Source: Turneriella sp.
Lineage (GTDB): Bacteria > Spirochaetota > Leptospiria > Turneriellales > Turneriellaceae
DNA: 64,000 nt
Assembly: GCA_965279515.1 (NCBI GenBank)
Contig: CBDIID010000003.1
Location: 1,600,001 to 1,664,000, forward strand
Direction of reading: 5' to 3'
Both the position numbers and the translations under genes were made by a program. The notes under the pieces were generated by a model that did not search any database, was not told the origin of the DNA, and saw nothing but the letters and a program-made list of their open reading frames with translations. Below are positions 1-64,000 of this stretch, one piece after another (the stretch's first letter is position 1; every line of letters begins with the position of its first letter).

Positions 1-733
1 ATTTATCCAAAAGTGGAGACCCTCGTAAAATGCCGCCCAAGTTTAACCACGCTTTTACATTCTTCGTCTCTTGAGGAAACAACAGCCTGCCCAGAGCAAG
101 GTGAATGGCGGGACCGGCAGAGCTGGCTCCCGCCACTGCTATCTTTCTGTGTTTTTGTTGTCGAATGCGCTGGCTGAGATAAGCGGCATTTTCCTCTACA
201 CTTCCGATCGGATCAATATCGACGAACGCCACTTCATACCCGGATTGCTCCAAAATTTCCCGTGGTTTTTTTAAGTCTGCTCCGGTGATATGGCCGTTTT
301 CTACATAATCATAGCCCGGAACCAACACAATGAGGATGTCGTTGCGCGGAAATTGAATTGTTCGCGACCTTATCTTTTTCAGGTTACTGAGATATTGCTT
401 CTGCAATTCTGGATTACCGGGCTGAGATAGAAGACGATGCACGAAATGTAGCGCCGCAAAATCGACGGAAAAATCATTGGAAATTGTTTTTAAATCATCG
501 CGTGTCGGCAATGTTGCAGGCTTTGTTTGTTCCAGCACTTCAATCCTCCGTTGGAGTTGCGAATCCGTCGTTTTCCCTGCGAGATAGTTTTCAAGGTAAT
601 ATTTTGCACTCTCGCTATCGACCGTTGTTGCAATCGGATAACCATGAAACTCTGCCTGTGTAGGAATTTTTTTTATCGACCACATACAACCGACTCCTGT
701 TAATGAAATTGTGACCAGCAGGATGCGGATCAT
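1..733 (-). CDS. Putative alpha/beta-hydrolase-fold lipoprotein (partial, runs off window start)
   Basis: Not in the ORF track. Manual translation from ATG 733 is open to base 1: MIRILLVTISLTGVGC (lipobox-like)...VLVPGYDY...KIAVAGASSAGPAIHLAL...WLNLGGILRGSP. ATGA overlap with the upstream methyltransferase stop. Confidence 0.7.
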   Translation of the reverse strand, partial: MIRILLVTISLTGVGCMWSIKKIPTQAEFHGYPIATTVDSESAKYYLENYLAGKTTDSQLQRRIEVLEQTKPATLPTRDDLKTISNDFSVDFAALHFVHRLLSQPGNPELQKQYLSNLKKIRSRTIQFPRNDILIVLVPGYDYVENGHITGADLKKPREILEQSGYEVAFVDIDPIGSVEENAAYLSQRIRQQKHRKIAVAGASSAGPAIHLALGRLLFPQETKNVKAWLNLGGILRGSPLLDK

Positions 734-1353
734 TTGGCCTCAAAAACCGTGAAACTCTGCAAAGGCAGGTATTCCTCGGTCTGCACGAGCTTATATCCTG
801 CCGCATCCATTTCCTTGCGGATAATCTCCGGCGGCGTTTGGTGGTCGCTGCTAACAAAAATGCGCAGTACCAAGCCCATTTCCAGATGGTGGTCTATCAC
901 CGCAATGCGACCGCCGGGAGCGAGATGGGGTTTCAATTTCTCAAAATATTTGACCTGCTCTGGCAAATGGTGGTAAACATTTACCGAGAAGATCATATTC
1001 ACCTTTTGGCCCTTAAGATCGATCAACGTACCGTCATAAACGGATGCGTGCAGGTTCAGGATCTTGCTCTCCGCAACTCGCCCTTGAATCTTGGCGATGG
1101 CTTTCTCATCGACGTCCACGGCAAACACTTGGCCTGCAGGCGCTATTTTTTCGGCCAGGGCAAAGGTGAAGTAGCCACTGCCGGGCCCCAATTCCAGCAC
1201 CTTATCATCTTTCTTGAGGTTAAGGGATTCAATAACCCTGTCGCGCCATTGCCAGCCATCGCGCTTATAGATGCGCGAATACTGGAGTTTTGAGAAATTT
1301 GCGCACGAGATTGAAAAAAGCATAGTTGCGCATATAAGTATTCTGATTTTCAT
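730..1353 (-). CDS. Class I SAM-dependent methyltransferase with lipoprotein-like signal peptide
   Basis: VLELGPGSGYFT motif I, VFAVDVD, LAPGGRIAVID. Start reassigned to ATG 1353 (MKIRILICATMLFSISC), which overlaps the upstream stop (ATGA) with GGAG upstream. Confidence 0.85.
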   Translation of the reverse strand: MKIRILICATMLFSISCANFSKLQYSRIYKRDGWQWRDRVIESLNLKKDDKVLELGPGSGYFTFALAEKIAPAGQVFAVDVDEKAIAKIQGRVAESKILNLHASVYDGTLIDLKGQKVNMIFSVNVYHHLPEQVKYFEKLKPHLAPGGRIAVIDHHLEMGLVLRIFVSSDHQTPPEIIRKEMDAAGYKLVQTEEYLPLQSFTVFEAK

Positions 1354-2261
1354 TTTGATTCTCCTTGAAGGCTCTTTGTTTGTTTTGCGCCAAAGAAAGA
1401 ATTTGGTAGCAGCGGAGCGAAGAGCTGCCACAACCAAAATTTAGGATAGAAGTCTTCGGTAATCCCCGGTTGAATTGATCTGTTTTCTTTGGGAAGACGC
1501 AATGTTCCGAAAATAATGTCCATGAAAGTGAAAGCTCCCGAGAAGTTCGAGTTGCGAAACTCCGGATCGATGGCATGGTGCGCATGATGCACGAGCGGGG
1601 TTACAAAAACATAGTGCATGAAGTGCGGCAGTTTTACGTCAATATTGGCGTGTCCTAAGTTACCCAGCGTATTAGAGAATATCCCATAAGCGAAGACTAA
1701 CTCCCCCGGAGCGCCCATAACGACGAACGGCAGGTTCAGAACCAGAATACGCACCATGATTTCGCCCGCATGCAATCTGCCCGACTTCAGAACGTGCATT
1801 TGCTCCGCGTTGTGGTGTAGCGCATGGAATCGCCAAAAGAAACCCCAATGGTGCATGCGGTGCTGCCAATAAAATACAACTTCTGAGATAAGAGTAACGA
1901 GAGCAAACTGCCACGCGATATGCCAGTGCGTCGGCCAGAGACCTGTGATGTTTTTCTCTGAAAGGTAGGCCGTGAGCGAGATAGATACGGATGTGAGAAT
2001 CAATCGTGGTATTCTACCTGCAAATTCTGTCGAAAAAATCGCATGCAGAATATCGTTTGGTGATTGCCAGTCTTTGAAGAGCGACCACTCTTTGCGCAGC
2101 GGGATCGTTATCTCCGTCAGACCAATCAGCACCATATTGACGACGCTTGCAAGGAAGACAGATAATCCCGCAGAAAGTCCCGCTTCGCGCAAATGCGCAT
2201 ACGCCACGAGACTCAATACGACGATCAGCGGGTATGCCACGTACCGAAGCACCGTTTTCAC
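1350..2261 (-). CDS. Sterol desaturase / fatty acid hydroxylase family protein
   Basis: His boxes YWQHRMHH, FHALHH, GHAN, HHAHH and TM helices. GTG 2261 overlaps the upstream stop (GTGA). Confidence 0.9.
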   Translation of the reverse strand: MKTVLRYVAYPLIVVLSLVAYAHLREAGLSAGLSVFLASVVNMVLIGLTEITIPLRKEWSLFKDWQSPNDILHAIFSTEFAGRIPRLILTSVSISLTAYLSEKNITGLWPTHWHIAWQFALVTLISEVVFYWQHRMHHWGFFWRFHALHHNAEQMHVLKSGRLHAGEIMVRILVLNLPFVVMGAPGELVFAYGIFSNTLGNLGHANIDVKLPHFMHYVFVTPLVHHAHHAIDPEFRNSNFSGAFTFMDIIFGTLRLPKENRSIQPGITEDFYPKFWLWQLFAPLLPNSFFGAKQTKSLQGESK

Positions 2262-3028
2262 TTTGGCGCTCCGATAGCGTTCTGACGAAACCTTTCCGCA
2301 TACTCGGGATGTTCTGTTTTCAGCCAGCGATCCCACCATGTAAAGTAAAGGGAATAGTTGTAGTTGAATGTCTCGTGATGCAGGTCGTGGTGTGTCGTCG
2401 CGGTACTCCAGAATGTGAATCGGCTTTTCGCAAACCAGCGGGGAAAGAGTTCATAGCCCATATGGCCCCAAATATTCCGGATGATCATAAAAATCAGATA
2501 GCCGAAGAGAATCGTCGGATTAAACGGAATTGTGAACACCATAATGGTGTAAAAGAGCGCCTGCACTACCGCTTCGGGTGGCGCAAAAGCATACGCAGCC
2601 CATGGCGAGGATTGTTTGGAATAATGGTGCACCTTATGGAATAATTTGTACAGCAGCTTGGTATGCATCAAGCGGTGCGTCCAATAAAAGTATCCGTCAT
2701 GTAGCACCATCAGCAGAAAGAAACTGAGATAATAATACACTAACCCGTATTGAAGACGATCCGTGTAGATCTGCGTATATCCGGCTTTGATGCCAAAGAA
2801 AAGCGCCGTGCCGATAATCGAAAAAACAAAGGCGGTGCTCAAAGAGAAAACAATCTCCCGAATATACTGTTTTACCCTCCAAGGTGTCGCCTGAATGCGA
2901 TATTTTTCCAGTATTTTCCTGCCCAGCCAGACAAAGCTAAAAATAGCCGCCGCCGGAATCAAATAGCGAAACAGGTCGATGGCAAGGACCGCCAACCAAA
3001 GCTCCCCTAAACTTGAATTTTCGTTCAT
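2258..3028 (-). CDS. Sterol desaturase / fatty acid hydroxylase family protein (ERG3-like)
   Basis: His boxes YWTHRLMH, HKVHH, GHMG, HHDLHH, then NYSLYFTWWDR. AGGAGG RBS. Confidence 0.9.
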   Translation of the reverse strand: MNENSSLGELWLAVLAIDLFRYLIPAAAIFSFVWLGRKILEKYRIQATPWRVKQYIREIVFSLSTAFVFSIIGTALFFGIKAGYTQIYTDRLQYGLVYYYLSFFLLMVLHDGYFYWTHRLMHTKLLYKLFHKVHHYSKQSSPWAAYAFAPPEAVVQALFYTIMVFTIPFNPTILFGYLIFMIIRNIWGHMGYELFPRWFAKSRFTFWSTATTHHDLHHETFNYNYSLYFTWWDRWLKTEHPEYAERFRQNAIGAPK

Positions 3029-3066
3029 AAATCCTCCTGCAAAACCGGAATTCTCGGCGCCTTGCT

Positions 3067-3188
3067 AGCTATGGAATTCCATAGCTGCCTCTGGGCAACG
3101 GCCTGTCCTGCGAGGTGTTTTTTACCCGAAAAAAAAAAAAAAATCTACGTGATTGCAAAATGGACTGATCGATTTCGAAATCGATCAG
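3067..3188. promoter_or_regulatory. Upstream region of the desaturase operon with two perfect palindromes and an A15 tract
   Basis: AGCTATGGAATTCCATAGCT (3067-3086), A15 (3129-3143), CTGATCGATTTCGAAATCGATCAG (3165-3188). Confidence 0.55.
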
Positions 3189-3201
3189 GAAAAAGGTTGA
3201 T

Positions 3202-4269
3202 TCAGGCTGAAATTTTCCGGAATTCGGTGGGCGTCATGCCCTTGCGCTCTTTAAAAGCCCGGTTAAACGGGGCCAAAGACCCGAACCCCAAATCCATCGC
3301 AATACGGATAACCGGCAGCGCGACATTGCTTTTATCGGATAACAGTTGCGCCGCTTCTTTAATACGCAGTTCATTCAGATAGTCGTTAAAATTCCGGTAA
3401 CCGAGACCGGCATTGATGAGCCGCCTGAGCAGATATTCATGAACGGCCAAATGCCCCGCCAGATCGCGTATCGTCAGGCTCTCCTGCGTATAAACGCGGT
3501 CCCTGTCCATGGCCAGCTGCAGTTTTTTCAGCAACTCCTGATCGACAGACATAACATCCGCCGCATCCGCATTTCTGACCTTTTTGTCGGGAAAGCCGCC
3601 CAGCACATTCTCACTGACAGAGAAAATCCGCGCAGAAAAGTAGAGCACAGTCCCAAGCACGCCAGTCGTATGGATGATTTCAATGAGTTGCGGCGCCTGC
3701 TGCCCCTGCAGCGCCAGCTCTGAGATCAGTACAATCACCATATAAGCGCTATTGATCAAAATAAAACGCAGGCGAAATTTGTTGCGCTCTTCGACCAGGT
3801 CGTACCGCCGCCGTGAAAAAGTCTTGAACAGCGCTGCGAAAATGTAAACGAGCGCCACGGTCTTGGGAATCGCGCGCAGAAAACTGATATAGGCCGCATT
3901 CCGGCCCGGAATATTCAGATCATAAAGCCTCAAATACGTAATCAGATAAAAATGCACAGCTTCGATAAACAGAAACATCCCCAGGTGAATCCAGCGAAAA
4001 CGGAACCGGTCTTCGAACAGCGCATCGTTCATCAGGTAAAAAGCCCAGGGTACCATAAAACATCCGACGTGGATGAGGTAGGTCACCCAGGGGGCCGAAT
4101 GCAGCAGATGGCAAATCTGGCAGCCCAGGTAACCTGCGACCGAGAGCGTGAAGAGCGCAAAGGCAACGGACCGCCCGGCAAAACGGCCGTCGATCAGGAA
4201 TTTTGCCGTGACAAACAGCAGGAATGCAATCGCGATAAATTTAAGAGTAAGCGGATAATCCGGCATCAT
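3202..4269 (-). CDS. Membrane-anchored AraC-family transcriptional regulator
   Basis: N-terminal multi-TM region. C-terminal AraC HTH (NFNDYLNELRI...IAMDLGFGSLAPFNRAFKERKGMTPTEFR). Start ATG 4269 overlaps the MFS stop. Confidence 0.9.
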   Translation of the reverse strand: MMPDYPLTLKFIAIAFLLFVTAKFLIDGRFAGRSVAFALFTLSVAGYLGCQICHLLHSAPWVTYLIHVGCFMVPWAFYLMNDALFEDRFRFRWIHLGMFLFIEAVHFYLITYLRLYDLNIPGRNAAYISFLRAIPKTVALVYIFAALFKTFSRRRYDLVEERNKFRLRFILINSAYMVIVLISELALQGQQAPQLIEIIHTTGVLGTVLYFSARIFSVSENVLGGFPDKKVRNADAADVMSVDQELLKKLQLAMDRDRVYTQESLTIRDLAGHLAVHEYLLRRLINAGLGYRNFNDYLNELRIKEAAQLLSDKSNVALPVIRIAMDLGFGSLAPFNRAFKERKGMTPTEFRKISA

Positions 4270-5435
4270 AATACTTTTAATCTGAATGCGCCGATGAACA
4301 CCACCAATAATACCAGAGGGATCGTGGCAATATTTAACCACTGCCAGCCCAATGTTTCATGTAGTTTGCCGGTGAAAGCGATCGAGAGCGCGATACCTGC
4401 AGCGATGAAAAAATCATTGAGCGCCTGCGCAGCGCCCTGGTGTTCCGGTTCAATATTCGATACCAGAAGCTGACTGGCCGACACGAAGAGAAAGTTCCAG
4501 CCGATCCCCAGCAAAATGAGCGAGCTCATGAATTGCCAGTAGGTCACCTGCGGCGAGTACCCTGTGCCCATAAAATTAACCGCAACGCAGATGCCGTAAC
4601 AGATGGCGCCCACGACGACAATCGTCCGTACGCCGAAGCGCTGTATCAGGTGACCGGTAAAAAAAGACGGTATAAACATGCCGAGCATATGCGCGCGGAT
4701 AACCTGCGTCGTCGCTTCGAACCCCATATGGTGATGGTGCATCGCCAGCGGCGTGGCGGTCATGATCATCGCCATGATGATATAGGCACCCGCACCTAAA
4801 AGAATCAGGCTCAGCAGCGGGCTGTGCCCGAGCAGGTATCTGAGCGATGCGACGAGCGAGATATGACGCCGTGCCGGCATCGGAAATCTAAGGCCTGCGA
4901 GAATTATAACAGCGAGCGTAGCAAGCGGCAACCACAGCAGATACCCGCCGGCGAAGGGAGCCCCCGTAACAAGATTTAATCCCCATTTGGACAACGACGG
5001 CCCGAGGAAGGCAGCGATGACACCGCCGGCGAGCACGAATGAAATAGCGCGCGAGCGCCATGAAACGTCAACGAGCTCGACGGCGGCAAAACGGAAATAC
5101 CCCGCGAAGCCCACGAGAAATCCGATGAGGCCTGTACCCAGCAAGAACAAGGGAAAACTGTTTTGCACAACAGCAAGCGCGGCAACGGCTGCACCGGCAA
5201 TGCCGGCGGCGAAAGCAAAGATAAAACCTGTCTTGCGGCCATAACGACCCATGAAGATCGACGCAGGGATTGTCACCAGCAGCGTAACGACAACGGAAAG
5301 CGAGGCCGGCCACGTCGACATCGTATCAGAGCCGGTCAGGGCGAGACCGATCAATGCACCCGTCGTCGTCAGGTGTATATTGCCCGACTGTGCGATCGCC
5401 TGACAAAGCGCAAGCAGGCTGATGCTGAGTTTCAT
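4266..5435 (-). CDS. MFS transporter
   Basis: About 12 hydrophobic segments, motif A-like MGRYGRK, and MTATPLAM / GIGWNF motifs. Confidence 0.9.
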   Translation of the reverse strand: MKLSISLLALCQAIAQSGNIHLTTTGALIGLALTGSDTMSTWPASLSVVVTLLVTIPASIFMGRYGRKTGFIFAFAAGIAGAAVAALAVVQNSFPLFLLGTGLIGFLVGFAGYFRFAAVELVDVSWRSRAISFVLAGGVIAAFLGPSLSKWGLNLVTGAPFAGGYLLWLPLATLAVIILAGLRFPMPARRHISLVASLRYLLGHSPLLSLILLGAGAYIIMAMIMTATPLAMHHHHMGFEATTQVIRAHMLGMFIPSFFTGHLIQRFGVRTIVVVGAICYGICVAVNFMGTGYSPQVTYWQFMSSLILLGIGWNFLFVSASQLLVSNIEPEHQGAAQALNDFFIAAGIALSIAFTGKLHETLGWQWLNIATIPLVLLVVFIGAFRLKVL

Positions 5436-5529
5436 GTTGCCCTGCAGGTTTTTGAATTTGCGTCAAAGGGTAAAAGATTCTTTGTTGCACTCGCTTGACG
5501 ACGTGTCAAAACTGCATTGTCTTCCAGCG

Positions 5530-6645
5530 ATGCACAACCCTATTGAAAACCTGGAAAAAAATGTCCTCCCGAAAATCCGCGAGGCAGCGCTTGATGTCGA
5601 CAAAACGGGAAATTTTCCGCAGCAGTCGCTCGATGCATTAAAAACAGCAGGCTTCTTCGGGTTGATCGCAGCCAAAGAGCATGGCGGCGCGGGCATGGGC
5701 CCCGATGTCGCCGCGCAGGTCATTGAAAAAATCGCCGCCGAATGCGGTTCGACGGCAATGGTGCTGACAATGCATTATGCAGCCAACGCCGTGATTGAAA
5801 AATTCGGCAGCGATGAACTGCGCAAAAAGACCGCGTCGAGTGAGCTCGCGACGCTGGCATTTTCTGAAATGGGCTCACGTTCACACTTCTGGGCGCCGCT
5901 TGGCACCGCAACCGCGTCGGGTTCTGATATTAAACTCAACGGCCATAAGAGTTGGGTGACTTCTGCCAACCATGCGGTAAACTATGTCTGGTCGGCGAAA
6001 CCCATCAAAGCCGAAGGGGCAAGCAGTATCTTCCTTGTCCCGCGTACGGCTCCGGGGCTTAAGCCGGGTGCTGCGTTCGACGGCCTTGGACTCAGGGGAA
6101 ATGATTCGACAAGTGTGGAAGCGGCAGAGGTTATTATACCGGCGGCGAATACGCTGGGTGCAGACGGCGCAGGCCTGGGTGTAATGCTCGAAACGGTGCT
6201 GCCGCTCTTCAATTTACTCAACGCTGCATGCTCGACCGGTATCATGGCAGGCGCCGTAGCCGCCACGATTGCCCACGTGACAAGAATCAAACACGAACAT
6301 CTGGGCACGGCGCTCAGCGACCTGCAGACTATCCGCTCACTCATTGCCCAGATGCAGATTGAGACAGATAAAACCCGCCTGCTCGTTCAAGACACCGCCG
6401 CAGCCATGCTTTCCGGCCGCGCCGATACCATGCTGCGCGTGCTGGAATCCAAAGCGGCCGCCGGCGAATCGGCTGTCAAAGTTACCCAACTCGCGATGCG
6501 TGTCTGCGGTGGCGCAGCTTTCCGCAAAGAGAGTGGCATTGAACGGTGCTTCCGCGACGCGCATGCCGCCATCGTCATGGCACCGACGACCGATCAGCTC
6601 TATGACTTCATCGGCAAAGCGCTCTGCGGGTTGCCGGTATTCTGA
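5530..6645 (+). CDS. Acyl-CoA dehydrogenase-fold flavoprotein (probably monooxygenase-type)
   Basis: ACAD motifs LAFSE, LNGHKSWVT, GLGLRGNDS, IERCFRDA. The C-terminal catalytic Glu motif (IYEGT) is replaced by VMAPT. Start ATG 5530. Confidence 0.85.
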   Translation: MHNPIENLEKNVLPKIREAALDVDKTGNFPQQSLDALKTAGFFGLIAAKEHGGAGMGPDVAAQVIEKIAAECGSTAMVLTMHYAANAVIEKFGSDELRKKTASSELATLAFSEMGSRSHFWAPLGTATASGSDIKLNGHKSWVTSANHAVNYVWSAKPIKAEGASSIFLVPRTAPGLKPGAAFDGLGLRGNDSTSVEAAEVIIPAANTLGADGAGLGVMLETVLPLFNLLNAACSTGIMAGAVAATIAHVTRIKHEHLGTALSDLQTIRSLIAQMQIETDKTRLLVQDTAAAMLSGRADTMLRVLESKAAAGESAVKVTQLAMRVCGGAAFRKESGIERCFRDAHAAIVMAPTTDQLYDFIGKALCGLPVF

Positions 6646-7496
6646 TGGCGCGCCCCTTTACGCTGGCAGCCGTCGCCTACGACGCCAAGGTTGTGACGAT
6701 CTGGGAAGGTTTTAAAGCCTTCTTTGAAAAACATCATCTCGCCTTTGATTATGTGCTGTTCTCAAATTATGAAGCGCAGGTCGCTGCACATTTCGCAGGC
6801 ATCGTCGATGCGGCGTGGAACTCACCGCTCGCCTGGCTGCAATCGCTGGAGATCGCAAAACGGAAAAACCTCACCGCCGAGGCGGTCGCCATGCGCAACA
6901 GCGACTGCGACCTGAAGTCGCTGATTATTACGCGCCGCGATTCCGGGATCAATACACTCGCCGATCTTCAGGGTAAACGCGTTGCCGTCGGAGCCAAGGA
7001 TTCACCGCAGGCGACACTGATTCCCCTGGAAATGCTGGCGCAAGGCGGCCTCATTGCCGGAAAAGACTTTGAGGTGGAATATTTTGACATACTCGCCGGC
7101 AAACACGGCGACCATATCGGCGGCGAACGCGATGCCGCGCGCGCGCTGGCGCAGGGGAAGGTTGCCGCGACGTGTATGATCGACGGCAACTATACACTCT
7201 TCGGTTTCGAGGGCACCATGAACCCCGCGGCGACATTCATTCTCGCAAAATCAGAAAATTACGACCATTGCAATTTTACCGTGCTCAAAGAGCGACAGCA
7301 TCCTGAAACGGAAAAATTTTGCCGCCTGCTGATGGCGATGGATTATGCCGATGCGCAGGTGCGGCCTCTGCTCGATATGGAAGGCCTCAAACAATGGCTG
7401 CCGGGACGCACATCGCACTATACGCTGCTCGATGCGGCTGTGCGGCGCTTCGGCACCATCAGCGACTTTGTCAGTGAAATCGCCTCAAAGAACTGA
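6645..7496 (+). CDS. PhnD/SsuA-type substrate-binding-fold protein without signal peptide
   Basis: DAAWNSPLAW, LADLQGKRVAVGAKDSPQATLIP, YDHCNFT. Translationally coupled to the ACAD-like gene. Confidence 0.75.
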   Translation: MARPFTLAAVAYDAKVVTIWEGFKAFFEKHHLAFDYVLFSNYEAQVAAHFAGIVDAAWNSPLAWLQSLEIAKRKNLTAEAVAMRNSDCDLKSLIITRRDSGINTLADLQGKRVAVGAKDSPQATLIPLEMLAQGGLIAGKDFEVEYFDILAGKHGDHIGGERDAARALAQGKVAATCMIDGNYTLFGFEGTMNPAATFILAKSENYDHCNFTVLKERQHPETEKFCRLLMAMDYADAQVRPLLDMEGLKQWLPGRTSHYTLLDAAVRRFGTISDFVSEIASKN

Positions 7497-8670
7497 AACC
7501 ATTCTCGATCTGGGCGATCTGCCTGTAACAGAGGGCGGATTACTCCTTGTGGACAGAGCTCTGCGCCCCCTGGAAGCCGGCAGTTTTCTGAAAGTCGTAT
7601 CCCGCGAGCCGGATTTCTCAATCCACCTTGCTGCGTGGTGCAGGCAAAAAGGCTGTTCCTTCGAGGCGCGGGGCGACAGTGCATTTCTCATCGAACGACC
7701 GGTAAACTTTACAGCCGGCGCCGCAACCGCCGAATATGCAGGCGCAACCGATACACCGGTTGCTCACGCCAAAGAAAACTGGGGTCTCGCGGCGCGCGGT
7801 GCCCGGGTCGAACAGGGGATTGCCGGTTTCTATTTTCCACTGAACGATGGCGAAATGTTTTGGACGAAGCGCCTCCGCGCTCTTTATCAGCGTGCCGCCG
7901 CCGCGCAGTGGAACCCTGATACCGCGATCGACTGGCAGCAGAAGACAAATAATAAACCTGAAATCGAGGATGCCGTTGTGCAGGTGATGACGTACCTGAT
8001 TGAAAACGAAACGGCAGCGCTGGTCATTCCCGCGCGTTTTGCTTCCCAGGTGCATCCGCATTATTATGAGGTGATGCAGCTTTTGGTGATTCAGGCTGCG
8101 GATGAAGCGCGGCACATCGAAATTTTTTCGCGGCGGGCCAGGCTCCACCGTACCATTCTGGGGCTTTCCACAACAGGGGGACAGGCGTCTTTGAAGACGC
8201 TCATCGACGAAAGCGATTTTTCACTCGCCACGCTTTTGCTCTCAGTTCTGGGCGAAGGGAGTTTTTTAAGCCTGTTGCACTTTCTGCGCAACTTTGCTCC
8301 CGACGCCGTGACGCGGCAGGTTTGCGCGTTGGCGGCGAAAGACGAAGCGCGGCACGTGATTTTTGCCATGGCGCATTTGACGGCAGCGGTAGACCACAAG
8401 CCTGAGATCAGGCATGATTTCGCCGCAGCGATAAAAAGGCGCCATCATGAACTCACCGGCACGGCGGGCTTAAACGAAGACGTCTTTCAATCGCTGACGA
8501 TTCTTGCAGCGGGCTCGCTTGAGCCCCAGGACATCGCCCGGGGACATAAAGCAGTGAAGCGGCTCGAACATTTTATGAACGCCGGCCGTGTACGCCGCTT
8601 GCAGCAACTGGGCTTCAGCATCGACGAGGCGCAGGCGCTGTCACAGCTGCACACGCGCAATTTTATGTAA
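7474..8670 (+). CDS. TusA/SirA-like N-terminal domain fused to a ferritin-like diiron domain
   Basis: N-terminus ILDLGDL...LEAGSFLKVVSREP...LAAWCRQKG (TusA-like). Diiron ligands ENE...DEARH...EGSF...DEARH. Start uncertain (GTG 7474). Confidence 0.75.
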   Translation: MKSPQRTETILDLGDLPVTEGGLLLVDRALRPLEAGSFLKVVSREPDFSIHLAAWCRQKGCSFEARGDSAFLIERPVNFTAGAATAEYAGATDTPVAHAKENWGLAARGARVEQGIAGFYFPLNDGEMFWTKRLRALYQRAAAAQWNPDTAIDWQQKTNNKPEIEDAVVQVMTYLIENETAALVIPARFASQVHPHYYEVMQLLVIQAADEARHIEIFSRRARLHRTILGLSTTGGQASLKTLIDESDFSLATLLLSVLGEGSFLSLLHFLRNFAPDAVTRQVCALAAKDEARHVIFAMAHLTAAVDHKPEIRHDFAAAIKRRHHELTGTAGLNEDVFQSLTILAAGSLEPQDIARGHKAVKRLEHFMNAGRVRRLQQLGFSIDEAQALSQLHTRNFM

Positions 8671-9835
8671 GGCGGGACCGGGTCAGGGTTAAGAAATACA
8701 CAGCGACCAGCAACGACACAAGGCCGGTTGCCGCGAATGTGATAACCGGTCCAAAACGTAACCAAAACAATCCCGTCAGCACACTTGCCAACAGCAGGCC
8801 GACGCTCTGCAATCCGGCAAAAGTCCCGATCGCTGTGGCGGTATCTTCCCTCGCTGCGATATTGGAAATCCACGCTTTGGAAATCCCCTCTGTTGCTGCC
8901 GCGTAAAGACCATAGAGAAAAAACAACCCCGCAATGGTGTAGAGGTCTGAGCTGACAGCCATACCGAAATAGACGACTGCGAACAGCACAAGGCCTGTCA
9001 CCAGCATCGTTTTCAGACCTAAGCGGTCTGCGAGTATGCCCAAAGGAAATGCAAACAGGGCATAGACGAGATTATAAAATATATAAACTCCGATGACGGC
9101 GGTATCATCGAGCCCTGCTTGTTTTGCTTTCAGCAGCAGAAACACATCGGAACTGTTGAACAGCGTAAAAAACAGCAAACCGGTCACGACCCGGCGGTAA
9201 GCGACGGGGCTTTTTTGCCAGTAACCTATAAAGGAAAAACGGGGGGGCGGGGCAGCAGCGCTTTCACGGATAATCTTTTTATCTTTCAACAGAAAAGAAG
9301 CAACAACGGCGAGCAATCCGGGGACAAAAGCGATGTAGAAGAGCGTAACATAATCCCCTGGAAAATAATACAGATACACCAGGGCAAGTGCCGGGCCGAT
9401 GACCGCACCTACAGTATCCATGGAACGATGGAAACCGAAAACGGTGCCCTTGCTCGCGGGTGTGGCTTCGTCCGAGAGCATTGCATCCCTTGCTCCTGTT
9501 CTGATGCCCTTGCCCATACGGTCAATCGTCCGCGCGAAGAAAACCCAGAGCGGGTAAATAAAAGCCGCCATCAGGGGCTTTGAAACTGCGCTCAACGCAT
9601 AACCGATGCGCACAAACGGCACGCGCCGGCCTGAAAGATCAGAAATTTTTCCGAAATAGCCTTTGCTGAACCCCGCTGTGGCCTCAGCAATGCCTTCGAG
9701 TATACCGATGAGCAGCACGGAGAAACCAATCTGTTTGAGATAAATCGGTAAAATGGGGTAAAGCATTTCACTCGCGGCGTCGGTAAAGAGGCTGATGAGA
9801 GATAGGATCCAAACCGTGCGGGAGATATTCTTCAT
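8663..9835 (-). CDS. MFS transporter
   Basis: DAASEMLYPILP, GKISDLSGRR, DRMGKGIRTGARDA, GILADRLG. 12 TM. Confidence 0.9.
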   Translation of the reverse strand: MKNISRTVWILSLISLFTDAASEMLYPILPIYLKQIGFSVLLIGILEGIAEATAGFSKGYFGKISDLSGRRVPFVRIGYALSAVSKPLMAAFIYPLWVFFARTIDRMGKGIRTGARDAMLSDEATPASKGTVFGFHRSMDTVGAVIGPALALVYLYYFPGDYVTLFYIAFVPGLLAVVASFLLKDKKIIRESAAAPPPRFSFIGYWQKSPVAYRRVVTGLLFFTLFNSSDVFLLLKAKQAGLDDTAVIGVYIFYNLVYALFAFPLGILADRLGLKTMLVTGLVLFAVVYFGMAVSSDLYTIAGLFFLYGLYAAATEGISKAWISNIAAREDTATAIGTFAGLQSVGLLLASVLTGLFWLRFGPVITFAATGLVSLLVAVYFLTLTRSRLT

Positions 9836-9868
9836 ATATAATGCGGGGCATTAAACCTAATCCACCAT

Positions 9869-11227
9869 TCAAACGAGCTCAACCTCCTGCAGATACTCCG
9901 GAACGCTTGCATTCCATTTTAATTCCTGATGAATTCTTTCCGCAAGTGCCCGCGCCGATTCCGGTTCGCCATGCGTGACAAAAGTCATGCGCGGTGGTTT
10001 TTTGCAGAGCGAAAGCCAGGCAAGAATCTCAGGCGCATCGGCATGAGCGGACAGGCTATGGATCATTTCGACCCGCGCCCGTATCGGCACTTCTTCGCCG
10101 TGGATGCGAAGGGTTTTAGCGCCCTGCAGCAGAGCTGCCCCGCGCGTGCCGGCTGCCTGAAAACCGGTAAAAAGAATGATATTATTTTCATGCGGCCCGA
10201 ATGCCGCCAGGTGATGGAGAATGCGCCCACCCGTCGCCATACCATTCGCCGAGATAATCACCATGGGCCCTGCCGTCTGGTTGAGACGTTTCGATTCCTC
10301 CGGAGTCCTGATATAGATGGCTGCCTCACAGAGCTCCGCGCACGCCGCGGCGCCAAGACGGTGATCACCCTGGTGATCGCGGAATATTTCCGTGGCGTTG
10401 ATCGACATCGGGCTGTTCAGGAAAACAGGAATTTCAGGAATACGGTTTTCACGCCGCAGTTTGGCGAAATAATAAAGCAGCAACTGCGTGCGTCCCACCG
10501 AGAATGCCGGCACAAGTACAACAGCTTTTTTGTTCGCAGCCTCGGTGATGATATCGGCTAAGGTATCTTCGGCGGGCTTGTGATCGTGTATGCGGTTTCC
10601 GTAGGTTGACTCGACGATAAGATAATCCGTTTCTGCAACCGCATCCGGCGGAAAAAACAAGGGATCATTGGGTCGCCCCAAATCACCTGTAAACGTCACA
10701 GTCTTATTTCCGGCCGTCAGGCGCACGAGGGCCGAGCCCAGAATATGTCCCGAATTTTCAAACCGGCAGGAGATATTCCCGGGCAGCGTGAAATCCTCAC
10801 GATACTTTTTCGCGGTAAATTTCCCGAGCGAAATCAGCGCGTCATCCTGCGTATAGAGCGGTAATGCCGGGTGGTGTTTCGAAAATCCGCGCTTGTTGGC
10901 AAAGCGCGCTTCTTCTTCCTGCAGCCAGCCGCTGTCGGGTAAAAGGATTTCGCATTGCGCCCGGGTGCCCGGTGTGCAATAGATTTTTCCCTTAAAACCA
11001 TTCTTCACAAGCAACGGCAGATATCCCGAATGGTCGATGTGCGCATGCGTGAGCACGACGGCGGCAATCGAGGCGGGCCTCACCGGCAGCGGATCCCAGT
11101 TTCTGAGCCGTAACTCCTTGAGTCCCTGGTAGAGACCGCAGTCGACGAGAATGTGCGTCTCGCCCTCTGTCACCAGGTATTTTGAACCGGTTACCGTACC
11201 GGTTCCCCCTAAGAATTGAATTTTCAA
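9869..11227 (-). CDS. MBL-fold metallo-hydrolase, beta-CASP ribonuclease family
   Basis: LTHAHIDHSG, GHILGS, ESTYG, AFSVGRTQ, SAHAD, VTHGE. Confidence 0.93.
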   Translation of the reverse strand: MKIQFLGGTGTVTGSKYLVTEGETHILVDCGLYQGLKELRLRNWDPLPVRPASIAAVVLTHAHIDHSGYLPLLVKNGFKGKIYCTPGTRAQCEILLPDSGWLQEEEARFANKRGFSKHHPALPLYTQDDALISLGKFTAKKYREDFTLPGNISCRFENSGHILGSALVRLTAGNKTVTFTGDLGRPNDPLFFPPDAVAETDYLIVESTYGNRIHDHKPAEDTLADIITEAANKKAVVLVPAFSVGRTQLLLYYFAKLRRENRIPEIPVFLNSPMSINATEIFRDHQGDHRLGAAACAELCEAAIYIRTPEESKRLNQTAGPMVIISANGMATGGRILHHLAAFGPHENNIILFTGFQAAGTRGAALLQGAKTLRIHGEEVPIRARVEMIHSLSAHADAPEILAWLSLCKKPPRMTFVTHGEPESARALAERIHQELKWNASVPEYLQEVELV

Positions 11228-12531
11228 TCGTTCACCTTCGCTGCCACCGTACCCTTCGGATACTTGTACCAGCCAGGATCGGCATAACCCTTGAGTTTGT
11301 CACGCACCTTGAGCACGGTAAACATTCCCCCCATCTCAATCGGCCCGAACGGCCCCTGCCCCGTCATCATCGGCAGCGTATTTTTCGGACGGCTCATCTC
11401 CATCTCAGCCATTTCACCCATGCCTTCATTGCCCATCTCCATGTAATCCGGCAATTGTTTGCGCACTTTCTTTTCATGCGCTTTGTCGCGTTTAACCCCG
11501 ATCATGTTAGGAATATCATGCGCCATCGCATTCATCGTGTGGTGCGACTTATGGCAGTGGAATGCCCAGTCGCCGGGGTTATCGGCGATGAATTCGATGT
11601 CGCGGGTCGCGCCCACAGGCACATTCACCGTAATCTCAGGCACCCATGCGGTTTCCTGGATTGGCCCGCCATCGGTACCCGTAACGTGAAAATAATGCCC
11701 ATGCAGATGTATCGGATGCGAATCCATGCTGAGATTGGCGAGCCGAATGCGCACGCGGTCGCCGGTTTTTACGACGAGATGGTCGGTGCCCGGAAAAGCA
11801 CGATGGTTAAACGTGAAGATGTTGAAATCCGTCATCACCAGTGGATTCGGCCGTGACGTACCGGGCTCAATCCGCCATTCCTGCAGCATGATCGCAAAGT
11901 CGCGGTCGATCTTGCGCTGCGCTTTTTTCGGATGGATAATAAAGAACCCCATCATGCCGAGTGCCATCTGCACCATCTCGTCAGAATGCGGATGGTACAT
12001 CAGCGTCGCCGGCTTTTGCCGTATCTGAAACTCGTACTTAAACGTCTCACCCGGCATAATGTGTTTCTGGTTCAGTCCCGCGACGCCGTCCATGCCCGCC
12101 GGCAACAGCACGCCGTGCCAATGGATGGAAGTTTTTTCCGGTAGTTTGTTCGTGACATAGATGCGCACTTTGTCGCCCTCCGTCACTTCGAGCGTCGGTC
12201 CCGGCGCTGAGCCGTTATAACCCCAGCAGTCGACGAGCATGCCGGGCGCAAACTCACGCTTCACAGGTTCGGCGGTCAGGCGAAAGGTTTTGAAGCCATT
12301 CTCGATCGTGTAGCCGAGCGACGGCACATTCGGCGTGATGACGCGGTGGGATGTACTCAGGCCTGAAACGATTTCATCGTCTGCACGGCCTTTTTCCTTT
12401 GGTCGCTCTGCTTTTTTAGCGCCATGATTTTCATGATCCTGCGCGCCCAGCATGCGGCCCGCCGCAAGGGTGGCCAACAGCGCCGCCGCCGATTTTTTTA
12501 GAAAATTTGTACGTGATATTGTGTTTTCCAT
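11224..12531 (-). CDS. Multicopper oxidase (two-cupredoxin-domain copper oxidase)
   Basis: HWHG, YHPH, HPIHLHGH, HCHKSHH. Met-rich C-terminus and Tat-like N-terminus. Confidence 0.92.
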   Translation of the reverse strand: MENTISRTNFLKKSAAALLATLAAGRMLGAQDHENHGAKKAERPKEKGRADDEIVSGLSTSHRVITPNVPSLGYTIENGFKTFRLTAEPVKREFAPGMLVDCWGYNGSAPGPTLEVTEGDKVRIYVTNKLPEKTSIHWHGVLLPAGMDGVAGLNQKHIMPGETFKYEFQIRQKPATLMYHPHSDEMVQMALGMMGFFIIHPKKAQRKIDRDFAIMLQEWRIEPGTSRPNPLVMTDFNIFTFNHRAFPGTDHLVVKTGDRVRIRLANLSMDSHPIHLHGHYFHVTGTDGGPIQETAWVPEITVNVPVGATRDIEFIADNPGDWAFHCHKSHHTMNAMAHDIPNMIGVKRDKAHEKKVRKQLPDYMEMGNEGMGEMAEMEMSRPKNTLPMMTGQGPFGPIEMGGMFTVLKVRDKLKGYADPGWYKYPKGTVAAKVND

Positions 12532-12537
12532 ATTTCC

Positions 12538-13905
12538 TCACTGTAGGGCGGCGAGATTCATGCCGGTCGCCTTGCCGAGCTCGGCGCGCGCGGTAAAATA
12601 GTCGCGGTGTGCGTCGAGATATTCTTTTTCGGCCCTGAGTTCATTCTGCCGCGCGGTCAGCAGGTGAAAAATACCGGCGAGCATCGCATTATATTGTACC
12701 TGCATGAGCTGCGTGGCGCGCGCGCGCTGCGGCAGAACCTGTTTGTGGTAGAAGGCGACGCGTTGCCGCGCGGCGATCATCTTGTCGCGTGCGACGCGCA
12801 CGTCGGCGCGTACCTGAACCGCCAGGTTTTCGAGTTCACGCAGCCGCATGCGGTAGAGGTTGACGATCCTTTCAATGCGCGCGTCGCCCTGATCGAACAA
12901 CGGCACTTCGTACTGGATATGCGGCCCGATTTTGTAGGCATCTTCTTCGAAAGCCGCGTCGACGCCGAAATCGAGCTGCGGCACCCAACGCACGCCCGTC
13001 ACGGCCTTCAATTGGGCCCGGTAAAAATCGAGGCCCGCCATCAGCGCCTTGATATCAGAACGGTTTTCGAGCGCTTTATTCTCGAGACCGGCAAAAGCGT
13101 TTTCACCGGCGGGAATCGCCGGCACCGTTTCCGGTATTTTCCAGCGCAGGTCAGCGCCCCACAGTCCCATGAGCCGGTTGAGGTTCTCGCGCAACAGGCG
13201 CACATCGATCTCAGCCTGCTGCAGCGCCAGGCGAATCTCTGAGAATGCCGCCTCTTCAGTGGCCAGCTCAAGTTCGCTGATATTTCCCGCGCTGTGCAGG
13301 CGGCGGTGCATGGTGATCGACTCTTCGGCGGTTTCAAAATTCAAGGACTCGATACGAAACTTGTGCAGCCCGGTCTGCAAAGCGACATAGCTTATGCGCG
13401 TGGCCAGCGCGAGGTTCTGTATCGCCTGCGCGGCGCCGTGCTGCGCTTCGAGTGCCTCGGCTTCGGCCATACGCGTGCGCGCCGCCCTCAGGAAAAAATC
13501 GAGCAGATTGAGGTCTATCCCACTTTCAACCGTCGGCGTGCCCGACTGCAGGGAAAAGCGCGGCGAAACAACAATCGTCGGATTTTTCAGCAGCCCCGCC
13601 TGCCAGACGTCAGCCACGGCTGCACCGAGACGGTCAAACTGCGCCTGCAGTTCGGGGTTGTTGAGTAGCGCGATTTTGACCGTATCATCGACGCTGAGTG
13701 GGTGGCTGAGCGTCTGCTGAACGACTTTGCGGATTTCTGCATCGGCCTGGTCATTGGCCCGCCAGCGCACGCCGGTACCGAGACGTTCCTGCGCCAGCGC
13801 ATCGAGCTTTGCCATATCGTCGCGTTTAGGCGCCGAACTGCATGCCCCTGTAAGCAGCAGCGACAGGGCGGCGCTGGCGATAACCACCCGTTCAGTGGTG
13901 CTCAT
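12538..13905 (-). CDS. TolC-family outer membrane lipoprotein
   Basis: Lipobox LTGAC, ALLNNPELQA, PLFDQG, repeated OEP helices. Confidence 0.88.
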   Translation of the reverse strand: MSTTERVVIASAALSLLLTGACSSAPKRDDMAKLDALAQERLGTGVRWRANDQADAEIRKVVQQTLSHPLSVDDTVKIALLNNPELQAQFDRLGAAVADVWQAGLLKNPTIVVSPRFSLQSGTPTVESGIDLNLLDFFLRAARTRMAEAEALEAQHGAAQAIQNLALATRISYVALQTGLHKFRIESLNFETAEESITMHRRLHSAGNISELELATEEAAFSEIRLALQQAEIDVRLLRENLNRLMGLWGADLRWKIPETVPAIPAGENAFAGLENKALENRSDIKALMAGLDFYRAQLKAVTGVRWVPQLDFGVDAAFEEDAYKIGPHIQYEVPLFDQGDARIERIVNLYRMRLRELENLAVQVRADVRVARDKMIAARQRVAFYHKQVLPQRARATQLMQVQYNAMLAGIFHLLTARQNELRAEKEYLDAHRDYFTARAELGKATGMNLAALQ

Positions 13906-14236
13906 GGTTACCGCCGGTTTTTTCCCGCAATTGTAATTTCATGCCGCACTGGGGACATTTGCCCGGTTTGTCGCTCTGCACTTCGCTGTGCATCGGGCAC
14001 ACGTAAGGAAGCTCCGTGGCAGAACCATGGTCGTGTTTATCTGTCACGGCCGTGCTTTGGTTTTTTGTTTCGGCGATCTCCAGTACTTCTGAAGTGTAGT
14101 GTGGTTCTTCAGCCGAAGCCAAAAGAACGGGCGAGCTGTCAGCAGCGGGCAAATGCGCGGCTGAGGCGCACGAAGACAGACCGGGCAGAACCACGGCGGC
14201 CACCGCAACACAGGAAAAAAATTTCAATAATTTCAT
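13892..14236 (-). CDS. Heavy-metal-binding-domain lipoprotein
   Basis: YVCPMHSEVQSDKPGKCPQCGMKL motif and lipobox LSSC. Confidence 0.85.
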   Translation of the reverse strand: MKLLKFFSCVAVAAVVLPGLSSCASAAHLPAADSSPVLLASAEEPHYTSEVLEIAETKNQSTAVTDKHDHGSATELPYVCPMHSEVQSDKPGKCPQCGMKLQLREKTGGNHEHH

Positions 14237-14285
14237 AGATCCTCCTATAAGTTAAAAAAGCCTGGGGCCTGAACTTAGGGGATTT

Positions 14286-14669
14286 CTAGATGAGAATGCG
14301 GTGGAGGGTAATCGTAATCTGCGGATCGGGAACGCTCTGGGCAGCTCTGGCCAAATCGTGTTTTAAAACTACATGCCCAACAGCATGTGGAACCGCTAAC
14401 AGACATGGCGCCGTGAATACCGATTGTTTCAGGGCGGCGGTAGTTTTCGCCGTACCCATGGGCAAAGCGCTGCGTTCGAGGCAATGGGTGCACGGCAATG
14501 CGGCACTGGGGGTAAAAGTGATTTTTTTCTGAAAACCCGGACAGCAGCTATGGCCAGCCGCCGTGCTAAGAGAAGTCCTCTTACATACGGTATGCGCAGA
14601 GAGCGCACCCTGCAAGCCCGCAATCAAACCAGCGGCAAACACGAAGATTTTGATGCTTTTTTTGGTCAT
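14286..14669 (-). CDS. Exported Cys/His-containing hypothetical protein at head of the copper operon
   Basis: Signal peptide, HSCC, CTHC, C-terminal LHRILI. This is a typical position for a small metal-operon leader gene. Confidence 0.55.
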   Translation of the reverse strand: MTKKSIKIFVFAAGLIAGLQGALSAHTVCKRTSLSTAAGHSCCPGFQKKITFTPSAALPCTHCLERSALPMGTAKTTAALKQSVFTAPCLLAVPHAVGHVVLKHDLARAAQSVPDPQITITLHRILI

Positions 14670-14781
14670 ACCTGGTGAATAGACTGCGGCTACCCTGTTA
14701 TATTACACCGGGTGCGAAAAAAAGGCGATTTTTTGGACCCACAACGGTTTGACCGCGGCGGCCATACGGTGAGCATGGACG

Positions 14782-15555
14782 ATGGCCAAAGCAGCACAGC
14801 GCAGGGTTTTGATGCCTTTGCCCGCATATGATTTTGACCCGACAGAGGCTGCCATCACCTGGCAAGTGCTGACGTCAAAGGGTGTCGAGGTCCATTTTGC
14901 GACGCCCGACGGCAAACCCGCAAACGCCGACCCGCGCATGCTCTATGGCACGGGACTCTCCGTTTTCAAAAGAATTCTGATGGCCCGGCAGGACGCCGTC
15001 GATGCCTGCCTCGCGATGTATGAGAATGCGCATTTCAGGAAACCCATTGCCTATAAAAAAGTTAAGGATGCCGGTTTTGACGGACTGGTTCTGCCGGGAG
15101 GCCATGCACCCGGCATGCGCGTCTATCTCGAATCGCTGGCGCTGCAAAATCTCACCACCGCATTTTTTGCGAAAAAGAAACCCGTCGGCGCGATCTGCCA
15201 CGGCGCAGTGCTTGCAGCGCGTTCAAAACGCAAAGACGGTAAGTCGGTGCTATTCGGCAAAAAAACCACGGCGCTGCTGAAAAAACAAGAGCTGGCCGCG
15301 TATAACCTGACGCGCGTATGGCTGGGTACATATTACCGCACGTACCCTGAGACTACAGTGCAAGACGAAGTGACTGCGGCGCTGGCCTCGCAGCAGGATT
15401 TCCTCAGCGGCCCCACGCCCGGCCTTACCCGTGATGCACCTGATAAAATGAAGCGCGGGTTCACTGTCACCGATGGCAACTATATCTCGGCGCGCTGGCC
15501 GGGCGATGCCTACAATTTCGCGAACGGTTTTCTGAAGCTCATTCATAAGTCTTAA
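14782..15555 (+). CDS. DJ-1/PfpI family (type 1 glutamine amidotransferase-like) protein
   Basis: DFDPTE, LVLPGGH, GAICHG, SARWPGD. Confidence 0.9.
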   Translation: MAKAAQRRVLMPLPAYDFDPTEAAITWQVLTSKGVEVHFATPDGKPANADPRMLYGTGLSVFKRILMARQDAVDACLAMYENAHFRKPIAYKKVKDAGFDGLVLPGGHAPGMRVYLESLALQNLTTAFFAKKKPVGAICHGAVLAARSKRKDGKSVLFGKKTTALLKKQELAAYNLTRVWLGTYYRTYPETTVQDEVTAALASQQDFLSGPTPGLTRDAPDKMKRGFTVTDGNYISARWPGDAYNFANGFLKLIHKS

Positions 15556-15685
15556 CCACTAAGCCTTTGGGCTGATAAGCCTAAAACCGCCGCTTTGGCA
15601 TTTAAGGTTGACCGGTGGAGCCCTTGGTACCCTGATAAGCCGCCATCGCTTGGCGCAGTTGATTTTTGAGTACACCGGAGAACAT

Positions 15686-17545
15686 TTGAATAAAGAATTT
15701 TTGAGGTTACTTTCCGCAGAAATTCCTGATGCAGTCATCCTCCTCTCCCCTGATGGCAAGATCATCCAATGGAATAACGCGGCTGAATCTATTTTTGGTT
15801 ATTCCGAATCTGAGGCAGAGGGCGTCATCCTGAGCGACCTCGTAGTGCCCCCTGACAAGAGAGAAGAAGACCAGCGGATGACAAACGAAGCCGAACTCAC
15901 AGGGTTGTGCGTGGGTGAAGCCTTGAGACGGCGCAAAGACGGCTCTCTGGCCAACGTCAGTGTGTCCACGAAAGCCATACGCGATGCGACTGGAAAACTT
16001 TTATATTTTCTGACGACCAAAAAGGACGTTACACATCTCAAAGTATTGCGCGACGCCAAACTCGTTGAAACCCGCTACGGTGATCTGCTCGAATCTACAC
16101 CCGATGCGATCGTGATGGTCAATATCACGGGCCGGATTGTTCTGGTTAACTCGCAGGCCGAAGAGGTTTTCGGCTGGAACCGCGGCGAACTCATAGGCCA
16201 GCCGGTAGAGATGCTGCTGCCCCACCGGCTGCGTACTGAACACGTCGGCTACCGCGCGAATTTTTTCAGGCAGCCCCGCACGCGCACGATGGGTGCCGGT
16301 GTCGAGCTCTATGGGCTGAGAAAAAACGGGGAAGAGTTTTCCGTGGAAATCAGTCTCAGCCCGCTGCGGACCGAAGAAGGAACGATGGTAATGAGCGCGA
16401 TCCGCGACATTACCGCGCGGAAAAAGGCGGATCAGAAATTCCGTGATTTGCTCGAGTCGGCCCCCGACGCTATGGTCATCGTCGACCGCGAAGGCAAAAT
16501 TGTGCTCATTAATTCGCAAACTGAAAAGCTCTTCGGCTGGAAGCGCGCGGACCTTTTGGGGCAGGCTGTCGAAGTATTGGTCCCAAAACAGTTTCACACC
16601 GTGCATCCCGGCCACCGTAACGCTTTCTTCGCGCAACCGCGCGCGCGTTCGATGGGTGCGGGTCTGGAACTCAACGGGCTTCGCAAAGACGGGACCGAGT
16701 TTCCGGTGGAAATCAGTCTCAGCCCGCTGCAGACCGAAGACGGTATGCTTGTGTCGAGCGCGATACGTGATATTACCGACCGTAAGGTCTTTGAACAAAC
16801 CTTGCGCGAGGCGAACCGGCTGAAGAGCGAGTTTCTCGCAACTATGTCACACGAGCTGCGCACGCCTCTCAACGGCATCATCGGCTTCTCGCAATTTCTC
16901 GCAGATGAAAAGCCCGGCAAGCTGAACGAAAAACAAAAGGAATATCTCACTGATGTCCTAACCAGCGCGAAACACCTGCTGCACCTGATCAACGACGTGC
17001 TCGATCTCTCAAAAGTGGAGGCTGGAAAAATGGCGCTTTTCCCCGAGGAGATTTCACTCCGCGCAGCAGTTGCCGAGATTTGTACAACAATATTGCCATT
17101 AGCCGAAAAAAAAGGTATTGTCCTAAGAGCAGATATCTCTACTTCCCTCGATAGCGTATTTCTGGATCCCCAGAAACTCAAACAGGTATTTTATAACCTG
17201 TTATCGAATGCAGTGAAATTCACCAACGATGGCGGCAGCATCGGTATTATCGGTATACCCTGCGGACAAGACAGATTTCAAATTCAGGTGACGGATAACG
17301 GCATCGGTATCCTCAAAGAAGATTTCCCCCGCCTGTTCCGCGAGTTCGAACAGCTCGACAGCGGCGCGGCGAGAAGATTTGGCGGCACTGGTCTCGGCCT
17401 TGCACTGACGAAAAAGATCGTCGAATTTCAGGACGGCAGCATCAGCGTTGAGAGCGAACCCGGCAAGGGCAGCAAATTTACCGTAGAGTTACCCAGGAGA
17501 ATAAATAAAAGTCATGAAAAAAGCGGACATTCTGGTGGTAGATGA
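15686..17545 (+). CDS. Cytoplasmic PAS-PAS-PAS sensor histidine kinase
   Basis: Three PAS repeats, H-box MSHELRTPLN, N-box NLLSNAVKF, DNGIGI, GTGLGL. Probable TTG start at 15686 after GGAG. Confidence 0.93.
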   Translation: MNKEFLRLLSAEIPDAVILLSPDGKIIQWNNAAESIFGYSESEAEGVILSDLVVPPDKREEDQRMTNEAELTGLCVGEALRRRKDGSLANVSVSTKAIRDATGKLLYFLTTKKDVTHLKVLRDAKLVETRYGDLLESTPDAIVMVNITGRIVLVNSQAEEVFGWNRGELIGQPVEMLLPHRLRTEHVGYRANFFRQPRTRTMGAGVELYGLRKNGEEFSVEISLSPLRTEEGTMVMSAIRDITARKKADQKFRDLLESAPDAMVIVDREGKIVLINSQTEKLFGWKRADLLGQAVEVLVPKQFHTVHPGHRNAFFAQPRARSMGAGLELNGLRKDGTEFPVEISLSPLQTEDGMLVSSAIRDITDRKVFEQTLREANRLKSEFLATMSHELRTPLNGIIGFSQFLADEKPGKLNEKQKEYLTDVLTSAKHLLHLINDVLDLSKVEAGKMALFPEEISLRAAVAEICTTILPLAEKKGIVLRADISTSLDSVFLDPQKLKQVFYNLLSNAVKFTNDGGSIGIIGIPCGQDRFQIQVTDNGIGILKEDFPRLFREFEQLDSGAARRFGGTGLGLALTKKIVEFQDGSISVESEPGKGSKFTVELPRRINKSHEKSGHSGGR

Positions 17546-17894
17546 TAATGCGACGAACCTCAAGCTCGCGGGCGACCTGCTCGAGTTCGAGGGTTATACC
17601 GTGCTGCGCGCGCGCGACGCAACAGAAGTTCAGCAAATACTGGAAGGCGTTCAACCGGCGCTGATTCTCATGGATATCCAGATGCCAGGCATGGACGGCC
17701 TGACGCTGACGCGCCTCATCAAAAGTGATGCTGCAAACAGCTCAATCCGCATTGTGGCGATGACAGCTTTTGCGATGAAAGGAGACGAGGAAAAAGCCAT
17801 CGCCGCGGGTTGCGACGGCTACATTACCAAACCTATTGATACCCGGCAGTTTCCCGGTCAAGTTGCGGCCATTCTTGCGAGTGCGCGCGCATGA
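17514..17894 (+). CDS. Single-domain response regulator (DivK/CheY-like)
   Basis: VVDD, LMDIQMPGMDG, TAFAMKGD, YITKP. Confidence 0.93.
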   Translation: MKKADILVVDDNATNLKLAGDLLEFEGYTVLRARDATEVQQILEGVQPALILMDIQMPGMDGLTLTRLIKSDAANSSIRIVAMTAFAMKGDEEKAIAAGCDGYITKPIDTRQFPGQVAAILASARA

Positions 17895-20665
17895 AAATCC
17901 TCAGTGCCGATGACCAGCCCTTAAACCTCAAGCTCTTACGCATAACGCTGGAGGCTGAGGGGCACGTCGTACTCGATGCGGCTGACGGCGTCGAGGCAAT
18001 GGCGATTCTTCGCGACGAAAATATCGACGTCATCATTTCGGATATCCTGATGCCGCGGATGGACGGCTACCGGTTATGCGCTGAAGTGCGGCGCGACACC
18101 AGACTGCAGAAAATCCCTTTTATCTTCTATACCGCCACCTACAATTCACCGGCGGATGAAAAACTTTGCTACGATCTGGGTGCCGACAAATATCTGCAAA
18201 AACCCGCTGCTACGGAGATTATCCTCGAAACCCTCCGGGCTGTCACGGGAACTCCCCTGCGGCCTAATCCATCAAACCCGCTTCTATTCGATGAATCGCA
18301 GGTGATGAAGCAGTACAGCGAACAACTTGTGCTCAAACTGGAAAAGAAAAACCACGAACTACTGGCTGCGGTCGCCCAGCTTGAACAAGCCGAAGCAAAG
18401 TTTACCGACGCCTTTCATTGGAATCCGGCAAGCATGACGATAACCGATCTCCATAGCGGACGCCTGATCGAAGTCAATGAAAGATTTATAAGCATCTTCG
18501 AATTCACGCGCGAAGAAGTGATTGGCCGAATAGCCGCAGAGCTTAATATTATTCCAGCCAGCGAGTGGGATAAAATCGCGGTGCGGACAAAAGAGCAGGG
18601 ATATCTGCAGTACCAGACAATTGAAGCGAGAACGAAGACCGGAACTCAACGGTTTATACAGTTCTCCTCGACGATTATTGAGTTCGGCGGAGCCCCGTAC
18701 CTGCTCATGACTGCGCTCGACATTACCAACAGCACGATCGCCGAACAAAAGTTAAGATCCCGCGAAGTGGAACTGGAAGAAGCACAGAGAGTCGCCCAGA
18801 TCGGCAGCTGGGAGGCCGATGTCCTGGAAAACCATTCAGTCTGGTCTGACGAGCAATTCCGGTTACTGGGTCTTGAACCATCTCAAGGTAATTTCAGCTT
18901 TGAAGACTACCTTGAGATGGTGCATCCCGAAGACAGGGAAAAGCTCAGGGAAGCCGCGGGTAAAGCCGTGTCTGATGCGGGATCATTCACCCTCGACTAC
19001 CGGATCATCAGAAAAGACACTACTATGCGTTGGATGCACGGGCGCGGCGAGACCATTACCGACGGGACTGGTAAAGTCGTGCGCATGCGGGGTATAAACC
19101 AGGATATCACGGAACGAAAACGCTCCGCGGATTTGCTGCAGGAAAGCGAAGGGCGTTTTCGTCAGTTGGCCGAAAACATCCGTGAAATTTTTTACCTTAT
19201 CAATCCGGAAATCACGCAGATGTTCTACATCAGCCCCGCCTACGAGGAAATCTGGGGGCGCAGTTGTGAAAGTGTGTACGAAAATCCGCGTTCCTGGGCC
19301 GAAGCAATCCATCCAGACGACATAGAACGGGTATTTGCTGAAATTACCCCTCGGGGAATTTTGGTTCCCGGAAAATTTGAATTTCGGATCCTGCGCCCTA
19401 ACGGGGAGGTTCGTTTTATCCGGGCTCAGGCTTTCCCCATTTATAATGATGCCGGAGAAATTTACCGGTTCGCCGGGACAGCAGAAGACATTACCCAACA
19501 CAGACAGATTGAAGCACAACTGCGCCAGTCCCAAAAAATGGAAGCGATCGGCCAGCTCTCAGGCGGCGTAGCCCACGATTTTAATAATCTGCTGACAGTA
19601 ATTCTTGGACACGCCAATATTCTCGCCGAGCAAAATGTCAGCGGCGAAGCGGCAGAGTCCATAGCGGAAATCCGTCACGCCGGTGAGCGGGCGGCGAATC
19701 TCACACGGCAACTTCTGCTCTTTGCGCGTAAGCAGGCCATGCTGATGAAAAACCTCGATCTGAACTCGGCGGTCGCGCACACGATCAAGATGCTGACAAG
19801 AATTCTCGGCGAAGACATCCAGCTGGATTTCTGTCCGGCGCACGGGGAACTAACCGTGCAGGCGGACGCGGGCATGTTTGATCAGATACTCCTGAATCTT
19901 GCCGTCAATGCCCGCGATGCGATGCCCAAGGGTGGGCGGCTGATCATTGAAACAGCCCGGGTGGAATTCGACACGGAAACGGCCGCACAATCAGCGCAGA
20001 TCCGCGCCGGCACTTTCGCTGTCATTACGGTCTCTGACTCGGGTTCAGGTATTCCGGCCGACGTACTGCCAAAAATCTTCGACCCCTTTTTCACCACCAA
20101 AGATGTCGACAAGGGTACCGGACTCGGGCTTGCCACGGTCTTCGGGATTGTACAGCAACATTCGGGCTGGATCAACGTCTACAGCGAAGAAGGTTCTGGT
20201 TCCACATTCCGCATTTACCTGCCACTGATTCTTGAATCTTCGCTCCCGGCAGATACGAAGAAGGCCGCGCAGGAAATGAAAGGCGGAACTGAAACGATTC
20301 TCTTTGTGGAGGATGATGCGGCGATTCGCCGGATGGCCTCAAAATACCTGGGCCAGCTCGGTTATAGGGTAATTACGGCCGAAAATGGACCTGACGCTGT
20401 CAGAATTTTTACGGAGCGTGAGAAAGATATCCACCTGGTATTCAGCGATCTTGTCATGCCAGGGGGGCTGAGCGGCATAGAGCTTTCGCGTATTCTGCTG
20501 CAAAAAAAACCGGCGCTCAGCTTCATATTCTCGAGCGGTTACAGCAATATGTTACTTGCCGGAGAAACAAAACTAACCGAAGGCCTGAACTTTCTCGCCA
20601 AACCTTTTAGTCTGGCGAATGTCGCTAAAATTATTCGATTACAACTGGATATGAAAGAAACCTGA
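17891..20665 (+). CDS. Hybrid histidine kinase REC-PAS(x3)-HisKA-HATPase-REC
   Basis: N-terminal REC (SDILMP), PAS domains, [31 protein letters not shown]-terminal REC (SDLVMP). Confidence 0.93.
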
Positions 20666-20670
20666 TACCG

Positions 20671-21462
20671 CTATTTTCCGCGGTTGCAATCCTTATGGCG
20701 GCGACCGCCGCTGAATGACTTCGGCCCGCGCGGGCCCTTCTTGCCGCCATGGTCACGCGCGATGGCATCGACGTCGACAGATATTTCGCGCACTTCGACT
20801 GCATCGAGAAATGTACCGAAAGTATCTCCGTCACCGGTATCGGTGAATGCAATAGTCGTGACGGACGAGGTCGCCTCGATATAGACGGTCACGATCTGCC
20901 AGGCATCGGCAGCGGGTGTGATGTCGAGAGTGTATCCCTGCCCCGCGTTGACGTTGAGGCCCATCTTATGTTCCGCGTCACGGCCGCGCACCCAGAAACT
21001 CAGACGGTAAATGTGATTCACCTCGCTCGCAAATGATTGCATGAGTTTGATGCGCGCATCTGCAGTGCAGGCGTTGTCGGCGTCGAGTTCCGTGTATTGA
21101 TCCTGGTCGGGAGATGTGGAAAATAGATCCTTATTTTGCAATTCGATGAGCGGCGCCGTCGTGCAGGTTTTATCGACCCAGCTCGACTGCCATCCCGGAA
21201 CGGCGTCGTTTGTATACGTTGCCCAGGGTGTGGTCAGAACGGGATTTTCAAAAGAGCCATTGATGAGCAGGTTATCCCCGGTTTTCAGGTATTGCGACGG
21301 CAATGCCGCAGCCCCTGCGGGTGCCTGGCTCAGCTCTTGTTTATAAAGCGCAACCTTATCGAGCTCATTGGCTGCGAAATCGCTGGTATCGTCTGCCCCC
21401 TGGTTCGTGCGGGCGCATTGCAGGACCAATGCGAGAATAAAAACGACTGCGTATTTTGTCAT
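20671..21462 (-). CDS. Lipoprotein with DUF642-like galactose-binding-fold domain
   Basis: Lipobox LVLQC, NLLINGSFENP, VPGW, GTFLDAV. Start ATG 21462. Confidence 0.65.
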   Translation of the reverse strand: MTKYAVVFILALVLQCARTNQGADDTSDFAANELDKVALYKQELSQAPAGAAALPSQYLKTGDNLLINGSFENPVLTTPWATYTNDAVPGWQSSWVDKTCTTAPLIELQNKDLFSTSPDQDQYTELDADNACTADARIKLMQSFASEVNHIYRLSFWVRGRDAEHKMGLNVNAGQGYTLDITPAADAWQIVTVYIEATSSVTTIAFTDTGDGDTFGTFLDAVEVREISVDVDAIARDHGGKKGPRGPKSFSGGRRHKDCNRGK

Positions 21463-21531
21463 AACAGGGGGATGTATCCCCGCGGAAAACAGGACATCGT
21501 TTTCGGACCGCACGCTAAGAGCTGTTTCGGC

Positions 21532-21568
21532 TTGACATCATATGTATACATATAATACGTACACATAT
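21532..21568 (+). promoter_or_regulatory. Promoter with tandem palindromic operator (probable MarR boxes)
   Basis: TTGACA 21532, palindrome ATATGTATACATAT (21540-21553) and imperfect copy ATACGTACACATAT (21555-21568) upstream of the SRPBCC-MarR pair. Confidence 0.6.
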
Positions 21569-21586
21569 TAAATAGAGGGAGGATTT

Positions 21587-22012
21587 ATGTGGACTAAAAG
21601 TTTTTCAATGACAACAACAAAGGTAACAGCAAAGCAGATGTGGCAACTTCTGGCCGATGTGAACAACTGGCACACGTGGGATGAGGGTATCGAATACGCG
21701 CAGATGACGGGTGCTTTCGAGCAGGGAAACCATTTCATCCTGAAACCCAAGGGCGGGCCGAGGGTGAAAATCCGGCTCATTGAAACCGTCAAGAACCGGA
21801 AGTTTACCGATCTGACGCAATTTCCGCTGGCAAAAATGTACGGCGAGCATACCTTTGAAGAAACCGCCCAGGGACTCAAGATCACAACGACCATGAAGGT
21901 CGAGGGCATTTTGGGATTCCTGTGGCGTAAAATCGTCGCCGAAGGTATCGCCCATGCGCTGCCCCAGGAAACCGAGCGCCAGATCGCGCTTGCCGCCGCA
22001 TTGCCCGTCTGA
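21587..22012 (+). CDS. SRPBCC / polyketide cyclase family protein
   Basis: MWQLLADVNNWHTWD motif and GGAGG RBS. Confidence 0.85.
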   Translation: MWTKSFSMTTTKVTAKQMWQLLADVNNWHTWDEGIEYAQMTGAFEQGNHFILKPKGGPRVKIRLIETVKNRKFTDLTQFPLAKMYGEHTFEETAQGLKITTTMKVEGILGFLWRKIVAEGIAHALPQETERQIALAAALPV

Positions 22013-22023
22013 TCAAGGCAGCG

Positions 22024-22479
22024 ATGCCTAAACCCTTCGGTTTCGAGCGCGCCGACGACAGCCCGGGTTTTCTGCTGTGGCAGGTGACAAGCCTGTGGCA
22101 GCGGGAGATCCGGCGCGCGCTGACGCCGTTTGACCTGACGCATTCACAATTTGTGCTGCTCGCGAGCATCTACTGGCTGACGCTGAGCGGCGCTGAAGTC
22201 ACCCAGACGGCGCTTTCAAAACATTCGAAGATCGATGTCATGACGGTTTCCCAGGTCTTACGAGCACTGCAGGCGAGAAAACTTTTGCAACGCCGCGAGC
22301 ATAGTACCGACACCCGGGCCAAGGCCGTCGAGCTGACCGAAGCGGGAAAAAATGTCATTCAGCCGGCTGTCAAGGCCGTGGAAAAATTCGACGGCGAATT
22401 CTTTGCTGCGCTGAAAGGTAATCCCCTTGCCGACTTCAATACAAAGATGAAAAAACTGATTGCTTCCACCGGCACTTAA
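22024..22479 (+). CDS. MarR family transcriptional regulator
   Basis: SPGFLLWQV, DLTHSQFVLL, DTRAKAVELT. Confidence 0.92.
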   Translation: MPKPFGFERADDSPGFLLWQVTSLWQREIRRALTPFDLTHSQFVLLASIYWLTLSGAEVTQTALSKHSKIDVMTVSQVLRALQARKLLQRREHSTDTRAKAVELTEAGKNVIQPAVKAVEKFDGEFFAALKGNPLADFNTKMKKLIASTGT

Positions 22480-24248
22480 CCCGGTGTTTTTTTACTGATG
22501 ATCACGCGCGCGAACTGCGCGACATTTTCGATGATCGTATCAATGTCGCGCGCTTCGACCGCATACTCTTCGAGCGTCTGCTTCAAGAGCCCCGCGACGG
22601 CATTAAAATGCTGCATGGTGATCGGCAACCCGGCATGCGCCACGCGCAGCACATCAAAATCGTAAGGTATTTTTGCCCCCATCACGACGGCAATAAACCG
22701 GGTCTGGTGTTTGCGCAGGCGGTTCATATTCACCGAGCGAAAAAATTCGCCGACCATGGGGTTTGCGACAATTTTTTCGTAGAACGTCGCCACGATCTTT
22801 TCAATCGTCTGCCGCCTGCCGTATTTTTCATACAGGGTCAGCGTCGAATGGTCGAGGCCCAGATGGCGGAGCGCAGTCTGCAAATGAAATTTCGCCACGT
22901 AATCGGTGGGCGAATTTGCCAGGTATTCCTCGAAACCCTGCTTTGCATCACGGAAATCCCCCGCACGCAGCGCCTGCAATGCGAGAATGAACTGGCCGCG
23001 GTAAATCAGCCGCTCGTCTGCCTCTACGTCGGTATTGGCCGGCAATACCTCGTGGATTTCCATGACCTCTTTGCGCCCCCGCAGCAACGTCAAATCGACC
23101 AAACGGTGCAGCGGTTTCTTTTCGAGCTTATCGAGCGCGGTCTTTGAGATCAGAATCTGCGTGAGGTATTTTTTATTCAGCTGCTCGATGCGCGAGGTGG
23201 TATTGACCGCGTCGCTGATCACGGTATTTTCGAGGCGCATGCTTTCACCGATCGTGCCCAGCATGATCCTGCCGGTATGGATGCCGATACCGATACTGAG
23301 CGGATCCATACTGGCAGAGGCAAGGCTGTCGTTGAAGGGTTTCAGGCGCTGGTACATCGCCTGCGCCGCGGCGAGCGCGCCGTCAGCGGTTTCGAAAAGC
23401 CCCATGATCGCATCGCCGATATACTTGTCGATAAACCCGCCGTGTTCGCGTATCGTCGGGCCCATCACACTCAGATACTGGTTGATGAAGGTAAAATTCT
23501 CCGCCGGGGATAAACTTTCAGAGATTGCGCTGAAATTGCGGATATCGGAAAAAAGAATCGTCATCTCGCGCTCGGTACTTTCGCCCAGCCTGACATCATC
23601 AATACTGTCTTTTTTCAGAAAGCGCAGAAACTCCATCGGCACAAAACGCAGCATCGCCTGGCGCGCCGACTCGACCTTTTGCAGGGCATTGTCCATGATT
23701 GTGCGCAAAAGAAAGAGCAGAACTGTAACGAGAACCAGTGAAATGATGCTCGCCATAAAACCGACCTGCCCTGCAATGAGGAGATCCCCCTCGAGCTTTT
23801 CACGGATCAGAGAAAAAAACGCGGCATTACACAGCAGCAGAAACGCGGCCAGGGGAATAATAAGATACTTGCGGCCGAAAAAACCCATCACGAGCACAGG
23901 CACCGGAAAAAGATGGATGAAGCTGCTGTAAGCAGTGGCGTATTCACCGGTAATCTTTCTCCCCTGCGCCAAAAGCAGAATCACCGTCATCGCCAGCGAA
24001 AGCAGGTGCCCCGCGGCAAAGAGCATTCCATGGCGGAGCAAAAATTGCCCGGCGAGGGCTACAACCCAGGTAGCGATCATGGGCGGCGCAGCGACATGCA
24101 AGCGGTGCGGCAACCAGACGATATAGACCGCCAGGAAAACCGGTAGTGCGATCAGTAGTACGAGATTAAAATAATAGAGCGTCGCCGCGCGGCGGCCGGT
24201 AACATAATCGGCTTCGCGAAATTTGTTTAGTACATACCGGTGGGTCAT
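22476..24248 (-). CDS. Membrane class III adenylate cyclase with C-terminal group I truncated haemoglobin domain
   Basis: N-terminal TM helices. Cyclase motifs FSDIRNF, DKYIGDA, GIGIHTG, TVISDAVNTTSR. C-terminus TLYEKYG...FYEKI...FF...KHQ...AHAGLPI...HF. Confidence 0.88.
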   Translation of the reverse strand: MTHRYVLNKFREADYVTGRRAATLYYFNLVLLIALPVFLAVYIVWLPHRLHVAAPPMIATWVVALAGQFLLRHGMLFAAGHLLSLAMTVILLLAQGRKITGEYATAYSSFIHLFPVPVLVMGFFGRKYLIIPLAAFLLLCNAAFFSLIREKLEGDLLIAGQVGFMASIISLVLVTVLLFLLRTIMDNALQKVESARQAMLRFVPMEFLRFLKKDSIDDVRLGESTEREMTILFSDIRNFSAISESLSPAENFTFINQYLSVMGPTIREHGGFIDKYIGDAIMGLFETADGALAAAQAMYQRLKPFNDSLASASMDPLSIGIGIHTGRIMLGTIGESMRLENTVISDAVNTTSRIEQLNKKYLTQILISKTALDKLEKKPLHRLVDLTLLRGRKEVMEIHEVLPANTDVEADERLIYRGQFILALQALRAGDFRDAKQGFEEYLANSPTDYVAKFHLQTALRHLGLDHSTLTLYEKYGRRQTIEKIVATFYEKIVANPMVGEFFRSVNMNRLRKHQTRFIAVVMGAKIPYDFDVLRVAHAGLPITMQHFNAVAGLLKQTLEEYAVEARDIDTIIENVAQFARVIISKKTPG

Positions 24249-24308
24249 GGAAGAAACTCAGGAGGCGCCGCATGCTGCAAAGCAGAATGTGACCGCACGG
24301 CGCAAAAA

Positions 24309-25175
24309 TCACGGATTCAAGAGACCGAGAAAATTTCCCGAGAAGATTTTTTGTTTTTCGCCGGCTGAAACCGGCAGGCGCTCTATCCAACCGCGGATCT
24401 CTGTGTAATCATACCCGCGCTGCTCGTCGGAAAAACCGTAGGGCGCATCTGTGCCATAAAGGCAGCGATCCGCGCCCATTTCTTTGACTGCCGCGCGTGC
24501 GAGATTTTCGTCGATATAGGGACTCGAAAGATCGACGTAGATGTTGTGTTTCTTTGCGAAGTTCCACATATCCTGGTAAAAGGGAAATCCGGCATGTGCG
24601 GCAATGATCTTCAGGCGCGGAAATTTTTCGGCGATGGCGCGGTAATCGCCGCGCTTACCGAACCCCAGGTGAATGAGCGCGGGCAGGTTCAGTTCCTGCA
24701 TGCGTTCGAACAGCGGGTAAAGCAGGTCGGTGGTGTAATCATGCCAGTGCGGATGCAGCTTCACACCGATCATTCCCCGCTCGTTCCGCCATTTTTCGAG
24801 ATCGTCGAGAACATTCGGGTTATCGCGGGGGTTCAGGAATGCCCAGGCGAGAAAACGCTCAGGATATTTTTTTACCAGGGAAAATGCGGCGGCATTATCA
24901 GGAAAGGGATAGATCGCATACTCCTGCCCCGCGAGTTTCAGATTGCCTGTGTCTGTCAGCGTGAGCCGGTGCGCCAGCTCTGCCAGCGGGCGCGTGATAT
25001 TCGTCTGCATCATAAAACGCGCCGCGCCCAATAGGTACTCGGGTACATGCGGCAGGGGATCGTTCATTGCGGGAATAATGGCAACTTTGTCGACGCCGGC
25101 CGCATCGAGTTTCGCAATGAGATCGGTCTCCCCCAACATGCGGGGTTCAAAGTGGGCGTGCGAGTCGATGATCAT
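24309..25175 (-). CDS. Amidohydrolase family protein
   Basis: IDSHAH, GVKLHP, IHLG, AHAG, YGTDAP. Confidence 0.9.
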   Translation of the reverse strand: MIIDSHAHFEPRMLGETDLIAKLDAAGVDKVAIIPAMNDPLPHVPEYLLGAARFMMQTNITRPLAELAHRLTLTDTGNLKLAGQEYAIYPFPDNAAAFSLVKKYPERFLAWAFLNPRDNPNVLDDLEKWRNERGMIGVKLHPHWHDYTTDLLYPLFERMQELNLPALIHLGFGKRGDYRAIAEKFPRLKIIAAHAGFPFYQDMWNFAKKHNIYVDLSSPYIDENLARAAVKEMGADRCLYGTDAPYGFSDEQRGYDYTEIRGWIERLPVSAGEKQKIFSGNFLGLLNP

Positions 25176-25254
25176 GAACGAGACTAAGGCAATGACGCCA
25201 GCTGCCTACCAGTTTTTTTGAAAGCCCCGGTATGGCTGCATTGCAGTTGGGCGT

Positions 25255-26427
25255 GTGGCTAAAACCATCGCGATCATCGGCAGCGGCCCTGCGGCGCTCA
25301 TGGCTGCATCTGTACTCGCGGCGCACGGCCATGCACCGGCGATCTTCGAAAAGAATAAAGGCCCGGGGCACAAGCTGCTCATCGCCGGCGGTTCGGGCCT
25401 GAATATCAGCAACGAGCTGCCCCTCAACGAATTTATTGCCGCCTATAGCGGTGCGGGCATCCGCTGGATAGAACTCTTCGGAAAATTCTCTGCCACCGAC
25501 TGGCTGGACTTCATACACAAGCTGGGCCTCGAAACTTTTGCGGGTACCAGCGGCCGTTATTTTGTACGCGAGATGAAGGCTTCGGGACTGTTGCGGTCAT
25601 GGCTTGCCGAACTCGAAAGGCAAAATGTCAATTTCACCTACAGCCGAGAATGTGTGGGCTTTGACAGAAATGCGGGACAAATCAAACTGTTTTTCGCGGA
25701 CGGGTCAGAATTTGCCTGCGCTGCGGTCCTGTTTGCCCTCGGCGGGGGCAGCTGGCTGAAAGAAGAAGCGCTCTGGCCCCGGATTTTCAGGGCTCACCAT
25801 ATAACCGTGAATCCTTTCATACCGTCGAATGCCGGTTTCCAGGTGGCGTGGCATGAAAAGTTTATCGCCGAGGCTGAGAACCGGCCGTTGAAGAACATCG
25901 AATTTATCTCCGGTCTCGGCCGTAAAAGGGGCGACCTCATGATCACGCGTTATGGTATTGAAGGCACACCGGTCTACACTCTGGGCCGCAGCGAGACCTG
26001 CTTCATTGACCTGAAACCCGATCTTTCAGAGGCCGAGCTTCTCGAAAAACTCGATCGCGTTCCGGAAAACCTGTCGCCCCTGCGCCGCGCAAAACGTAAC
26101 CTCAACCTTGCGGATACCGCGCTCGCGCTGCTCTACCATGAAGCCCCGGCCGGCGCCCTGGAATCAACCGCCGCATTGGCGCGCACCATGAAGAACTTTC
26201 CGCTGCAGCTGGGCAGCAGGCAACCCTTGAGCGAAGCGATTTCTTCCGCCGGGGGTTTAGATCTCGCCGAGCTCGATGGGGATTTTATGCTGAAGAAAAT
26301 CCCCGGCGTTTTTGCCGCCGGCGAGATGCTCGACTGGGATGCGCCGACGGGTGGTTTTCTGATACAGGCCTGTGTCTCACAAGGGTTTGCCGCCGCACAC
26401 GGTATTTTAAAATACCTCCGTGCGTGA
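25255..26427 (+). CDS. NAD(P)/FAD-dependent oxidoreductase, HI0933/BaiN-like family
   Basis: IIGSGPAAL, KLLIAGGSGLN, ALGGGSW, GEMLDWDAPTGGFLIQ. Confidence 0.9.
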   Translation: MAKTIAIIGSGPAALMAASVLAAHGHAPAIFEKNKGPGHKLLIAGGSGLNISNELPLNEFIAAYSGAGIRWIELFGKFSATDWLDFIHKLGLETFAGTSGRYFVREMKASGLLRSWLAELERQNVNFTYSRECVGFDRNAGQIKLFFADGSEFACAAVLFALGGGSWLKEEALWPRIFRAHHITVNPFIPSNAGFQVAWHEKFIAEAENRPLKNIEFISGLGRKRGDLMITRYGIEGTPVYTLGRSETCFIDLKPDLSEAELLEKLDRVPENLSPLRRAKRNLNLADTALALLYHEAPAGALESTAALARTMKNFPLQLGSRQPLSEAISSAGGLDLAELDGDFMLKKIPGVFAAGEMLDWDAPTGGFLIQACVSQGFAAAHGILKYLRA

Positions 26428-26692
26428 AACGAAAGCTCCGCTGCTTTCGCTGCGTTGCGCCTGCAACCGCAGCGTCTTCAACGCGAATACATTCGCGCGC
26501 GCCATCTACAAGCGCCGCGACCGCTTTCTTCTGGCACTCGGCGCGACGCGGCGGCCGATACGCGTCGAAGTGCGCTGTGCCGTCTGTGAATTTCTGTTCG
26601 GCGTCAGCACCGACATCCGCCTCAGGGAAAAGAACTGCGCCGTCGACTCGCTGACGCTGGCTGACCTGGAAACCATCGATGGCATGCGCTGA
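26420..26692 (+). CDS. Small Cys-containing hypothetical protein (possible Zn-binding)
   Basis: CAC...CAVC pattern. Overlaps the upstream stop. Confidence 0.5.
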   Translation: MRETKAPLLSLRCACNRSVFNANTFARAIYKRRDRFLLALGATRRPIRVEVRCAVCEFLFGVSTDIRLREKNCAVDSLTLADLETIDGMR

Positions 26693-26737
26693 GGTTTATT
26701 GACATTGACGGCAAGACATCGCAAAACGCTTTCCCAT

Positions 26738-27130
26738 ATGGTCAGAACCCTTGTGTTCCTGTTTTCTCTCACCGCTTTCCATTGCCTGAACAACGGAAAA
26801 TCGTTTAATGAAGTCGAACCCAATGCGCTGCCGGCAACCGTCACCTGGACAGAGCATGCCTTACCGACGCTGAAAAAACATTGTAATGAATGCCACTCGA
26901 GCGGGCCCGAATCAAAATATGGCACGGTTTCGGGAATCGATTATTCTCTCTACGAAAACGCAATCCCCGTAGCAACAGCTTCAAATTCAAGCCAGAGAAA
27001 AAATGGTTTCCAGAATATACTAGGCACAGCTATCAATTCGAGCTACATGCCGCCGGGCAACAAAGAGCGGCTCAACCCGTATGAACGCGCTCTGCTGCTG
27101 CGTTGGCAAGAACAGGGGTTTCTGAAATGA
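26738..27130 (+). CDS. Monohaem c-type cytochrome lipoprotein
   Basis: Lipobox-like TAFHC, CNECH haem motif, distal MPP. Start ATG 26738. Confidence 0.8.
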   Translation: MVRTLVFLFSLTAFHCLNNGKSFNEVEPNALPATVTWTEHALPTLKKHCNECHSSGPESKYGTVSGIDYSLYENAIPVATASNSSQRKNGFQNILGTAINSSYMPPGNKERLNPYERALLLRWQEQGFLK

Positions 27131-28632
27131 ATCTGCGCGCACTGATCTGCCTCACGGCGCTCTTTGGGGCAACACAGCAAATAGCAGCATTGCCGATCTA
27201 TTCTTTCGGTGCCACGCGCACCTGCGACACATGCCATGCGACGCCCTTTGCCACCGACAAAGAAACAGAATGGAAAAATCCGGAGCTCAAATCGCGGAAA
27301 TGCAATATGTCGTGCCAGAGCTGCCATGTAAACCCATCGGGAGCCGGCATCCGTAACGGCCCGGGTCGTTATTTTGCGCAGGCTGCATTGCCGGTTTACA
27401 ACAAACAGGCCCGGCCATACCATGATCTCAACCGTAACCTGACTGATTACATCTCCCGCCTGACAGCAAAACCAGCACCTCAGGCAGCGCCAGAGCCAGC
27501 CACGAAACCGGCTGCGAAAGCTGTAGCGGCACCTGAAAAAGCCGACGCGGAAAAACGCTCCGACGCAAAACTTCCCTGGTTCTACAGCGGCGACTGGTTC
27601 AGCTGGGGCCATCCGCTCGATGCCCCCACAGTCGCAGAGCAGAGTGAATATGCTTTTCGCGGCGATCGTTATGGCACCATCAACGCCGATCCGTTTCTCA
27701 CCATCGGCGGCGATGTGCGGCTTGCAGCGTATAACACACCGGGAAACCCCATCGCCGTGTTTCCGATGCAGTTTGATGTCGGTACGGCTATCCACCCGAT
27801 CGAACACATCACCGTCTCGGCCACCGGCGGCGTGCAAGGCAGAACCTCGGGCTTTACAGATTCACTGCAAGATAAACGCAACAGCCCGGCAAAATTGCAA
27901 AACGCCTTCGTCATGATCCATGAACTCCCGTACCAGGCCTATCTGCAGGCCGGCGCGTTTTTGCCCGAGTACGGCATTCGTACAGAAGACCACACCGCCT
28001 TCAACCGTAAGCTCGTCGAGATGGACCCGACGCAACCTCAGAATGTTGTCTACGGTGTGCAGGCCGGTGCCGCGCCAAACTATCCCTACCTCAGCGCGAG
28101 TGGTTTTGCCACACGAAAATCAGATGGCACTCCCGATGGCGGCAGCGGTTATACCGCCAATCTCGCATGGCGCGATATTGCTTTCGGCGGCGGATTATCG
28201 CTGATGCAGAAATTCCGGCCGATGACGGGCACCCTGCCCTATGAAGTTACGGGCAATTTCACTACCGTAAGCGTCAACGCCTACTACAACCTGTGGGGAT
28301 TGTTCCCGTCGACGCGCTATACAGCGCCGATGATTATTCTCGCCGAATACAACATCGGAAAAATGCCGCGCACCACTTCGAGCGATCGTATCTTTAGTAT
28401 TCTCGCCATCGAATGGGATTGGCTCGCCTTCAACGGCTTTGTTTACCGCGCGGGCTACCAGATCCAGAATCAGGACATCGCGGTGATCTATTCGACACTC
28501 AACCGTATCAATACAGGTTTCGATCTGACGCTGGTTCCGGGCCTGCGCTTCACATTCGACGCACGCATGTATCTGGCTTCAGCGCGCAGTACCAGCACAG
28601 AGTTTATCTTATTTGCGCACGGTTATCTGTAG
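27127..28632 (+). CDS. Dihaem cytochrome c fused to outer-membrane beta-barrel (Cyc2-like cytochrome-porin)
   Basis: Signal peptide, CDTCH and CQSCH near the N-terminus, Pro/Ala linker, amphipathic beta strands ending FAHGYL. ATGA-coupled to the cytochrome gene. Confidence 0.7.
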   Translation: MNLRALICLTALFGATQQIAALPIYSFGATRTCDTCHATPFATDKETEWKNPELKSRKCNMSCQSCHVNPSGAGIRNGPGRYFAQAALPVYNKQARPYHDLNRNLTDYISRLTAKPAPQAAPEPATKPAAKAVAAPEKADAEKRSDAKLPWFYSGDWFSWGHPLDAPTVAEQSEYAFRGDRYGTINADPFLTIGGDVRLAAYNTPGNPIAVFPMQFDVGTAIHPIEHITVSATGGVQGRTSGFTDSLQDKRNSPAKLQNAFVMIHELPYQAYLQAGAFLPEYGIRTEDHTAFNRKLVEMDPTQPQNVVYGVQAGAAPNYPYLSASGFATRKSDGTPDGGSGYTANLAWRDIAFGGGLSLMQKFRPMTGTLPYEVTGNFTTVSVNAYYNLWGLFPSTRYTAPMIILAEYNIGKMPRTTSSDRIFSILAIEWDWLAFNGFVYRAGYQIQNQDIAVIYSTLNRINTGFDLTLVPGLRFTFDARMYLASARSTSTEFILFAHGYL

Positions 28633-28639
28633 GTTGGCC

Positions 28640-29491
28640 TCAGCCGGCCGCGTCTTTGCCCATGACGGTCCAGTCATGCTCGCCAAAACCTTTAGCGATC
28701 CACTGGTCCATGAGCGCAGCATAGCCCGGCACCATATTCAGGTGAGCGCCATGTTTTTCTGCCTCCGATAAAATCAGCCGCGCGTCCTTGCGGGCCATCC
28801 GCAGTTCCCACGACGGGTTTTCGTATTTGCCCGAAAGCATACGTTTGGCACGCGGCTGCACACTGGCGCCGGGGTTAAATGACTCAAACAGGTTTTCGAG
28901 TTCTTGCCGGGGGACATCCACCGCTTTTAAAAATGCCGCGGCATCGGCGAGACCCGTCGTGATCGCCATCAGCATAAGATTGCCTGCAAGTTTCATCGCT
29001 GCACCACGGCCCGCATCTTCGCCCAGGTAGACGAGCTTGCCCGTCATGGGCGTGAGAAAGGGGGATAACTTTTCGTACTGTTTTTTGTCGCCCGAGATGA
29101 GCATGACACCTGTGCTCTCGAGTGCATTTAACGGTGCCATAAAAACCGGCGCATGCTGGTACTGCACGCCGATACCGGCGAGATTTTTCACACGCTCTGC
29201 CGTACCGGAAACCGATGTCGTCGTATGATCAACGACAATGGTATCTTTGCCGAGCTCGGGCAGTATTTGCCTGATCACACTTTCCACAGCGTCATCGTCC
29301 GAAAGCACGAGATGCACGCGCCCGGCGCCTTTCACCGCATCCGTTACTTGCGGAAAAACCTTCGCGCCGTCTTTACCGAGCGCCGCGGCTTTGTCGAGTG
29401 TGCGGTTCCAGACATTCACCGTCTCGCCGCGCCTGAGCGCCGCGCGCACAAAGCCTGACCCCAGAAGTCCTGTTCCCAAAAAAGCGATCAT
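28640..29491 (-). CDS. NAD(P)-dependent oxidoreductase, beta-hydroxyacid dehydrogenase family
   Basis: FLGTGLLG, VWNRT, HAPV, MKLAGN, KDARL. Confidence 0.9.
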   Translation of the reverse strand: MIAFLGTGLLGSGFVRAALRRGETVNVWNRTLDKAAALGKDGAKVFPQVTDAVKGAGRVHLVLSDDDAVESVIRQILPELGKDTIVVDHTTTSVSGTAERVKNLAGIGVQYQHAPVFMAPLNALESTGVMLISGDKKQYEKLSPFLTPMTGKLVYLGEDAGRGAAMKLAGNLMLMAITTGLADAAAFLKAVDVPRQELENLFESFNPGASVQPRAKRMLSGKYENPSWELRMARKDARLILSEAEKHGAHLNMVPGYAALMDQWIAKGFGEHDWTVMGKDAAG

Positions 29492-29492
29492 T

Positions 29493-30992
29493 TCAGAACC
29501 CAGGCAGGGAGCGGCTGGAAATCCCTGCGGCGCGCGTGCTCGCGCCGGCCTTTGCGAGTAACTCGGCGGTATCGAGACGGTTGAGTTTTTTGGCGATCAT
29601 GTAGGGTGTCCAATAATCGGCGAGCTTTACATCAAGCTGTGCCTTGCGGACGATCAGCATCTTCACGGCTTCGTTCTCACCCATATAAGCCGCATAGATG
29701 AGCGGTGTCCAGCCCTGGTAGTTGCCGTTGGGGTCTGCTCCCTGCTTCAAGAGTGAACGCACCTCGCTGCTATTGCGACCGATGATCGCATGGATGAGTT
29801 TATTGTTGAGCGCCGCATTTACGGGTATGTCACCTGCGAGATCGGCGTAATCGTCGACCGGAAGCGGCACTGGCGGCAACACCGCTTCACCGCCGCCCGA
29901 CTCTTCGCCACGATTGCGGTCGCGGAAGTGCGAGAGATGCAGAGCGATGGGTTTAATCGCACCACGCACGCAGGGATAACCCGTCTTGCAGGCATAACCA
30001 AATCCGAATGTCTTGCCATCGTCGAAATTAAATGTAAGTTCAAAATCCGGTGCCGTCACCTGAAAATCAATCTGCAACCTGTTTTTTTTACCTTTGAGGT
30101 ACGCATCTAAATCGAGGTTTGTGCCTTGGCCCGAGAGCGCACCCTCATGAAGTACCTGCCCGTCGATGCTGACCCGCGCAGTGCTGGATTTACCGTACAG
30201 CCGGAGCTTGCGGCCTGAGGCAGAATGGTAAAGGAAAACCGGGGCGCGATCAGCAGGCTGACTTCTGCCGGGATACAGCTGCGCGATGCCCTGCTTGTCC
30301 CCCTCGGAAAGATTGAAACGCATGCCGAGCGGAACTCCACTCTTAAAGAGCTCGCCCGGCAGATAATACCCCATCGTCGATTCGTGATCGAATGTAGTCC
30401 AGTTCTTGTAGGGATCGCTCTGTTTATTAAAAATCTCTTCATCTGTCTTCTGGCGGCTCCACTTGAATGTCTCCTGGAAATATTTGTAAGCTTTCTCTGG
30501 TACCCAATCAATACTACCGGCGGGGTTCTCCTGTTCGTGGTGCAGCCCCAGGGCGTGCCCAAACTCATGCTGTATTGTCGAGTCGCCCGAAATACCGGGA
30601 TAAAAACTCATGCTGTGCGCTGTCGTACTCTCCGTTCCATAGCCAACGATGGACCAACCGGCAACGCCCGGATCCTGTTTCTCGAACTTAATGAGGATGG
30701 TATGTTCTTTCTGTGTTTTGGGTTCCTGATGAAACTCAAACCTGAAATTACCGTACTTCTCCCATTCGCGCGCATAATGCTCCACCTCGCCGCGCTCTTT
30801 CTCGCTGCCGTTGACGAAATAGACTTTGATGACCTGACCCGCTTTCCAGCCGGTGGTTTTCGAAAAGATCGACCGTTCGCGGCCGCTGGCAAAAATCGGC
30901 ATACCACAAGACCGACGGTATTCGGGGGAGGTTTCCGCGGCCACGGGAAGCGACGCGAGCAATAACAGCATGAGCGGGATTTTCTTTTTCAT
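29493..30992 (-). CDS. Secreted M12 (astacin-like) zinc metalloprotease with C-terminal ankyrin repeats
   Basis: Signal peptide, HEFGHALGLHHEQ, Met-turn STMGY, LSEGD. Ankyrin motifs GADPN, GWTPLIYAA, WTPYMIA. Confidence 0.85.
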   Translation of the reverse strand: MKKKIPLMLLLLASLPVAAETSPEYRRSCGMPIFASGRERSIFSKTTGWKAGQVIKVYFVNGSEKERGEVEHYAREWEKYGNFRFEFHQEPKTQKEHTILIKFEKQDPGVAGWSIVGYGTESTTAHSMSFYPGISGDSTIQHEFGHALGLHHEQENPAGSIDWVPEKAYKYFQETFKWSRQKTDEEIFNKQSDPYKNWTTFDHESTMGYYLPGELFKSGVPLGMRFNLSEGDKQGIAQLYPGRSQPADRAPVFLYHSASGRKLRLYGKSSTARVSIDGQVLHEGALSGQGTNLDLDAYLKGKKNRLQIDFQVTAPDFELTFNFDDGKTFGFGYACKTGYPCVRGAIKPIALHLSHFRDRNRGEESGGGEAVLPPVPLPVDDYADLAGDIPVNAALNNKLIHAIIGRNSSEVRSLLKQGADPNGNYQGWTPLIYAAYMGENEAVKMLIVRKAQLDVKLADYWTPYMIAKKLNRLDTAELLAKAGASTRAAGISSRSLPGF

Positions 30993-30995
30993 CGT

Positions 30996-31589
30996 TTAAT
31001 CCTTGCAGATGGTTTTCTTTTCCTTACTCTCGTAGATTTTTGTCCTACGTATCTCTCTGTTCAGCCCGTCGCTCCAGACCTGAACGACGATTTCATAGAC
31101 CCCGGGCACTTCGCATTGCCCCTGTTGCGGTGACGATTCGAAAATATTCACGCGGTACCCATCCCCGCTTTTGACCGCTTCGCTGGGTTTCAGCCTGCGC
31201 ACAAGCACCTTATATCCATCAGGAAGCGCCAGCGCAGCCATGGGCTTGGCGCGCGTGAAGGCCATCGCAATGACGAAGTACTCGTCTTGATTCTTAAGCG
31301 GCGCAAACCTGCGGCCGAACTCGGCGCGGGTTTTATATTCGCGCTGGCTGCCAGCGGCGACTTCGATGTAGCTCACGCGCTTATGCGTCAGTTCGGCGCC
31401 CTTGATGCATTCAAGCAAGATCGGATGGCCGCTGAGCCGCGGTGAAATTTCGCCCTCGATGAAGATTTGCGCACAGCCAAAACGGTTGCGTATGTCTTCG
31501 ACGGTTTTTTCGGAAAGCGCGTCTTGCCCGGCATAGGCAGGTAGATAAAAAAAGCAGCACAGGCAAAGGAATATTCGGGAAAAATACAT
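30996..31589 (-). CDS. Exported hypothetical protein
   Basis: ORF with signal-like N-terminus MYFSRIFLCLCCFFYLPAYA, adjacent to the protease gene. Confidence 0.6.
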   Translation of the reverse strand: MYFSRIFLCLCCFFYLPAYAGQDALSEKTVEDIRNRFGCAQIFIEGEISPRLSGHPILLECIKGAELTHKRVSYIEVAAGSQREYKTRAEFGRRFAPLKNQDEYFVIAMAFTRAKPMAALALPDGYKVLVRRLKPSEAVKSGDGYRVNIFESSPQQGQCEVPGVYEIVVQVWSDGLNREIRRTKIYESKEKKTICKD

Positions 31590-31775
31590 GGTGATCGTAA
31601 ACATCCCTGCCTTTGTGCCAGCAACCGGAATATGCCTGGGAATAACCCAGGCAGGCTTTTCGCTTGACTTCGAGATGACCCATCGTCTCATAAAAGCGTG
31701 TCGCTCCGGCGCGCGTTTGAACCTTTCTCAACCTCGAACGCGGCGGCACATGGCGAAGCGATAGCAGGAGTGTAG

Positions 31776-32069
31776 ATGAATCAAAATAAACTCTATTGGT
31801 ATGGCTTCGGCGCAATCTGTGCCGGGTTTTTGTCCCCGTACCTCAGTGTGATGGCAGTTTACACGGTGCTGCCGCCGACATTTATGTTTGCCTTTTTCTT
31901 TGGGCTACCTCTTTATATCGCGGGCGTGGTACTCGTCTGGGTTTCAAAACAACGCACCGTGTTCAAAGTACTGCCTACAGTTCTGCCATGGCCGATTTTG
32001 CTTTTCTCTGCATTCGTCTGGGGAATCATCGCTCTCTTCACAACACCGGGCCTGGGCGCGCCGCGCTAA
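31776..32069 (+). CDS. Small membrane hypothetical protein
   Basis: AGGAG RBS and three hydrophobic segments. Confidence 0.6.
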   Translation: MNQNKLYWYGFGAICAGFLSPYLSVMAVYTVLPPTFMFAFFFGLPLYIAGVVLVWVSKQRTVFKVLPTVLPWPILLFSAFVWGIIALFTTPGLGAPR

Positions 32070-32091
32070 TGCGTTGCATCGCCTGTGCTGT

Positions 32092-32328
32092 TTAAAAATC
32101 CGAAACCGATCTGCCTTCGTAAATCATGGAAAATTTATCGTCAAAAACCTGGGAAGCAAAGTGCTCGGTACTCCAGTTAGAGGCGATGTTGTCGGCATAC
32201 TGCCGTGCATCCTCAAACCCCATGAAATCGTGGATCGCCAGCTTGCCGCTGTGGTCTTTGGAAACAACGCGGAAAGTTCCCCTGCGGAGCGGTTCGGATT
32301 TAGCCATGGCGAGATAAATTTCCTGCAT
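32092..32328 (-). CDS. Small hypothetical protein
   Basis: Fills the gap before the tRNA. Plausible composition, no recognised motif. Confidence 0.45.
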   Translation of the reverse strand: MQEIYLAMAKSEPLRRGTFRVVSKDHSGKLAIHDFMGFEDARQYADNIASNWSTEHFASQVFDDKFSMIYEGRSVSDF

Positions 32329-32394
32329 GGGTTCAGGGCTATCGGGCCCGACTCAGGCGGAATCGTAAACAATTTTTGAGATTTTCAGGGAATG

Positions 32395-32468
32395 TGGGCG
32401 ATGTAAGATTCGAACTTACGACCCCCTGCTTGTAAGGCAGGTGCTCTAACCAACTGAGCTAATCGCCC
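32395..32468 (-). tRNA. tRNA-Val (anticodon TAC)
   Basis: GGGCGATTAGCTCAGTTGGTTAGAGCACCTGCCTTACAAGCAGGGGGTCGTAAGTTCGAATCTTACATCGCCCA forms a cloverleaf. CCA not encoded. Confidence 0.97.
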
Positions 32469-32480
32469 TTTAAAGGAGTC

Positions 32481-32756
32481 TTACGCTGCCGGAGCGGCAG
32501 CTTTTTTCAGCAAATGCGCCGTGCGGGATTTCTTACGCGCGGCCGCATTTTTATGAACCAGGTTCTTCTTCGCAGCTTTATCAACGAGAGAAATTAACTG
32601 GCTTTGCGCTTTGATTGCCTCATCGAGCTTCTTCTCAGCGACAAGTGCGCGCAGCTTTTTTTCCTGCGTACGGATCGCAGACTTCTGCGCCTGATTTTTT
32701 GTACGGCGCTTTTCGTTCTGGCGTGTGCGCTTTTTTGCTGAAGCTATATTTGGCAT
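32481..32756 (-). CDS. rpsT: 30S ribosomal protein S20
   Basis: MPNIASAKKR...HKNAAARKKSR. Confidence 0.97.
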   Translation of the reverse strand: MPNIASAKKRTRQNEKRRTKNQAQKSAIRTQEKKLRALVAEKKLDEAIKAQSQLISLVDKAAKKNLVHKNAAARKKSRTAHLLKKAAAPAA

Positions 32757-32819
32757 TTTTTAACCTGTCCTGATCCCTATTGTGTAGGCAATATCTGGCT
32801 TTGAGTCATGGCGTCAATC

Positions 32820-33989
32820 CTACTTGAACACGCCTGACTTGTCGGTTTTTTCCCAGGTAAAAGAATTTTGCCCTTCGCGGCCAAAATGGCCGTACGCTGC
32901 GGTCGGACGATACTTGATGTTACGCAAATTCAGGGCTTCGCGGATGCCCCGCGGTGTCAGGTCAAAATTCGCTTCGATGAGCTTTTCGATTTTGTCATCG
33001 CCGATTTTTCCTGTGCCGAACGTATTCACAACGAGTGAAACGGGTTTGGCGACACCGATCGCATACGCCACCTGGATTTCACACTGGTCTGCGATGCCTG
33101 AAGCGACAACATTCTTTGCAACGTAGCGCATCATGTACGCGGCGCTGCGGTCAACCTTTGATGGGTCTTTACCGCTGAACGCGCCGCCGCCGTGACGGCC
33201 ATAACCGCCATAAGTGTCGACGATAATCTTGCGGCCCGTCAGACCGCAATCTCCGTGAGGACCGCCGACGACAAAACGACCGGTAGGATTGATATAATAA
33301 TTCGTGCCTTTGAGAAGTTCCGCGGGCAAAACCTTTTTTACGCACATTTCGATGACCTGTTCGGAGAGTTTAGCGTGCTCCACATCGGGTGTATGCTGCG
33401 TGGAAACGACAACCGTTTGAATTCCGACCGGCTTGCCTTTTTCATAGCGCACGGTGACCTGTGATTTTGCATCCGGGCGCAGGAAAGCGAGTGTATTGCT
33501 TTTGCGCAGGGCCGTCAGCTCTTCGAGAATCTTATGTGCGTAGTAGATCGGCATAGGCATGAGCGCGGCGGTTTCATTAATGGCGAAACCAAACATCATA
33601 CCCTGGTCACCCGCCCCTTCTTCCTTGTGCAGGCCGTCGCCGGTCACACCTTGGGCGATATCCTGTGATTGTTCATGCAGCAGAACGTGCACTTTTGCAG
33701 TTTTCGCGTCAAAACCGATATCATCGTGCACATAACCGATATCTCTCATGACATCGCGGGCGATCTGCTCGATCTTGTCTTTGCCGATCGAACCTTTGGG
33801 CGATGTGGAGATCTCACCCGCTACGGTCACATGATCCGTCGTGGTCAGAGATTCGCAGGCAACACGCGTTGTGTTGTCGAGGGCTAAGTAGGCATCGAGA
33901 ACCGCGTCGGAAATCTGATCGCAAACTTTATCGGGGTGGCCTTCTGAGACAGACTCAGAAGTGAATACAAAATCACGTTGTTGAAACAT
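32820..33989 (-). CDS. metK: S-adenosylmethionine synthetase
   Basis: [28 protein letters not shown]. Start ATG 33989. Confidence 0.98.
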
Positions 33990-34171
33990 GCGCTCAAACC
34001 GGAGTTTCTGACAGGTTGTAAAGGACTTTACCGGGGTTAGGCAGTTCATCCCAAACAGGTCTGCTGAGACGAAACATGCAGTGATTGTACGACATACAAC
34101 CGATTGTTTTCCAAACCGAAAAAATGCCGGCGAAAGGCTTGACGGAAGCGACGGGCAATATACAGGGCGCA

Positions 34172-35101
34172 ATGTCTGAATTGAAGAATGAGACGCAGGT
34201 TGCGCTCAAAGGCAGATTCCGCGCCCCCAATATGCGCTACTATGGCCAATTCTTTTTTCTGATCAACCAGAAGGGCGGCTATATTGATGTCGCTTCGCTC
34301 GTCATCACGGTTGGGTCTGAACTTTTTAACGCCCTGACGCCCTCAGACTCGTGGAAAAAATACGAAGCGCTGATTAACAAGCTCAAGTACGAGAATAAGT
34401 ATTCGCAGGCGATCACGAGCGAGTTCCAGGCAAAACTCAAGCAACTTTCCCTGGATAAACAATTCTTTTCCGACCTGCTGAAAGCCATGCACGGAGGCAA
34501 ACAAGAGACGCTGAATTTTCTGCTCGCGGGTTTTTATCGCCGCGTGATTAAGGACGACGAGTTCTACCTGGAATCTCACGCAGAGAAAGCAACCCTGAAC
34601 GGGGGTGAAGAAGAAAAGACCGAAGATTCTGCAGGTGCCGCGGGCGGCGAAGATCTGGGGAACTACATGCCAATAAAACTGGATCTCGACCCGATCGGCG
34701 GCAGGGACGTCAAAGAGCTGAGGCCTGGTGATAAAATTCTTGTGCGCATTCTTCCGCAAAACGACCGCGCCAACGCCTACATCGACACGGCGGGGCTGAG
34801 AACCGAAAGCGGCTTCATTAAATCGGCACCGTTCATCATCACAAGCGTCACATACCCGGGTGTCGGCGTTGAGCTTATCGGCAAAATCGCCGAAGGTGTT
34901 CATGGCCGTATCGTCGAAGAGCAGAATGTTCTCGTGCGCACAACCGAACCCGTCAAAAAACCCACATCGCAGGCTGTCGCGCAGCCGGCGCTAGCCTCGG
35001 GCACACCGGGCGATAAAAAACAAATAATGGTCATCGGCGGCGGCATTGCCGGCGCGGTGATTCTCGCAATTATTCTCTACTTTGTGATTTCAAAACTGTA
35101 A
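34172..35101 (+). CDS. Hypothetical protein with C-terminal membrane anchor
   Basis: Long ORF divergent from metK with a C-terminal TM helix. Start moved to ATG 34172 (uncertain). Confidence 0.75.
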
Positions 35102-35104
35102 AAA

Positions 35105-36358
35105 TTACACGAATGTAAAGACCGTAATCTCGGGCGGACAGGCGATGCGTAGCGGAAACCAATGCCCGAGCCCACGGTTGACGTAGAGCTGAGAGCCGTT
35201 TTCTTCGTAGTGATCGATATAATATTTATATCCCCAGCGCGCGCCGTTCATCAGCGACTCGCGGTCCCGGGAAAACTGGATCTGCCCGCCATGCGTATGC
35301 CCTGAAAGCACAAGATCGACCTTTTGTGTTTTCAGAAATTCAAAATCTGACGGATGGTGGTTGAGCACAATCGTTGGGCGGTCCGCGCGCAGTTTTTTCT
35401 GCACTTCGCGGAAATAGCCCTCCGCGAGCTCGGCCCGCCGGCTGCCGAGCGGAGGATAATCCAAACCGGCAATTTGCAACAAGGCCCGGCCGCGCCTGAG
35501 TTCGAAAACTTCGTTGCGCAGCATGTTCATGCCGGCATCGCCGAAACTCTGCGCGGCCTTGTCGCCGTTATCGATATAGTCATGGTTGCCCATGATGCCA
35601 ATCACATGCCCCCAGGGCAGCAGGGCACGTAGCTGCGAGAAATATTTTCCCGCCAAGGGTAAGAATGCGTTGTTATTGTCGATGATGTCACCGGTGACGA
35701 AAACATAGTCAGGCTTCGCCTGCCGGATTAACCCCAGCGTAAAATCCAGGTACTTTTCGTGGATTAAATTGCCGATGTGGATATCCGAAAGCTGCACCGC
35801 CTTCAGCCCCTTCAGATCATCGTGCAGGTTCTTTATTTTTATCTGCTTTTCGTTTACCCAAATCTCGCGCGAGCCCAGGAACATGCCGCTGATGGCGACA
35901 GCACTTGTCGCTGCGGGCAAGAGATTGATGCCGAGCGCAGCAACGCCGCCTGCCTTGCGGAGAAAATCCCCGCGGGACATACCATCGCTGTGCTCGCGAT
36001 CGGGATCCATCACCGGCGCACCTTTAAAAATACGTTTCAGTATCATCGCCAGCAGCCAGAGGACTGAAATCGGCAAAAGCCAGATAAAATGCGAATAATT
36101 TATCGCAAGCAGAACCTTATGGATCGGGATATACCATTCCGGAAATGCGCCCGTCAGACCACGGCCGGGATACACAATCGCAAACCAGAGAATGCTTTGG
36201 CAGACGACGAGAATGGTGAAATAAACCGCACGGTAAATTTTGAAGCGCTTTGACGCGGCAAAGCGGGCAGATATTTTTTTCCAGATGACAATCTGGAAAA
36301 AAAGCAGCGACAAAGTGATCGTCGCAAATATCAGCTTAAAAGCAATGACGCGGTTCAT
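35105..36358 (-). CDS. Membrane metallophosphoesterase (YkuE/YaeI-like)
   Basis: SDIH, TGD, GNHD, NHHP, GHTHGGQ. Confidence 0.92.
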   Translation of the reverse strand: MNRVIAFKLIFATITLSLLFFQIVIWKKISARFAASKRFKIYRAVYFTILVVCQSILWFAIVYPGRGLTGAFPEWYIPIHKVLLAINYSHFIWLLPISVLWLLAMILKRIFKGAPVMDPDREHSDGMSRGDFLRKAGGVAALGINLLPAATSAVAISGMFLGSREIWVNEKQIKIKNLHDDLKGLKAVQLSDIHIGNLIHEKYLDFTLGLIRQAKPDYVFVTGDIIDNNNAFLPLAGKYFSQLRALLPWGHVIGIMGNHDYIDNGDKAAQSFGDAGMNMLRNEVFELRRGRALLQIAGLDYPPLGSRRAELAEGYFREVQKKLRADRPTIVLNHHPSDFEFLKTQKVDLVLSGHTHGGQIQFSRDRESLMNGARWGYKYYIDHYEENGSQLYVNRGLGHWFPLRIACPPEITVFTFV

Positions 36359-36362
36359 CGTG

Positions 36363-38732
36363 TCAGGATTTTTTTACCGGACGCTTTGCTGCCGCGGCTT
36401 TCTTTGCTGCCTTCGCCACCGGCTTCACTTTGGCGGGCTTCTTTTCAGCCACGGGTGTTTCCGGCTTTTTTAAAGGACCTTTCGTTATCTTATCGATTTC
36501 CAGTTTATCGTCCTTGCGCGTGATGAGCACTTCATCGCCCGCTTTCACGCGGTCGTCGATGATCGCATCGGTGATGATGTCACGCAGGGTATCCTGGAAG
36601 AGCCGCGCCATCGGCCGCGCGCCCATCACCGGATCATAACCTTTCTCGGCGAGGTAAGAGCGCGCCGCAGCGGTGAGGGCGATGGTAATCTCTTTTTCAA
36701 CGAGCTGCGTGTTGAGCAGGGCGAGGTTCTTATCGACAATCTTGTCGAGCACGCCGTCGGCGAGGCGGTCAAAGACCACCACGTCGTCGAGACGGTTCAG
36801 GAATTCGGGTGTAAAGAACGTCTTCAGTGCCGACTTGACGTGCGCGGCGCCTTTGGACTTGTCTTCAAAACCGATGCGCGCGGTATTGAGCTCGGAAGAA
36901 CCCGCATTGGACGTCATGATCAGCAGCACATGGCGGAAATCCGCCTTTTTGCCTGTCGCATCGGTGACGGTCGCATAGTCCATGATCTGCAGCAGGGTGT
37001 TGAAGACGTCGGGGTGGGCCTTCTCGATCTCGTCGAGCAGCAGCACCGAGCGCGGGTGCTTGCGTATCTGGTCGGTCAGCTGCGCGCCCTGATCGAAACC
37101 GACATAACCCGGGGGTGAACCCAACAGCCGCGAGATCGAATGTTTCTCCATATACTCGCTCATGTCAAAACGGATGAGCTCCACGCCGAGTTCGGCAGCA
37201 ATCGCGCGCGTGAGTTCTGTTTTACCGGTGCCGGTGGGGCCGGTGAAGAGAAAACTGCCGATTGGTTTCGTTTTATTGCCAAGGCCCGCGCGGTGGCGTT
37301 TGATCGCGCGCGCGATTTTTTCGACCGCCGCATCTTGCCCGTAGATTTTCTTTTTCAGATTATCGGCGATGGATTTCAGGCCCGCGCCTTCGCTGCCGCT
37401 ATATTGCTCCAGGTTGACGTTCGCGAGGCGCGAAACAATACCCCTGAGATCGTTTTCTGTTACCTCACGCTGCTCGGGCTTATAGATATGCAGAGAAGCA
37501 CCGGCTTCATCGACAACGTCGATGGCTTTATCGGGCAAATAGCGTTCGTTGATATGCTCAGCCGAGAGATCGACTGCGCGGCGCAGAATTTCATCCGAAT
37601 AAGAAACCTCGTGGTAGTCTTCATAGAGTTTGCGCAGGCCTAAAAGAATCGCATAGGCGTCGTCGGCGCTCGGCTCGCCGATATCAACTTTCTGGAAACG
37701 GCGCGAGAGCGCGCGGTCTTTTTCAAAGTAGCGGCGGTATTCTTCGTAGGTTGTCGCCCCGACGCAGCGCATGTCGCCGCGCGTCAGCACGGGCTTCAGC
37801 ATATTCGCCGCGTCCATGCTGTCGCCGCGCGTGGCACCGGCGCCGACGATCTGGTGTATCTCGTCGATGTAGAGAATGACTTTCTTCTTCGCCGAAAGCG
37901 CGGCGATGATCGCCTGCATGCGTTCTTCAAAGTCGCCGCGGTAGCGTGTGCCGGCAACCAGCGAGCTGACGTCGATCGAATAGATCTGGTAACCCTTGAT
38001 GCGGTCGGGTACATCACCATCGACAATCTTTTGCGCAAGTCCGCGCATGATCGCCGTTTTACCGACGCCGGGCTCGCCCACGTGCAACGCATTATTCTTA
38101 TTGCGGCGGCAGAGAATCTCCATCGTGCGGTTGAGCTCGGGTACGCGGCCGATCAGGGCATCGTATTTGCCGGCAGAGGCTTCAGCCGTCATATTGACGG
38201 TGAATTGTTTGAGAATGCGTTCGGGATCATTTTGCCCTGCAGATGCCTGGCCTTCTTCACCGGCGTTTTCCGCGACCTCACCATGCTCGTCACCCGCAGG
38301 TGCCCCCGTATGGGGTGTCATGCCATGGGTGATGTAACGCAGCACGCGTGCGCGGGTAATATTTTGTTTTTCCAGAAAGTAGACGGCGTATGAATCGCGC
38401 TGCCTGAAGATGCCGTCGAAGATGTCAGCGATCGAGAGCTCGCGGTTATTATTCAGAATCAGGCGCACGAGCAGCATTTCGCGAAAATTGGCCAACGCCG
38501 CCGACTCGGCGATCTCAGATGCGGACTCGAGATCCTGATCATAGGTCTGTATGTGGTTGGTGAGGTCGCGGCGCAGCTCTTCGACATTGCAGCGCAGGTC
38601 ACGCAGAATCTCGAGGCCTGCGTCGTCTTCGGTCACCGCGAGCAAAAGGTGCTCGAAGGTGATAATTGAGTTCTTGTGGTCGCGCGCAATATCGAATGCA
38701 CGCTGGTGTATTTTTTCTACGGAATTAGCCAA
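36363..38732 (-). CDS. clpA: ATP-dependent Clp protease ATP-binding subunit ClpA
   Basis: Two AAA+ modules (GEPGVGKT, GPTGTGKT), no ClpB middle domain, downstream of clpS. TTG 38732 after AAGGAG. Confidence 0.93.
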   Translation of the reverse strand: MANSVEKIHQRAFDIARDHKNSIITFEHLLLAVTEDDAGLEILRDLRCNVEELRRDLTNHIQTYDQDLESASEIAESAALANFREMLLVRLILNNNRELSIADIFDGIFRQRDSYAVYFLEKQNITRARVLRYITHGMTPHTGAPAGDEHGEVAENAGEEGQASAGQNDPERILKQFTVNMTAEASAGKYDALIGRVPELNRTMEILCRRNKNNALHVGEPGVGKTAIMRGLAQKIVDGDVPDRIKGYQIYSIDVSSLVAGTRYRGDFEERMQAIIAALSAKKKVILYIDEIHQIVGAGATRGDSMDAANMLKPVLTRGDMRCVGATTYEEYRRYFEKDRALSRRFQKVDIGEPSADDAYAILLGLRKLYEDYHEVSYSDEILRRAVDLSAEHINERYLPDKAIDVVDEAGASLHIYKPEQREVTENDLRGIVSRLANVNLEQYSGSEGAGLKSIADNLKKKIYGQDAAVEKIARAIKRHRAGLGNKTKPIGSFLFTGPTGTGKTELTRAIAAELGVELIRFDMSEYMEKHSISRLLGSPPGYVGFDQGAQLTDQIRKHPRSVLLLDEIEKAHPDVFNTLLQIMDYATVTDATGKKADFRHVLLIMTSNAGSSELNTARIGFEDKSKGAAHVKSALKTFFTPEFLNRLDDVVVFDRLADGVLDKIVDKNLALLNTQLVEKEITIALTAAARSYLAEKGYDPVMGARPMARLFQDTLRDIITDAIIDDRVKAGDEVLITRKDDKLEIDKITKGPLKKPETPVAEKKPAKVKPVAKAAKKAAAAKRPVKKS

Positions 38733-38773
38733 CCAAAGCTCCTTGCCCAAAATGGTGCTTCAAAGAATGAACC

Positions 38774-38870
38774 GCAAAGGCAGCGAAGTTACGCAAAGTT
38801 CCGGATAAGCAGGCAACCTGGCAAGCCAGCCACTGCATGAAATAACTTTGCGTAACTCTGCGTACTTTGC
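38774..38870. repeat. 27-bp imperfect inverted repeat (CGCAAAG-periodic) between clpS and clpA
   Basis: GCAAAGGCAGCGAAGTTACGCAAAGTT ... AACTTTGCGTAACTCTGCGTACTTTGC. The inner 14 bp are perfect. Confidence 0.75.
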
Positions 38871-38899
38871 ATTTTTCCTGAATATTCATGCTCATACTA

Positions 38900-39205
38900 T
38901 CATTCCGGTTCAGTTTTGCACGCAAGGGGAAATCCCTCTTGTTCTGCATGCGCCATTACCTGTTTTGATTTAGTCTCGGCCACTTCGCGGGGGTAAATGC
39001 CGGCGATGCCGCTGCCGTTATTGTGGACATCGAGCATGATACGCTTCGCCTCGTGTTCGTTTTTTTGAAAGTATTTCTGCAAAATATAGATCACGAACTC
39101 CATGGTGGTGTAGTTGTCGTTGAGTAAGATCACCTTATAGAGCTTGGGTTTCTTTGCCCGGGTGAGTACATCTGATTCGTCATCGTGCCGCGCACCCGTC
39201 GCCAT
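38900..39205 (-). CDS. clpS: ATP-dependent Clp protease adaptor ClpS
   Basis: YKVILLNDNYTTMEFV, MLDVH, EVAETK, FPL. Confidence 0.96.
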   Translation of the reverse strand: MATGARHDDESDVLTRAKKPKLYKVILLNDNYTTMEFVIYILQKYFQKNEHEAKRIMLDVHNNGSGIAGIYPREVAETKSKQVMAHAEQEGFPLACKTEPE

Positions 39206-39284
39206 ACCTATGAAATATAACACAATATAAGGGGGGAATCAAAAATATCTTGAAACGCCGACTTTCCTTTGGATTCTGGCGGGA

Positions 39285-39626
39285 ATGGATAAGGTGCAGA
39301 TTAAAGACGTCGCCGTCGGACAAGCCATCGCCTACCTGCACGGTCGCCTCGACGTTGCGGTTTCGGGCGAGGTCGAAGAACATCTCTTAAAGACCATCGA
39401 TACCAAGGCGATTAAACACCTGATTCTCAACATGGCAGACGTCGAATACATGTCATCCTCGGGCTTTCGCGTCATGATCGCGCTGCTGCGCAAACTCAAA
39501 GACCTCAAGGGCTCGCTGAAGATCTGCTGCGTGCGCCCTGCGGTGAAACGCATCTTCGACGTCATTGAACTGACCACCCTCTTCGACATGTTTGAAACCG
39601 AAGAAGCGGCAATCGCCGCCAAATAA
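39285..39626 (+). CDS. STAS domain anti-sigma-factor antagonist
   Basis: GRLD, VEYMSSSGFR. Confidence 0.92.
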   Translation: MDKVQIKDVAVGQAIAYLHGRLDVAVSGEVEEHLLKTIDTKAIKHLILNMADVEYMSSSGFRVMIALLRKLKDLKGSLKICCVRPAVKRIFDVIELTTLFDMFETEEAAIAAK

Positions 39627-39628
39627 TA

Positions 39629-40393
39629 GTGGGATTACCCCCGGTGCTGATCCGGCTTTTGCTTTGCAGTCTTTTCCTTCTTTTACCCCTATTTGCCCAG
39701 AGTGACCTGAATGTCCTCAGCGGCCGCTTTGTGCCCGATAAGAACCCGTCGTTCCGGGCTGTGCCGGCCAAATACAACATGGGTACGACACAGTACCTCA
39801 ACATCGATGCGCTGGCGGCTTTTTTGAAGCTTGCCAGGCTCGCCGAGGCGAATGGTTATAATATCAAGATCGTTTCCGGTACGCGCAACTTCAATACGCA
39901 GAAGGCGATCTGGGAACAAAAATTTTCCGGCAGCCGCAAGGTCGGCGGTAAGAATTTAGCCGAGTCTGTCAAAGACGAAGAAAAGCGCGCGCTAGAAATT
40001 TTACGCTATTCTTCGATGCCCGGCACCTCGCGCCACCACTGGGGTACCGATCTTGACCTGCATGAAACGAAACTCACAGGTCCAGCGCTGCACAACCAGA
40101 CATTCAAAACGGGCCGCGGCAAAGAGTTCCACACCTGGCTGACCCAGAATGCGCCGCAGTTCGGCTTTTGCCAGCCGTACACGGGTAACCCCAGTACGCG
40201 CAACGGCGGTAAATTCGCGCGCGGCTACCAGGAAGAGAGCTGGCACTGGTCGTATAAGCCGATCTCTGCCGAATACCTGCGCACTTACCAGGGCCAGGCA
40301 GCGGCGATGAAGCCGAAGGGCTATGCAGGCGACAAAGCTGCCTCGCATTTTTATATGGATTACGTCCAGAACATCGATCCCTCCTGCTTGTAG
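39629..40393 (+). CDS. M15 family D-Ala-D-Ala carboxypeptidase (VanY-like)
   Basis: SGTR, PGTSRHHWGTDLD, EESWHW. Confidence 0.9.
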   Translation: MGLPPVLIRLLLCSLFLLLPLFAQSDLNVLSGRFVPDKNPSFRAVPAKYNMGTTQYLNIDALAAFLKLARLAEANGYNIKIVSGTRNFNTQKAIWEQKFSGSRKVGGKNLAESVKDEEKRALEILRYSSMPGTSRHHWGTDLDLHETKLTGPALHNQTFKTGRGKEFHTWLTQNAPQFGFCQPYTGNPSTRNGGKFARGYQEESWHWSYKPISAEYLRTYQGQAAAMKPKGYAGDKAASHFYMDYVQNIDPSCL

Positions 40394-40398
40394 GTAAC

Positions 40399-41697
40399 AT
40401 GGCCATAGAAAAAACCCTCGAATTGCCTTGCGGTGTGACGCTGAAGAACCGCCTCGCGAAATCAGCGATGAGTGAAAACATGGCTGTGAGAAATTTGCCC
40501 GACGAAAAGCTTACCCGCCTCTATGAAACCTGGGGTGAAGGAGAGCTCGGCCTCATCATCACCGGCAATATCATGGTCGACGGCGACGAATTGGGTGAAC
40601 CCAACAACGTGGTACTCGAAAACGATAAACACATCGATGCTTTTCGCCAATGGACAGCGGCCGCGAAAAAGCACGGCTCGCAGATCTGGGCACAGATCAA
40701 CCATCCCGGCCGGCAGGCGCCGTCAGCTATTTCGAAAGTCACTGTCGCGCCCTCGCCTGTAAAACTGAAACTGGGCAATCTCGGTTTTCGCATGCCGCAC
40801 GAGCTCACCGATGCTGAAGTCAAAGGTATTATTGCGCGTTTCGCGAACACTGCGCGCCTCTGTAAAGAAGCAGGTTTTGATGGCGTGCAGATCCACGGCG
40901 CGCACGGCTATCTTGTCAGCCAGTTTTTGTCGCCTCTCGCCAACCTAAGGAAAGATAGCTGGGGCGGTTCGATCGAAAACCGCATGCGCTTTGTCATCGA
41001 ACTCGTACGCGCGATGCGCGCCGCCGTCGGTAAAAAATTTCCGATCGGCATCAAGATCAACTCCGCCGATTTCCAGCGCGGCGGGTTCAGTGAAGAAGAT
41101 GCTGTCACCGTTGTAAAAGCCCTCGAAGCTGAGGGAATCGATCTGGTTGAAATTTCTGGTGGCACCTACGAGAGCGCTGCTATGACGGGCGCCAAAGGTG
41201 CGCTCGGCGAAACCGTCGCTGCTTCGACCGGAGCACAGGATGTGCCTGGGTCGACGCGCGACACGACGTCGCTCCGTGCGTCGACCGCCGCGCGCGAAGC
41301 CTATTTCCTCCCCTTTGCGGAAAAGATCAAAAAATCATTGAAGATCCCCCTCATGCTGACCGGCGGCTTTCGCTCTTCGGCCGCGATGAACCAGGCCATC
41401 GAATCGGGGGCCATCGACATCGCCGGTATCGCCCGCCCACTGGCGATGGAACCGCGCCTCGGCAAACGCCTCATCTCTGACGCCCATGCGCGCATTGAAC
41501 TCAAGCCCGTAAAAACCGGCATCGCCATGATTGACCGCATGGGCGTGCTCGAAATCGGTTATTATTCACTGCAGCTGAAACGTATCGGCGAAGGTAAAGA
41601 GCCGGATAAAAACCTCAGCGCCCTGGTCGCGCTGCCGCTTTTGGGACTCAACTATGGTTCGGGAATATTGCAGCGGTTTTTCAACCGCGACAAATAA
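40399..41697 (+). CDS. NADH:flavin oxidoreductase / old yellow enzyme family
   Basis: NRLAKSAMSE, QINHPGRQ, HGAHGYLVSQFLSP, REAYF. Carries an in-frame palindromic insertion near 41221-41286. Confidence 0.93.
   Translation: MAIEKTLELPCGVTLKNRLAKSAMSENMAVRNLPDEKLTRLYETWGEGELGLIITGNIMVDGDELGEPNNVVLENDKHIDAFRQWTAAAKKHGSQIWAQINHPGRQAPSAISKVTVAPSPVKLKLGNLGFRMPHELTDAEVKGIIARFANTARLCKEAGFDGVQIHGAHGYLVSQFLSPLANLRKDSWGGSIENRMRFVIELVRAMRAAVGKKFPIGIKINSADFQRGGFSEEDAVTVVKALEAEGIDLVEISGGTYESAAMTGAKGALGETVAASTGAQDVPGSTRDTTSLRASTAAREAYFLPFAEKIKKSLKIPLMLTGGFRSSAAMNQAIESGAIDIAGIARPLAMEPRLGKRLISDAHARIELKPVKTGIAMIDRMGVLEIGYYSLQLKRIGEGKEPDKNLSALVALPLLGLNYGSGILQRFFNRDK
41232..41286 (+). repeat. Palindromic element copy A (in frame within the NADH:flavin oxidoreductase gene)
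   Basis: AGCACAGGATGTGCCTG followed by hairpin GGTCGACGC...GCGTCGACC. Confidence 0.7.
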
Positions 41698-41698
41698 T

Positions 41699-42538
41699 CT
41701 ACAGATACGTCTTGACCATATCTTCTGAAAGGCGCCAAAGTTTTTCCTGTTTTGTTTTATCGTAAGACTCTTTCGAAGAAGGGATTGCTTTTTTGTTGTC
41801 GAAATATTTAGCCGTAACTCCCGCTACTTCCGGCGATGAAGCGAGATAGACGCTTGTCTCGGCGCCCTGCGCGGTGCTCTTCAGCACCAGCCCTGCGACA
41901 AAACGGATAAAGCCCGGCATCTCGCGCGTGATGTCGCTGGCAATGACACCGGGATGCAGGCAGTTGACGGTGATTTTGCGCGCAGCGAGCCGCTCGGCGA
42001 GAACATAGGTAAACATGACGTTTGCGAGTTTCGACTGGCTGTACGCGGTGATCGAACCCCAGTTTTTTTTGAGCTCCGGATCGTCTAAGTTGATGCTGCG
42101 CCACGAATGCATCTTCGACGCGACGTTGATAATCCTACCGCCATCGCTGATATTCTTTAAGAGTAAATTGGTCAGTAAAAAGGGCGCGAGGTGATTTACG
42201 GCAAAGACGGTTTCGAGGCCATCTTCGGTTTTAGAAGCCTTTGTGGCATTGAGGCCGGCATTATTCACCAGAATATCAACCTGGGAAGCTTTGGCTGAAA
42301 TCTCGCCGGCGAGCTTTTTCACCGACTTGAAGGATGCAAAATCCACCGGCAGAAATTCGATCGCGGCGCCGGGTATTTCGGCACGCACTTCGGCGATGAG
42401 CGAGCCCCCCGCATCGGCATTGCGCCCTGTGAAAAGCACGCGGGCACCTAAACGCACGAGGGCGCGTACCGTTTCACGGCCGATTCCCGCCGTACCGCCG
42501 GTCACCACTGCCACCTTACCGCCCAGATTTGCCTGCAT
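41699..42538 (-). CDS. Short-chain dehydrogenase/reductase (retinol dehydrogenase-like)
   Basis: TGGTAGIG, NNAG, VNHL, YSQSK, HPG. Start ATG 42538. Confidence 0.93.
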   Translation of the reverse strand: MQANLGGKVAVVTGGTAGIGRETVRALVRLGARVLFTGRNADAGGSLIAEVRAEIPGAAIEFLPVDFASFKSVKKLAGEISAKASQVDILVNNAGLNATKASKTEDGLETVFAVNHLAPFLLTNLLLKNISDGGRIINVASKMHSWRSINLDDPELKKNWGSITAYSQSKLANVMFTYVLAERLAARKITVNCLHPGVIASDITREMPGFIRFVAGLVLKSTAQGAETSVYLASSPEVAGVTAKYFDNKKAIPSSKESYDKTKQEKLWRLSEDMVKTYL

Positions 42539-42594
42539 AGTGCACCCACCCTGTAAATCGGTTGTCGGCGCAACGAAAAACCAAGGAATACGCA

Positions 42595-43380
42595 ATGCCG
42601 CGCGCCGCCGCGCCCACAAACATACTCGGAAAACCAGCCCCTGTCATCGCCGAAAATGCGCTGAAGCTTGAAACACGCAATCTCGTGAAGGTATACGGTA
42701 AGCGCACCGTGGTGCGCAATGTATCCTTCAATGTGCGGCAGGGCGAAGTCGTCGGTATTCTCGGCCCCAATGGCGCGGGAAAGACGACATCATTCTATAT
42801 GACCATTGGTCTTGTGCGTCAATCGGGCGGGCAGGTTTTTATGGGCGGTGAAGATCTCACCAAGATGCCGATGTACCTGCGCGCACGCCGCGGCATCGGT
42901 TACCTTGCACAAGAGGCCTCGATCTTCCGCACGCTTTCGGTGCGCAAAAACATCGAAGCGATCTTCGAGCTGCGTGACTTCGATAAAGACAGAATCAAAA
43001 CAGAAACCGACAAACTGCTGAAAGAGCTTGAAATCGAACATGTGCAGAACCAAAATGGGATTACCCTCTCAGGGGGCGAAAGGCGCCGCGCCGAAATCGC
43101 ACGCGCGCTGGCTTCGGACCCCAAATTTCTGCTGCTGGACGAGCCTTTCGCAGGTGTCGACCCGATCGCCGTCAAAGAGATCCAGCGCGTGGTCTGGCAA
43201 TTGCAGCAGCGCGGGCTGGGCATCCTAATCACTGACCACAATGTGCGTGAAACTTTAAAGCTGACCGACCGCGCTTATATTATATTCCAGGGGCAGGTAC
43301 TGATTGAAGGCACCGCCGACGTGCTGATTAAAGACAAAAAAGCAAGGGAGATCTATCTTGGCGAAGACTTCAAAATCTGA
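42595..43380 (+). CDS. lptB: LPS export ABC transporter ATP-binding protein
   Basis: GPNGAGKTTSFY, YLAQEASIFR, LSGGERRR, DEPFAGVDP, ITDHNVRETL. Lies upstream of rpoN. Confidence 0.95.
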   Translation: MPRAAAPTNILGKPAPVIAENALKLETRNLVKVYGKRTVVRNVSFNVRQGEVVGILGPNGAGKTTSFYMTIGLVRQSGGQVFMGGEDLTKMPMYLRARRGIGYLAQEASIFRTLSVRKNIEAIFELRDFDKDRIKTETDKLLKELEIEHVQNQNGITLSGGERRRAEIARALASDPKFLLLDEPFAGVDPIAVKEIQRVVWQLQQRGLGILITDHNVRETLKLTDRAYIIFQGQVLIEGTADVLIKDKKAREIYLGEDFKI

Positions 43381-43433
43381 TTTGAACTTGCGGGGTTTTT
43401 AAGGGGTGCGCATCGCGCAGCGATTTTCAGAAT

Positions 43434-44774
43434 ATGCCGAAGACGCAATTAAAGCAGAACGTCTCCCTTAAGACCGGTGTCCGGCAAAAACTGCATGGCA
43501 CCTTAACCCACGCGGTCCAGTTATTATCCTTACCGCAGCATGAACTGCGCGAAGAGGTACTGCGCGTCATCGCTGAGAATCCCTTCGTCGAAGAAATCTC
43601 TTCGGGCGAGACACCGCCGGTAGGCGTTGGCGAAAGCAAAGATTTTATCACGAAGGCCCACATCGGCCTCCAGGAAAATCTGCTGCTGCAGCTCGTCGAC
43701 ATGGGCCTGCCCGATAAAATCTATGACCTCGCACGCATCGTGGTCTCGACGATCGACAATGACGGCTTTACGGCTTTCCCCCACCGCACCATCATCGCCG
43801 ACTATAATTTCACGACGCGCGACCTGCGGGCCTGCATCGAATACCTCAAACAGCTCGAACCCTGCGGCGTCGCCGCGGAAAATCTCTGGCAGAGCCTCAG
43901 ATGGCAGGCCGAGGTGCGTTACGGCAAAGATGAATTACTCTTCGATCTCATCGACATGCTGCATGAAGCGCGCGAAGGTTTATCGCGTTTCTCGCAGGCT
44001 GAAAAAAATTCACTCTGCGAGATCCTTGAAGTCGACGCTGAAACCCTTGACGCTAAAATTAAGCTCTTAACCGCGCTCGATCCACACCCGGTTAACCGCA
44101 GCGACGGCACTGCCGCCGAATGGGCGCTGCCCGAGATTTTTTTTGAAGTTAAAGAGAAACAAATCTACGTCAAGGTTTCGGACCAATACCTGCCGCGCTT
44201 CCGCGTAAACCACAAGCTCTACCAGCAGATGATGGGTAAAAAGAGCGCCACAGCGCCGGGAGGAGCCGCACCTGCAATAAGGGACGCGGGGCAGCAGGCA
44301 GAGTGGCAATCGACATACCAAACGGCGAAATCCCTGATCGAAACACTGACATTCCGCGCCGATACGCTGACACAGGTGGCAAAAATCATAGCGGTCAAAC
44401 AGTACGATTTCTTCACCAAAGGCTCGGCGTACATACGCACGATGAGCCTCAAAGATCTGGCGCAGGAAACCAAACGCCACGTTTCGACAATCAGCCGCAT
44501 TCTTAACCGCAAATATTTTCATTGCTCGTGGGGCATCTTTCCGCTGCGCTTGTTTCTCATGCGTCGCATCAAATCTTCTGATGGCCAGGAACGCAGCGCC
44601 GAAGATCTCAAAACAGCAATTCTGACGCTGCTGGCACAAGATTCAGAGCGCAAAAAATCAGACCGCGTCATCGCGGAGATTCTGGCGGAACAAGGCTTCG
44701 AAGTCAAACGCCGGACCGTGAATAAATACCGGCGGCTGATCCACCAGGGTTCGTCGCGCAAAAGAACCAAATGA
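43434..44774 (+). CDS. rpoN: RNA polymerase sigma-54 factor (divergent)
   Basis: Gln/Leu-rich region I, ENPF, EPCGV, HVSTISR, RpoN-box variant KRRTVNKYR. lptB-rpoN synteny. Confidence 0.88.
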   Translation: MPKTQLKQNVSLKTGVRQKLHGTLTHAVQLLSLPQHELREEVLRVIAENPFVEEISSGETPPVGVGESKDFITKAHIGLQENLLLQLVDMGLPDKIYDLARIVVSTIDNDGFTAFPHRTIIADYNFTTRDLRACIEYLKQLEPCGVAAENLWQSLRWQAEVRYGKDELLFDLIDMLHEAREGLSRFSQAEKNSLCEILEVDAETLDAKIKLLTALDPHPVNRSDGTAAEWALPEIFFEVKEKQIYVKVSDQYLPRFRVNHKLYQQMMGKKSATAPGGAAPAIRDAGQQAEWQSTYQTAKSLIETLTFRADTLTQVAKIIAVKQYDFFTKGSAYIRTMSLKDLAQETKRHVSTISRILNRKYFHCSWGIFPLRLFLMRRIKSSDGQERSAEDLKTAILTLLAQDSERKKSDRVIAEILAEQGFEVKRRTVNKYRRLIHQGSSRKRTK

Positions 44775-45889
44775 CAGTCCCCTTCAATAAGACCTATCTG
44801 ACCGGTCTTGAAAAGAAATACCTCGACGAAGTCCTGGAGTCCGGAAAATTTTCAGGCAACGGTGATTTCACTAAACGTTGCCAGGCGCACCTCGAAAAGA
44901 CCTACGGCTTCAGAAAAACCCTGCTGACGACATCGTGCACCGACGCATTGGAGCTCGCCTCACTGCTTATCGATCTGAAGCCCGGTGACGAGGTCATATT
45001 GCCCTCTTACACATTTGTCTCAACCGCAAATGCATTCGCCCTGCGCGGTGCGAAACTTGTTTTCGCAGACAGCCGTGCTGATCACCCCAACCTCGATGCA
45101 GAAAAACTCGAGCCTCTCATGAACAAACGCACGCGGGCTATTGTGCCCGTGCATTACGGCGGGCAGGCCTGCGATATGGCGCGTATCATGGCATTGGCCG
45201 ATCAGCGCAAACTTTGGGTGATCGAAGACGCGGCGCAGGCCATCGACTCAGCTTACGGAGAGAAATACCTGGGCGGTGTCGGGCACTTGGGCGCCTTTTC
45301 TTTCCACGATACGAAAAACATTTCGGGCGGCGAAGGCGGCGCGCTTGCCATCAACCACGAGGCATTCGTCAAACGCGCCGAGATTCTCTGGGAAAAGGGC
45401 ACCAACCGCAGCGCCTTTTTCCGCGGTGAGGTCGATAAATACGGCTGGGTCGATGTCGGCTCATCATTTCTGCCTTCTGAACTTATTGCAGCTTTTCTGT
45501 TCGGGCAACTCGAAAAAACCGCTGAAATCCAGAAGATGCGCGTCGCGGCGTGGAATGAATACCGCCGCAACCTTGCAGTATTAGAACAGAAAGAAATCCT
45601 ACTGATGCCGGATGTATCTCATAACGCACATCTCTTTTATCTGGTTTGTCGCGGCTTAGACGAGCGCACAAAACTGATCGCTCACTTAAAAGCAAATGGG
45701 ATCGCCTCGGTGTTTCACTATCTCTCGCTGCATAAGAGTCCGTATTTTGCGGATAAGCATGATGGGCGAGAACTCGCGAACGCGGACCGTTTTACCGACT
45801 GCCTGCTGCGGTTACCGATGTATGCGGAGCTCGAAACCAGCACCGTAAATAAAATCTGCGACCTGATTCTTTCGTTCTACAAGGCGTGA
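44771..45889 (+). CDS. wecE: dTDP-4-amino-4,6-dideoxygalactose transaminase
   Basis: SCTDALE, EDAAQ, SFHDTKN, EKGTNR, DKYGWVDVGSS. Confidence 0.92.
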   Translation: MTVPFNKTYLTGLEKKYLDEVLESGKFSGNGDFTKRCQAHLEKTYGFRKTLLTTSCTDALELASLLIDLKPGDEVILPSYTFVSTANAFALRGAKLVFADSRADHPNLDAEKLEPLMNKRTRAIVPVHYGGQACDMARIMALADQRKLWVIEDAAQAIDSAYGEKYLGGVGHLGAFSFHDTKNISGGEGGALAINHEAFVKRAEILWEKGTNRSAFFRGEVDKYGWVDVGSSFLPSELIAAFLFGQLEKTAEIQKMRVAAWNEYRRNLAVLEQKEILLMPDVSHNAHLFYLVCRGLDERTKLIAHLKANGIASVFHYLSLHKSPYFADKHDGRELANADRFTDCLLRLPMYAELETSTVNKICDLILSFYKA

Positions 45890-45896
45890 TTTTTTA

Positions 45897-45932
45897 TTGA
45901 CCTCGTATATATTCGACTTTATATTCGTATAT
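45897..45932 (+). promoter_or_regulatory. Sigma70-type promoter/operator of the TA operon
   Basis: TTGACC-N17-TATATT ending 7 nt before ATG 45933. Direct repeat TCGTATATAT x2. Confidence 0.65.
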
Positions 45933-46166
45933 ATGAAAACCTTGGTAGATATCCCCGTCGGGGCATTACAAGAAGTGCAGAAAATCTATCACCTGAAGAC
46001 CAAAAAGGCCGCGATCGAGTTTGCTTTGAATGAAGTGATTCGTATGAAAAAACTTCGCGACCTCGCCGAATTATCAGGGACGTTCAAAGACAGCGAAATT
46101 ATGTCGCAGGCCGAACTAAAGAAGATGAGGCGCCTTGATACTTCTCGAATCTTCAGCATTCATTGA
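45933..46166 (+). CDS. vapB: Type II TA antitoxin, VapB family
   Basis: MKTLVDIP...KTKKAAIEFAL (RHH-like). Overlaps the PIN gene. Confidence 0.8.
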   Translation: MKTLVDIPVGALQEVQKIYHLKTKKAAIEFALNEVIRMKKLRDLAELSGTFKDSEIMSQAELKKMRRLDTSRIFSIH

Positions 46167-46524
46167 AAATCTGCGCGAAAACGGCCGCCGTGACATAAAA
46201 GCAAGGGTTAAGGCCGCGCTGCTCAACTCCAAGGCCGCTCTCTGCGAACCGGTGTTGCTTGAGCTCTGGGGAGGCTGCAAAGCAGGCAAAGAGGCAAAAG
46301 TCCTGAAAGCCTTTGAGTCCACTTTACCAATGCTCGAATGCGATGCGCTCGTGTGGCATCACGCCCGGAATAATGCGAGGCTTTTCCGGGCTAAAGGTTT
46401 CACCTTTTCGAATTTTGATATTTTGATTTTTTCGATCGCGCTGCGCCACAACGCCGGCATCATTGCCGTCGACAAAGCCTATGCGCAAATGCGCGATACG
46501 CTCCGAAAGGCTACCTTAGGTTGA
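46135..46524 (+). CDS. vapC: PIN-domain toxin, VapC family
   Basis: ILLESSAFI, VLLELWGG, FDILI, VDK. Confidence 0.82.
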   Translation: MILLESSAFIENLRENGRRDIKARVKAALLNSKAALCEPVLLELWGGCKAGKEAKVLKAFESTLPMLECDALVWHHARNNARLFRAKGFTFSNFDILIFSIALRHNAGIIAVDKAYAQMRDTLRKATLG

Positions 46525-48946
46525 AGCCGGCCTTTTGCATTTTGCCGATCAGGCCGTCCTGAAGCTTCTTGATCTCATCGCCGGCAAGCGTGCGCGTGGG
46601 GTTTCTCCACGTGGCGCGCACCGATACCGCTTTTTCGTCGGGCTTCAGATTGCCACCAGTAAAGGTGCTCAGGTGTTCGAAGGAAACCAGAACAGTTTTG
46701 TCGAGATCACGGCGCACCAGGGGGTCTGGAAAACCTGCTGCCTTTAAAAGCATGGCAAACTCAGCGCGCTGCGGCATGACAAGCGTCAGCTCAAACTCGA
46801 CGGCCGGGTATGTGAAAGGTGAACGGTATGCCGAAGATTTGCCTTTAAGCGCGAGTAAGTCTTTCAACAAGGCGTCGAAATAATAGACCCGCTCCTTAAT
46901 GCCATACGCCGCAAGAATACGCGGATGCACCTCGCCGAAACGGAAGATTTGTTTCTCTTTGTTTCCCGCGGCACCCGAGCGACCGGGGTGAAAAATAGCG
47001 TCCGGTGCGTTCCCGAATGTCTGCTCATGGCGCCCCAGTCCACAAAAGGCCAGTATCTCACCGACCATTGCCGAGACACCGGCAAGCGCGGCTTCTGCAT
47101 CTTCGGCAGAAGTAATAGCGCCGGCAAAGAAATACTCTTCGCCGCGCGCCAGCTTATCTTCGGCAGGTTTCAGGAAAATTTTTTCAATTTCGAAAAGCCG
47201 GGTATTTTTATCTTCGCGGTAGTTCCCTTGCACGGCGCGCAAAAGACCGGGCAGCGGTGAAATGCGCAGGTGGTCGAGGTCGCTGTTCAGTGCATTCTGC
47301 ATCTTCAGCACTTCACTGGCCTTAGCAAAGTGCTCGTCGCTCTGGATATCAGCGGCGCTGTGAAACGCGTAACTCAGGGATTCGTTGAGTTGCAAACGGC
47401 CGGCCGCCAGCGCCCTCAGGTTATGCTCGAGCGCGCGCAGATCGTTTTTCGCACGCGGGGTTTCACAAGCAACGAGCGCAGGTTCGATGTTGATTTCTTT
47501 ATACCCGATAAAGCGGCCGATCTCTTCGACCAAATCTTCGGCGCGCGTGATATCATACCACTTGCGGTAGTCGGGCGGAGTGACAACCAGGACATCACCC
47601 GACTCTTCTACCTTAAAATTCAGGCGGCGCAGAATATCGGCATTCGAGGCCGGGCGATGAGCGATCTTGCCCAATTTCTGATCGATGAAGGCATTTGTGG
47701 CGTGAATGGTTTCCGTCTTCGTAAAATCCTCGGTCGACACTTCATGGATTTCCGAGAGTTGGATGTCCCTCTGTTCTTCGGCCAGTAATTCCGCAAAGCG
47801 GTAGATCGCCGCCTTAGCCTTCGCGGGGTTCTGCGCCTTCTCAAAGCGCTGCGACGAATCGCTGCGGATGCCTGTCTTCGCCACTGTGCGCCGTATTTCA
47901 GAACGCGGGAACGTGGCCGACTCGAGAAAGAGTTTCGCCGTCGCCGTAGTCGTGGACGAACCCGCACCACCCATGACGCCAGCAAGCGCGACGGCCTTTT
48001 CACCGTCGCGTATCAGGATCAGGTTTTCAGGTAGCGTATGCTCAGTGCCGTCAAGGAGCGCAATCTTTTCATTGGCTTTGGAATAACTGACGCGCACAGG
48101 ACCTGAGATTTTGTCACGGTCGAAGGCATGGTTCGGTTGACCGATCTCGAAGAGCACATAGTTTGAAAGATCGACAATATTGCTGATCGGCTTTTGCCCG
48201 ATCGAAAGCAGGCGCATCTGCCGCGCAATTGGCGACGGCGCAACTTTGAAACCCAAAATTTCCGCACCGCAGTAAGTGATGGCGCTTTGTTTTTCAATTT
48301 CAATCTTGGGCAGGGAAGACGAAGCGACAGTTTTAAAAGTTGCTTCTTCGGGGTTTTTCTTCAGGGGTTTGCCCAAAAGCGCGGCAATCTCGCGCGCAAA
48401 ACCAAAATGACACCACAGGTCCGGGCGGTGTGTGATTGATTTATTATCGATATCGAATATGACATCCGCGGCGCCGAAATAATCCGAAAGCGGTGCACCC
48501 ACTTTCCAGTCATCGGGCAGCAGCATGAGGCCGTCGATCTTTGCGGGCGCATAATCGAGCTGTGTAATGCCCAGCTCATTGCCTGAACAGAGCATGCCGA
48601 AACTTTCCACGCCGCGCAGCTTCGCCTTTGTCATTTCGCGGCCGTCAGGCAATTTGACACCGACGAGCGCAACGGGGAATTTTTTTCCCTGTTCGACATT
48701 CGCTGCACCGGTGACGATCTGCACCACTTCTTTGCCGGTATTCACCTTGCAGATTTTGAGTTTATCGGCGTCGGGGTGCTTCGAGAGTTCATCGATGTGC
48801 GCCACGGGAATCTTTGCGAGGTGGCCCATAAAATCTTCGAAACCTTCGACCTCGCAGGTCTTCATCGTCAAGAGATCGGCCAAATCTTTCGGCGCGACGG
48901 TTGAGAGATCGACGAATTCGTTTAACCAATTGAATGAGAGCTTCAT
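46511..48946 (-). CDS. pheT: Phenylalanine--tRNA ligase beta subunit
   Basis: HPDADKL, LRGVESFGMLCS, THRPD, B3/B4, B5 and FDX-ACB regions. Confidence 0.96.
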   Translation of the reverse strand: MKLSFNWLNEFVDLSTVAPKDLADLLTMKTCEVEGFEDFMGHLAKIPVAHIDELSKHPDADKLKICKVNTGKEVVQIVTGAANVEQGKKFPVALVGVKLPDGREMTKAKLRGVESFGMLCSGNELGITQLDYAPAKIDGLMLLPDDWKVGAPLSDYFGAADVIFDIDNKSITHRPDLWCHFGFAREIAALLGKPLKKNPEEATFKTVASSSLPKIEIEKQSAITYCGAEILGFKVAPSPIARQMRLLSIGQKPISNIVDLSNYVLFEIGQPNHAFDRDKISGPVRVSYSKANEKIALLDGTEHTLPENLILIRDGEKAVALAGVMGGAGSSTTTATAKLFLESATFPRSEIRRTVAKTGIRSDSSQRFEKAQNPAKAKAAIYRFAELLAEEQRDIQLSEIHEVSTEDFTKTETIHATNAFIDQKLGKIAHRPASNADILRRLNFKVEESGDVLVVTPPDYRKWYDITRAEDLVEEIGRFIGYKEINIEPALVACETPRAKNDLRALEHNLRALAAGRLQLNESLSYAFHSAADIQSDEHFAKASEVLKMQNALNSDLDHLRISPLPGLLRAVQGNYREDKNTRLFEIEKIFLKPAEDKLARGEEYFFAGAITSAEDAEAALAGVSAMVGEILAFCGLGRHEQTFGNAPDAIFHPGRSGAAGNKEKQIFRFGEVHPRILAAYGIKERVYYFDALLKDLLALKGKSSAYRSPFTYPAVEFELTLVMPQRAEFAMLLKAAGFPDPLVRRDLDKTVLVSFEHLSTFTGGNLKPDEKAVSVRATWRNPTRTLAGDEIKKLQDGLIGKMQKAGFNLR

Positions 48947-49998
48947 TAGAACTGCCTCAGAAAGTCGAGTTTACTGGCCATAAAATGGCGGATGTCTTCA
49001 ATGCCGTGCTGCATCATCACAAGACGGTTGAGACCTAACCCAAAAGCGGCGCCCTGCCATTCTTCGGGGTTGAGGCCGACATTTTTCAGAACATTGGGGT
49101 GCACGAGACCGCAAGGCAAGACTTCAACCCAGCCCGAATGTTTGCAGACAGGGCAACCCGAGCCGTTGCAGACTAAACATTTCATATCGAGCTCAAATCC
49201 GGGCTCGACGAACGGAAAATAACCGGGTCTGAGGCGGACATCCACCTCGCGCCCGAAGACTTCTGTCAACAATGTCTGCATGAGATGCAGAAGATTGCCG
49301 ACCGAAACCTTGCGATCGATGATCATACCTTCCATCTGGTAAAAAGTATGCTCGTGTGACGCATCGACTTCTTCATAACGGAAGACACGGCCCGGTGCGA
49401 TGATGCGCAGAGGCGGTTTCATCTTCTCAAGCGCGCGGATCTGCACTGTGGAAGTATGTGTGCGCAGCAGATGCCCGGTTACCGTGTAGAATGTATCTTG
49501 CATATCACGCGCGGGATGGTCGTCGGTAAAATTCAGCGCGCCGAAATTATGGTAATCGTCTTCGACCTGCGGCCCATCGACGATCGAAAACCCCATTGAG
49601 GTAAATATTTCTTCGAGTTTCTTTTGCGTCTGCGTGATCGGGTGAATATGCCCCGAGTGCACGGCACCTGTTTTGACGGCCGCAAATTCAGATGGCGTTA
49701 CAGACAAATCGATGAATTCAGTTTCAGCGAGACTGGCAAATTTCGCCTCAGCGAGCGTAGCTTCTTTAGCCGCCAAAAGTGCTTCGAGTTTTGCCTTAAA
49801 TGCATTCGCGGCCTTACCCACAGCGCCGCGCTCTTCGGCAGTGAGCGACCCCAGCTGTTTCATCACACCGGTGAGCGCACCTTTTTTGCCGATGAAGTCC
49901 TGGGTGACTGCTTGCAGAGCCTCGCCCGATGCAGCTGCGGCAATGGCCTCGGCCGCTTTCGGTTCGAGGGCGTTAATTTCGGCGATTAAATCGGCCAT
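48946..49998 (-). CDS. pheS: Phenylalanine--tRNA ligase alpha subunit
   Basis: HPARDMQDTF, LRTHTS, YFPFVEP, AFGLG. Confidence 0.97.
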   Translation of the reverse strand: MADLIAEINALEPKAAEAIAAAASGEALQAVTQDFIGKKGALTGVMKQLGSLTAEERGAVGKAANAFKAKLEALLAAKEATLAEAKFASLAETEFIDLSVTPSEFAAVKTGAVHSGHIHPITQTQKKLEEIFTSMGFSIVDGPQVEDDYHNFGALNFTDDHPARDMQDTFYTVTGHLLRTHTSTVQIRALEKMKPPLRIIAPGRVFRYEEVDASHEHTFYQMEGMIIDRKVSVGNLLHLMQTLLTEVFGREVDVRLRPGYFPFVEPGFELDMKCLVCNGSGCPVCKHSGWVEVLPCGLVHPNVLKNVGLNPEEWQGAAFGLGLNRLVMMQHGIEDIRHFMASKLDFLRQF

Positions 49999-50071
49999 GG
50001 GCCCCGATAGAACAGGGATTTAAGACACCGCGTCAAACTTCCTTAGTTATGCGGGGGTAACAAAAATTTGG

Positions 50072-50099
50072 CGTACGTTTTAAACTTTATTAACGTACG
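50072..50099 (+). promoter_or_regulatory. Inverted-repeat operator upstream of the TA pair
   Basis: CGTACGTT (50072-50079) ... AACGTACG (50092-50099), immediately before ATG 50103. Confidence 0.6.
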
Positions 50100-50102
50100 T
50101 AC

Positions 50103-50333
50103 ATGATTAATGTCACTGAGTTACGGCAAGACATCTACCACAAATTCGACGAAGTCATTGCCAAACAAGAGCCCCTGCTGATCGACCGAAAAGGGCATAT
50201 TCTGAAAATCGTTCCGCTCGGGCGCAATTCGCGTATTGCATCGCTCGAGCCACAAGAGCTGGTCGTGGGCGATATCGACGATCTGATTCACATGGATTGG
50301 TCTGAGACCTGGTCTGAAACCCAGAAACCCTAA
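50103..50333 (+). CDS. Type II TA antitoxin, Phd/YefM family
   Basis: MINVTELRQDIY...DEV...PLLIDRKG. Confidence 0.82.
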   Translation: MINVTELRQDIYHKFDEVIAKQEPLLIDRKGHILKIVPLGRNSRIASLEPQELVVGDIDDLIHMDWSETWSETQKP

Positions 50334-50710
50334 TGGCAATCTATCTCGATACCCATGCGGTGATTTTCCTCTACACAGGCCAGGTACAAAAGCTGTCGGC
50401 CCGTGTGCATGAGCTTCTGGAAAGTGAAGAAATCCGCATATCGCCGATGGTTTATCTCGAATTGCAATACCTGCACGAAATCGGGCGCCTTACCCAAGGC
50501 CCGGAAAAGGTTTTTACCTACCTTGAGGCCCGTATCGACCTCAAGCTCTGTGGCCTGCCTTTTCCGCGGGTGGCGCAGTTTGCTGCACGCGAGGGCTGGA
50601 CACGGGACCCCTTTGACCGCATGATTGTCGCGCAGGCACGGCTGGGCGAGCACCGGCTGATTTCTAAAGATGAAATAATCCTCAAAAACTATAACCAGGC
50701 GCTGAATTAG
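50333..50710 (+). CDS. vapC: PIN-domain toxin, VapC family
   Basis: IYLDTH, ELQYL, RDPFDRMIVAQA, LISKD. Confidence 0.9.
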   Translation: MAIYLDTHAVIFLYTGQVQKLSARVHELLESEEIRISPMVYLELQYLHEIGRLTQGPEKVFTYLEARIDLKLCGLPFPRVAQFAAREGWTRDPFDRMIVAQARLGEHRLISKDEIILKNYNQALN

Positions 50711-50921
50711 GCCAAGGCCTGATTTTATTGGGGGAAATCCTGGCGCTCATGCCAATGCGTCATAAATCTTGGTGCACCACACCATAAACTGATTGACGGC
50801 ATGTTGCGGTTATAGAAAATCCCGCTAATGGTGCGCCGCACTACTGACGACAAATCGAGTGTGAGCACAAGGTTTGCGCCATGATGCACTTTGTATGCAG
50901 CGCAGACCAGAGGAGGAAATT

Positions 50922-51581
50922 ATGAAAGCTAAACAAGCCAACAAACCTCAACCGAGCATAAAATTTATCAAACGCCCCGCCATGTTTTTCGCGGGCTTCG
51001 CATCCATTGCTGTCGCTGCATCGCTATTTGCGGCCTACCCGAAATGGCACCAGCAAGAGACCGAGAACTGGGTCTATTCCTATGTCACCGATCATTTCCC
51101 CGGTAAAGGGGTCGAAAACCTGCAAAAGCTCGCGCAGATTATTTTCCGCGAATCGGCGAAGATCCGCCTCGATAAGGCGTCCGACGGCTCAAAATACGAT
51201 AAGGCCGCCCTGCTTTTGGGAGTGATCCAGACCGAGAGCGAATTCAACCGTAAGGCGCGCTCACCCGTCGGTGCCCGTGGTTTTATGCAGCTGATGCCTG
51301 CAACGGCTGCGCTCTTAAAAGGCCGGCGCCTGTCGCAAGAAGAGATCGTCGATGCCGAGACCAATATCACGCTGGGCGTGCGCTACATCAACGAGATGAT
51401 CCGCGAGATGGGCAGTGTCGAAAAGGCCCTGCTCGCCTACAATGCCGGCCCGGGCGCGGTACGCCGCTGGGGCGGAGTGCCTGCGTATTACGACCATGTC
51501 GTCGCCGGTCACAATAAGTTCCTCGCCTACCGCACCGAAGGCAGAAACGCCCGGCTGGTGCTTGCGCAGCTGGCGGACTAG
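50922..51581 (+). CDS. Lytic transglycosylase (SLT domain)
   Basis: IQTESEF, GARGFMQLMP, ALLAYNAG. GAGGAGG RBS before ATG 50922. Confidence 0.92.
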   Translation: MKAKQANKPQPSIKFIKRPAMFFAGFASIAVAASLFAAYPKWHQQETENWVYSYVTDHFPGKGVENLQKLAQIIFRESAKIRLDKASDGSKYDKAALLLGVIQTESEFNRKARSPVGARGFMQLMPATAALLKGRRLSQEEIVDAETNITLGVRYINEMIREMGSVEKALLAYNAGPGAVRRWGGVPAYYDHVVAGHNKFLAYRTEGRNARLVLAQLAD

Positions 51582-52104
51582 TCTTTCTCCCCGGGGCTGG
51601 GGGAGAGGGCTTTCTCATACACCCAAAACTGCCGTCCCATCCGTTCCCAATCACGGGTGGGATTTCTCCCGTAACCTAACTTGGTATAGAGCTTGTGCGC
51701 GGCTGTCATCATCGGCTGCGTCGACAACACCGCTTTTGGAAATCCGTCCACGAGCGCCTGTGCTTCAAAGCTGCGGCACAATGCTTCGGCAATTCCGTGG
51801 CCGCGTGCCGCCGGTAACACGCCCAACAGCTGCATCTCGGCCTCTTCTACGGTCGCCACCTGCTTATAGGGATTCTGCGCTGTGCCGACGATGATCATGC
51901 CGATGACGTTTTTTTCCGCGCTCAGCGCAAGAAAGATCTTGCCGCGCTTTTGATTTCCGCACTGGCAAAGGCCGTCGGCACCACTGCGGGGGGCGTGAAG
52001 CCGGCATCGACATAGACAGCCCTGAGCAGAGCGGAAATTTCAGCATCAAAACGGTTTTCTTTTTCGTCGCAGGCAATAATTTCAAACACGGGCAAAAACC
52101 TCAC
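51578..52104 (-). pseudogene. GNAT acetyltransferase split by a single-base frameshift
   Basis: The 5' part (..AFASAEIK) and 3' part (RGKIFLALSAEKNVIGMIIV..ARGHGIA..AHKLYTKLGY) join if one A is added to the A4 run at 51948-51951. Confidence 0.75.
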
Positions 52105-52146
52105 AGCGAAACGCGGGAGCGAACAGTTTTTGCCAAGCGCCAGGAC

Positions 52147-53148
52147 CTATTTAAGGCTTAAGACAACTTTCCCCTTTGCCCTGCCGGTTTCAAGATAAGC
52201 AAAAGCTTCTTTGAATTCAGCGAACGGAAACACACGATCGACGATGGGTTTGATGCGGCTGCTTTCAAACAGTTCGCCCAGCTGCTCCAGTTGCCTGCCC
52301 GAAGGCCTGACGAAGAGAAATGCATAGTTTACGCCGGCGCGTTCTGTGCTCCAGGTCTCGCGCAGACTTAGCAGGTAGCAGACGAATTGCAGCAGCGGAT
52401 TTAATCCGAACTCACGCGCAAATTTGGCATCGGGCGGGCCTACCAGTGAAATCAGATGGCCTCCGCGTTTCAGAACCTGGACAGCGCGGCTCGGGTTATC
52501 ATTGTCGACAGAGTCGAGAGCGATGTCGAAATCCCGGAACACATTTTCAAATTTTTGCGCCCGGTAATCCAAGACATGGTCTGCGCCGAGGGCACGAACC
52601 CATTCAACGTTATGTGCGCTGGTCGTCGTCGCAACCTCGAGCCCCATCGCCTTCGCATACTGTATCGCAAAAGTGCCTACGCCGCCGCTGCCGGCTTTAA
52701 TGAAAATCTTCTGGCCTGGCTTTGCATGGGCAATCTCAGTCAGCGCCTGGTGTACCGTCAGGGCATTCAGCGCCAGCGATACTGCTTCCGTAAGACTGAG
52801 ATTACGCGGTTTTAAAGCAAGATCACCTTCAGAAACAGCAGCATATTCGGCGAATGCACCCATGCGTTTTTTGTCGACGCTGCCATACACCTCATCCCCG
52901 GGTTTGAAACGTGTCACGCGGGCGCCCACGCGCACAACTTTGCCGGCAATATCATTGCCCAAAACCAGCGGCAAATTATAGTTCAGCATCGGGCGCATCT
53001 TGCCGTTGCGGATTTTTATATCGACAAAGTTTAGTGCCGCTGCATGCACTTCGACCAGTACCTCGTCAGGTGCCACTCCGGGCTCTGGAAGATTACGTAT
53101 TTCAAGGGCCTCGTTTCCACCATAGTTTTTTAGCACGATTGCTTTCAT
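52147..53148 (-). CDS. NADP-dependent oxidoreductase (MDR / quinone reductase-like)
   Basis: GNDIAG, GAFAEY, AGSGGVG, GRAKGKVV. Confidence 0.92.
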   Translation of the reverse strand: MKAIVLKNYGGNEALEIRNLPEPGVAPDEVLVEVHAAALNFVDIKIRNGKMRPMLNYNLPLVLGNDIAGKVVRVGARVTRFKPGDEVYGSVDKKRMGAFAEYAAVSEGDLALKPRNLSLTEAVSLALNALTVHQALTEIAHAKPGQKIFIKAGSGGVGTFAIQYAKAMGLEVATTTSAHNVEWVRALGADHVLDYRAQKFENVFRDFDIALDSVDNDNPSRAVQVLKRGGHLISLVGPPDAKFAREFGLNPLLQFVCYLLSLRETWSTERAGVNYAFLFVRPSGRQLEQLGELFESSRIKPIVDRVFPFAEFKEAFAYLETGRAKGKVVLSLK

Positions 53149-53255
53149 CGCGTGATAATAACTGACAAGAGAACATTCGACTTGTACAAACGTGCAAAAC
53201 GGCGGATTCCTGAATAAACGGTTTCAGGTATGTCAGACTTTCAGGCTGTTCTGTC

Positions 53256-54041
53256 ATGCGGCATCCCGAACTGCTCTGCCTCTGGGGCAATCGTGCTCTT
53301 TTTATGGGGTATTTGCCTGAATTCGGCATGCGCCGGCAGGGGGCTGCGGCGATCTGCGTGGGCCTTGAACGCGATCTTGAGATTTCCACAGACGAGCGCG
53401 AATGGATTACTTGCCGCACTGCGTTAACGCCTCCCCTGCTCAATCATGCGATCCGGTTTTCGGGCGGCTACTGTGCATTGCTGTTTATCGACACGCATGC
53501 GCAGGACCTGAAAACACTCGCAGCAGCGAATAAAGAACAACACCGTAATGGGCTATACGTCCCGCTGCTTGAAGAAGCGGCCTTGCTGGATATTCTGCAA
53601 CGGATATCCGGGACATCATCAGACGCCGGGCTTAGGGAACTCCTGAAAGAACTCAGCTTCGGCGAACAGCCAGTGCCAACGCCTATGCCAGACGGCGGCC
53701 TCGGGCGCGTCATGGCACACATGCTTGCCCGAATCTCTGAAAATACACCGGTGGAAGAACTGGCAGTCCTTGCCGGAATGTCGGTCTCGAATCTCGAACA
53801 TCAGTTCCGCGAACGGGTCGGCATTCCGCTCAGAATGTTCCGGAATTGGTTTCGCCTGAAGAGCGTTGTTTTATCGGTTTCTAAAGGGAAAAATTTAACG
53901 GATGCCGCGCTCGCCGCAGGCTTTTTTGATTCGGCACATTTTTCGCGTGCCTTCAAGGAAACCTTCGGCCTGCCACCCTCGGAGATTTTCAACCCCCGGC
54001 GGAATTTACGCTGGTTTATAGATACGACAGGCCCTGAATAA
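53256..54041 (+). CDS. AraC family transcriptional regulator
   Basis: LTDAALAAGFFDSAHFSRAFKETFG. Divergent from the oxidoreductase. Confidence 0.92.
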   Translation: MRHPELLCLWGNRALFMGYLPEFGMRRQGAAAICVGLERDLEISTDEREWITCRTALTPPLLNHAIRFSGGYCALLFIDTHAQDLKTLAAANKEQHRNGLYVPLLEEAALLDILQRISGTSSDAGLRELLKELSFGEQPVPTPMPDGGLGRVMAHMLARISENTPVEELAVLAGMSVSNLEHQFRERVGIPLRMFRNWFRLKSVVLSVSKGKNLTDAALAAGFFDSAHFSRAFKETFGLPPSEIFNPRRNLRWFIDTTGPE

Positions 54042-54048
54042 GCTGAAA

Positions 54049-54528
54049 CTAATTCGGCAGTTTACTCTGCTTCACTTTTTCAGCCAGTTGAGCCCGGTAT
54101 TTCTCAAGCGTATCTGCAAGTTTATCGTCAGCCAGCGCCAGAATCTGTGCGGCGAGAAGGCCCGCGTTCTTCGCATTGTCGAGCGCCACTGTGGCAACCG
54201 GAATTCCCGCGGGCATCTGCAGAATCGAAAGTATGCTGTCCCAGCCGTCGAGTGAGTTCGAAGACTTAACCGGAACGCCGATCACGGGCAAAGTCGTGAG
54301 CGAGGCCACCATGCCCGGCAAGTGCGCCGCGCCACCCGCGCCGGCGATGATCACCTGAAAGCCATTGTTTTTCGCCGCCTTCGCGAATTCAAACATCTTC
54401 TCTGGCGTGCGGTGAGCCGAAACAACTTCGGCATGCGCATCGACGCCGAGTTCCTTCAGTACTTCAGCGGCAGCCGACATGATCTTCCAGTCGGATTCAG
54501 AGCCCATAATAATTGCGATTTTTGCCAT
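54049..54528 (-). CDS. purE: N5-carboxyaminoimidazole ribonucleotide mutase
   Basis: [23 protein letters not shown]. Start ATG 54528. Confidence 0.97.
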
Positions 54529-55643
54529 CAGCTTTTTACCAGCGTTTCGTATTGCTTCAGGAGACCGCCGCGCTCTCCCGTCAGCGTTATGTGGCCGAGC
54601 TTGCGGAAGGGGCGTAAATCCTTTTTGCCATACCAATGCACGCGCGCGCCGGGCATGGCATGGGCACGCGCGATCAGCGTCTCAAACTCGGCTTCGCGGC
54701 CGGCCTCGGGCCCCAACAGGTTCATCATCAGCGATGGCACTGTCGTATCTGCGGCACCCAGGGGGAGCCCCAGAAGAATGCGCACGAGATTGTCGTACTG
54801 GCTGGTCGCCGCGGCTTCAATGGTGTGGTGACCGCTGTTATGCGGCCGCGGCGCCATTTCATTGACGAGCAGCTTGCCCTCTTTCGTAACGAACATTTCG
54901 ACGGCGAGAAGTCCCCTGACGCCCAGGTGGCGCGCCGCACTCGTGGCGATAAACTCCGCGCGGTTCGCGAGATGTTGATGCATGTCGGCCGGGCAAATCT
55001 GGTAACTCAGGATATTGTGCATGGGATCAAAAACCATTTCAACGGGCTCATATGCGACGAAGGCGCCATCTTCGGCCGTTGCGATGACGATCGAGATTTC
55101 CTGGGCGATATCGATTTTTTCCTCGACGAGCGATTCGCCCTCGAAGGCGGATTCGAGATCGTTTTCGCTCTTGAGTACTTTGACACCGTAACCGTCATAG
55201 CCCGCTGTTGCCATTTTCTGAACGCAGGGGAAATCCAAACCGGCGCTCTTGAGTTCTGCGCGCGAATGGAAAACCCTGAAAGGCGCGGTCGGTATATGGT
55301 GTTTCGCGAGAAACTCCTTTTGCCGGCATTTATTCTGGATCGTACTCAGCACCTCACCCGAAGGAAAAACTCTTTTTCCCGCACTGGCAAGCCCGGTAAG
55401 CGCAGCGGCATTGACGTGCTCTGAATCGATTGTCACCGCATCGCAGGGGGCGGCAAAACGCATGACGGTGTCGAAGTCCAGGGCATCGCCCTGGGTAAAA
55501 TAACGTGTGAAGGAGGCCGCCGGTGCTTCGGGATTTTTGTCGAGAATATGGCAGTGCACGCCCAGGCGCATTGCTGCCTCAAGCGTCATACGCGCCAGCT
55601 GGCCCCCGCCGAGAATGCCGATGGTCTTCTGTGGGTTCAGAAT
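54528..55643 (-). CDS. purK: N5-carboxyaminoimidazole ribonucleotide synthase
   Basis: [12 protein letters not shown] lies upstream of the tracked ATG 55589. [23 protein letters not shown]. Start codon unresolved (ATT 55643 or CTG 55640). Confidence 0.92.
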
Positions 55644-55704
55644 GTTAGTGCAAGGCTAGAACAGAATCACGGTGTATACGGAAAATAACAGCCGCGCTGG
55701 GCAT

Positions 55705-55744
55705 AAAAAAAGACGGCTACAGGCAGGAGAACCCGACAGCCGCC
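55705..55744 (-). terminator. Probable intrinsic terminator between the DUF1343-like gene and purK
   Basis: GGCGGCTGT-CGGG-TTCT-CCTG-CCT-GTAGCCGTC followed by T7. Confidence 0.65.
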
Positions 55745-55763
55745 AATGTTCGGAGTTAAATTC

Positions 55764-55803
55764 AGCACACGGATGTGCCTACTCCGCCGCCGCTGCGGCG
55801 GAG
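55764..55803 (+). repeat. Palindromic element copy B (intergenic)
   Basis: AGCACACGGATGTGCCTA plus hairpin CTCCGCCGC-CGCT-GCGGCGGAG. Confidence 0.7.
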
Positions 55804-55851
55804 ACATGCGCCCAATACAGAGCAGACCTCGCCCTGTTCAGCCCGGTTCCC

Positions 55852-57081
55852 TCATTTATATAATTTGTATTTTGCCATCGCGGTAACGAAGGCTGCCATA
55901 CGCTTCTTTTCTGCGCGGATAAATTCGTCGTAACTCAGTTCTTCGAGCAGGGCCTTGCGCATCGTGGTTGATCCGGTCTGCGCATCGAGCCCCTGCTTTT
56001 CGGTGAGATGATTTTTCAGCCATTCGTCTTTACCGTTCTTCACATGCCAGAGAAAGAACTCATAGGCGGCGCGCGGCGGATCGACCTTCGTCTCTGAGAA
56101 ATCGAGCTTATAGCCCGGCAGCAGTTTACCCTTGTGTTTGCCGCTATAGGCAAAAAACGGGTAGGGATAAAATTTCACGCCACCCATTTTGGGCAGCACA
56201 GCGTTAGCAAAATCAGGATGGCCGATCTGGCAGAACGGGTCTTTTGTGATACGGCCTTCTTCAATCGACGTCGCCTCAAAGAACACGGAAATCCAATAAC
56301 ACTGGTTCGCCCTGAGATGAGGCAGGTTCGGCGAAGGCGGATAAAAAACGAGGCCGCGGTGCGAATGCGCGGTTTTGGGTTTATACCCCGCCATTTTCTG
56401 GATATGGATTTTTATCTTCAGCTTATAATCGGCGATAAATTTGCGCGCGATTTCGGCATGCGTGAAACCCGGCATAAACGGAATCTCTTCTTCACCGACA
56501 TACGAAAAGTTCGTCTTCTGTGCCACCGGCCCCAACGGGCCCAGGTGCGACGCCGGGTTGGGTACGTCGATGAGGTAGAGCAGCTGGTCTTTGTCGGCTT
56601 TATCCATCGCGCGCATGATGCGGTTTAAGACCGTACGGTAGGTATAGGGCCTGACTCCGGAATCGGGCAAATCGAAGACAATCGCCTCGCAGCCGGCGAT
56701 TTTTTCCTGCAACTTCTCTACGGTCGTCAGATAGATCGTCTCTGGAGAACCCGCTTTGCTTTTGGTATTGCCATGATCATCTTCCTGTCCCGTCAGCCCG
56801 TGCTCGGGAGTAAAAAGATGCGCAAGTTTGATTTCATGTTTTGCCAGTTTTGCGCGGATGTATTTATCGGTCTGCTCCATGGCATCGTAGAGAAAGAAGC
56901 GTCCGAGCCCTGAGGCATTGGTGATAAAACAGACTTCCTTACCCTTGAGGCGTTTAAGGCCTTCTTTAAAGAAGATCTCCGCAGGCGTTCGCTGTGACTT
57001 CGTCTTCGCGGTACTTTTTTTTGCCGCGGCGGAAATCCCCCCTGAGGCCAGGGCCAGTATAACAATAAAAATGGTGCGCAT
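55852..57081 (-). CDS. DUF1343 / NamZ-like (exo-beta-N-acetylmuramidase family) exported protein
   Basis: Signal peptide, ITNASG, LFTPEHGL, FDLPDSGVRPYTY, PPSPNLP. Confidence 0.75.
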   Translation of the reverse strand: MRTIFIVILALASGGISAAAKKSTAKTKSQRTPAEIFFKEGLKRLKGKEVCFITNASGLGRFFLYDAMEQTDKYIRAKLAKHEIKLAHLFTPEHGLTGQEDDHGNTKSKAGSPETIYLTTVEKLQEKIAGCEAIVFDLPDSGVRPYTYRTVLNRIMRAMDKADKDQLLYLIDVPNPASHLGPLGPVAQKTNFSYVGEEEIPFMPGFTHAEIARKFIADYKLKIKIHIQKMAGYKPKTAHSHRGLVFYPPSPNLPHLRANQCYWISVFFEATSIEEGRITKDPFCQIGHPDFANAVLPKMGGVKFYPYPFFAYSGKHKGKLLPGYKLDFSETKVDPPRAAYEFFLWHVKNGKDEWLKNHLTEKQGLDAQTGSTTMRKALLEELSYDEFIRAEKKRMAAFVTAMAKYKLYK

Positions 57082-57162
57082 AGTATAGGGCTGCTAAAAG
57101 AGCGGAGGGCGATACGGCGACCATCAAGAACCTTGACGGTGTGTCTTAAGTGCGAAGATTAA

Positions 57163-58166
<1,004 letters not shown>

Positions 58167-58167
<1 letters not shown>

Positions 58168-58220
58168 GTCGGTCGCGAAGATGCCGTCCTAGCAGCGACC
58201 GACTAGGCGCATCCGTGCGC
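58167..58220 (-). repeat. Palindromic element copy C (directly after ilvC)
   Basis: Minus strand GCGCACGGATGCGCCTA plus hairpin GTCGGTCGC...GCGACCGAC. Confidence 0.7.
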
Positions 58221-58284
58221 ATAAGAGACTTTACGCCAACGGGGCTTCTCAATGGGGTGCTGAACGCCCCGGTGAGGGCCTCTT

Positions 58285-59721
58285 ATGGCTGAGGACGTCC
58301 TCAAACCCTTCAATTTTTCTCCTGAAATTATTGCGCGTATGCGTGATACGCAGGAGATCCCCGTTAACTTTTACAACGCCAACGGACAGGTGTTGATCCC
58401 CCGAAAAGAACAGGCTTCGGGTGATATGATCAATAAGCTGCTGCAGCATATTGGCACCGGCGTCTACTACCGCGAGGGCGACGAAGACAGGCTGGGGATT
58501 AAATCCAGCAAGAAAAACGAAGACGGCCTCAGCGACACCAACCTGATCTCTGAAAAACGTGTCGCCGAGATGACAGAGGCGACCGAGAGCCTTTTTAACG
58601 AACTTAAATTCGCTGCCTTCGGCGCGGTGCATTCGCAGAAGATGCACAGCCAGGTGAATTCCTTCATCACCGATTTTGAGCAACAACCCGATCTCATGAT
58701 AGGCGTAATTAACATTCTCGATTCAGTCAAAGGCGCCTCCACGTCCTCAGACATGTCGCAACAAGCGGTGAAGCGCGCCGTTGTGGCGATGGCACTGAAA
58801 TCACGTTCGATGAAGGCGATGATTAGTAAGGACCGGGGCCGCGGTTCAGAAGCGGTACAGCCGCTGATGATGAGCGGCATGCTGGCGCAGATCGGCAAGA
58901 CAAAGATGAATCTGCCCGAAGGTGGCACGCTCACCGCCGATCAGCGTGCCTATTTGAGAAAATATCCCCTGCTCTCATACCTGATGGTCGCGCATGAACC
59001 GAGTGTCGGGTTCGAGGTCAAGCGCCTGATCCTGAATCAGAAACGCACGCTGCCCGAAAATACCGTCACGAATAACTTTCCCGAATTCCGCTGGATGTCG
59101 ACGACGCTGCAGAACCTCGTCCAGGAGAATGATAAAAAAGGGAAAAAAGAAGTCGCCAGCGATATTCTGCGCCAGCTTGCCGCGTTCAAAGAATTCGTCG
59201 TCTATGAAGAAGATGTCAACATACTGAGCCTCGCGACAGATTTTGCCGAGCTGACCACCGATTCGAATCAGCGCGAGGCGAAAGATCCGATGACGGCCAT
59301 CAAACTCATTCTCAACACTTCGTATTTTCAATATGGTCCGAAGGTTATCCGCGATTTTCTCGACCACATCTCGATGTCGCTCAGCCACAATCAGAAAATT
59401 ATCAAAGACGGCGATCTGCTGATACTCTCGCTTGCCATGGCCAGCGGGCAGACCTATTTCGAAGTGGTGCGCGTTCTCGAAGTCGGCCGATACCAAAGCC
59501 GCGGTATGGTGCAGCGTCTCGGCGTCGTCCACATGACCGTGGTGCACGCCGATGGTCTGCACCACGGTGCCTTCCAGGTCGATTCGTTCCGTCCCGACCC
59601 GCGTAAAATCCGCATCAATCTCGGGCAGGATTTCCTGCGCCGGATCATCTATATTATCGATCCGGTTATCGATCCGCAGCTCTTCGAAAAAATGACGAAG
59701 CGCATTCAGCCCGCGCCCTGA
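58285..59721 (+). CDS. Hypothetical protein with degenerate HD-GYP-like region
   Basis: LAQIGK, KYPLLSY, ILNQKR and ILSLATDFAELTT align with HD-GYP motifs LHDIGK, HP..GY, QHHER and IAVADVYDALT, but the metal ligands are lost. Confidence 0.6.
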   Translation: MAEDVLKPFNFSPEIIARMRDTQEIPVNFYNANGQVLIPRKEQASGDMINKLLQHIGTGVYYREGDEDRLGIKSSKKNEDGLSDTNLISEKRVAEMTEATESLFNELKFAAFGAVHSQKMHSQVNSFITDFEQQPDLMIGVINILDSVKGASTSSDMSQQAVKRAVVAMALKSRSMKAMISKDRGRGSEAVQPLMMSGMLAQIGKTKMNLPEGGTLTADQRAYLRKYPLLSYLMVAHEPSVGFEVKRLILNQKRTLPENTVTNNFPEFRWMSTTLQNLVQENDKKGKKEVASDILRQLAAFKEFVVYEEDVNILSLATDFAELTTDSNQREAKDPMTAIKLILNTSYFQYGPKVIRDFLDHISMSLSHNQKIIKDGDLLILSLAMASGQTYFEVVRVLEVGRYQSRGMVQRLGVVHMTVVHADGLHHGAFQVDSFRPDPRKIRINLGQDFLRRIIYIIDPVIDPQLFEKMTKRIQPAP

Positions 59722-59723
59722 GA

Positions 59724-61700
59724 TTATCTTTTACGTTTGATTTCGCCGCGGATTTTACGGGCAATTTGTTCGCCCGTCAGGCCGCATTCTTTTTCGATAT
59801 CGGCAATGGAACCGTGGTGTACGACCGCATCGGGAAAGCCCAGCGCACGGTGTTTTACAGCAATGTCGTGTTCGGCGAGCAGCCGTGCTGTGAGGTCGCC
59901 GAGGCCGCCGATGAGTCCGTGGTTTTCGAGCGTAATCAGCAGCTTTTTTCCTTTCAGCGCTTTGAGTATTTGCGGCGCAGGCAAGGGTTTCAGCGAGCGC
60001 ACATCCATTACCGAGACGCCGATTTTCTCTTTGAGCAGAAGTTCGCGCGCCGCGAGGGCTTTTTCGGCAAATACACCTTCGCTGAGTATCAGCACATCCT
60101 TGCCCGGGGCTAAGACTTCTGCATGGAAGGGATTATAACGATTTTTTACCGAATTCCTGAGAATCGCTGCCGGTTCTGCGATCGCAAATTCTCTTTTCGG
60201 AAAGCGGATCGCGAGCGGCCCCTCATTATAACGCGCGGCGAACGCCAGCATACGTACAAGTTCATGCGCGTCGCGCGCCGAAAGGATTCTCATGTTGGGC
60301 AGCGCTGCCATGAAAGCGATATCGTAAAAACCCTGGTGTGTCTCACCGTCTTGCCCGACACAGCCTGCGCGGTCGATCACGAGGCGCACCGGCAGGTTCA
60401 TTAAGGCAATATCCTGCACGAGCTGATCGTAGCCGCGTTGCAAAAACGTCGAGTAGATGCAGAGAAAGGGTTTCAGGCCCGCATTGGCAAGCGCTCCGGC
60501 AAAAGTTGTCGCATGCTGCTCGGCGATGCCGGCGTCGAAAAAGCGCGACGGATATTTCGCCGCAAAGGGCTGCAGGCCTGAGCCTTCTTTCATCGCAGGT
60601 GTAATGACCGTGATCTTTTCGTCGTTCGTGCCGAGGTAGGTCAGCGTCTCGCCGACGAATTTACTCATACCCCACTGCGTCGCGGTTTTTGGCTGAATGC
60701 CATATGTCGGGTCGAAGATACCGACGCCGTGGTACTGTATCGGGTCCTTTTCGGCGAGCGGGTAGCCATAACCTTTTTTTGTAACGACGTGCAAAAGAAT
60801 CGGCTCTTCAATCGGCGGCAGGTGCCCAAGCACATTGACGATGCGGACAACGTCATGGCCGTCGATGGGGCCCAGGTAACGAAAGCCGAGCTCACCGAAA
60901 AACTGGTGATCGATCGCCAGCGATTTCATCGACATGCGAAAACGTTTCGCGAGGCGGTTAATAACCTTGCCGATCAGGGGAATTTTTGAAACAAGCGAAA
61001 TAAAGCCGCGCTTGCTGCTCTTGTAGAAACTGGTGTTGATGAGTTGCGTGAGATGGTAACTGATCGCCCCGACATTCTTCGAGATACTCATCTCGTTGTC
61101 GTTGAGGATAGCCAGCATCGGCGTACGCGCAAAGCCCGCATGGTTCATGGCTTCGAACGCCATACCCGTTACAATAGAAGCGTCGCCGACAATTGCAACG
61201 GCCGTGCGCGTTGCGGCGCCGGGTTGTACCTGGCCGCGAGCAGCCACGGAAGGCTTCTGTGCGAGCGGCGCCAGTTGAAATCCTACCGATTCGCCCATCG
61301 CCTGCGAGATCGCGGTACCCGCATGCCCGGTGTTATAGAGATCGTGCGGCGACTCAGAGCGCTTGGGGAATCCCGAAAGCCCGCCGGTTTTGCGGATGGT
61401 ATGCAGTTCGGCCTTGCGGCCCGTCAGAATTTTATGCGCATAACACTGGTGGCCGACATCCCAGCAAAAGCGGTCTGAAGGCGAGTTAAAGACGTAGTGC
61501 AACGCGACGGTGAGTTCGACCGACCCCAGGTTCGATGACAGGTGCCCGCCGCTCGCCGCGACACTCTCGAGAATAAAGCCGCGCAGGTAGTCGCAGAACG
61601 CAGGCAGATCGGTAATTTTCAGTTTCTTCAGCGCCGCAGGCGAATCGATGCGGGAAAAATCGGGTGTGTCAGCGGAACCGGGCATCGCCTTGAGCAGCAA
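59724..61700 (-). CDS. dxs: 1-deoxy-D-xylulose-5-phosphate synthase
   Basis: GGHLSSNLG, WDVGHQ, GDAS...NDN, GIAEQH, DRAG, DGETHQG. Start TTG 61700 or ATG 61685. Confidence 0.97.
   Translation of the reverse strand: MLLKAMPGSADTPDFSRIDSPAALKKLKITDLPAFCDYLRGFILESVAASGGHLSSNLGSVELTVALHYVFNSPSDRFCWDVGHQCYAHKILTGRKAELHTIRKTGGLSGFPKRSESPHDLYNTGHAGTAISQAMGESVGFQLAPLAQKPSVAARGQVQPGAATRTAVAIVGDASIVTGMAFEAMNHAGFARTPMLAILNDNEMSISKNVGAISYHLTQLINTSFYKSSKRGFISLVSKIPLIGKVINRLAKRFRMSMKSLAIDHQFFGELGFRYLGPIDGHDVVRIVNVLGHLPPIEEPILLHVVTKKGYGYPLAEKDPIQYHGVGIFDPTYGIQPKTATQWGMSKFVGETLTYLGTNDEKITVITPAMKEGSGLQPFAAKYPSRFFDAGIAEQHATTFAGALANAGLKPFLCIYSTFLQRGYDQLVQDIALMNLPVRLVIDRAGCVGQDGETHQGFYDIAFMAALPNMRILSARDAHELVRMLAFAARYNEGPLAIRFPKREFAIAEPAAILRNSVKNRYNPFHAEVLAPGKDVLILSEGVFAEKALAARELLLKEKIGVSVMDVRSLKPLPAPQILKALKGKKLLITLENHGLIGGLGDLTARLLAEHDIAVKHRALGFPDAVVHHGSIADIEKECGLTGEQIARKIRGEIKRKR
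61215..61272 (+). repeat. Palindromic element copy D (in frame within dxs)
   Basis: GGCGCC...GCGAGC-AGCCACGGAAGGCT-TCTGT-GCGAGC-GGCGCC. Confidence 0.65.
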
Positions 61701-61703
61701 AGG

Positions 61704-61949
61704 TTACTTCAGCTCCACGGCGTTTTCGTAGATCAGAACAGGAATGCCTTCGCGGATAAAATAGAAAACACCGGTCTCTTTTTGCAAAAGACCCTCGGTC
61801 GCCGGCTGGGTAACTTCGGCGCCCGAAATCTCGCGGCATTTACCGGCCTTGACGAGCCCATTGACGCGCTCAAGCACCGCGGTGTCGGCCAGCGCGAGTT
61901 TTTTCTTAGAGCGGGGGCAGACCAGAATTTCGAGGAGCTCGGGACTCAT
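61704..61949 (-). CDS. Trm112 family protein
   Basis: LLEILVCP...IREGIPVL. GGAGG RBS before ATG 61949. Confidence 0.88.
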   Translation of the reverse strand: MSPELLEILVCPRSKKKLALADTAVLERVNGLVKAGKCREISGAEVTQPATEGLLQKETGVFYFIREGIPVLIYENAVELK

Positions 61950-61983
61950 GACCTCCAGAACAGGCGGCCGAAACACGTCGTCA

Positions 61984-62049
61984 ACCGAGGGCAGGATGCC
62001 TCGGGTGCGAGCTCGCATGGAGGCGATCTTTGCGAGCACCGAGGGCAGG
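61984..62049 (+). repeat. Palindromic element copy E (intergenic) with 12-bp terminal direct repeats
   Basis: ACCGAGGGCAGG-ATGCC...GCGAGC-TCGCATGGAGGCGA-TCTTT-GCGAGC-ACCGAGGGCAGG. Confidence 0.7.
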
Positions 62050-62055
62050 GTTTGG

Positions 62056-63360
62056 CTATTGTTCAGCGCAGAGGAAGGGTAAAGGGTTTGAACAAAAATC
62101 GCCGACACCATCGTTTATCGCTGTAGCATCTGTTGCATTGCCATTCCCAGTACCAGTGCCTGTCCCACCACCTCCTAAAAAAGCATTGCAGGTACCTGTA
62201 GGGTTGATCAACCATGCTGCATTCAAACCTGTCCAATATTTGTTGCCCGGAGCAATGGAATTCGCCAGATTGAAAGGAAAAACTCTGGCGGCATTGGTTG
62301 TACCAATAAGCAACTTATCGCTGTAACGGTAGTACTTTGTATTAGCAGCCAATACCCAATCAACCCCAGGGCTGCCCGCCTCACGAATAATCGTACCACC
62401 ACCATTTGCCCCTACGAGAATCGCCTTATAGGTTCCCCCTGCAGGAGGTTTACCCGCGTCACATTTTGCATCAGCCCCTGGAATCCCCCCGATCAAAGGA
62501 GGCGTGAGGGTAACACTAAACGCGCCCGAAACATAGATGAACTTTCCGACATCGGTATTGATATTCGTAACGTCCACACTGAAGGTAACACCAGCATACG
62601 GATAAAGCCCCGTGGCAGGATCAGAATAAATAGCATAAGGTACGTCGCCGTCTAATTTATTATCAGCAACACCAGAAACCACCACAGTTTGATCTGTATT
62701 CCAGTTTGTAGACGTAAATGTCAAGGTGGCAGATGACACCACTGTCCCTTCGGTAGCTACACTTGATCTGACATTGTTGAAAACAATATCCCCTGCAGGT
62801 TGCGTGGCCAACCGTATGCGGAAAGACGTCGTCATTGCGCCTGACTCTCTAGTTACCAATCCGGTTGCGTTCGATAATATCAACTCAGCCCCTGCATCAT
62901 TATCGCTGTTCAGAATTAATAGCGGCTGCACACGCAAATTCTGATAGCGGGAATCGCTGCTTGCAACGGTCGTCTGAATGCTGTATTCGACTGCTCCGTC
63001 TGGCGCTGCATCATCTTGCCCAACAACCACCAGATTTTGCTTTACATTCCAGTTTTGTGGCGTGAAAATCAAGGTACAGCTCGTAGCCGTTGTGACCAAG
63101 CTACCAGCATCACAAATGTTCCCGTTTGCGCGAATTTGCCCCTCATTAACATTGCTGCTGCTGAGTGTCAGCACAACTTCAGTCGTTGGTGGATAAGTCA
63201 GTTCGATCTGCAGCATCGTCGTTACGCCTGATTCGCTGGTCGTAAGCCCGGCTGCCGGCGTCATTCTAACGGAACCAAACTGCGCTTCGAGTTCGAACTC
63301 CCTGCTACAGACCAACGTCGTCAAAGCGCACAACAAAAGTATAGTAATTTTCGTTTTCAT
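62056..63360 (-). CDS. Lipoprotein with two Calx-beta/cadherin-like repeats and C-terminal DUF1554 (Len-like) domain
   Basis: Lipobox-like TLVC. Two repeats containing GL(V)T.ESG...LTFT..NWN..Q.V.V.G..D. C-terminus GGIPGADAKC...YKAILV...DWVL...YWTGL...LCAEQ. Confidence 0.8.
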   Translation of the reverse strand: MKTKITILLLCALTTLVCSREFELEAQFGSVRMTPAAGLTTSESGVTTMLQIELTYPPTTEVVLTLSSSNVNEGQIRANGNICDAGSLVTTATSCTLIFTPQNWNVKQNLVVVGQDDAAPDGAVEYSIQTTVASSDSRYQNLRVQPLLILNSDNDAGAELILSNATGLVTRESGAMTTSFRIRLATQPAGDIVFNNVRSSVATEGTVVSSATLTFTSTNWNTDQTVVVSGVADNKLDGDVPYAIYSDPATGLYPYAGVTFSVDVTNINTDVGKFIYVSGAFSVTLTPPLIGGIPGADAKCDAGKPPAGGTYKAILVGANGGGTIIREAGSPGVDWVLAANTKYYRYSDKLLIGTTNAARVFPFNLANSIAPGNKYWTGLNAAWLINPTGTCNAFLGGGGTGTGTGNGNATDATAINDGVGDFCSNPLPFLCAEQ

Positions 63361-64000
63361 ATTCTGAGCCCCAACCCTGTCATTGTTATGACGTTACCTG
63401 AAAAGGAACCTTGCAGAAATGTAGCCTGGTATACTGCCCCGATCTCCCAGCTGATGTACGGCGTTAGCTGAATGCCGGTACGGAAACCAGCACTTGCCGT
63501 GGGACCGTAAATGGTTCCCGAGAAAGAATTCGAAGCTTCACCTGAGCGGGTATCGAGGGGTAAGTTCTTAAGCGAACTCATGTCGACGCTGAAACGGCTG
63601 TAGGTTCCGCCCCCACCTGCCAACAGGTTAAGGAAAAACTTTTTGTATCGGATTACCTGGTAACCGAGACCAATTTCTCCGGTAAAACCCGTGCCTTTGA
63701 TCGTCGCCGTCTCAGAAGAGTTCACAAGGCCAACAGCAGAGTTCATCCACTGCATGTCGGCGCGAACAAAGCCGATGAAGCGGTTAAGCCCAAGAAACCG
63801 GTCGTGGCGGTACTCCGCAGAAACCATAAGCCCGCCGAGGTCGGCGGGCGCAATGCGCGAGCCAGAATCCATCTGCGGATGTTTACGCAACGTCGGGAAG
63901 GCGCCATTCAGATTGTAACCTGCGTAGACGGCAAGCTGGTCTGTCGTGAAGGGTGCATGCCGGTCGAAATCGAATCGGCCTTTGTTCGGCAATACCGACT
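63357..64000 (-). CDS. Hypothetical protein, C-terminal outer-membrane beta-barrel-like region (partial)
   Basis: The frame is open to the window end. Alternating aromatic/Gly strands ending GLGLRI. ATGA-coupled to the DUF1554 gene. Confidence 0.6.
   Translation of the reverse strand, partial: SVLPNKGRFDFDRHAPFTTDQLAVYAGYNLNGAFPTLRKHPQMDSGSRIAPADLGGLMVSAEYRHDRFLGLNRFIGFVRADMQWMNSAVGLVNSSETATIKGTGFTGEIGLGYQVIRYKKFFLNLLAGGGGTYSRFSVDMSSLKNLPLDTRSGEASNSFSGTIYGPTASAGFRTGIQLTPYISWEIGAVYQATFLQGSFSGNVITMTGLGLRI

Follow-up and report, generated by a model that had tools for sequence, protein, structure and literature searches.

A gene-less twin-hairpin repeat in Turneriella is gained and lost site by site and may insert by pairing with its target

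The genome of Turneriella sp. carries a gene-less twin-hairpin repeat of about 57 nt. It is of the Bacillaceae-1/TwoAYGGAY type and comes and goes at single sites across Turneriella, and we give a probability slightly better than even (about 0.55) to the reading that it inserts by pairing with its target through an enzyme supplied in trans. The family was followed up from a stretch of 64,000 nt of contig CBDIID010000003.1 (hereafter the window), in which a first-pass annotation had noticed small palindromic elements. Each unit consists of a hairpin (H1), a short spacer and a 9-bp stem that bears a second hairpin (H2) and a 5-nt bulge, and the loops of H1 and H2 both read CA(N)[G/C]GANG. Beyond that annotation, we describe CsrA-like loops, a likeness to Bacillaceae-1 and TwoAYGGAY, flanking direct repeats and a match between stem and target. 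The empty sites, the target matching, the insertions of 19 codons and the occurrence of the same hairpin at cassette ends are new here; no paper describing the Turneriella unit was found in the literature, where Weinberg 2010 and preprint supplements may hold related remarks.

The five elements of the annotation are real, with coordinates right to within 1-2 nt, and are backed by our covariance model R1 (58.0, 47.2, 38.7, 31.2 and 21.0 bits), whose training set was without the elements at 61983, 55759 and 61210 (38.7, 31.2 and 21.0 bits). Short-read contigs (runs X1 and X2, which may be the assembly's own source) show zero differences from the window over 55000-63000, the span compared, which leaves the element at 41232 outside. 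The annotation had sorted the elements into two architectures, which we find to be halves of one ~57-nt unit, because those at 41232 and 58220 (minus strand) hold a degenerate H2 inside what had been called an unrelated 9-bp hairpin, that at 62007 has an H1 just upstream (61988-62002), that at 55764 has lost H2 and that at 61236 has a decayed H1. The literal patterns offered for the two types were overfitted, matching the genome at the window's five places alone (3 + 2), and a general repeat search of the window missed the family because the stems differ between copies. The genome contains 315 hairpins with a stem of at least 3 bp around CA(N)GGANG, where each of three order-5 Markov genomes contains 62-72; pairs of hairpins at most 70 nt apart number 56 against 0. 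The copies of the window are:

41231..41287, plus strand: complete 57-nt unit, H1 loop CAGGATG, H2 loop CACGACG; R1 47.2 bits
41224-41230 and 41281-41287: 7-nt direct repeat of the 41231 unit
41189..41230, plus strand: probable decayed earlier copy, adjoining the 41231 unit upstream in the same protein loop
55765..55803, plus strand: unit with H2 deleted (H1 and outer stem only), between purK and a NamZ-like gene; R1 31.2 bits
58164..58220, minus strand: complete 57-nt unit, antisense to ilvC and located at the stop codon of that gene; R1 58.0 bits
58164-58168 and 58221-58225: 5-nt direct repeat of the 58164 unit
61213..61272, plus strand: decayed unit, H1 partly deleted, with an 8-nt direct repeat 52 nt apart; R1 21.0 bits
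61984..62049, plus strand: complete unit upstream of a Trm112-like gene (PF03966); R1 38.7 bits
61984-61995 and 62038-62049: 12-nt direct repeat of the 61984 unit, 54 nt apart

The unit at 41231..41287 lies in frame and in sense within an NADH:flavin oxidoreductase gene (40399-41697; PF00724), where the loop is 40 aa long with the unit and 15-16 aa long in seven empty orthologs. Since this excess of 24-25 aa is more than one unit, a decayed earlier copy probably occupies 41189..41230, and in seven relatives units start at the equivalent position. The ortholog of the 55765 copy in the relative G001 is longer, with a decayed middle and a compensatory outer stem, and the whole spacer of this region is absent from G002, G011 and G012. 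At the 58164 locus G012 has an empty site with a single copy of the repeat and G001 an interrupted copy. Within dxs (59724-61700, minus strand) the 61213..61272 unit is antisense and in frame, and the segment spans 32 aa here, 19 aa in 11 of 13 relatives, and 18 and 23 aa, respectively, in the remaining ones. In G001 the flank of the 61984 locus is the same as far as the repeat, and the unit is absent. This copy (62007) is intergenic rather than inside a gene: in 12 relatives the Trm112-like ORF begins with MSPELL or the corresponding residues, and the true start of this minus-strand gene is near 61949.

A two-loop descriptor gave 84 matches in the host genome (G000), with a loop-to-loop gap of 18-19 nt in 73; five were judged false by eye and dropped, leaving 79 clean units. 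R1 has 98 matches there, 35-101 in each of the 13 congeners and 0-5 in other genera, all of these counts being lower bounds from the best 150 candidates scored per genome (34 in one run). The scan of the genome and relatives with a covariance model, which the annotation had recommended, yielded many further copies, and the annotation's proposal of a dispersed, non-autonomous family is supported by copy number and conserved structure. Within G000, 35 of the 79 units lie inside called ORFs, and insertions of 19 codons stand in frame in host proteins with empty orthologs; the encoded peptides are varied, the unit being read in several frames and on both strands. Both orientations occur (nine antisense copies in genes, 14 between genes), with a sense bias in genes (26 vs 9, p 0.006), none between co-directional genes (16 vs 14), and three units in sense 1-3 nt behind tRNA genes. 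A lagging-strand or replichore bias of the IS200/IS605 kind is absent (31 vs 40, p 0.34). There are no identical copies at distant loci of G000 (nearest neighbour 14.8/21, best 18), and therefore no recent burst is seen there. Head-to-tail tandem arrays and half copies do occur, with one chimeric copy in the 814-kb array.

The boundaries of the unit are marked by CC at -8/-7 on the left (79 and 71 of 128 units, respectively) and by direct flanking repeats of 2-17 nt, which are in register at 3.31 of 6 positions against 2.65 +/- 0.11; this test, like the others on 59 units, omits 13 units whose outer stems are weak and seven that come later in an array. That structure is conserved while stem sequence varies, as the annotation had held, is confirmed by covariation. 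The outer stem is paired at 92.5% and H2 at 95.1%, and 17 of 18 pairs show two-sided change; the rates for H1 and H2 are partly ascertained, since the descriptors require these two to pair; none of 500 shuffles reached the observed paired cells and score. The structural alignment kept 46 of 48 units; H1 is partly misaligned in alignment A1 (62.6% paired), and alignment A2 was fitted to the model. Outer stems differ in 58 of 59 units. Six loci are shared with relatives, and in these 21 base pairs have undergone compensatory change and only 7 no longer pair.

Empty alleles at orthologous loci, which the annotation had proposed to look for, are present at four loci of the window and elsewhere. 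With further copies found and some of the orthologous loci empty, neither of the results that the annotation had named as refuting it was obtained. When the loci of relatives were mapped to G000, 45 of 51 were without a unit by script, and at least 42 after removal of three shared loci. Most loci are private to one lineage, clean 57-nt indels were seen at L146, L153, L155 and L170, and filled and empty alleles occur in sisters on the tree (G008/G003 and G011/G009). The shared hot spots could be old insertions with repeated precise loss instead of repeated gain, which the tree does not separate. No excision joint was found at any unit in four contig sets, in which rare events are not detectable.

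Behind H1 the strand shows complementarity to host sequence upstream of the unit (3.71 of 7 positions vs 3.11 +/- 0.07), with 32 of 128 units reaching 5/7 where 8.9 are expected. Compared with the empty allele of G000, the 5' arm of H1 matches at 40 of 84 positions (22.6 +/- 3.7 when shuffled; 21 rows, two of them one site). The match is clear at L139, where 11 identical nt fall at the 3' end of a tRNA, at L128, in conserved MsrB-like codons, and at a purT-like site, where the empty sister allele matches the left end of the unit. It is partial elsewhere, many units sharing only 2-4 nt with their site, and just 4 of the 21 empty alleles have the CA of the loop in register.

To account for these observations we favor guided insertion. 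The intermediate would be a folded single strand, likelier of DNA than of RNA, on which a protein would recognize two CA(N)[G/C]GANG loops set a constant distance apart, whatever the sequence of the stems. The strand behind the first loop likely pairs with a host site that resembles the unit's own left end, and an enzyme supplied in trans would carry out the insertion. Being free to drift, the stems could re-program the choice of target. Strands would be exchanged within a YYRN motif at the base of H1, leaving the direct repeat, and later slippage between direct repeats may give rise to the arrays, half copies and precise losses. The working analogy is IS608: in IS200/IS605 and REP/TnpA-REP systems (IS608; PMC5934647) the element base-pairs with a short target through DNA at the base of a hairpin, and changing the element re-programs the target choice. 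The unit differs from these systems in having no linked Y1 enzyme, no GTAG-type tag and no replichore bias, and in its direct repeats of up to 17 nt and a guide that differs from copy to copy.

These differences bear on the annotation's suggestion of a REP- or MITE-like family. A classical REP/RAYT pair is not supported, with the GTAG-type tag in 0 of 59 units and no Y1 gene flanked by a unit among 23 loci of 14 genomes, and neither is a MITE, terminal inverted repeats being absent (2.0/8 matches); direct repeats of 2-17 nt also depart from the fixed-length target-site duplication of MITEs. What stands of that interpretation is the dispersed non-autonomous family, its conserved structure and the empty alleles; the two architectures and the MITE and REP/RAYT readings do not. 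In Rickettsia, palindromic elements also stand in frame in unrelated housekeeping genes (PMC10969869), but these are ~150 bp long with a conserved peptide, whereas the unit has 57 nt and varied peptides.

The closest known systems are two motifs that have been orphans since 2010. At gathering level Rfam finds only a tRNA in the window. Bacillaceae-1 (RF01690; Weinberg 2010, PMC2864571) is ~65 nt long and, like the unit, multi-copy and without a basal stem; on its other strand a short hairpin is followed by a spacer and then by a long bulged stem that ends in a second hairpin, with CAGGANG loops. The unit shares this architecture and its many copies, as judged by eye from the supplement rows of PMC2864571 against alignment A1. 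Model positions 11-67 of RF01690 match the unit, although its best score of 22.5 bits (window 41232-41286, minus strand, the top match of the genome among the best 150 of 663 candidates) falls below the gathering score of 35. The unit further differs in its spirochaete host, its far more variable stems and its ACGA loop variants. CsrA has been proposed for the reverse complement of Bacillaceae-1 (PMC4333381), and the literature covered does not describe empty sites, direct repeats or in-frame copies of this motif. TwoAYGGAY (RF01731; PMC2864571; preprint 10.64898/2026.09.22.753630) likewise has two sequential GGA-loop hairpins, is dispersed in variable copy number, with some coding copies, and was proposed as Csr/Rsm sites with mobility suspected; the preprint calls the link between mobility and regulation unresolved. 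The unit reaches 24.4 bits against a threshold of 43, only model positions 45-113 of 168 match, and RF01731 has no match in the window. Both loops are CA(N)GGANG in 56 of 79 units, but strict AYGGAY in both in only 4 of 79. Its basal stem is absent from the unit (flank-to-flank helix 5.32 vs 5.14 +/- 0.14 shuffled, p 0.11; clean 57-nt indels), arrays run head to tail rather than as divergent doublets, and no 5' pentamer arrays were noticed.

The loops raise the alternative that host selection maintains the units as RNA modules to which CsrA binds, the spacing of the two GGA hairpins suiting a CsrA dimer. Such modules would tune mRNA fate or titrate CsrA, and mobility would be secondary. Loops with ANGGA or AGGA number 133 of 158, the 56 units with two CA(N)GGANG loops fit the consensus RUACARGGAUGU, a GGA loop is bound by Leptospira CsrA in EMSA (PMC8668096), and csrA is present in 31 of 31 genomes (C3:3198123-3198278 in G000). 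The sense bias in genes, the sense units behind tRNA genes and the compensatory change at shared loci agree with it; the bias and the compensatory change point to forces after insertion. We nevertheless consider it unlikely, since selection does not explain the direct repeats and the empty-site match, csrA also occurs in unit-free genomes, most loci are private, strand bias is missing between co-directional genes, and GGA is missing from 25 of the 158 G000 loops and from 30 of 138 among relatives, mostly through the recurring ACGA variant. Under guided insertion, transcribed sense copies would probably still bind CsrA, because most loops match its site; this binding would be incidental or would help to preserve the fold.

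Distinctly unlikely, in our view, is an origin with no dedicated enzyme, in which tandem arrays shed fragments or small circles that insert at microhomologies through illegitimate recombination. Template switching would then repair one hairpin arm from the other and so produce covariation in the absence of selection. Variable direct repeats (2-17 nt), the many arrays and half copies, the chimeric copy and the failure to find a mobilizer would suit it, but the left boundary and length are fixed, the loops are constant, and the 3-bp H2 stem, 95% paired, seems too short for plain template switching. We give very little credence to the idea that the unit arises as a by-product of the integron-like cassette system of this genome or parasitizes it, the cassette machinery reading the same hairpin. 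Single hairpins at cassette ends do show the unit's loop spectrum, ACGA variants included, and lie on the plus strand (83 vs 3), some 30 nt downstream of the GTT and 32-37 nt upstream of the AAC of attC-like sites; the attC-like hairpin has at its tip the unit's geometry of stem, 3-bp hairpin and 5-nt bulge. Against this, R1 finds zero two-hairpin units in 88 kb that include ~43 kb of arrays, and logos of unit ends show no GTT/AAC crossover motif. The idea that the arrays are Flavo-1 found no support, 40 kb of them giving no Rfam match.

The search for a mobilizing enzyme of guided insertion covered several classes. The HUH/RAYT-type gene flanked by the motif that the annotation had suggested was not found around Y1 genes: across 23 Y1 loci of 14 genomes no unit adjoins save for one weak match inside a neighboring UDG gene, and the single Y1 gene of G000 is flanked by its own, different palindromes. 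GIY-YIG/Ssn candidates (PMC11893778) have a unit beside 0 of 29 loci, the IS110 recombinase (PF02371) occurs in 0 of 14 genomes, several of them incomplete, and no integron integrase scored above cut-off. Reverse transcriptase is present in only 6 of 14 genomes, and the single one of G000 has no unit nearby. ORFs next to units are mostly housekeeping, with no transposase or recombinase among the 98 of 233 neighboring ORFs scanned. Near one weak match in another family (L109) lies an ORF that we take to be IS110-like.

A broader and tentative possibility is that the unit is a self-programming mini-transposon, whose enzyme reads only the two loops while the drifting stems act as a built-in target guide; the same factor may mark the ends of integron-like cassettes, and TwoAYGGAY and Bacillaceae-1 may belong to a single class of mobile DNA that carries its own guide and imitates CsrA sites. 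The Turneriella family supplies what the papers covered lack for those two motifs, namely alleles with and without the unit, a defined length of 57 nt, boundaries and a rule for the target. This makes the question testable, and if stems do guide insertion, a programmable insertion enzyme awaits discovery. For the host, the units contribute up to ~160 predicted CsrA-type sites to one genome and give core enzymes extra loops of 19 residues.

The five stretches that a first-pass annotation had picked out in the window lie at the places it described, and all are copies of a single repeat of about 57 nt, the unit, rather than of the two architectures (types 1 and 2) among which it had divided them. 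R1, our covariance model of the unit, scores all five, three of which are absent from its training set.

Copies of the unit in the window, from sequence and R1
41231, + strand: complete 57-nt unit
58220, minus strand: complete 57-nt unit
61984: complete 54-nt unit
55765: unit without its second hairpin (H2)
61213: unit with a damaged first hairpin (H1)

The unit opens with H1 (a stem of 4 bp plus C-G), which a spacer of 2-4 nt separates from a 9-bp outer stem (S). Between the two arms of S lie H2, whose stem is 3 bp plus C-G, and then a 5-nt bulge beginning TC. A descriptor that specified two CA(N1-2)GANG loops with short stems only and did not demand S has 84 matches in G000, the genome containing the window; the gap is 18-19 nt in 73 of these, and five were discarded by eye. 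In an alignment of 46 units, S is paired at 92.5% and H2 at 95.1%, two-sided changes occur at 17 of 18 pairs, none of 500 shuffles equals the observed pairing or score, and sliding the partner lowers pairing to 30-50%. S is strong in 59 of the 72 units that stand first in an array, and its arms are distinct in 58 of those 59. The earlier proposal that structure is kept while stems vary is borne out, and the stems covary, as it had proposed to test.

The exact patterns of that annotation recover the five window copies but match nothing further in the 4.9-Mb genome; the generalized hairpin, by contrast, rises well above background. CA(N)GGANG hairpins with stems of at least 3 bp number 315 in G000 vs 62-72 in three Markov controls (75 vs 0-2 for stems of at least 6 bp), and close hairpin pairs number 56 vs 0, with at most one close pair for each of nine control loop patterns. 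Two short-read runs, possibly the source of the window itself, give contigs with zero differences from window positions 55000-63000. Scanning with R1, with 150 candidates scored per genome so that counts are lower bounds, found at least 98 matches in G000, at least 35-101 in each of 13 further Turneriella genomes and at least 0-5 in 17 genomes from other genera. With 34 candidates scored per genome, weak matches occur in 10 of 150 other spirochaete genomes and none in the 16 genomes of family f8; matches from the order's other families share the unit's layout and differ in the bulge. By our own gene calls, ORFs contain 35 of 79 units in G000, 26 in sense and 9 in antisense; the other 44 fall between genes, many of them contacting a stop codon, in keeping with the two settings first described. 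Three units lie 1-3 nt behind tRNA genes, and head-to-tail arrays have a period of 55-60 nt.

The family is real, and it is mobile insofar as units are gained and lost, with the empty orthologous sites that the annotation had proposed seeking found at several loci. One position in an oxidoreductase gene is occupied in 8 of 14 Turneriella genomes, by units whose stems differ from genome to genome, and empty in 6; filled and empty alleles here occur in sister genomes (G008/G003, G011/G009). A long segment in dxs is present in G000 only, among 14 genomes; the ilvC stop site is empty in G012 and its copy interrupted in G001; and the unit upstream of a Trm112-like gene is absent from 12 of 12 relatives. 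The copy at 55765 is common to the window and G001. Both flanks of 51 units from relatives could be placed on G000; by script, 45 of these units were scored as absent from it, at least 42 once three shared loci are taken out, and several are clean 57-nt indels.

Several single loci deserve mention. Two are hot spots: one codon of an adenylate cyclase-like gene (G000:C3:4332750, empty in G000) carries units of differing stems in four genomes (L127, L149, L173, L174), and the flgN start holds a unit in G000 and in three of its relatives (L113, L165, L180). G011 has an in-frame unit of its own within a NamZ-like gene (L133; site at window ~56749, where the window allele is empty). Behind ilvC in G001 (L029), H2 of the orthologous unit is replaced by another short repeat, so the hairpins themselves are landing sites. 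In another genus, contig G016:C132 holds three near-identical units in both orientations (L099, L104, L107) within a larger repeated segment that includes a methyltransferase-like fragment and is possibly a recent carrier element.

Flanking direct repeats, 2 to 17 nt long, exceed chance (3.31/6 vs 2.65 +/- 0.11) and extend through the CA of loop 1 at 11/69 units in relatives and 5/59 in G000. The left boundary follows a YYRN motif, mostly with CC at -8/-7, and host DNA directly upstream shows complementarity to the 7 nt that follow H1 (3.71 vs 3.11 +/- 0.07, 128 units). The strongest test of a target match is the comparison with G000 alleles lacking the unit (21 rows, two from one site): 40/84 positions of the H1 5′ arm are identical to the empty sequence, vs 22.6 +/- 3.7 (p ~0.0002). 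The match is seen, for example, at a tRNA end (11 identical bases), at conserved codons of what we take from its motif to be an MsrB-like gene, and at a purT-like site, where the left end of the unit agrees with the empty sister allele. It does not hold throughout: several units bring their own H1 arm and have only 3-5 bases in common with the site. This target match is the new, testable part of the finding.

We infer a non-autonomous element that would move in single-stranded, folded form. Its two loops, set a fixed distance apart, would be recognized by a protein, the strand behind loop 1 would base-pair with a site similar to the left end of the unit itself, and strand exchange in YYRN would leave a direct repeat behind; slippage between direct repeats would then yield arrays and precise loss. 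The nearest worked-out analogy is IS608, described as choosing its target by re-programmable base pairing (PMC5934647). Against this reading, tests of Y1, IS110, GIY-YIG, RT and neighboring ORFs linked no mobilizing enzyme to the unit: the HUH/RAYT-type transposase that had been suggested beside the motif shows no link at 23 Y1 loci, IS110 is found in 0 of 14 genomes, 29 GIY-YIG loci show no link, RT (present in 6 of 14 genomes) shows none either, and the same goes for the 98 neighboring ORFs scanned out of 233. Also against it, units show no replichore bias, and G000 has no identical distant copies. On either side of one Y1 transposase-like gene (L001, G000:C3:2616152) stand palindromes of another kind, built on a GGGAATTAATTCCC core, which form a REP-like family separate from the unit.

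Binding by CsrA offers another account of the conserved loops; we rate it as likely for sense copies and secondary in role. The loops agree with the CsrA consensus, GGA is reportedly required by Leptospira CsrA (PMC8668096), and csrA is present in 31 of 31 genomes; however, GGA is missing from 25 of 158 loops, many copies are antisense and most unit loci are private. Units within genes are biased to sense (p 0.006), which stop codons do not account for, and at six shared loci compensatory pairs outnumber broken ones 21 vs 7, a count that leans high, the G000 register having been optimized. Together, the sense bias and the compensatory changes suggest that units keep their fold once inserted. 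Within the csrA-fliW-flagellar operon of G000 (L012, C3 ~3197-3198 kb) lies an ORF that is presumably of GxxExxY type.

Two Rfam motifs come close to the unit. Bacillaceae-1 (RF01690), whose reverse complement has the same layout, finds its best genome match at window 41232-41286 (22.5 bits vs 35), whereas TwoAYGGAY (RF01731) matches by its core alone (at most 24.4 bits vs 43), its basal stem being missing from the unit. The unit works like those motifs but, by score, is a member of neither: it is a variant of an orphan motif kind. Both have been proposed as CsrA-binding RNAs (PMC4333381), and a 2026 preprint suspects TwoAYGGAY of mobility, giving no mechanism; the words "target site" are absent from its main text (10.64898/2026.09.22.753630). 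The unit also recalls the in-frame insertion reported for RPEs (PMC10969869). Our literature search, which took in the main text of that preprint, found no published description of the family.

Single hairpins with loops of the unit type also occur at the ends of integron-like cassettes.

Two large cassette arrays of integron-like type, whose attC-like sites are long (L007, L008, L009): G000:C3 ~90-172 kb and 3.73-3.81 Mb

In these arrays, which have no IntI above cut-off, the CA(N)GGANG hairpin at cassette ends keeps to one strand (83 vs 3) at a near-fixed distance from attC-like cores, and the attC-like tip has a stem, a 3-bp hairpin and a 5-nt bulge as in the unit. The two-hairpin unit is absent from the cassette arrays tested, and the common hairpin may point to a shared factor. 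On the 19.8-kb contig G000:C2, one sequence recurs at 3291, 9917 and 16543, so this contig probably represents a circle of 6.6 kb that was assembled three times over; there is one CAAGGAGG hairpin on it.
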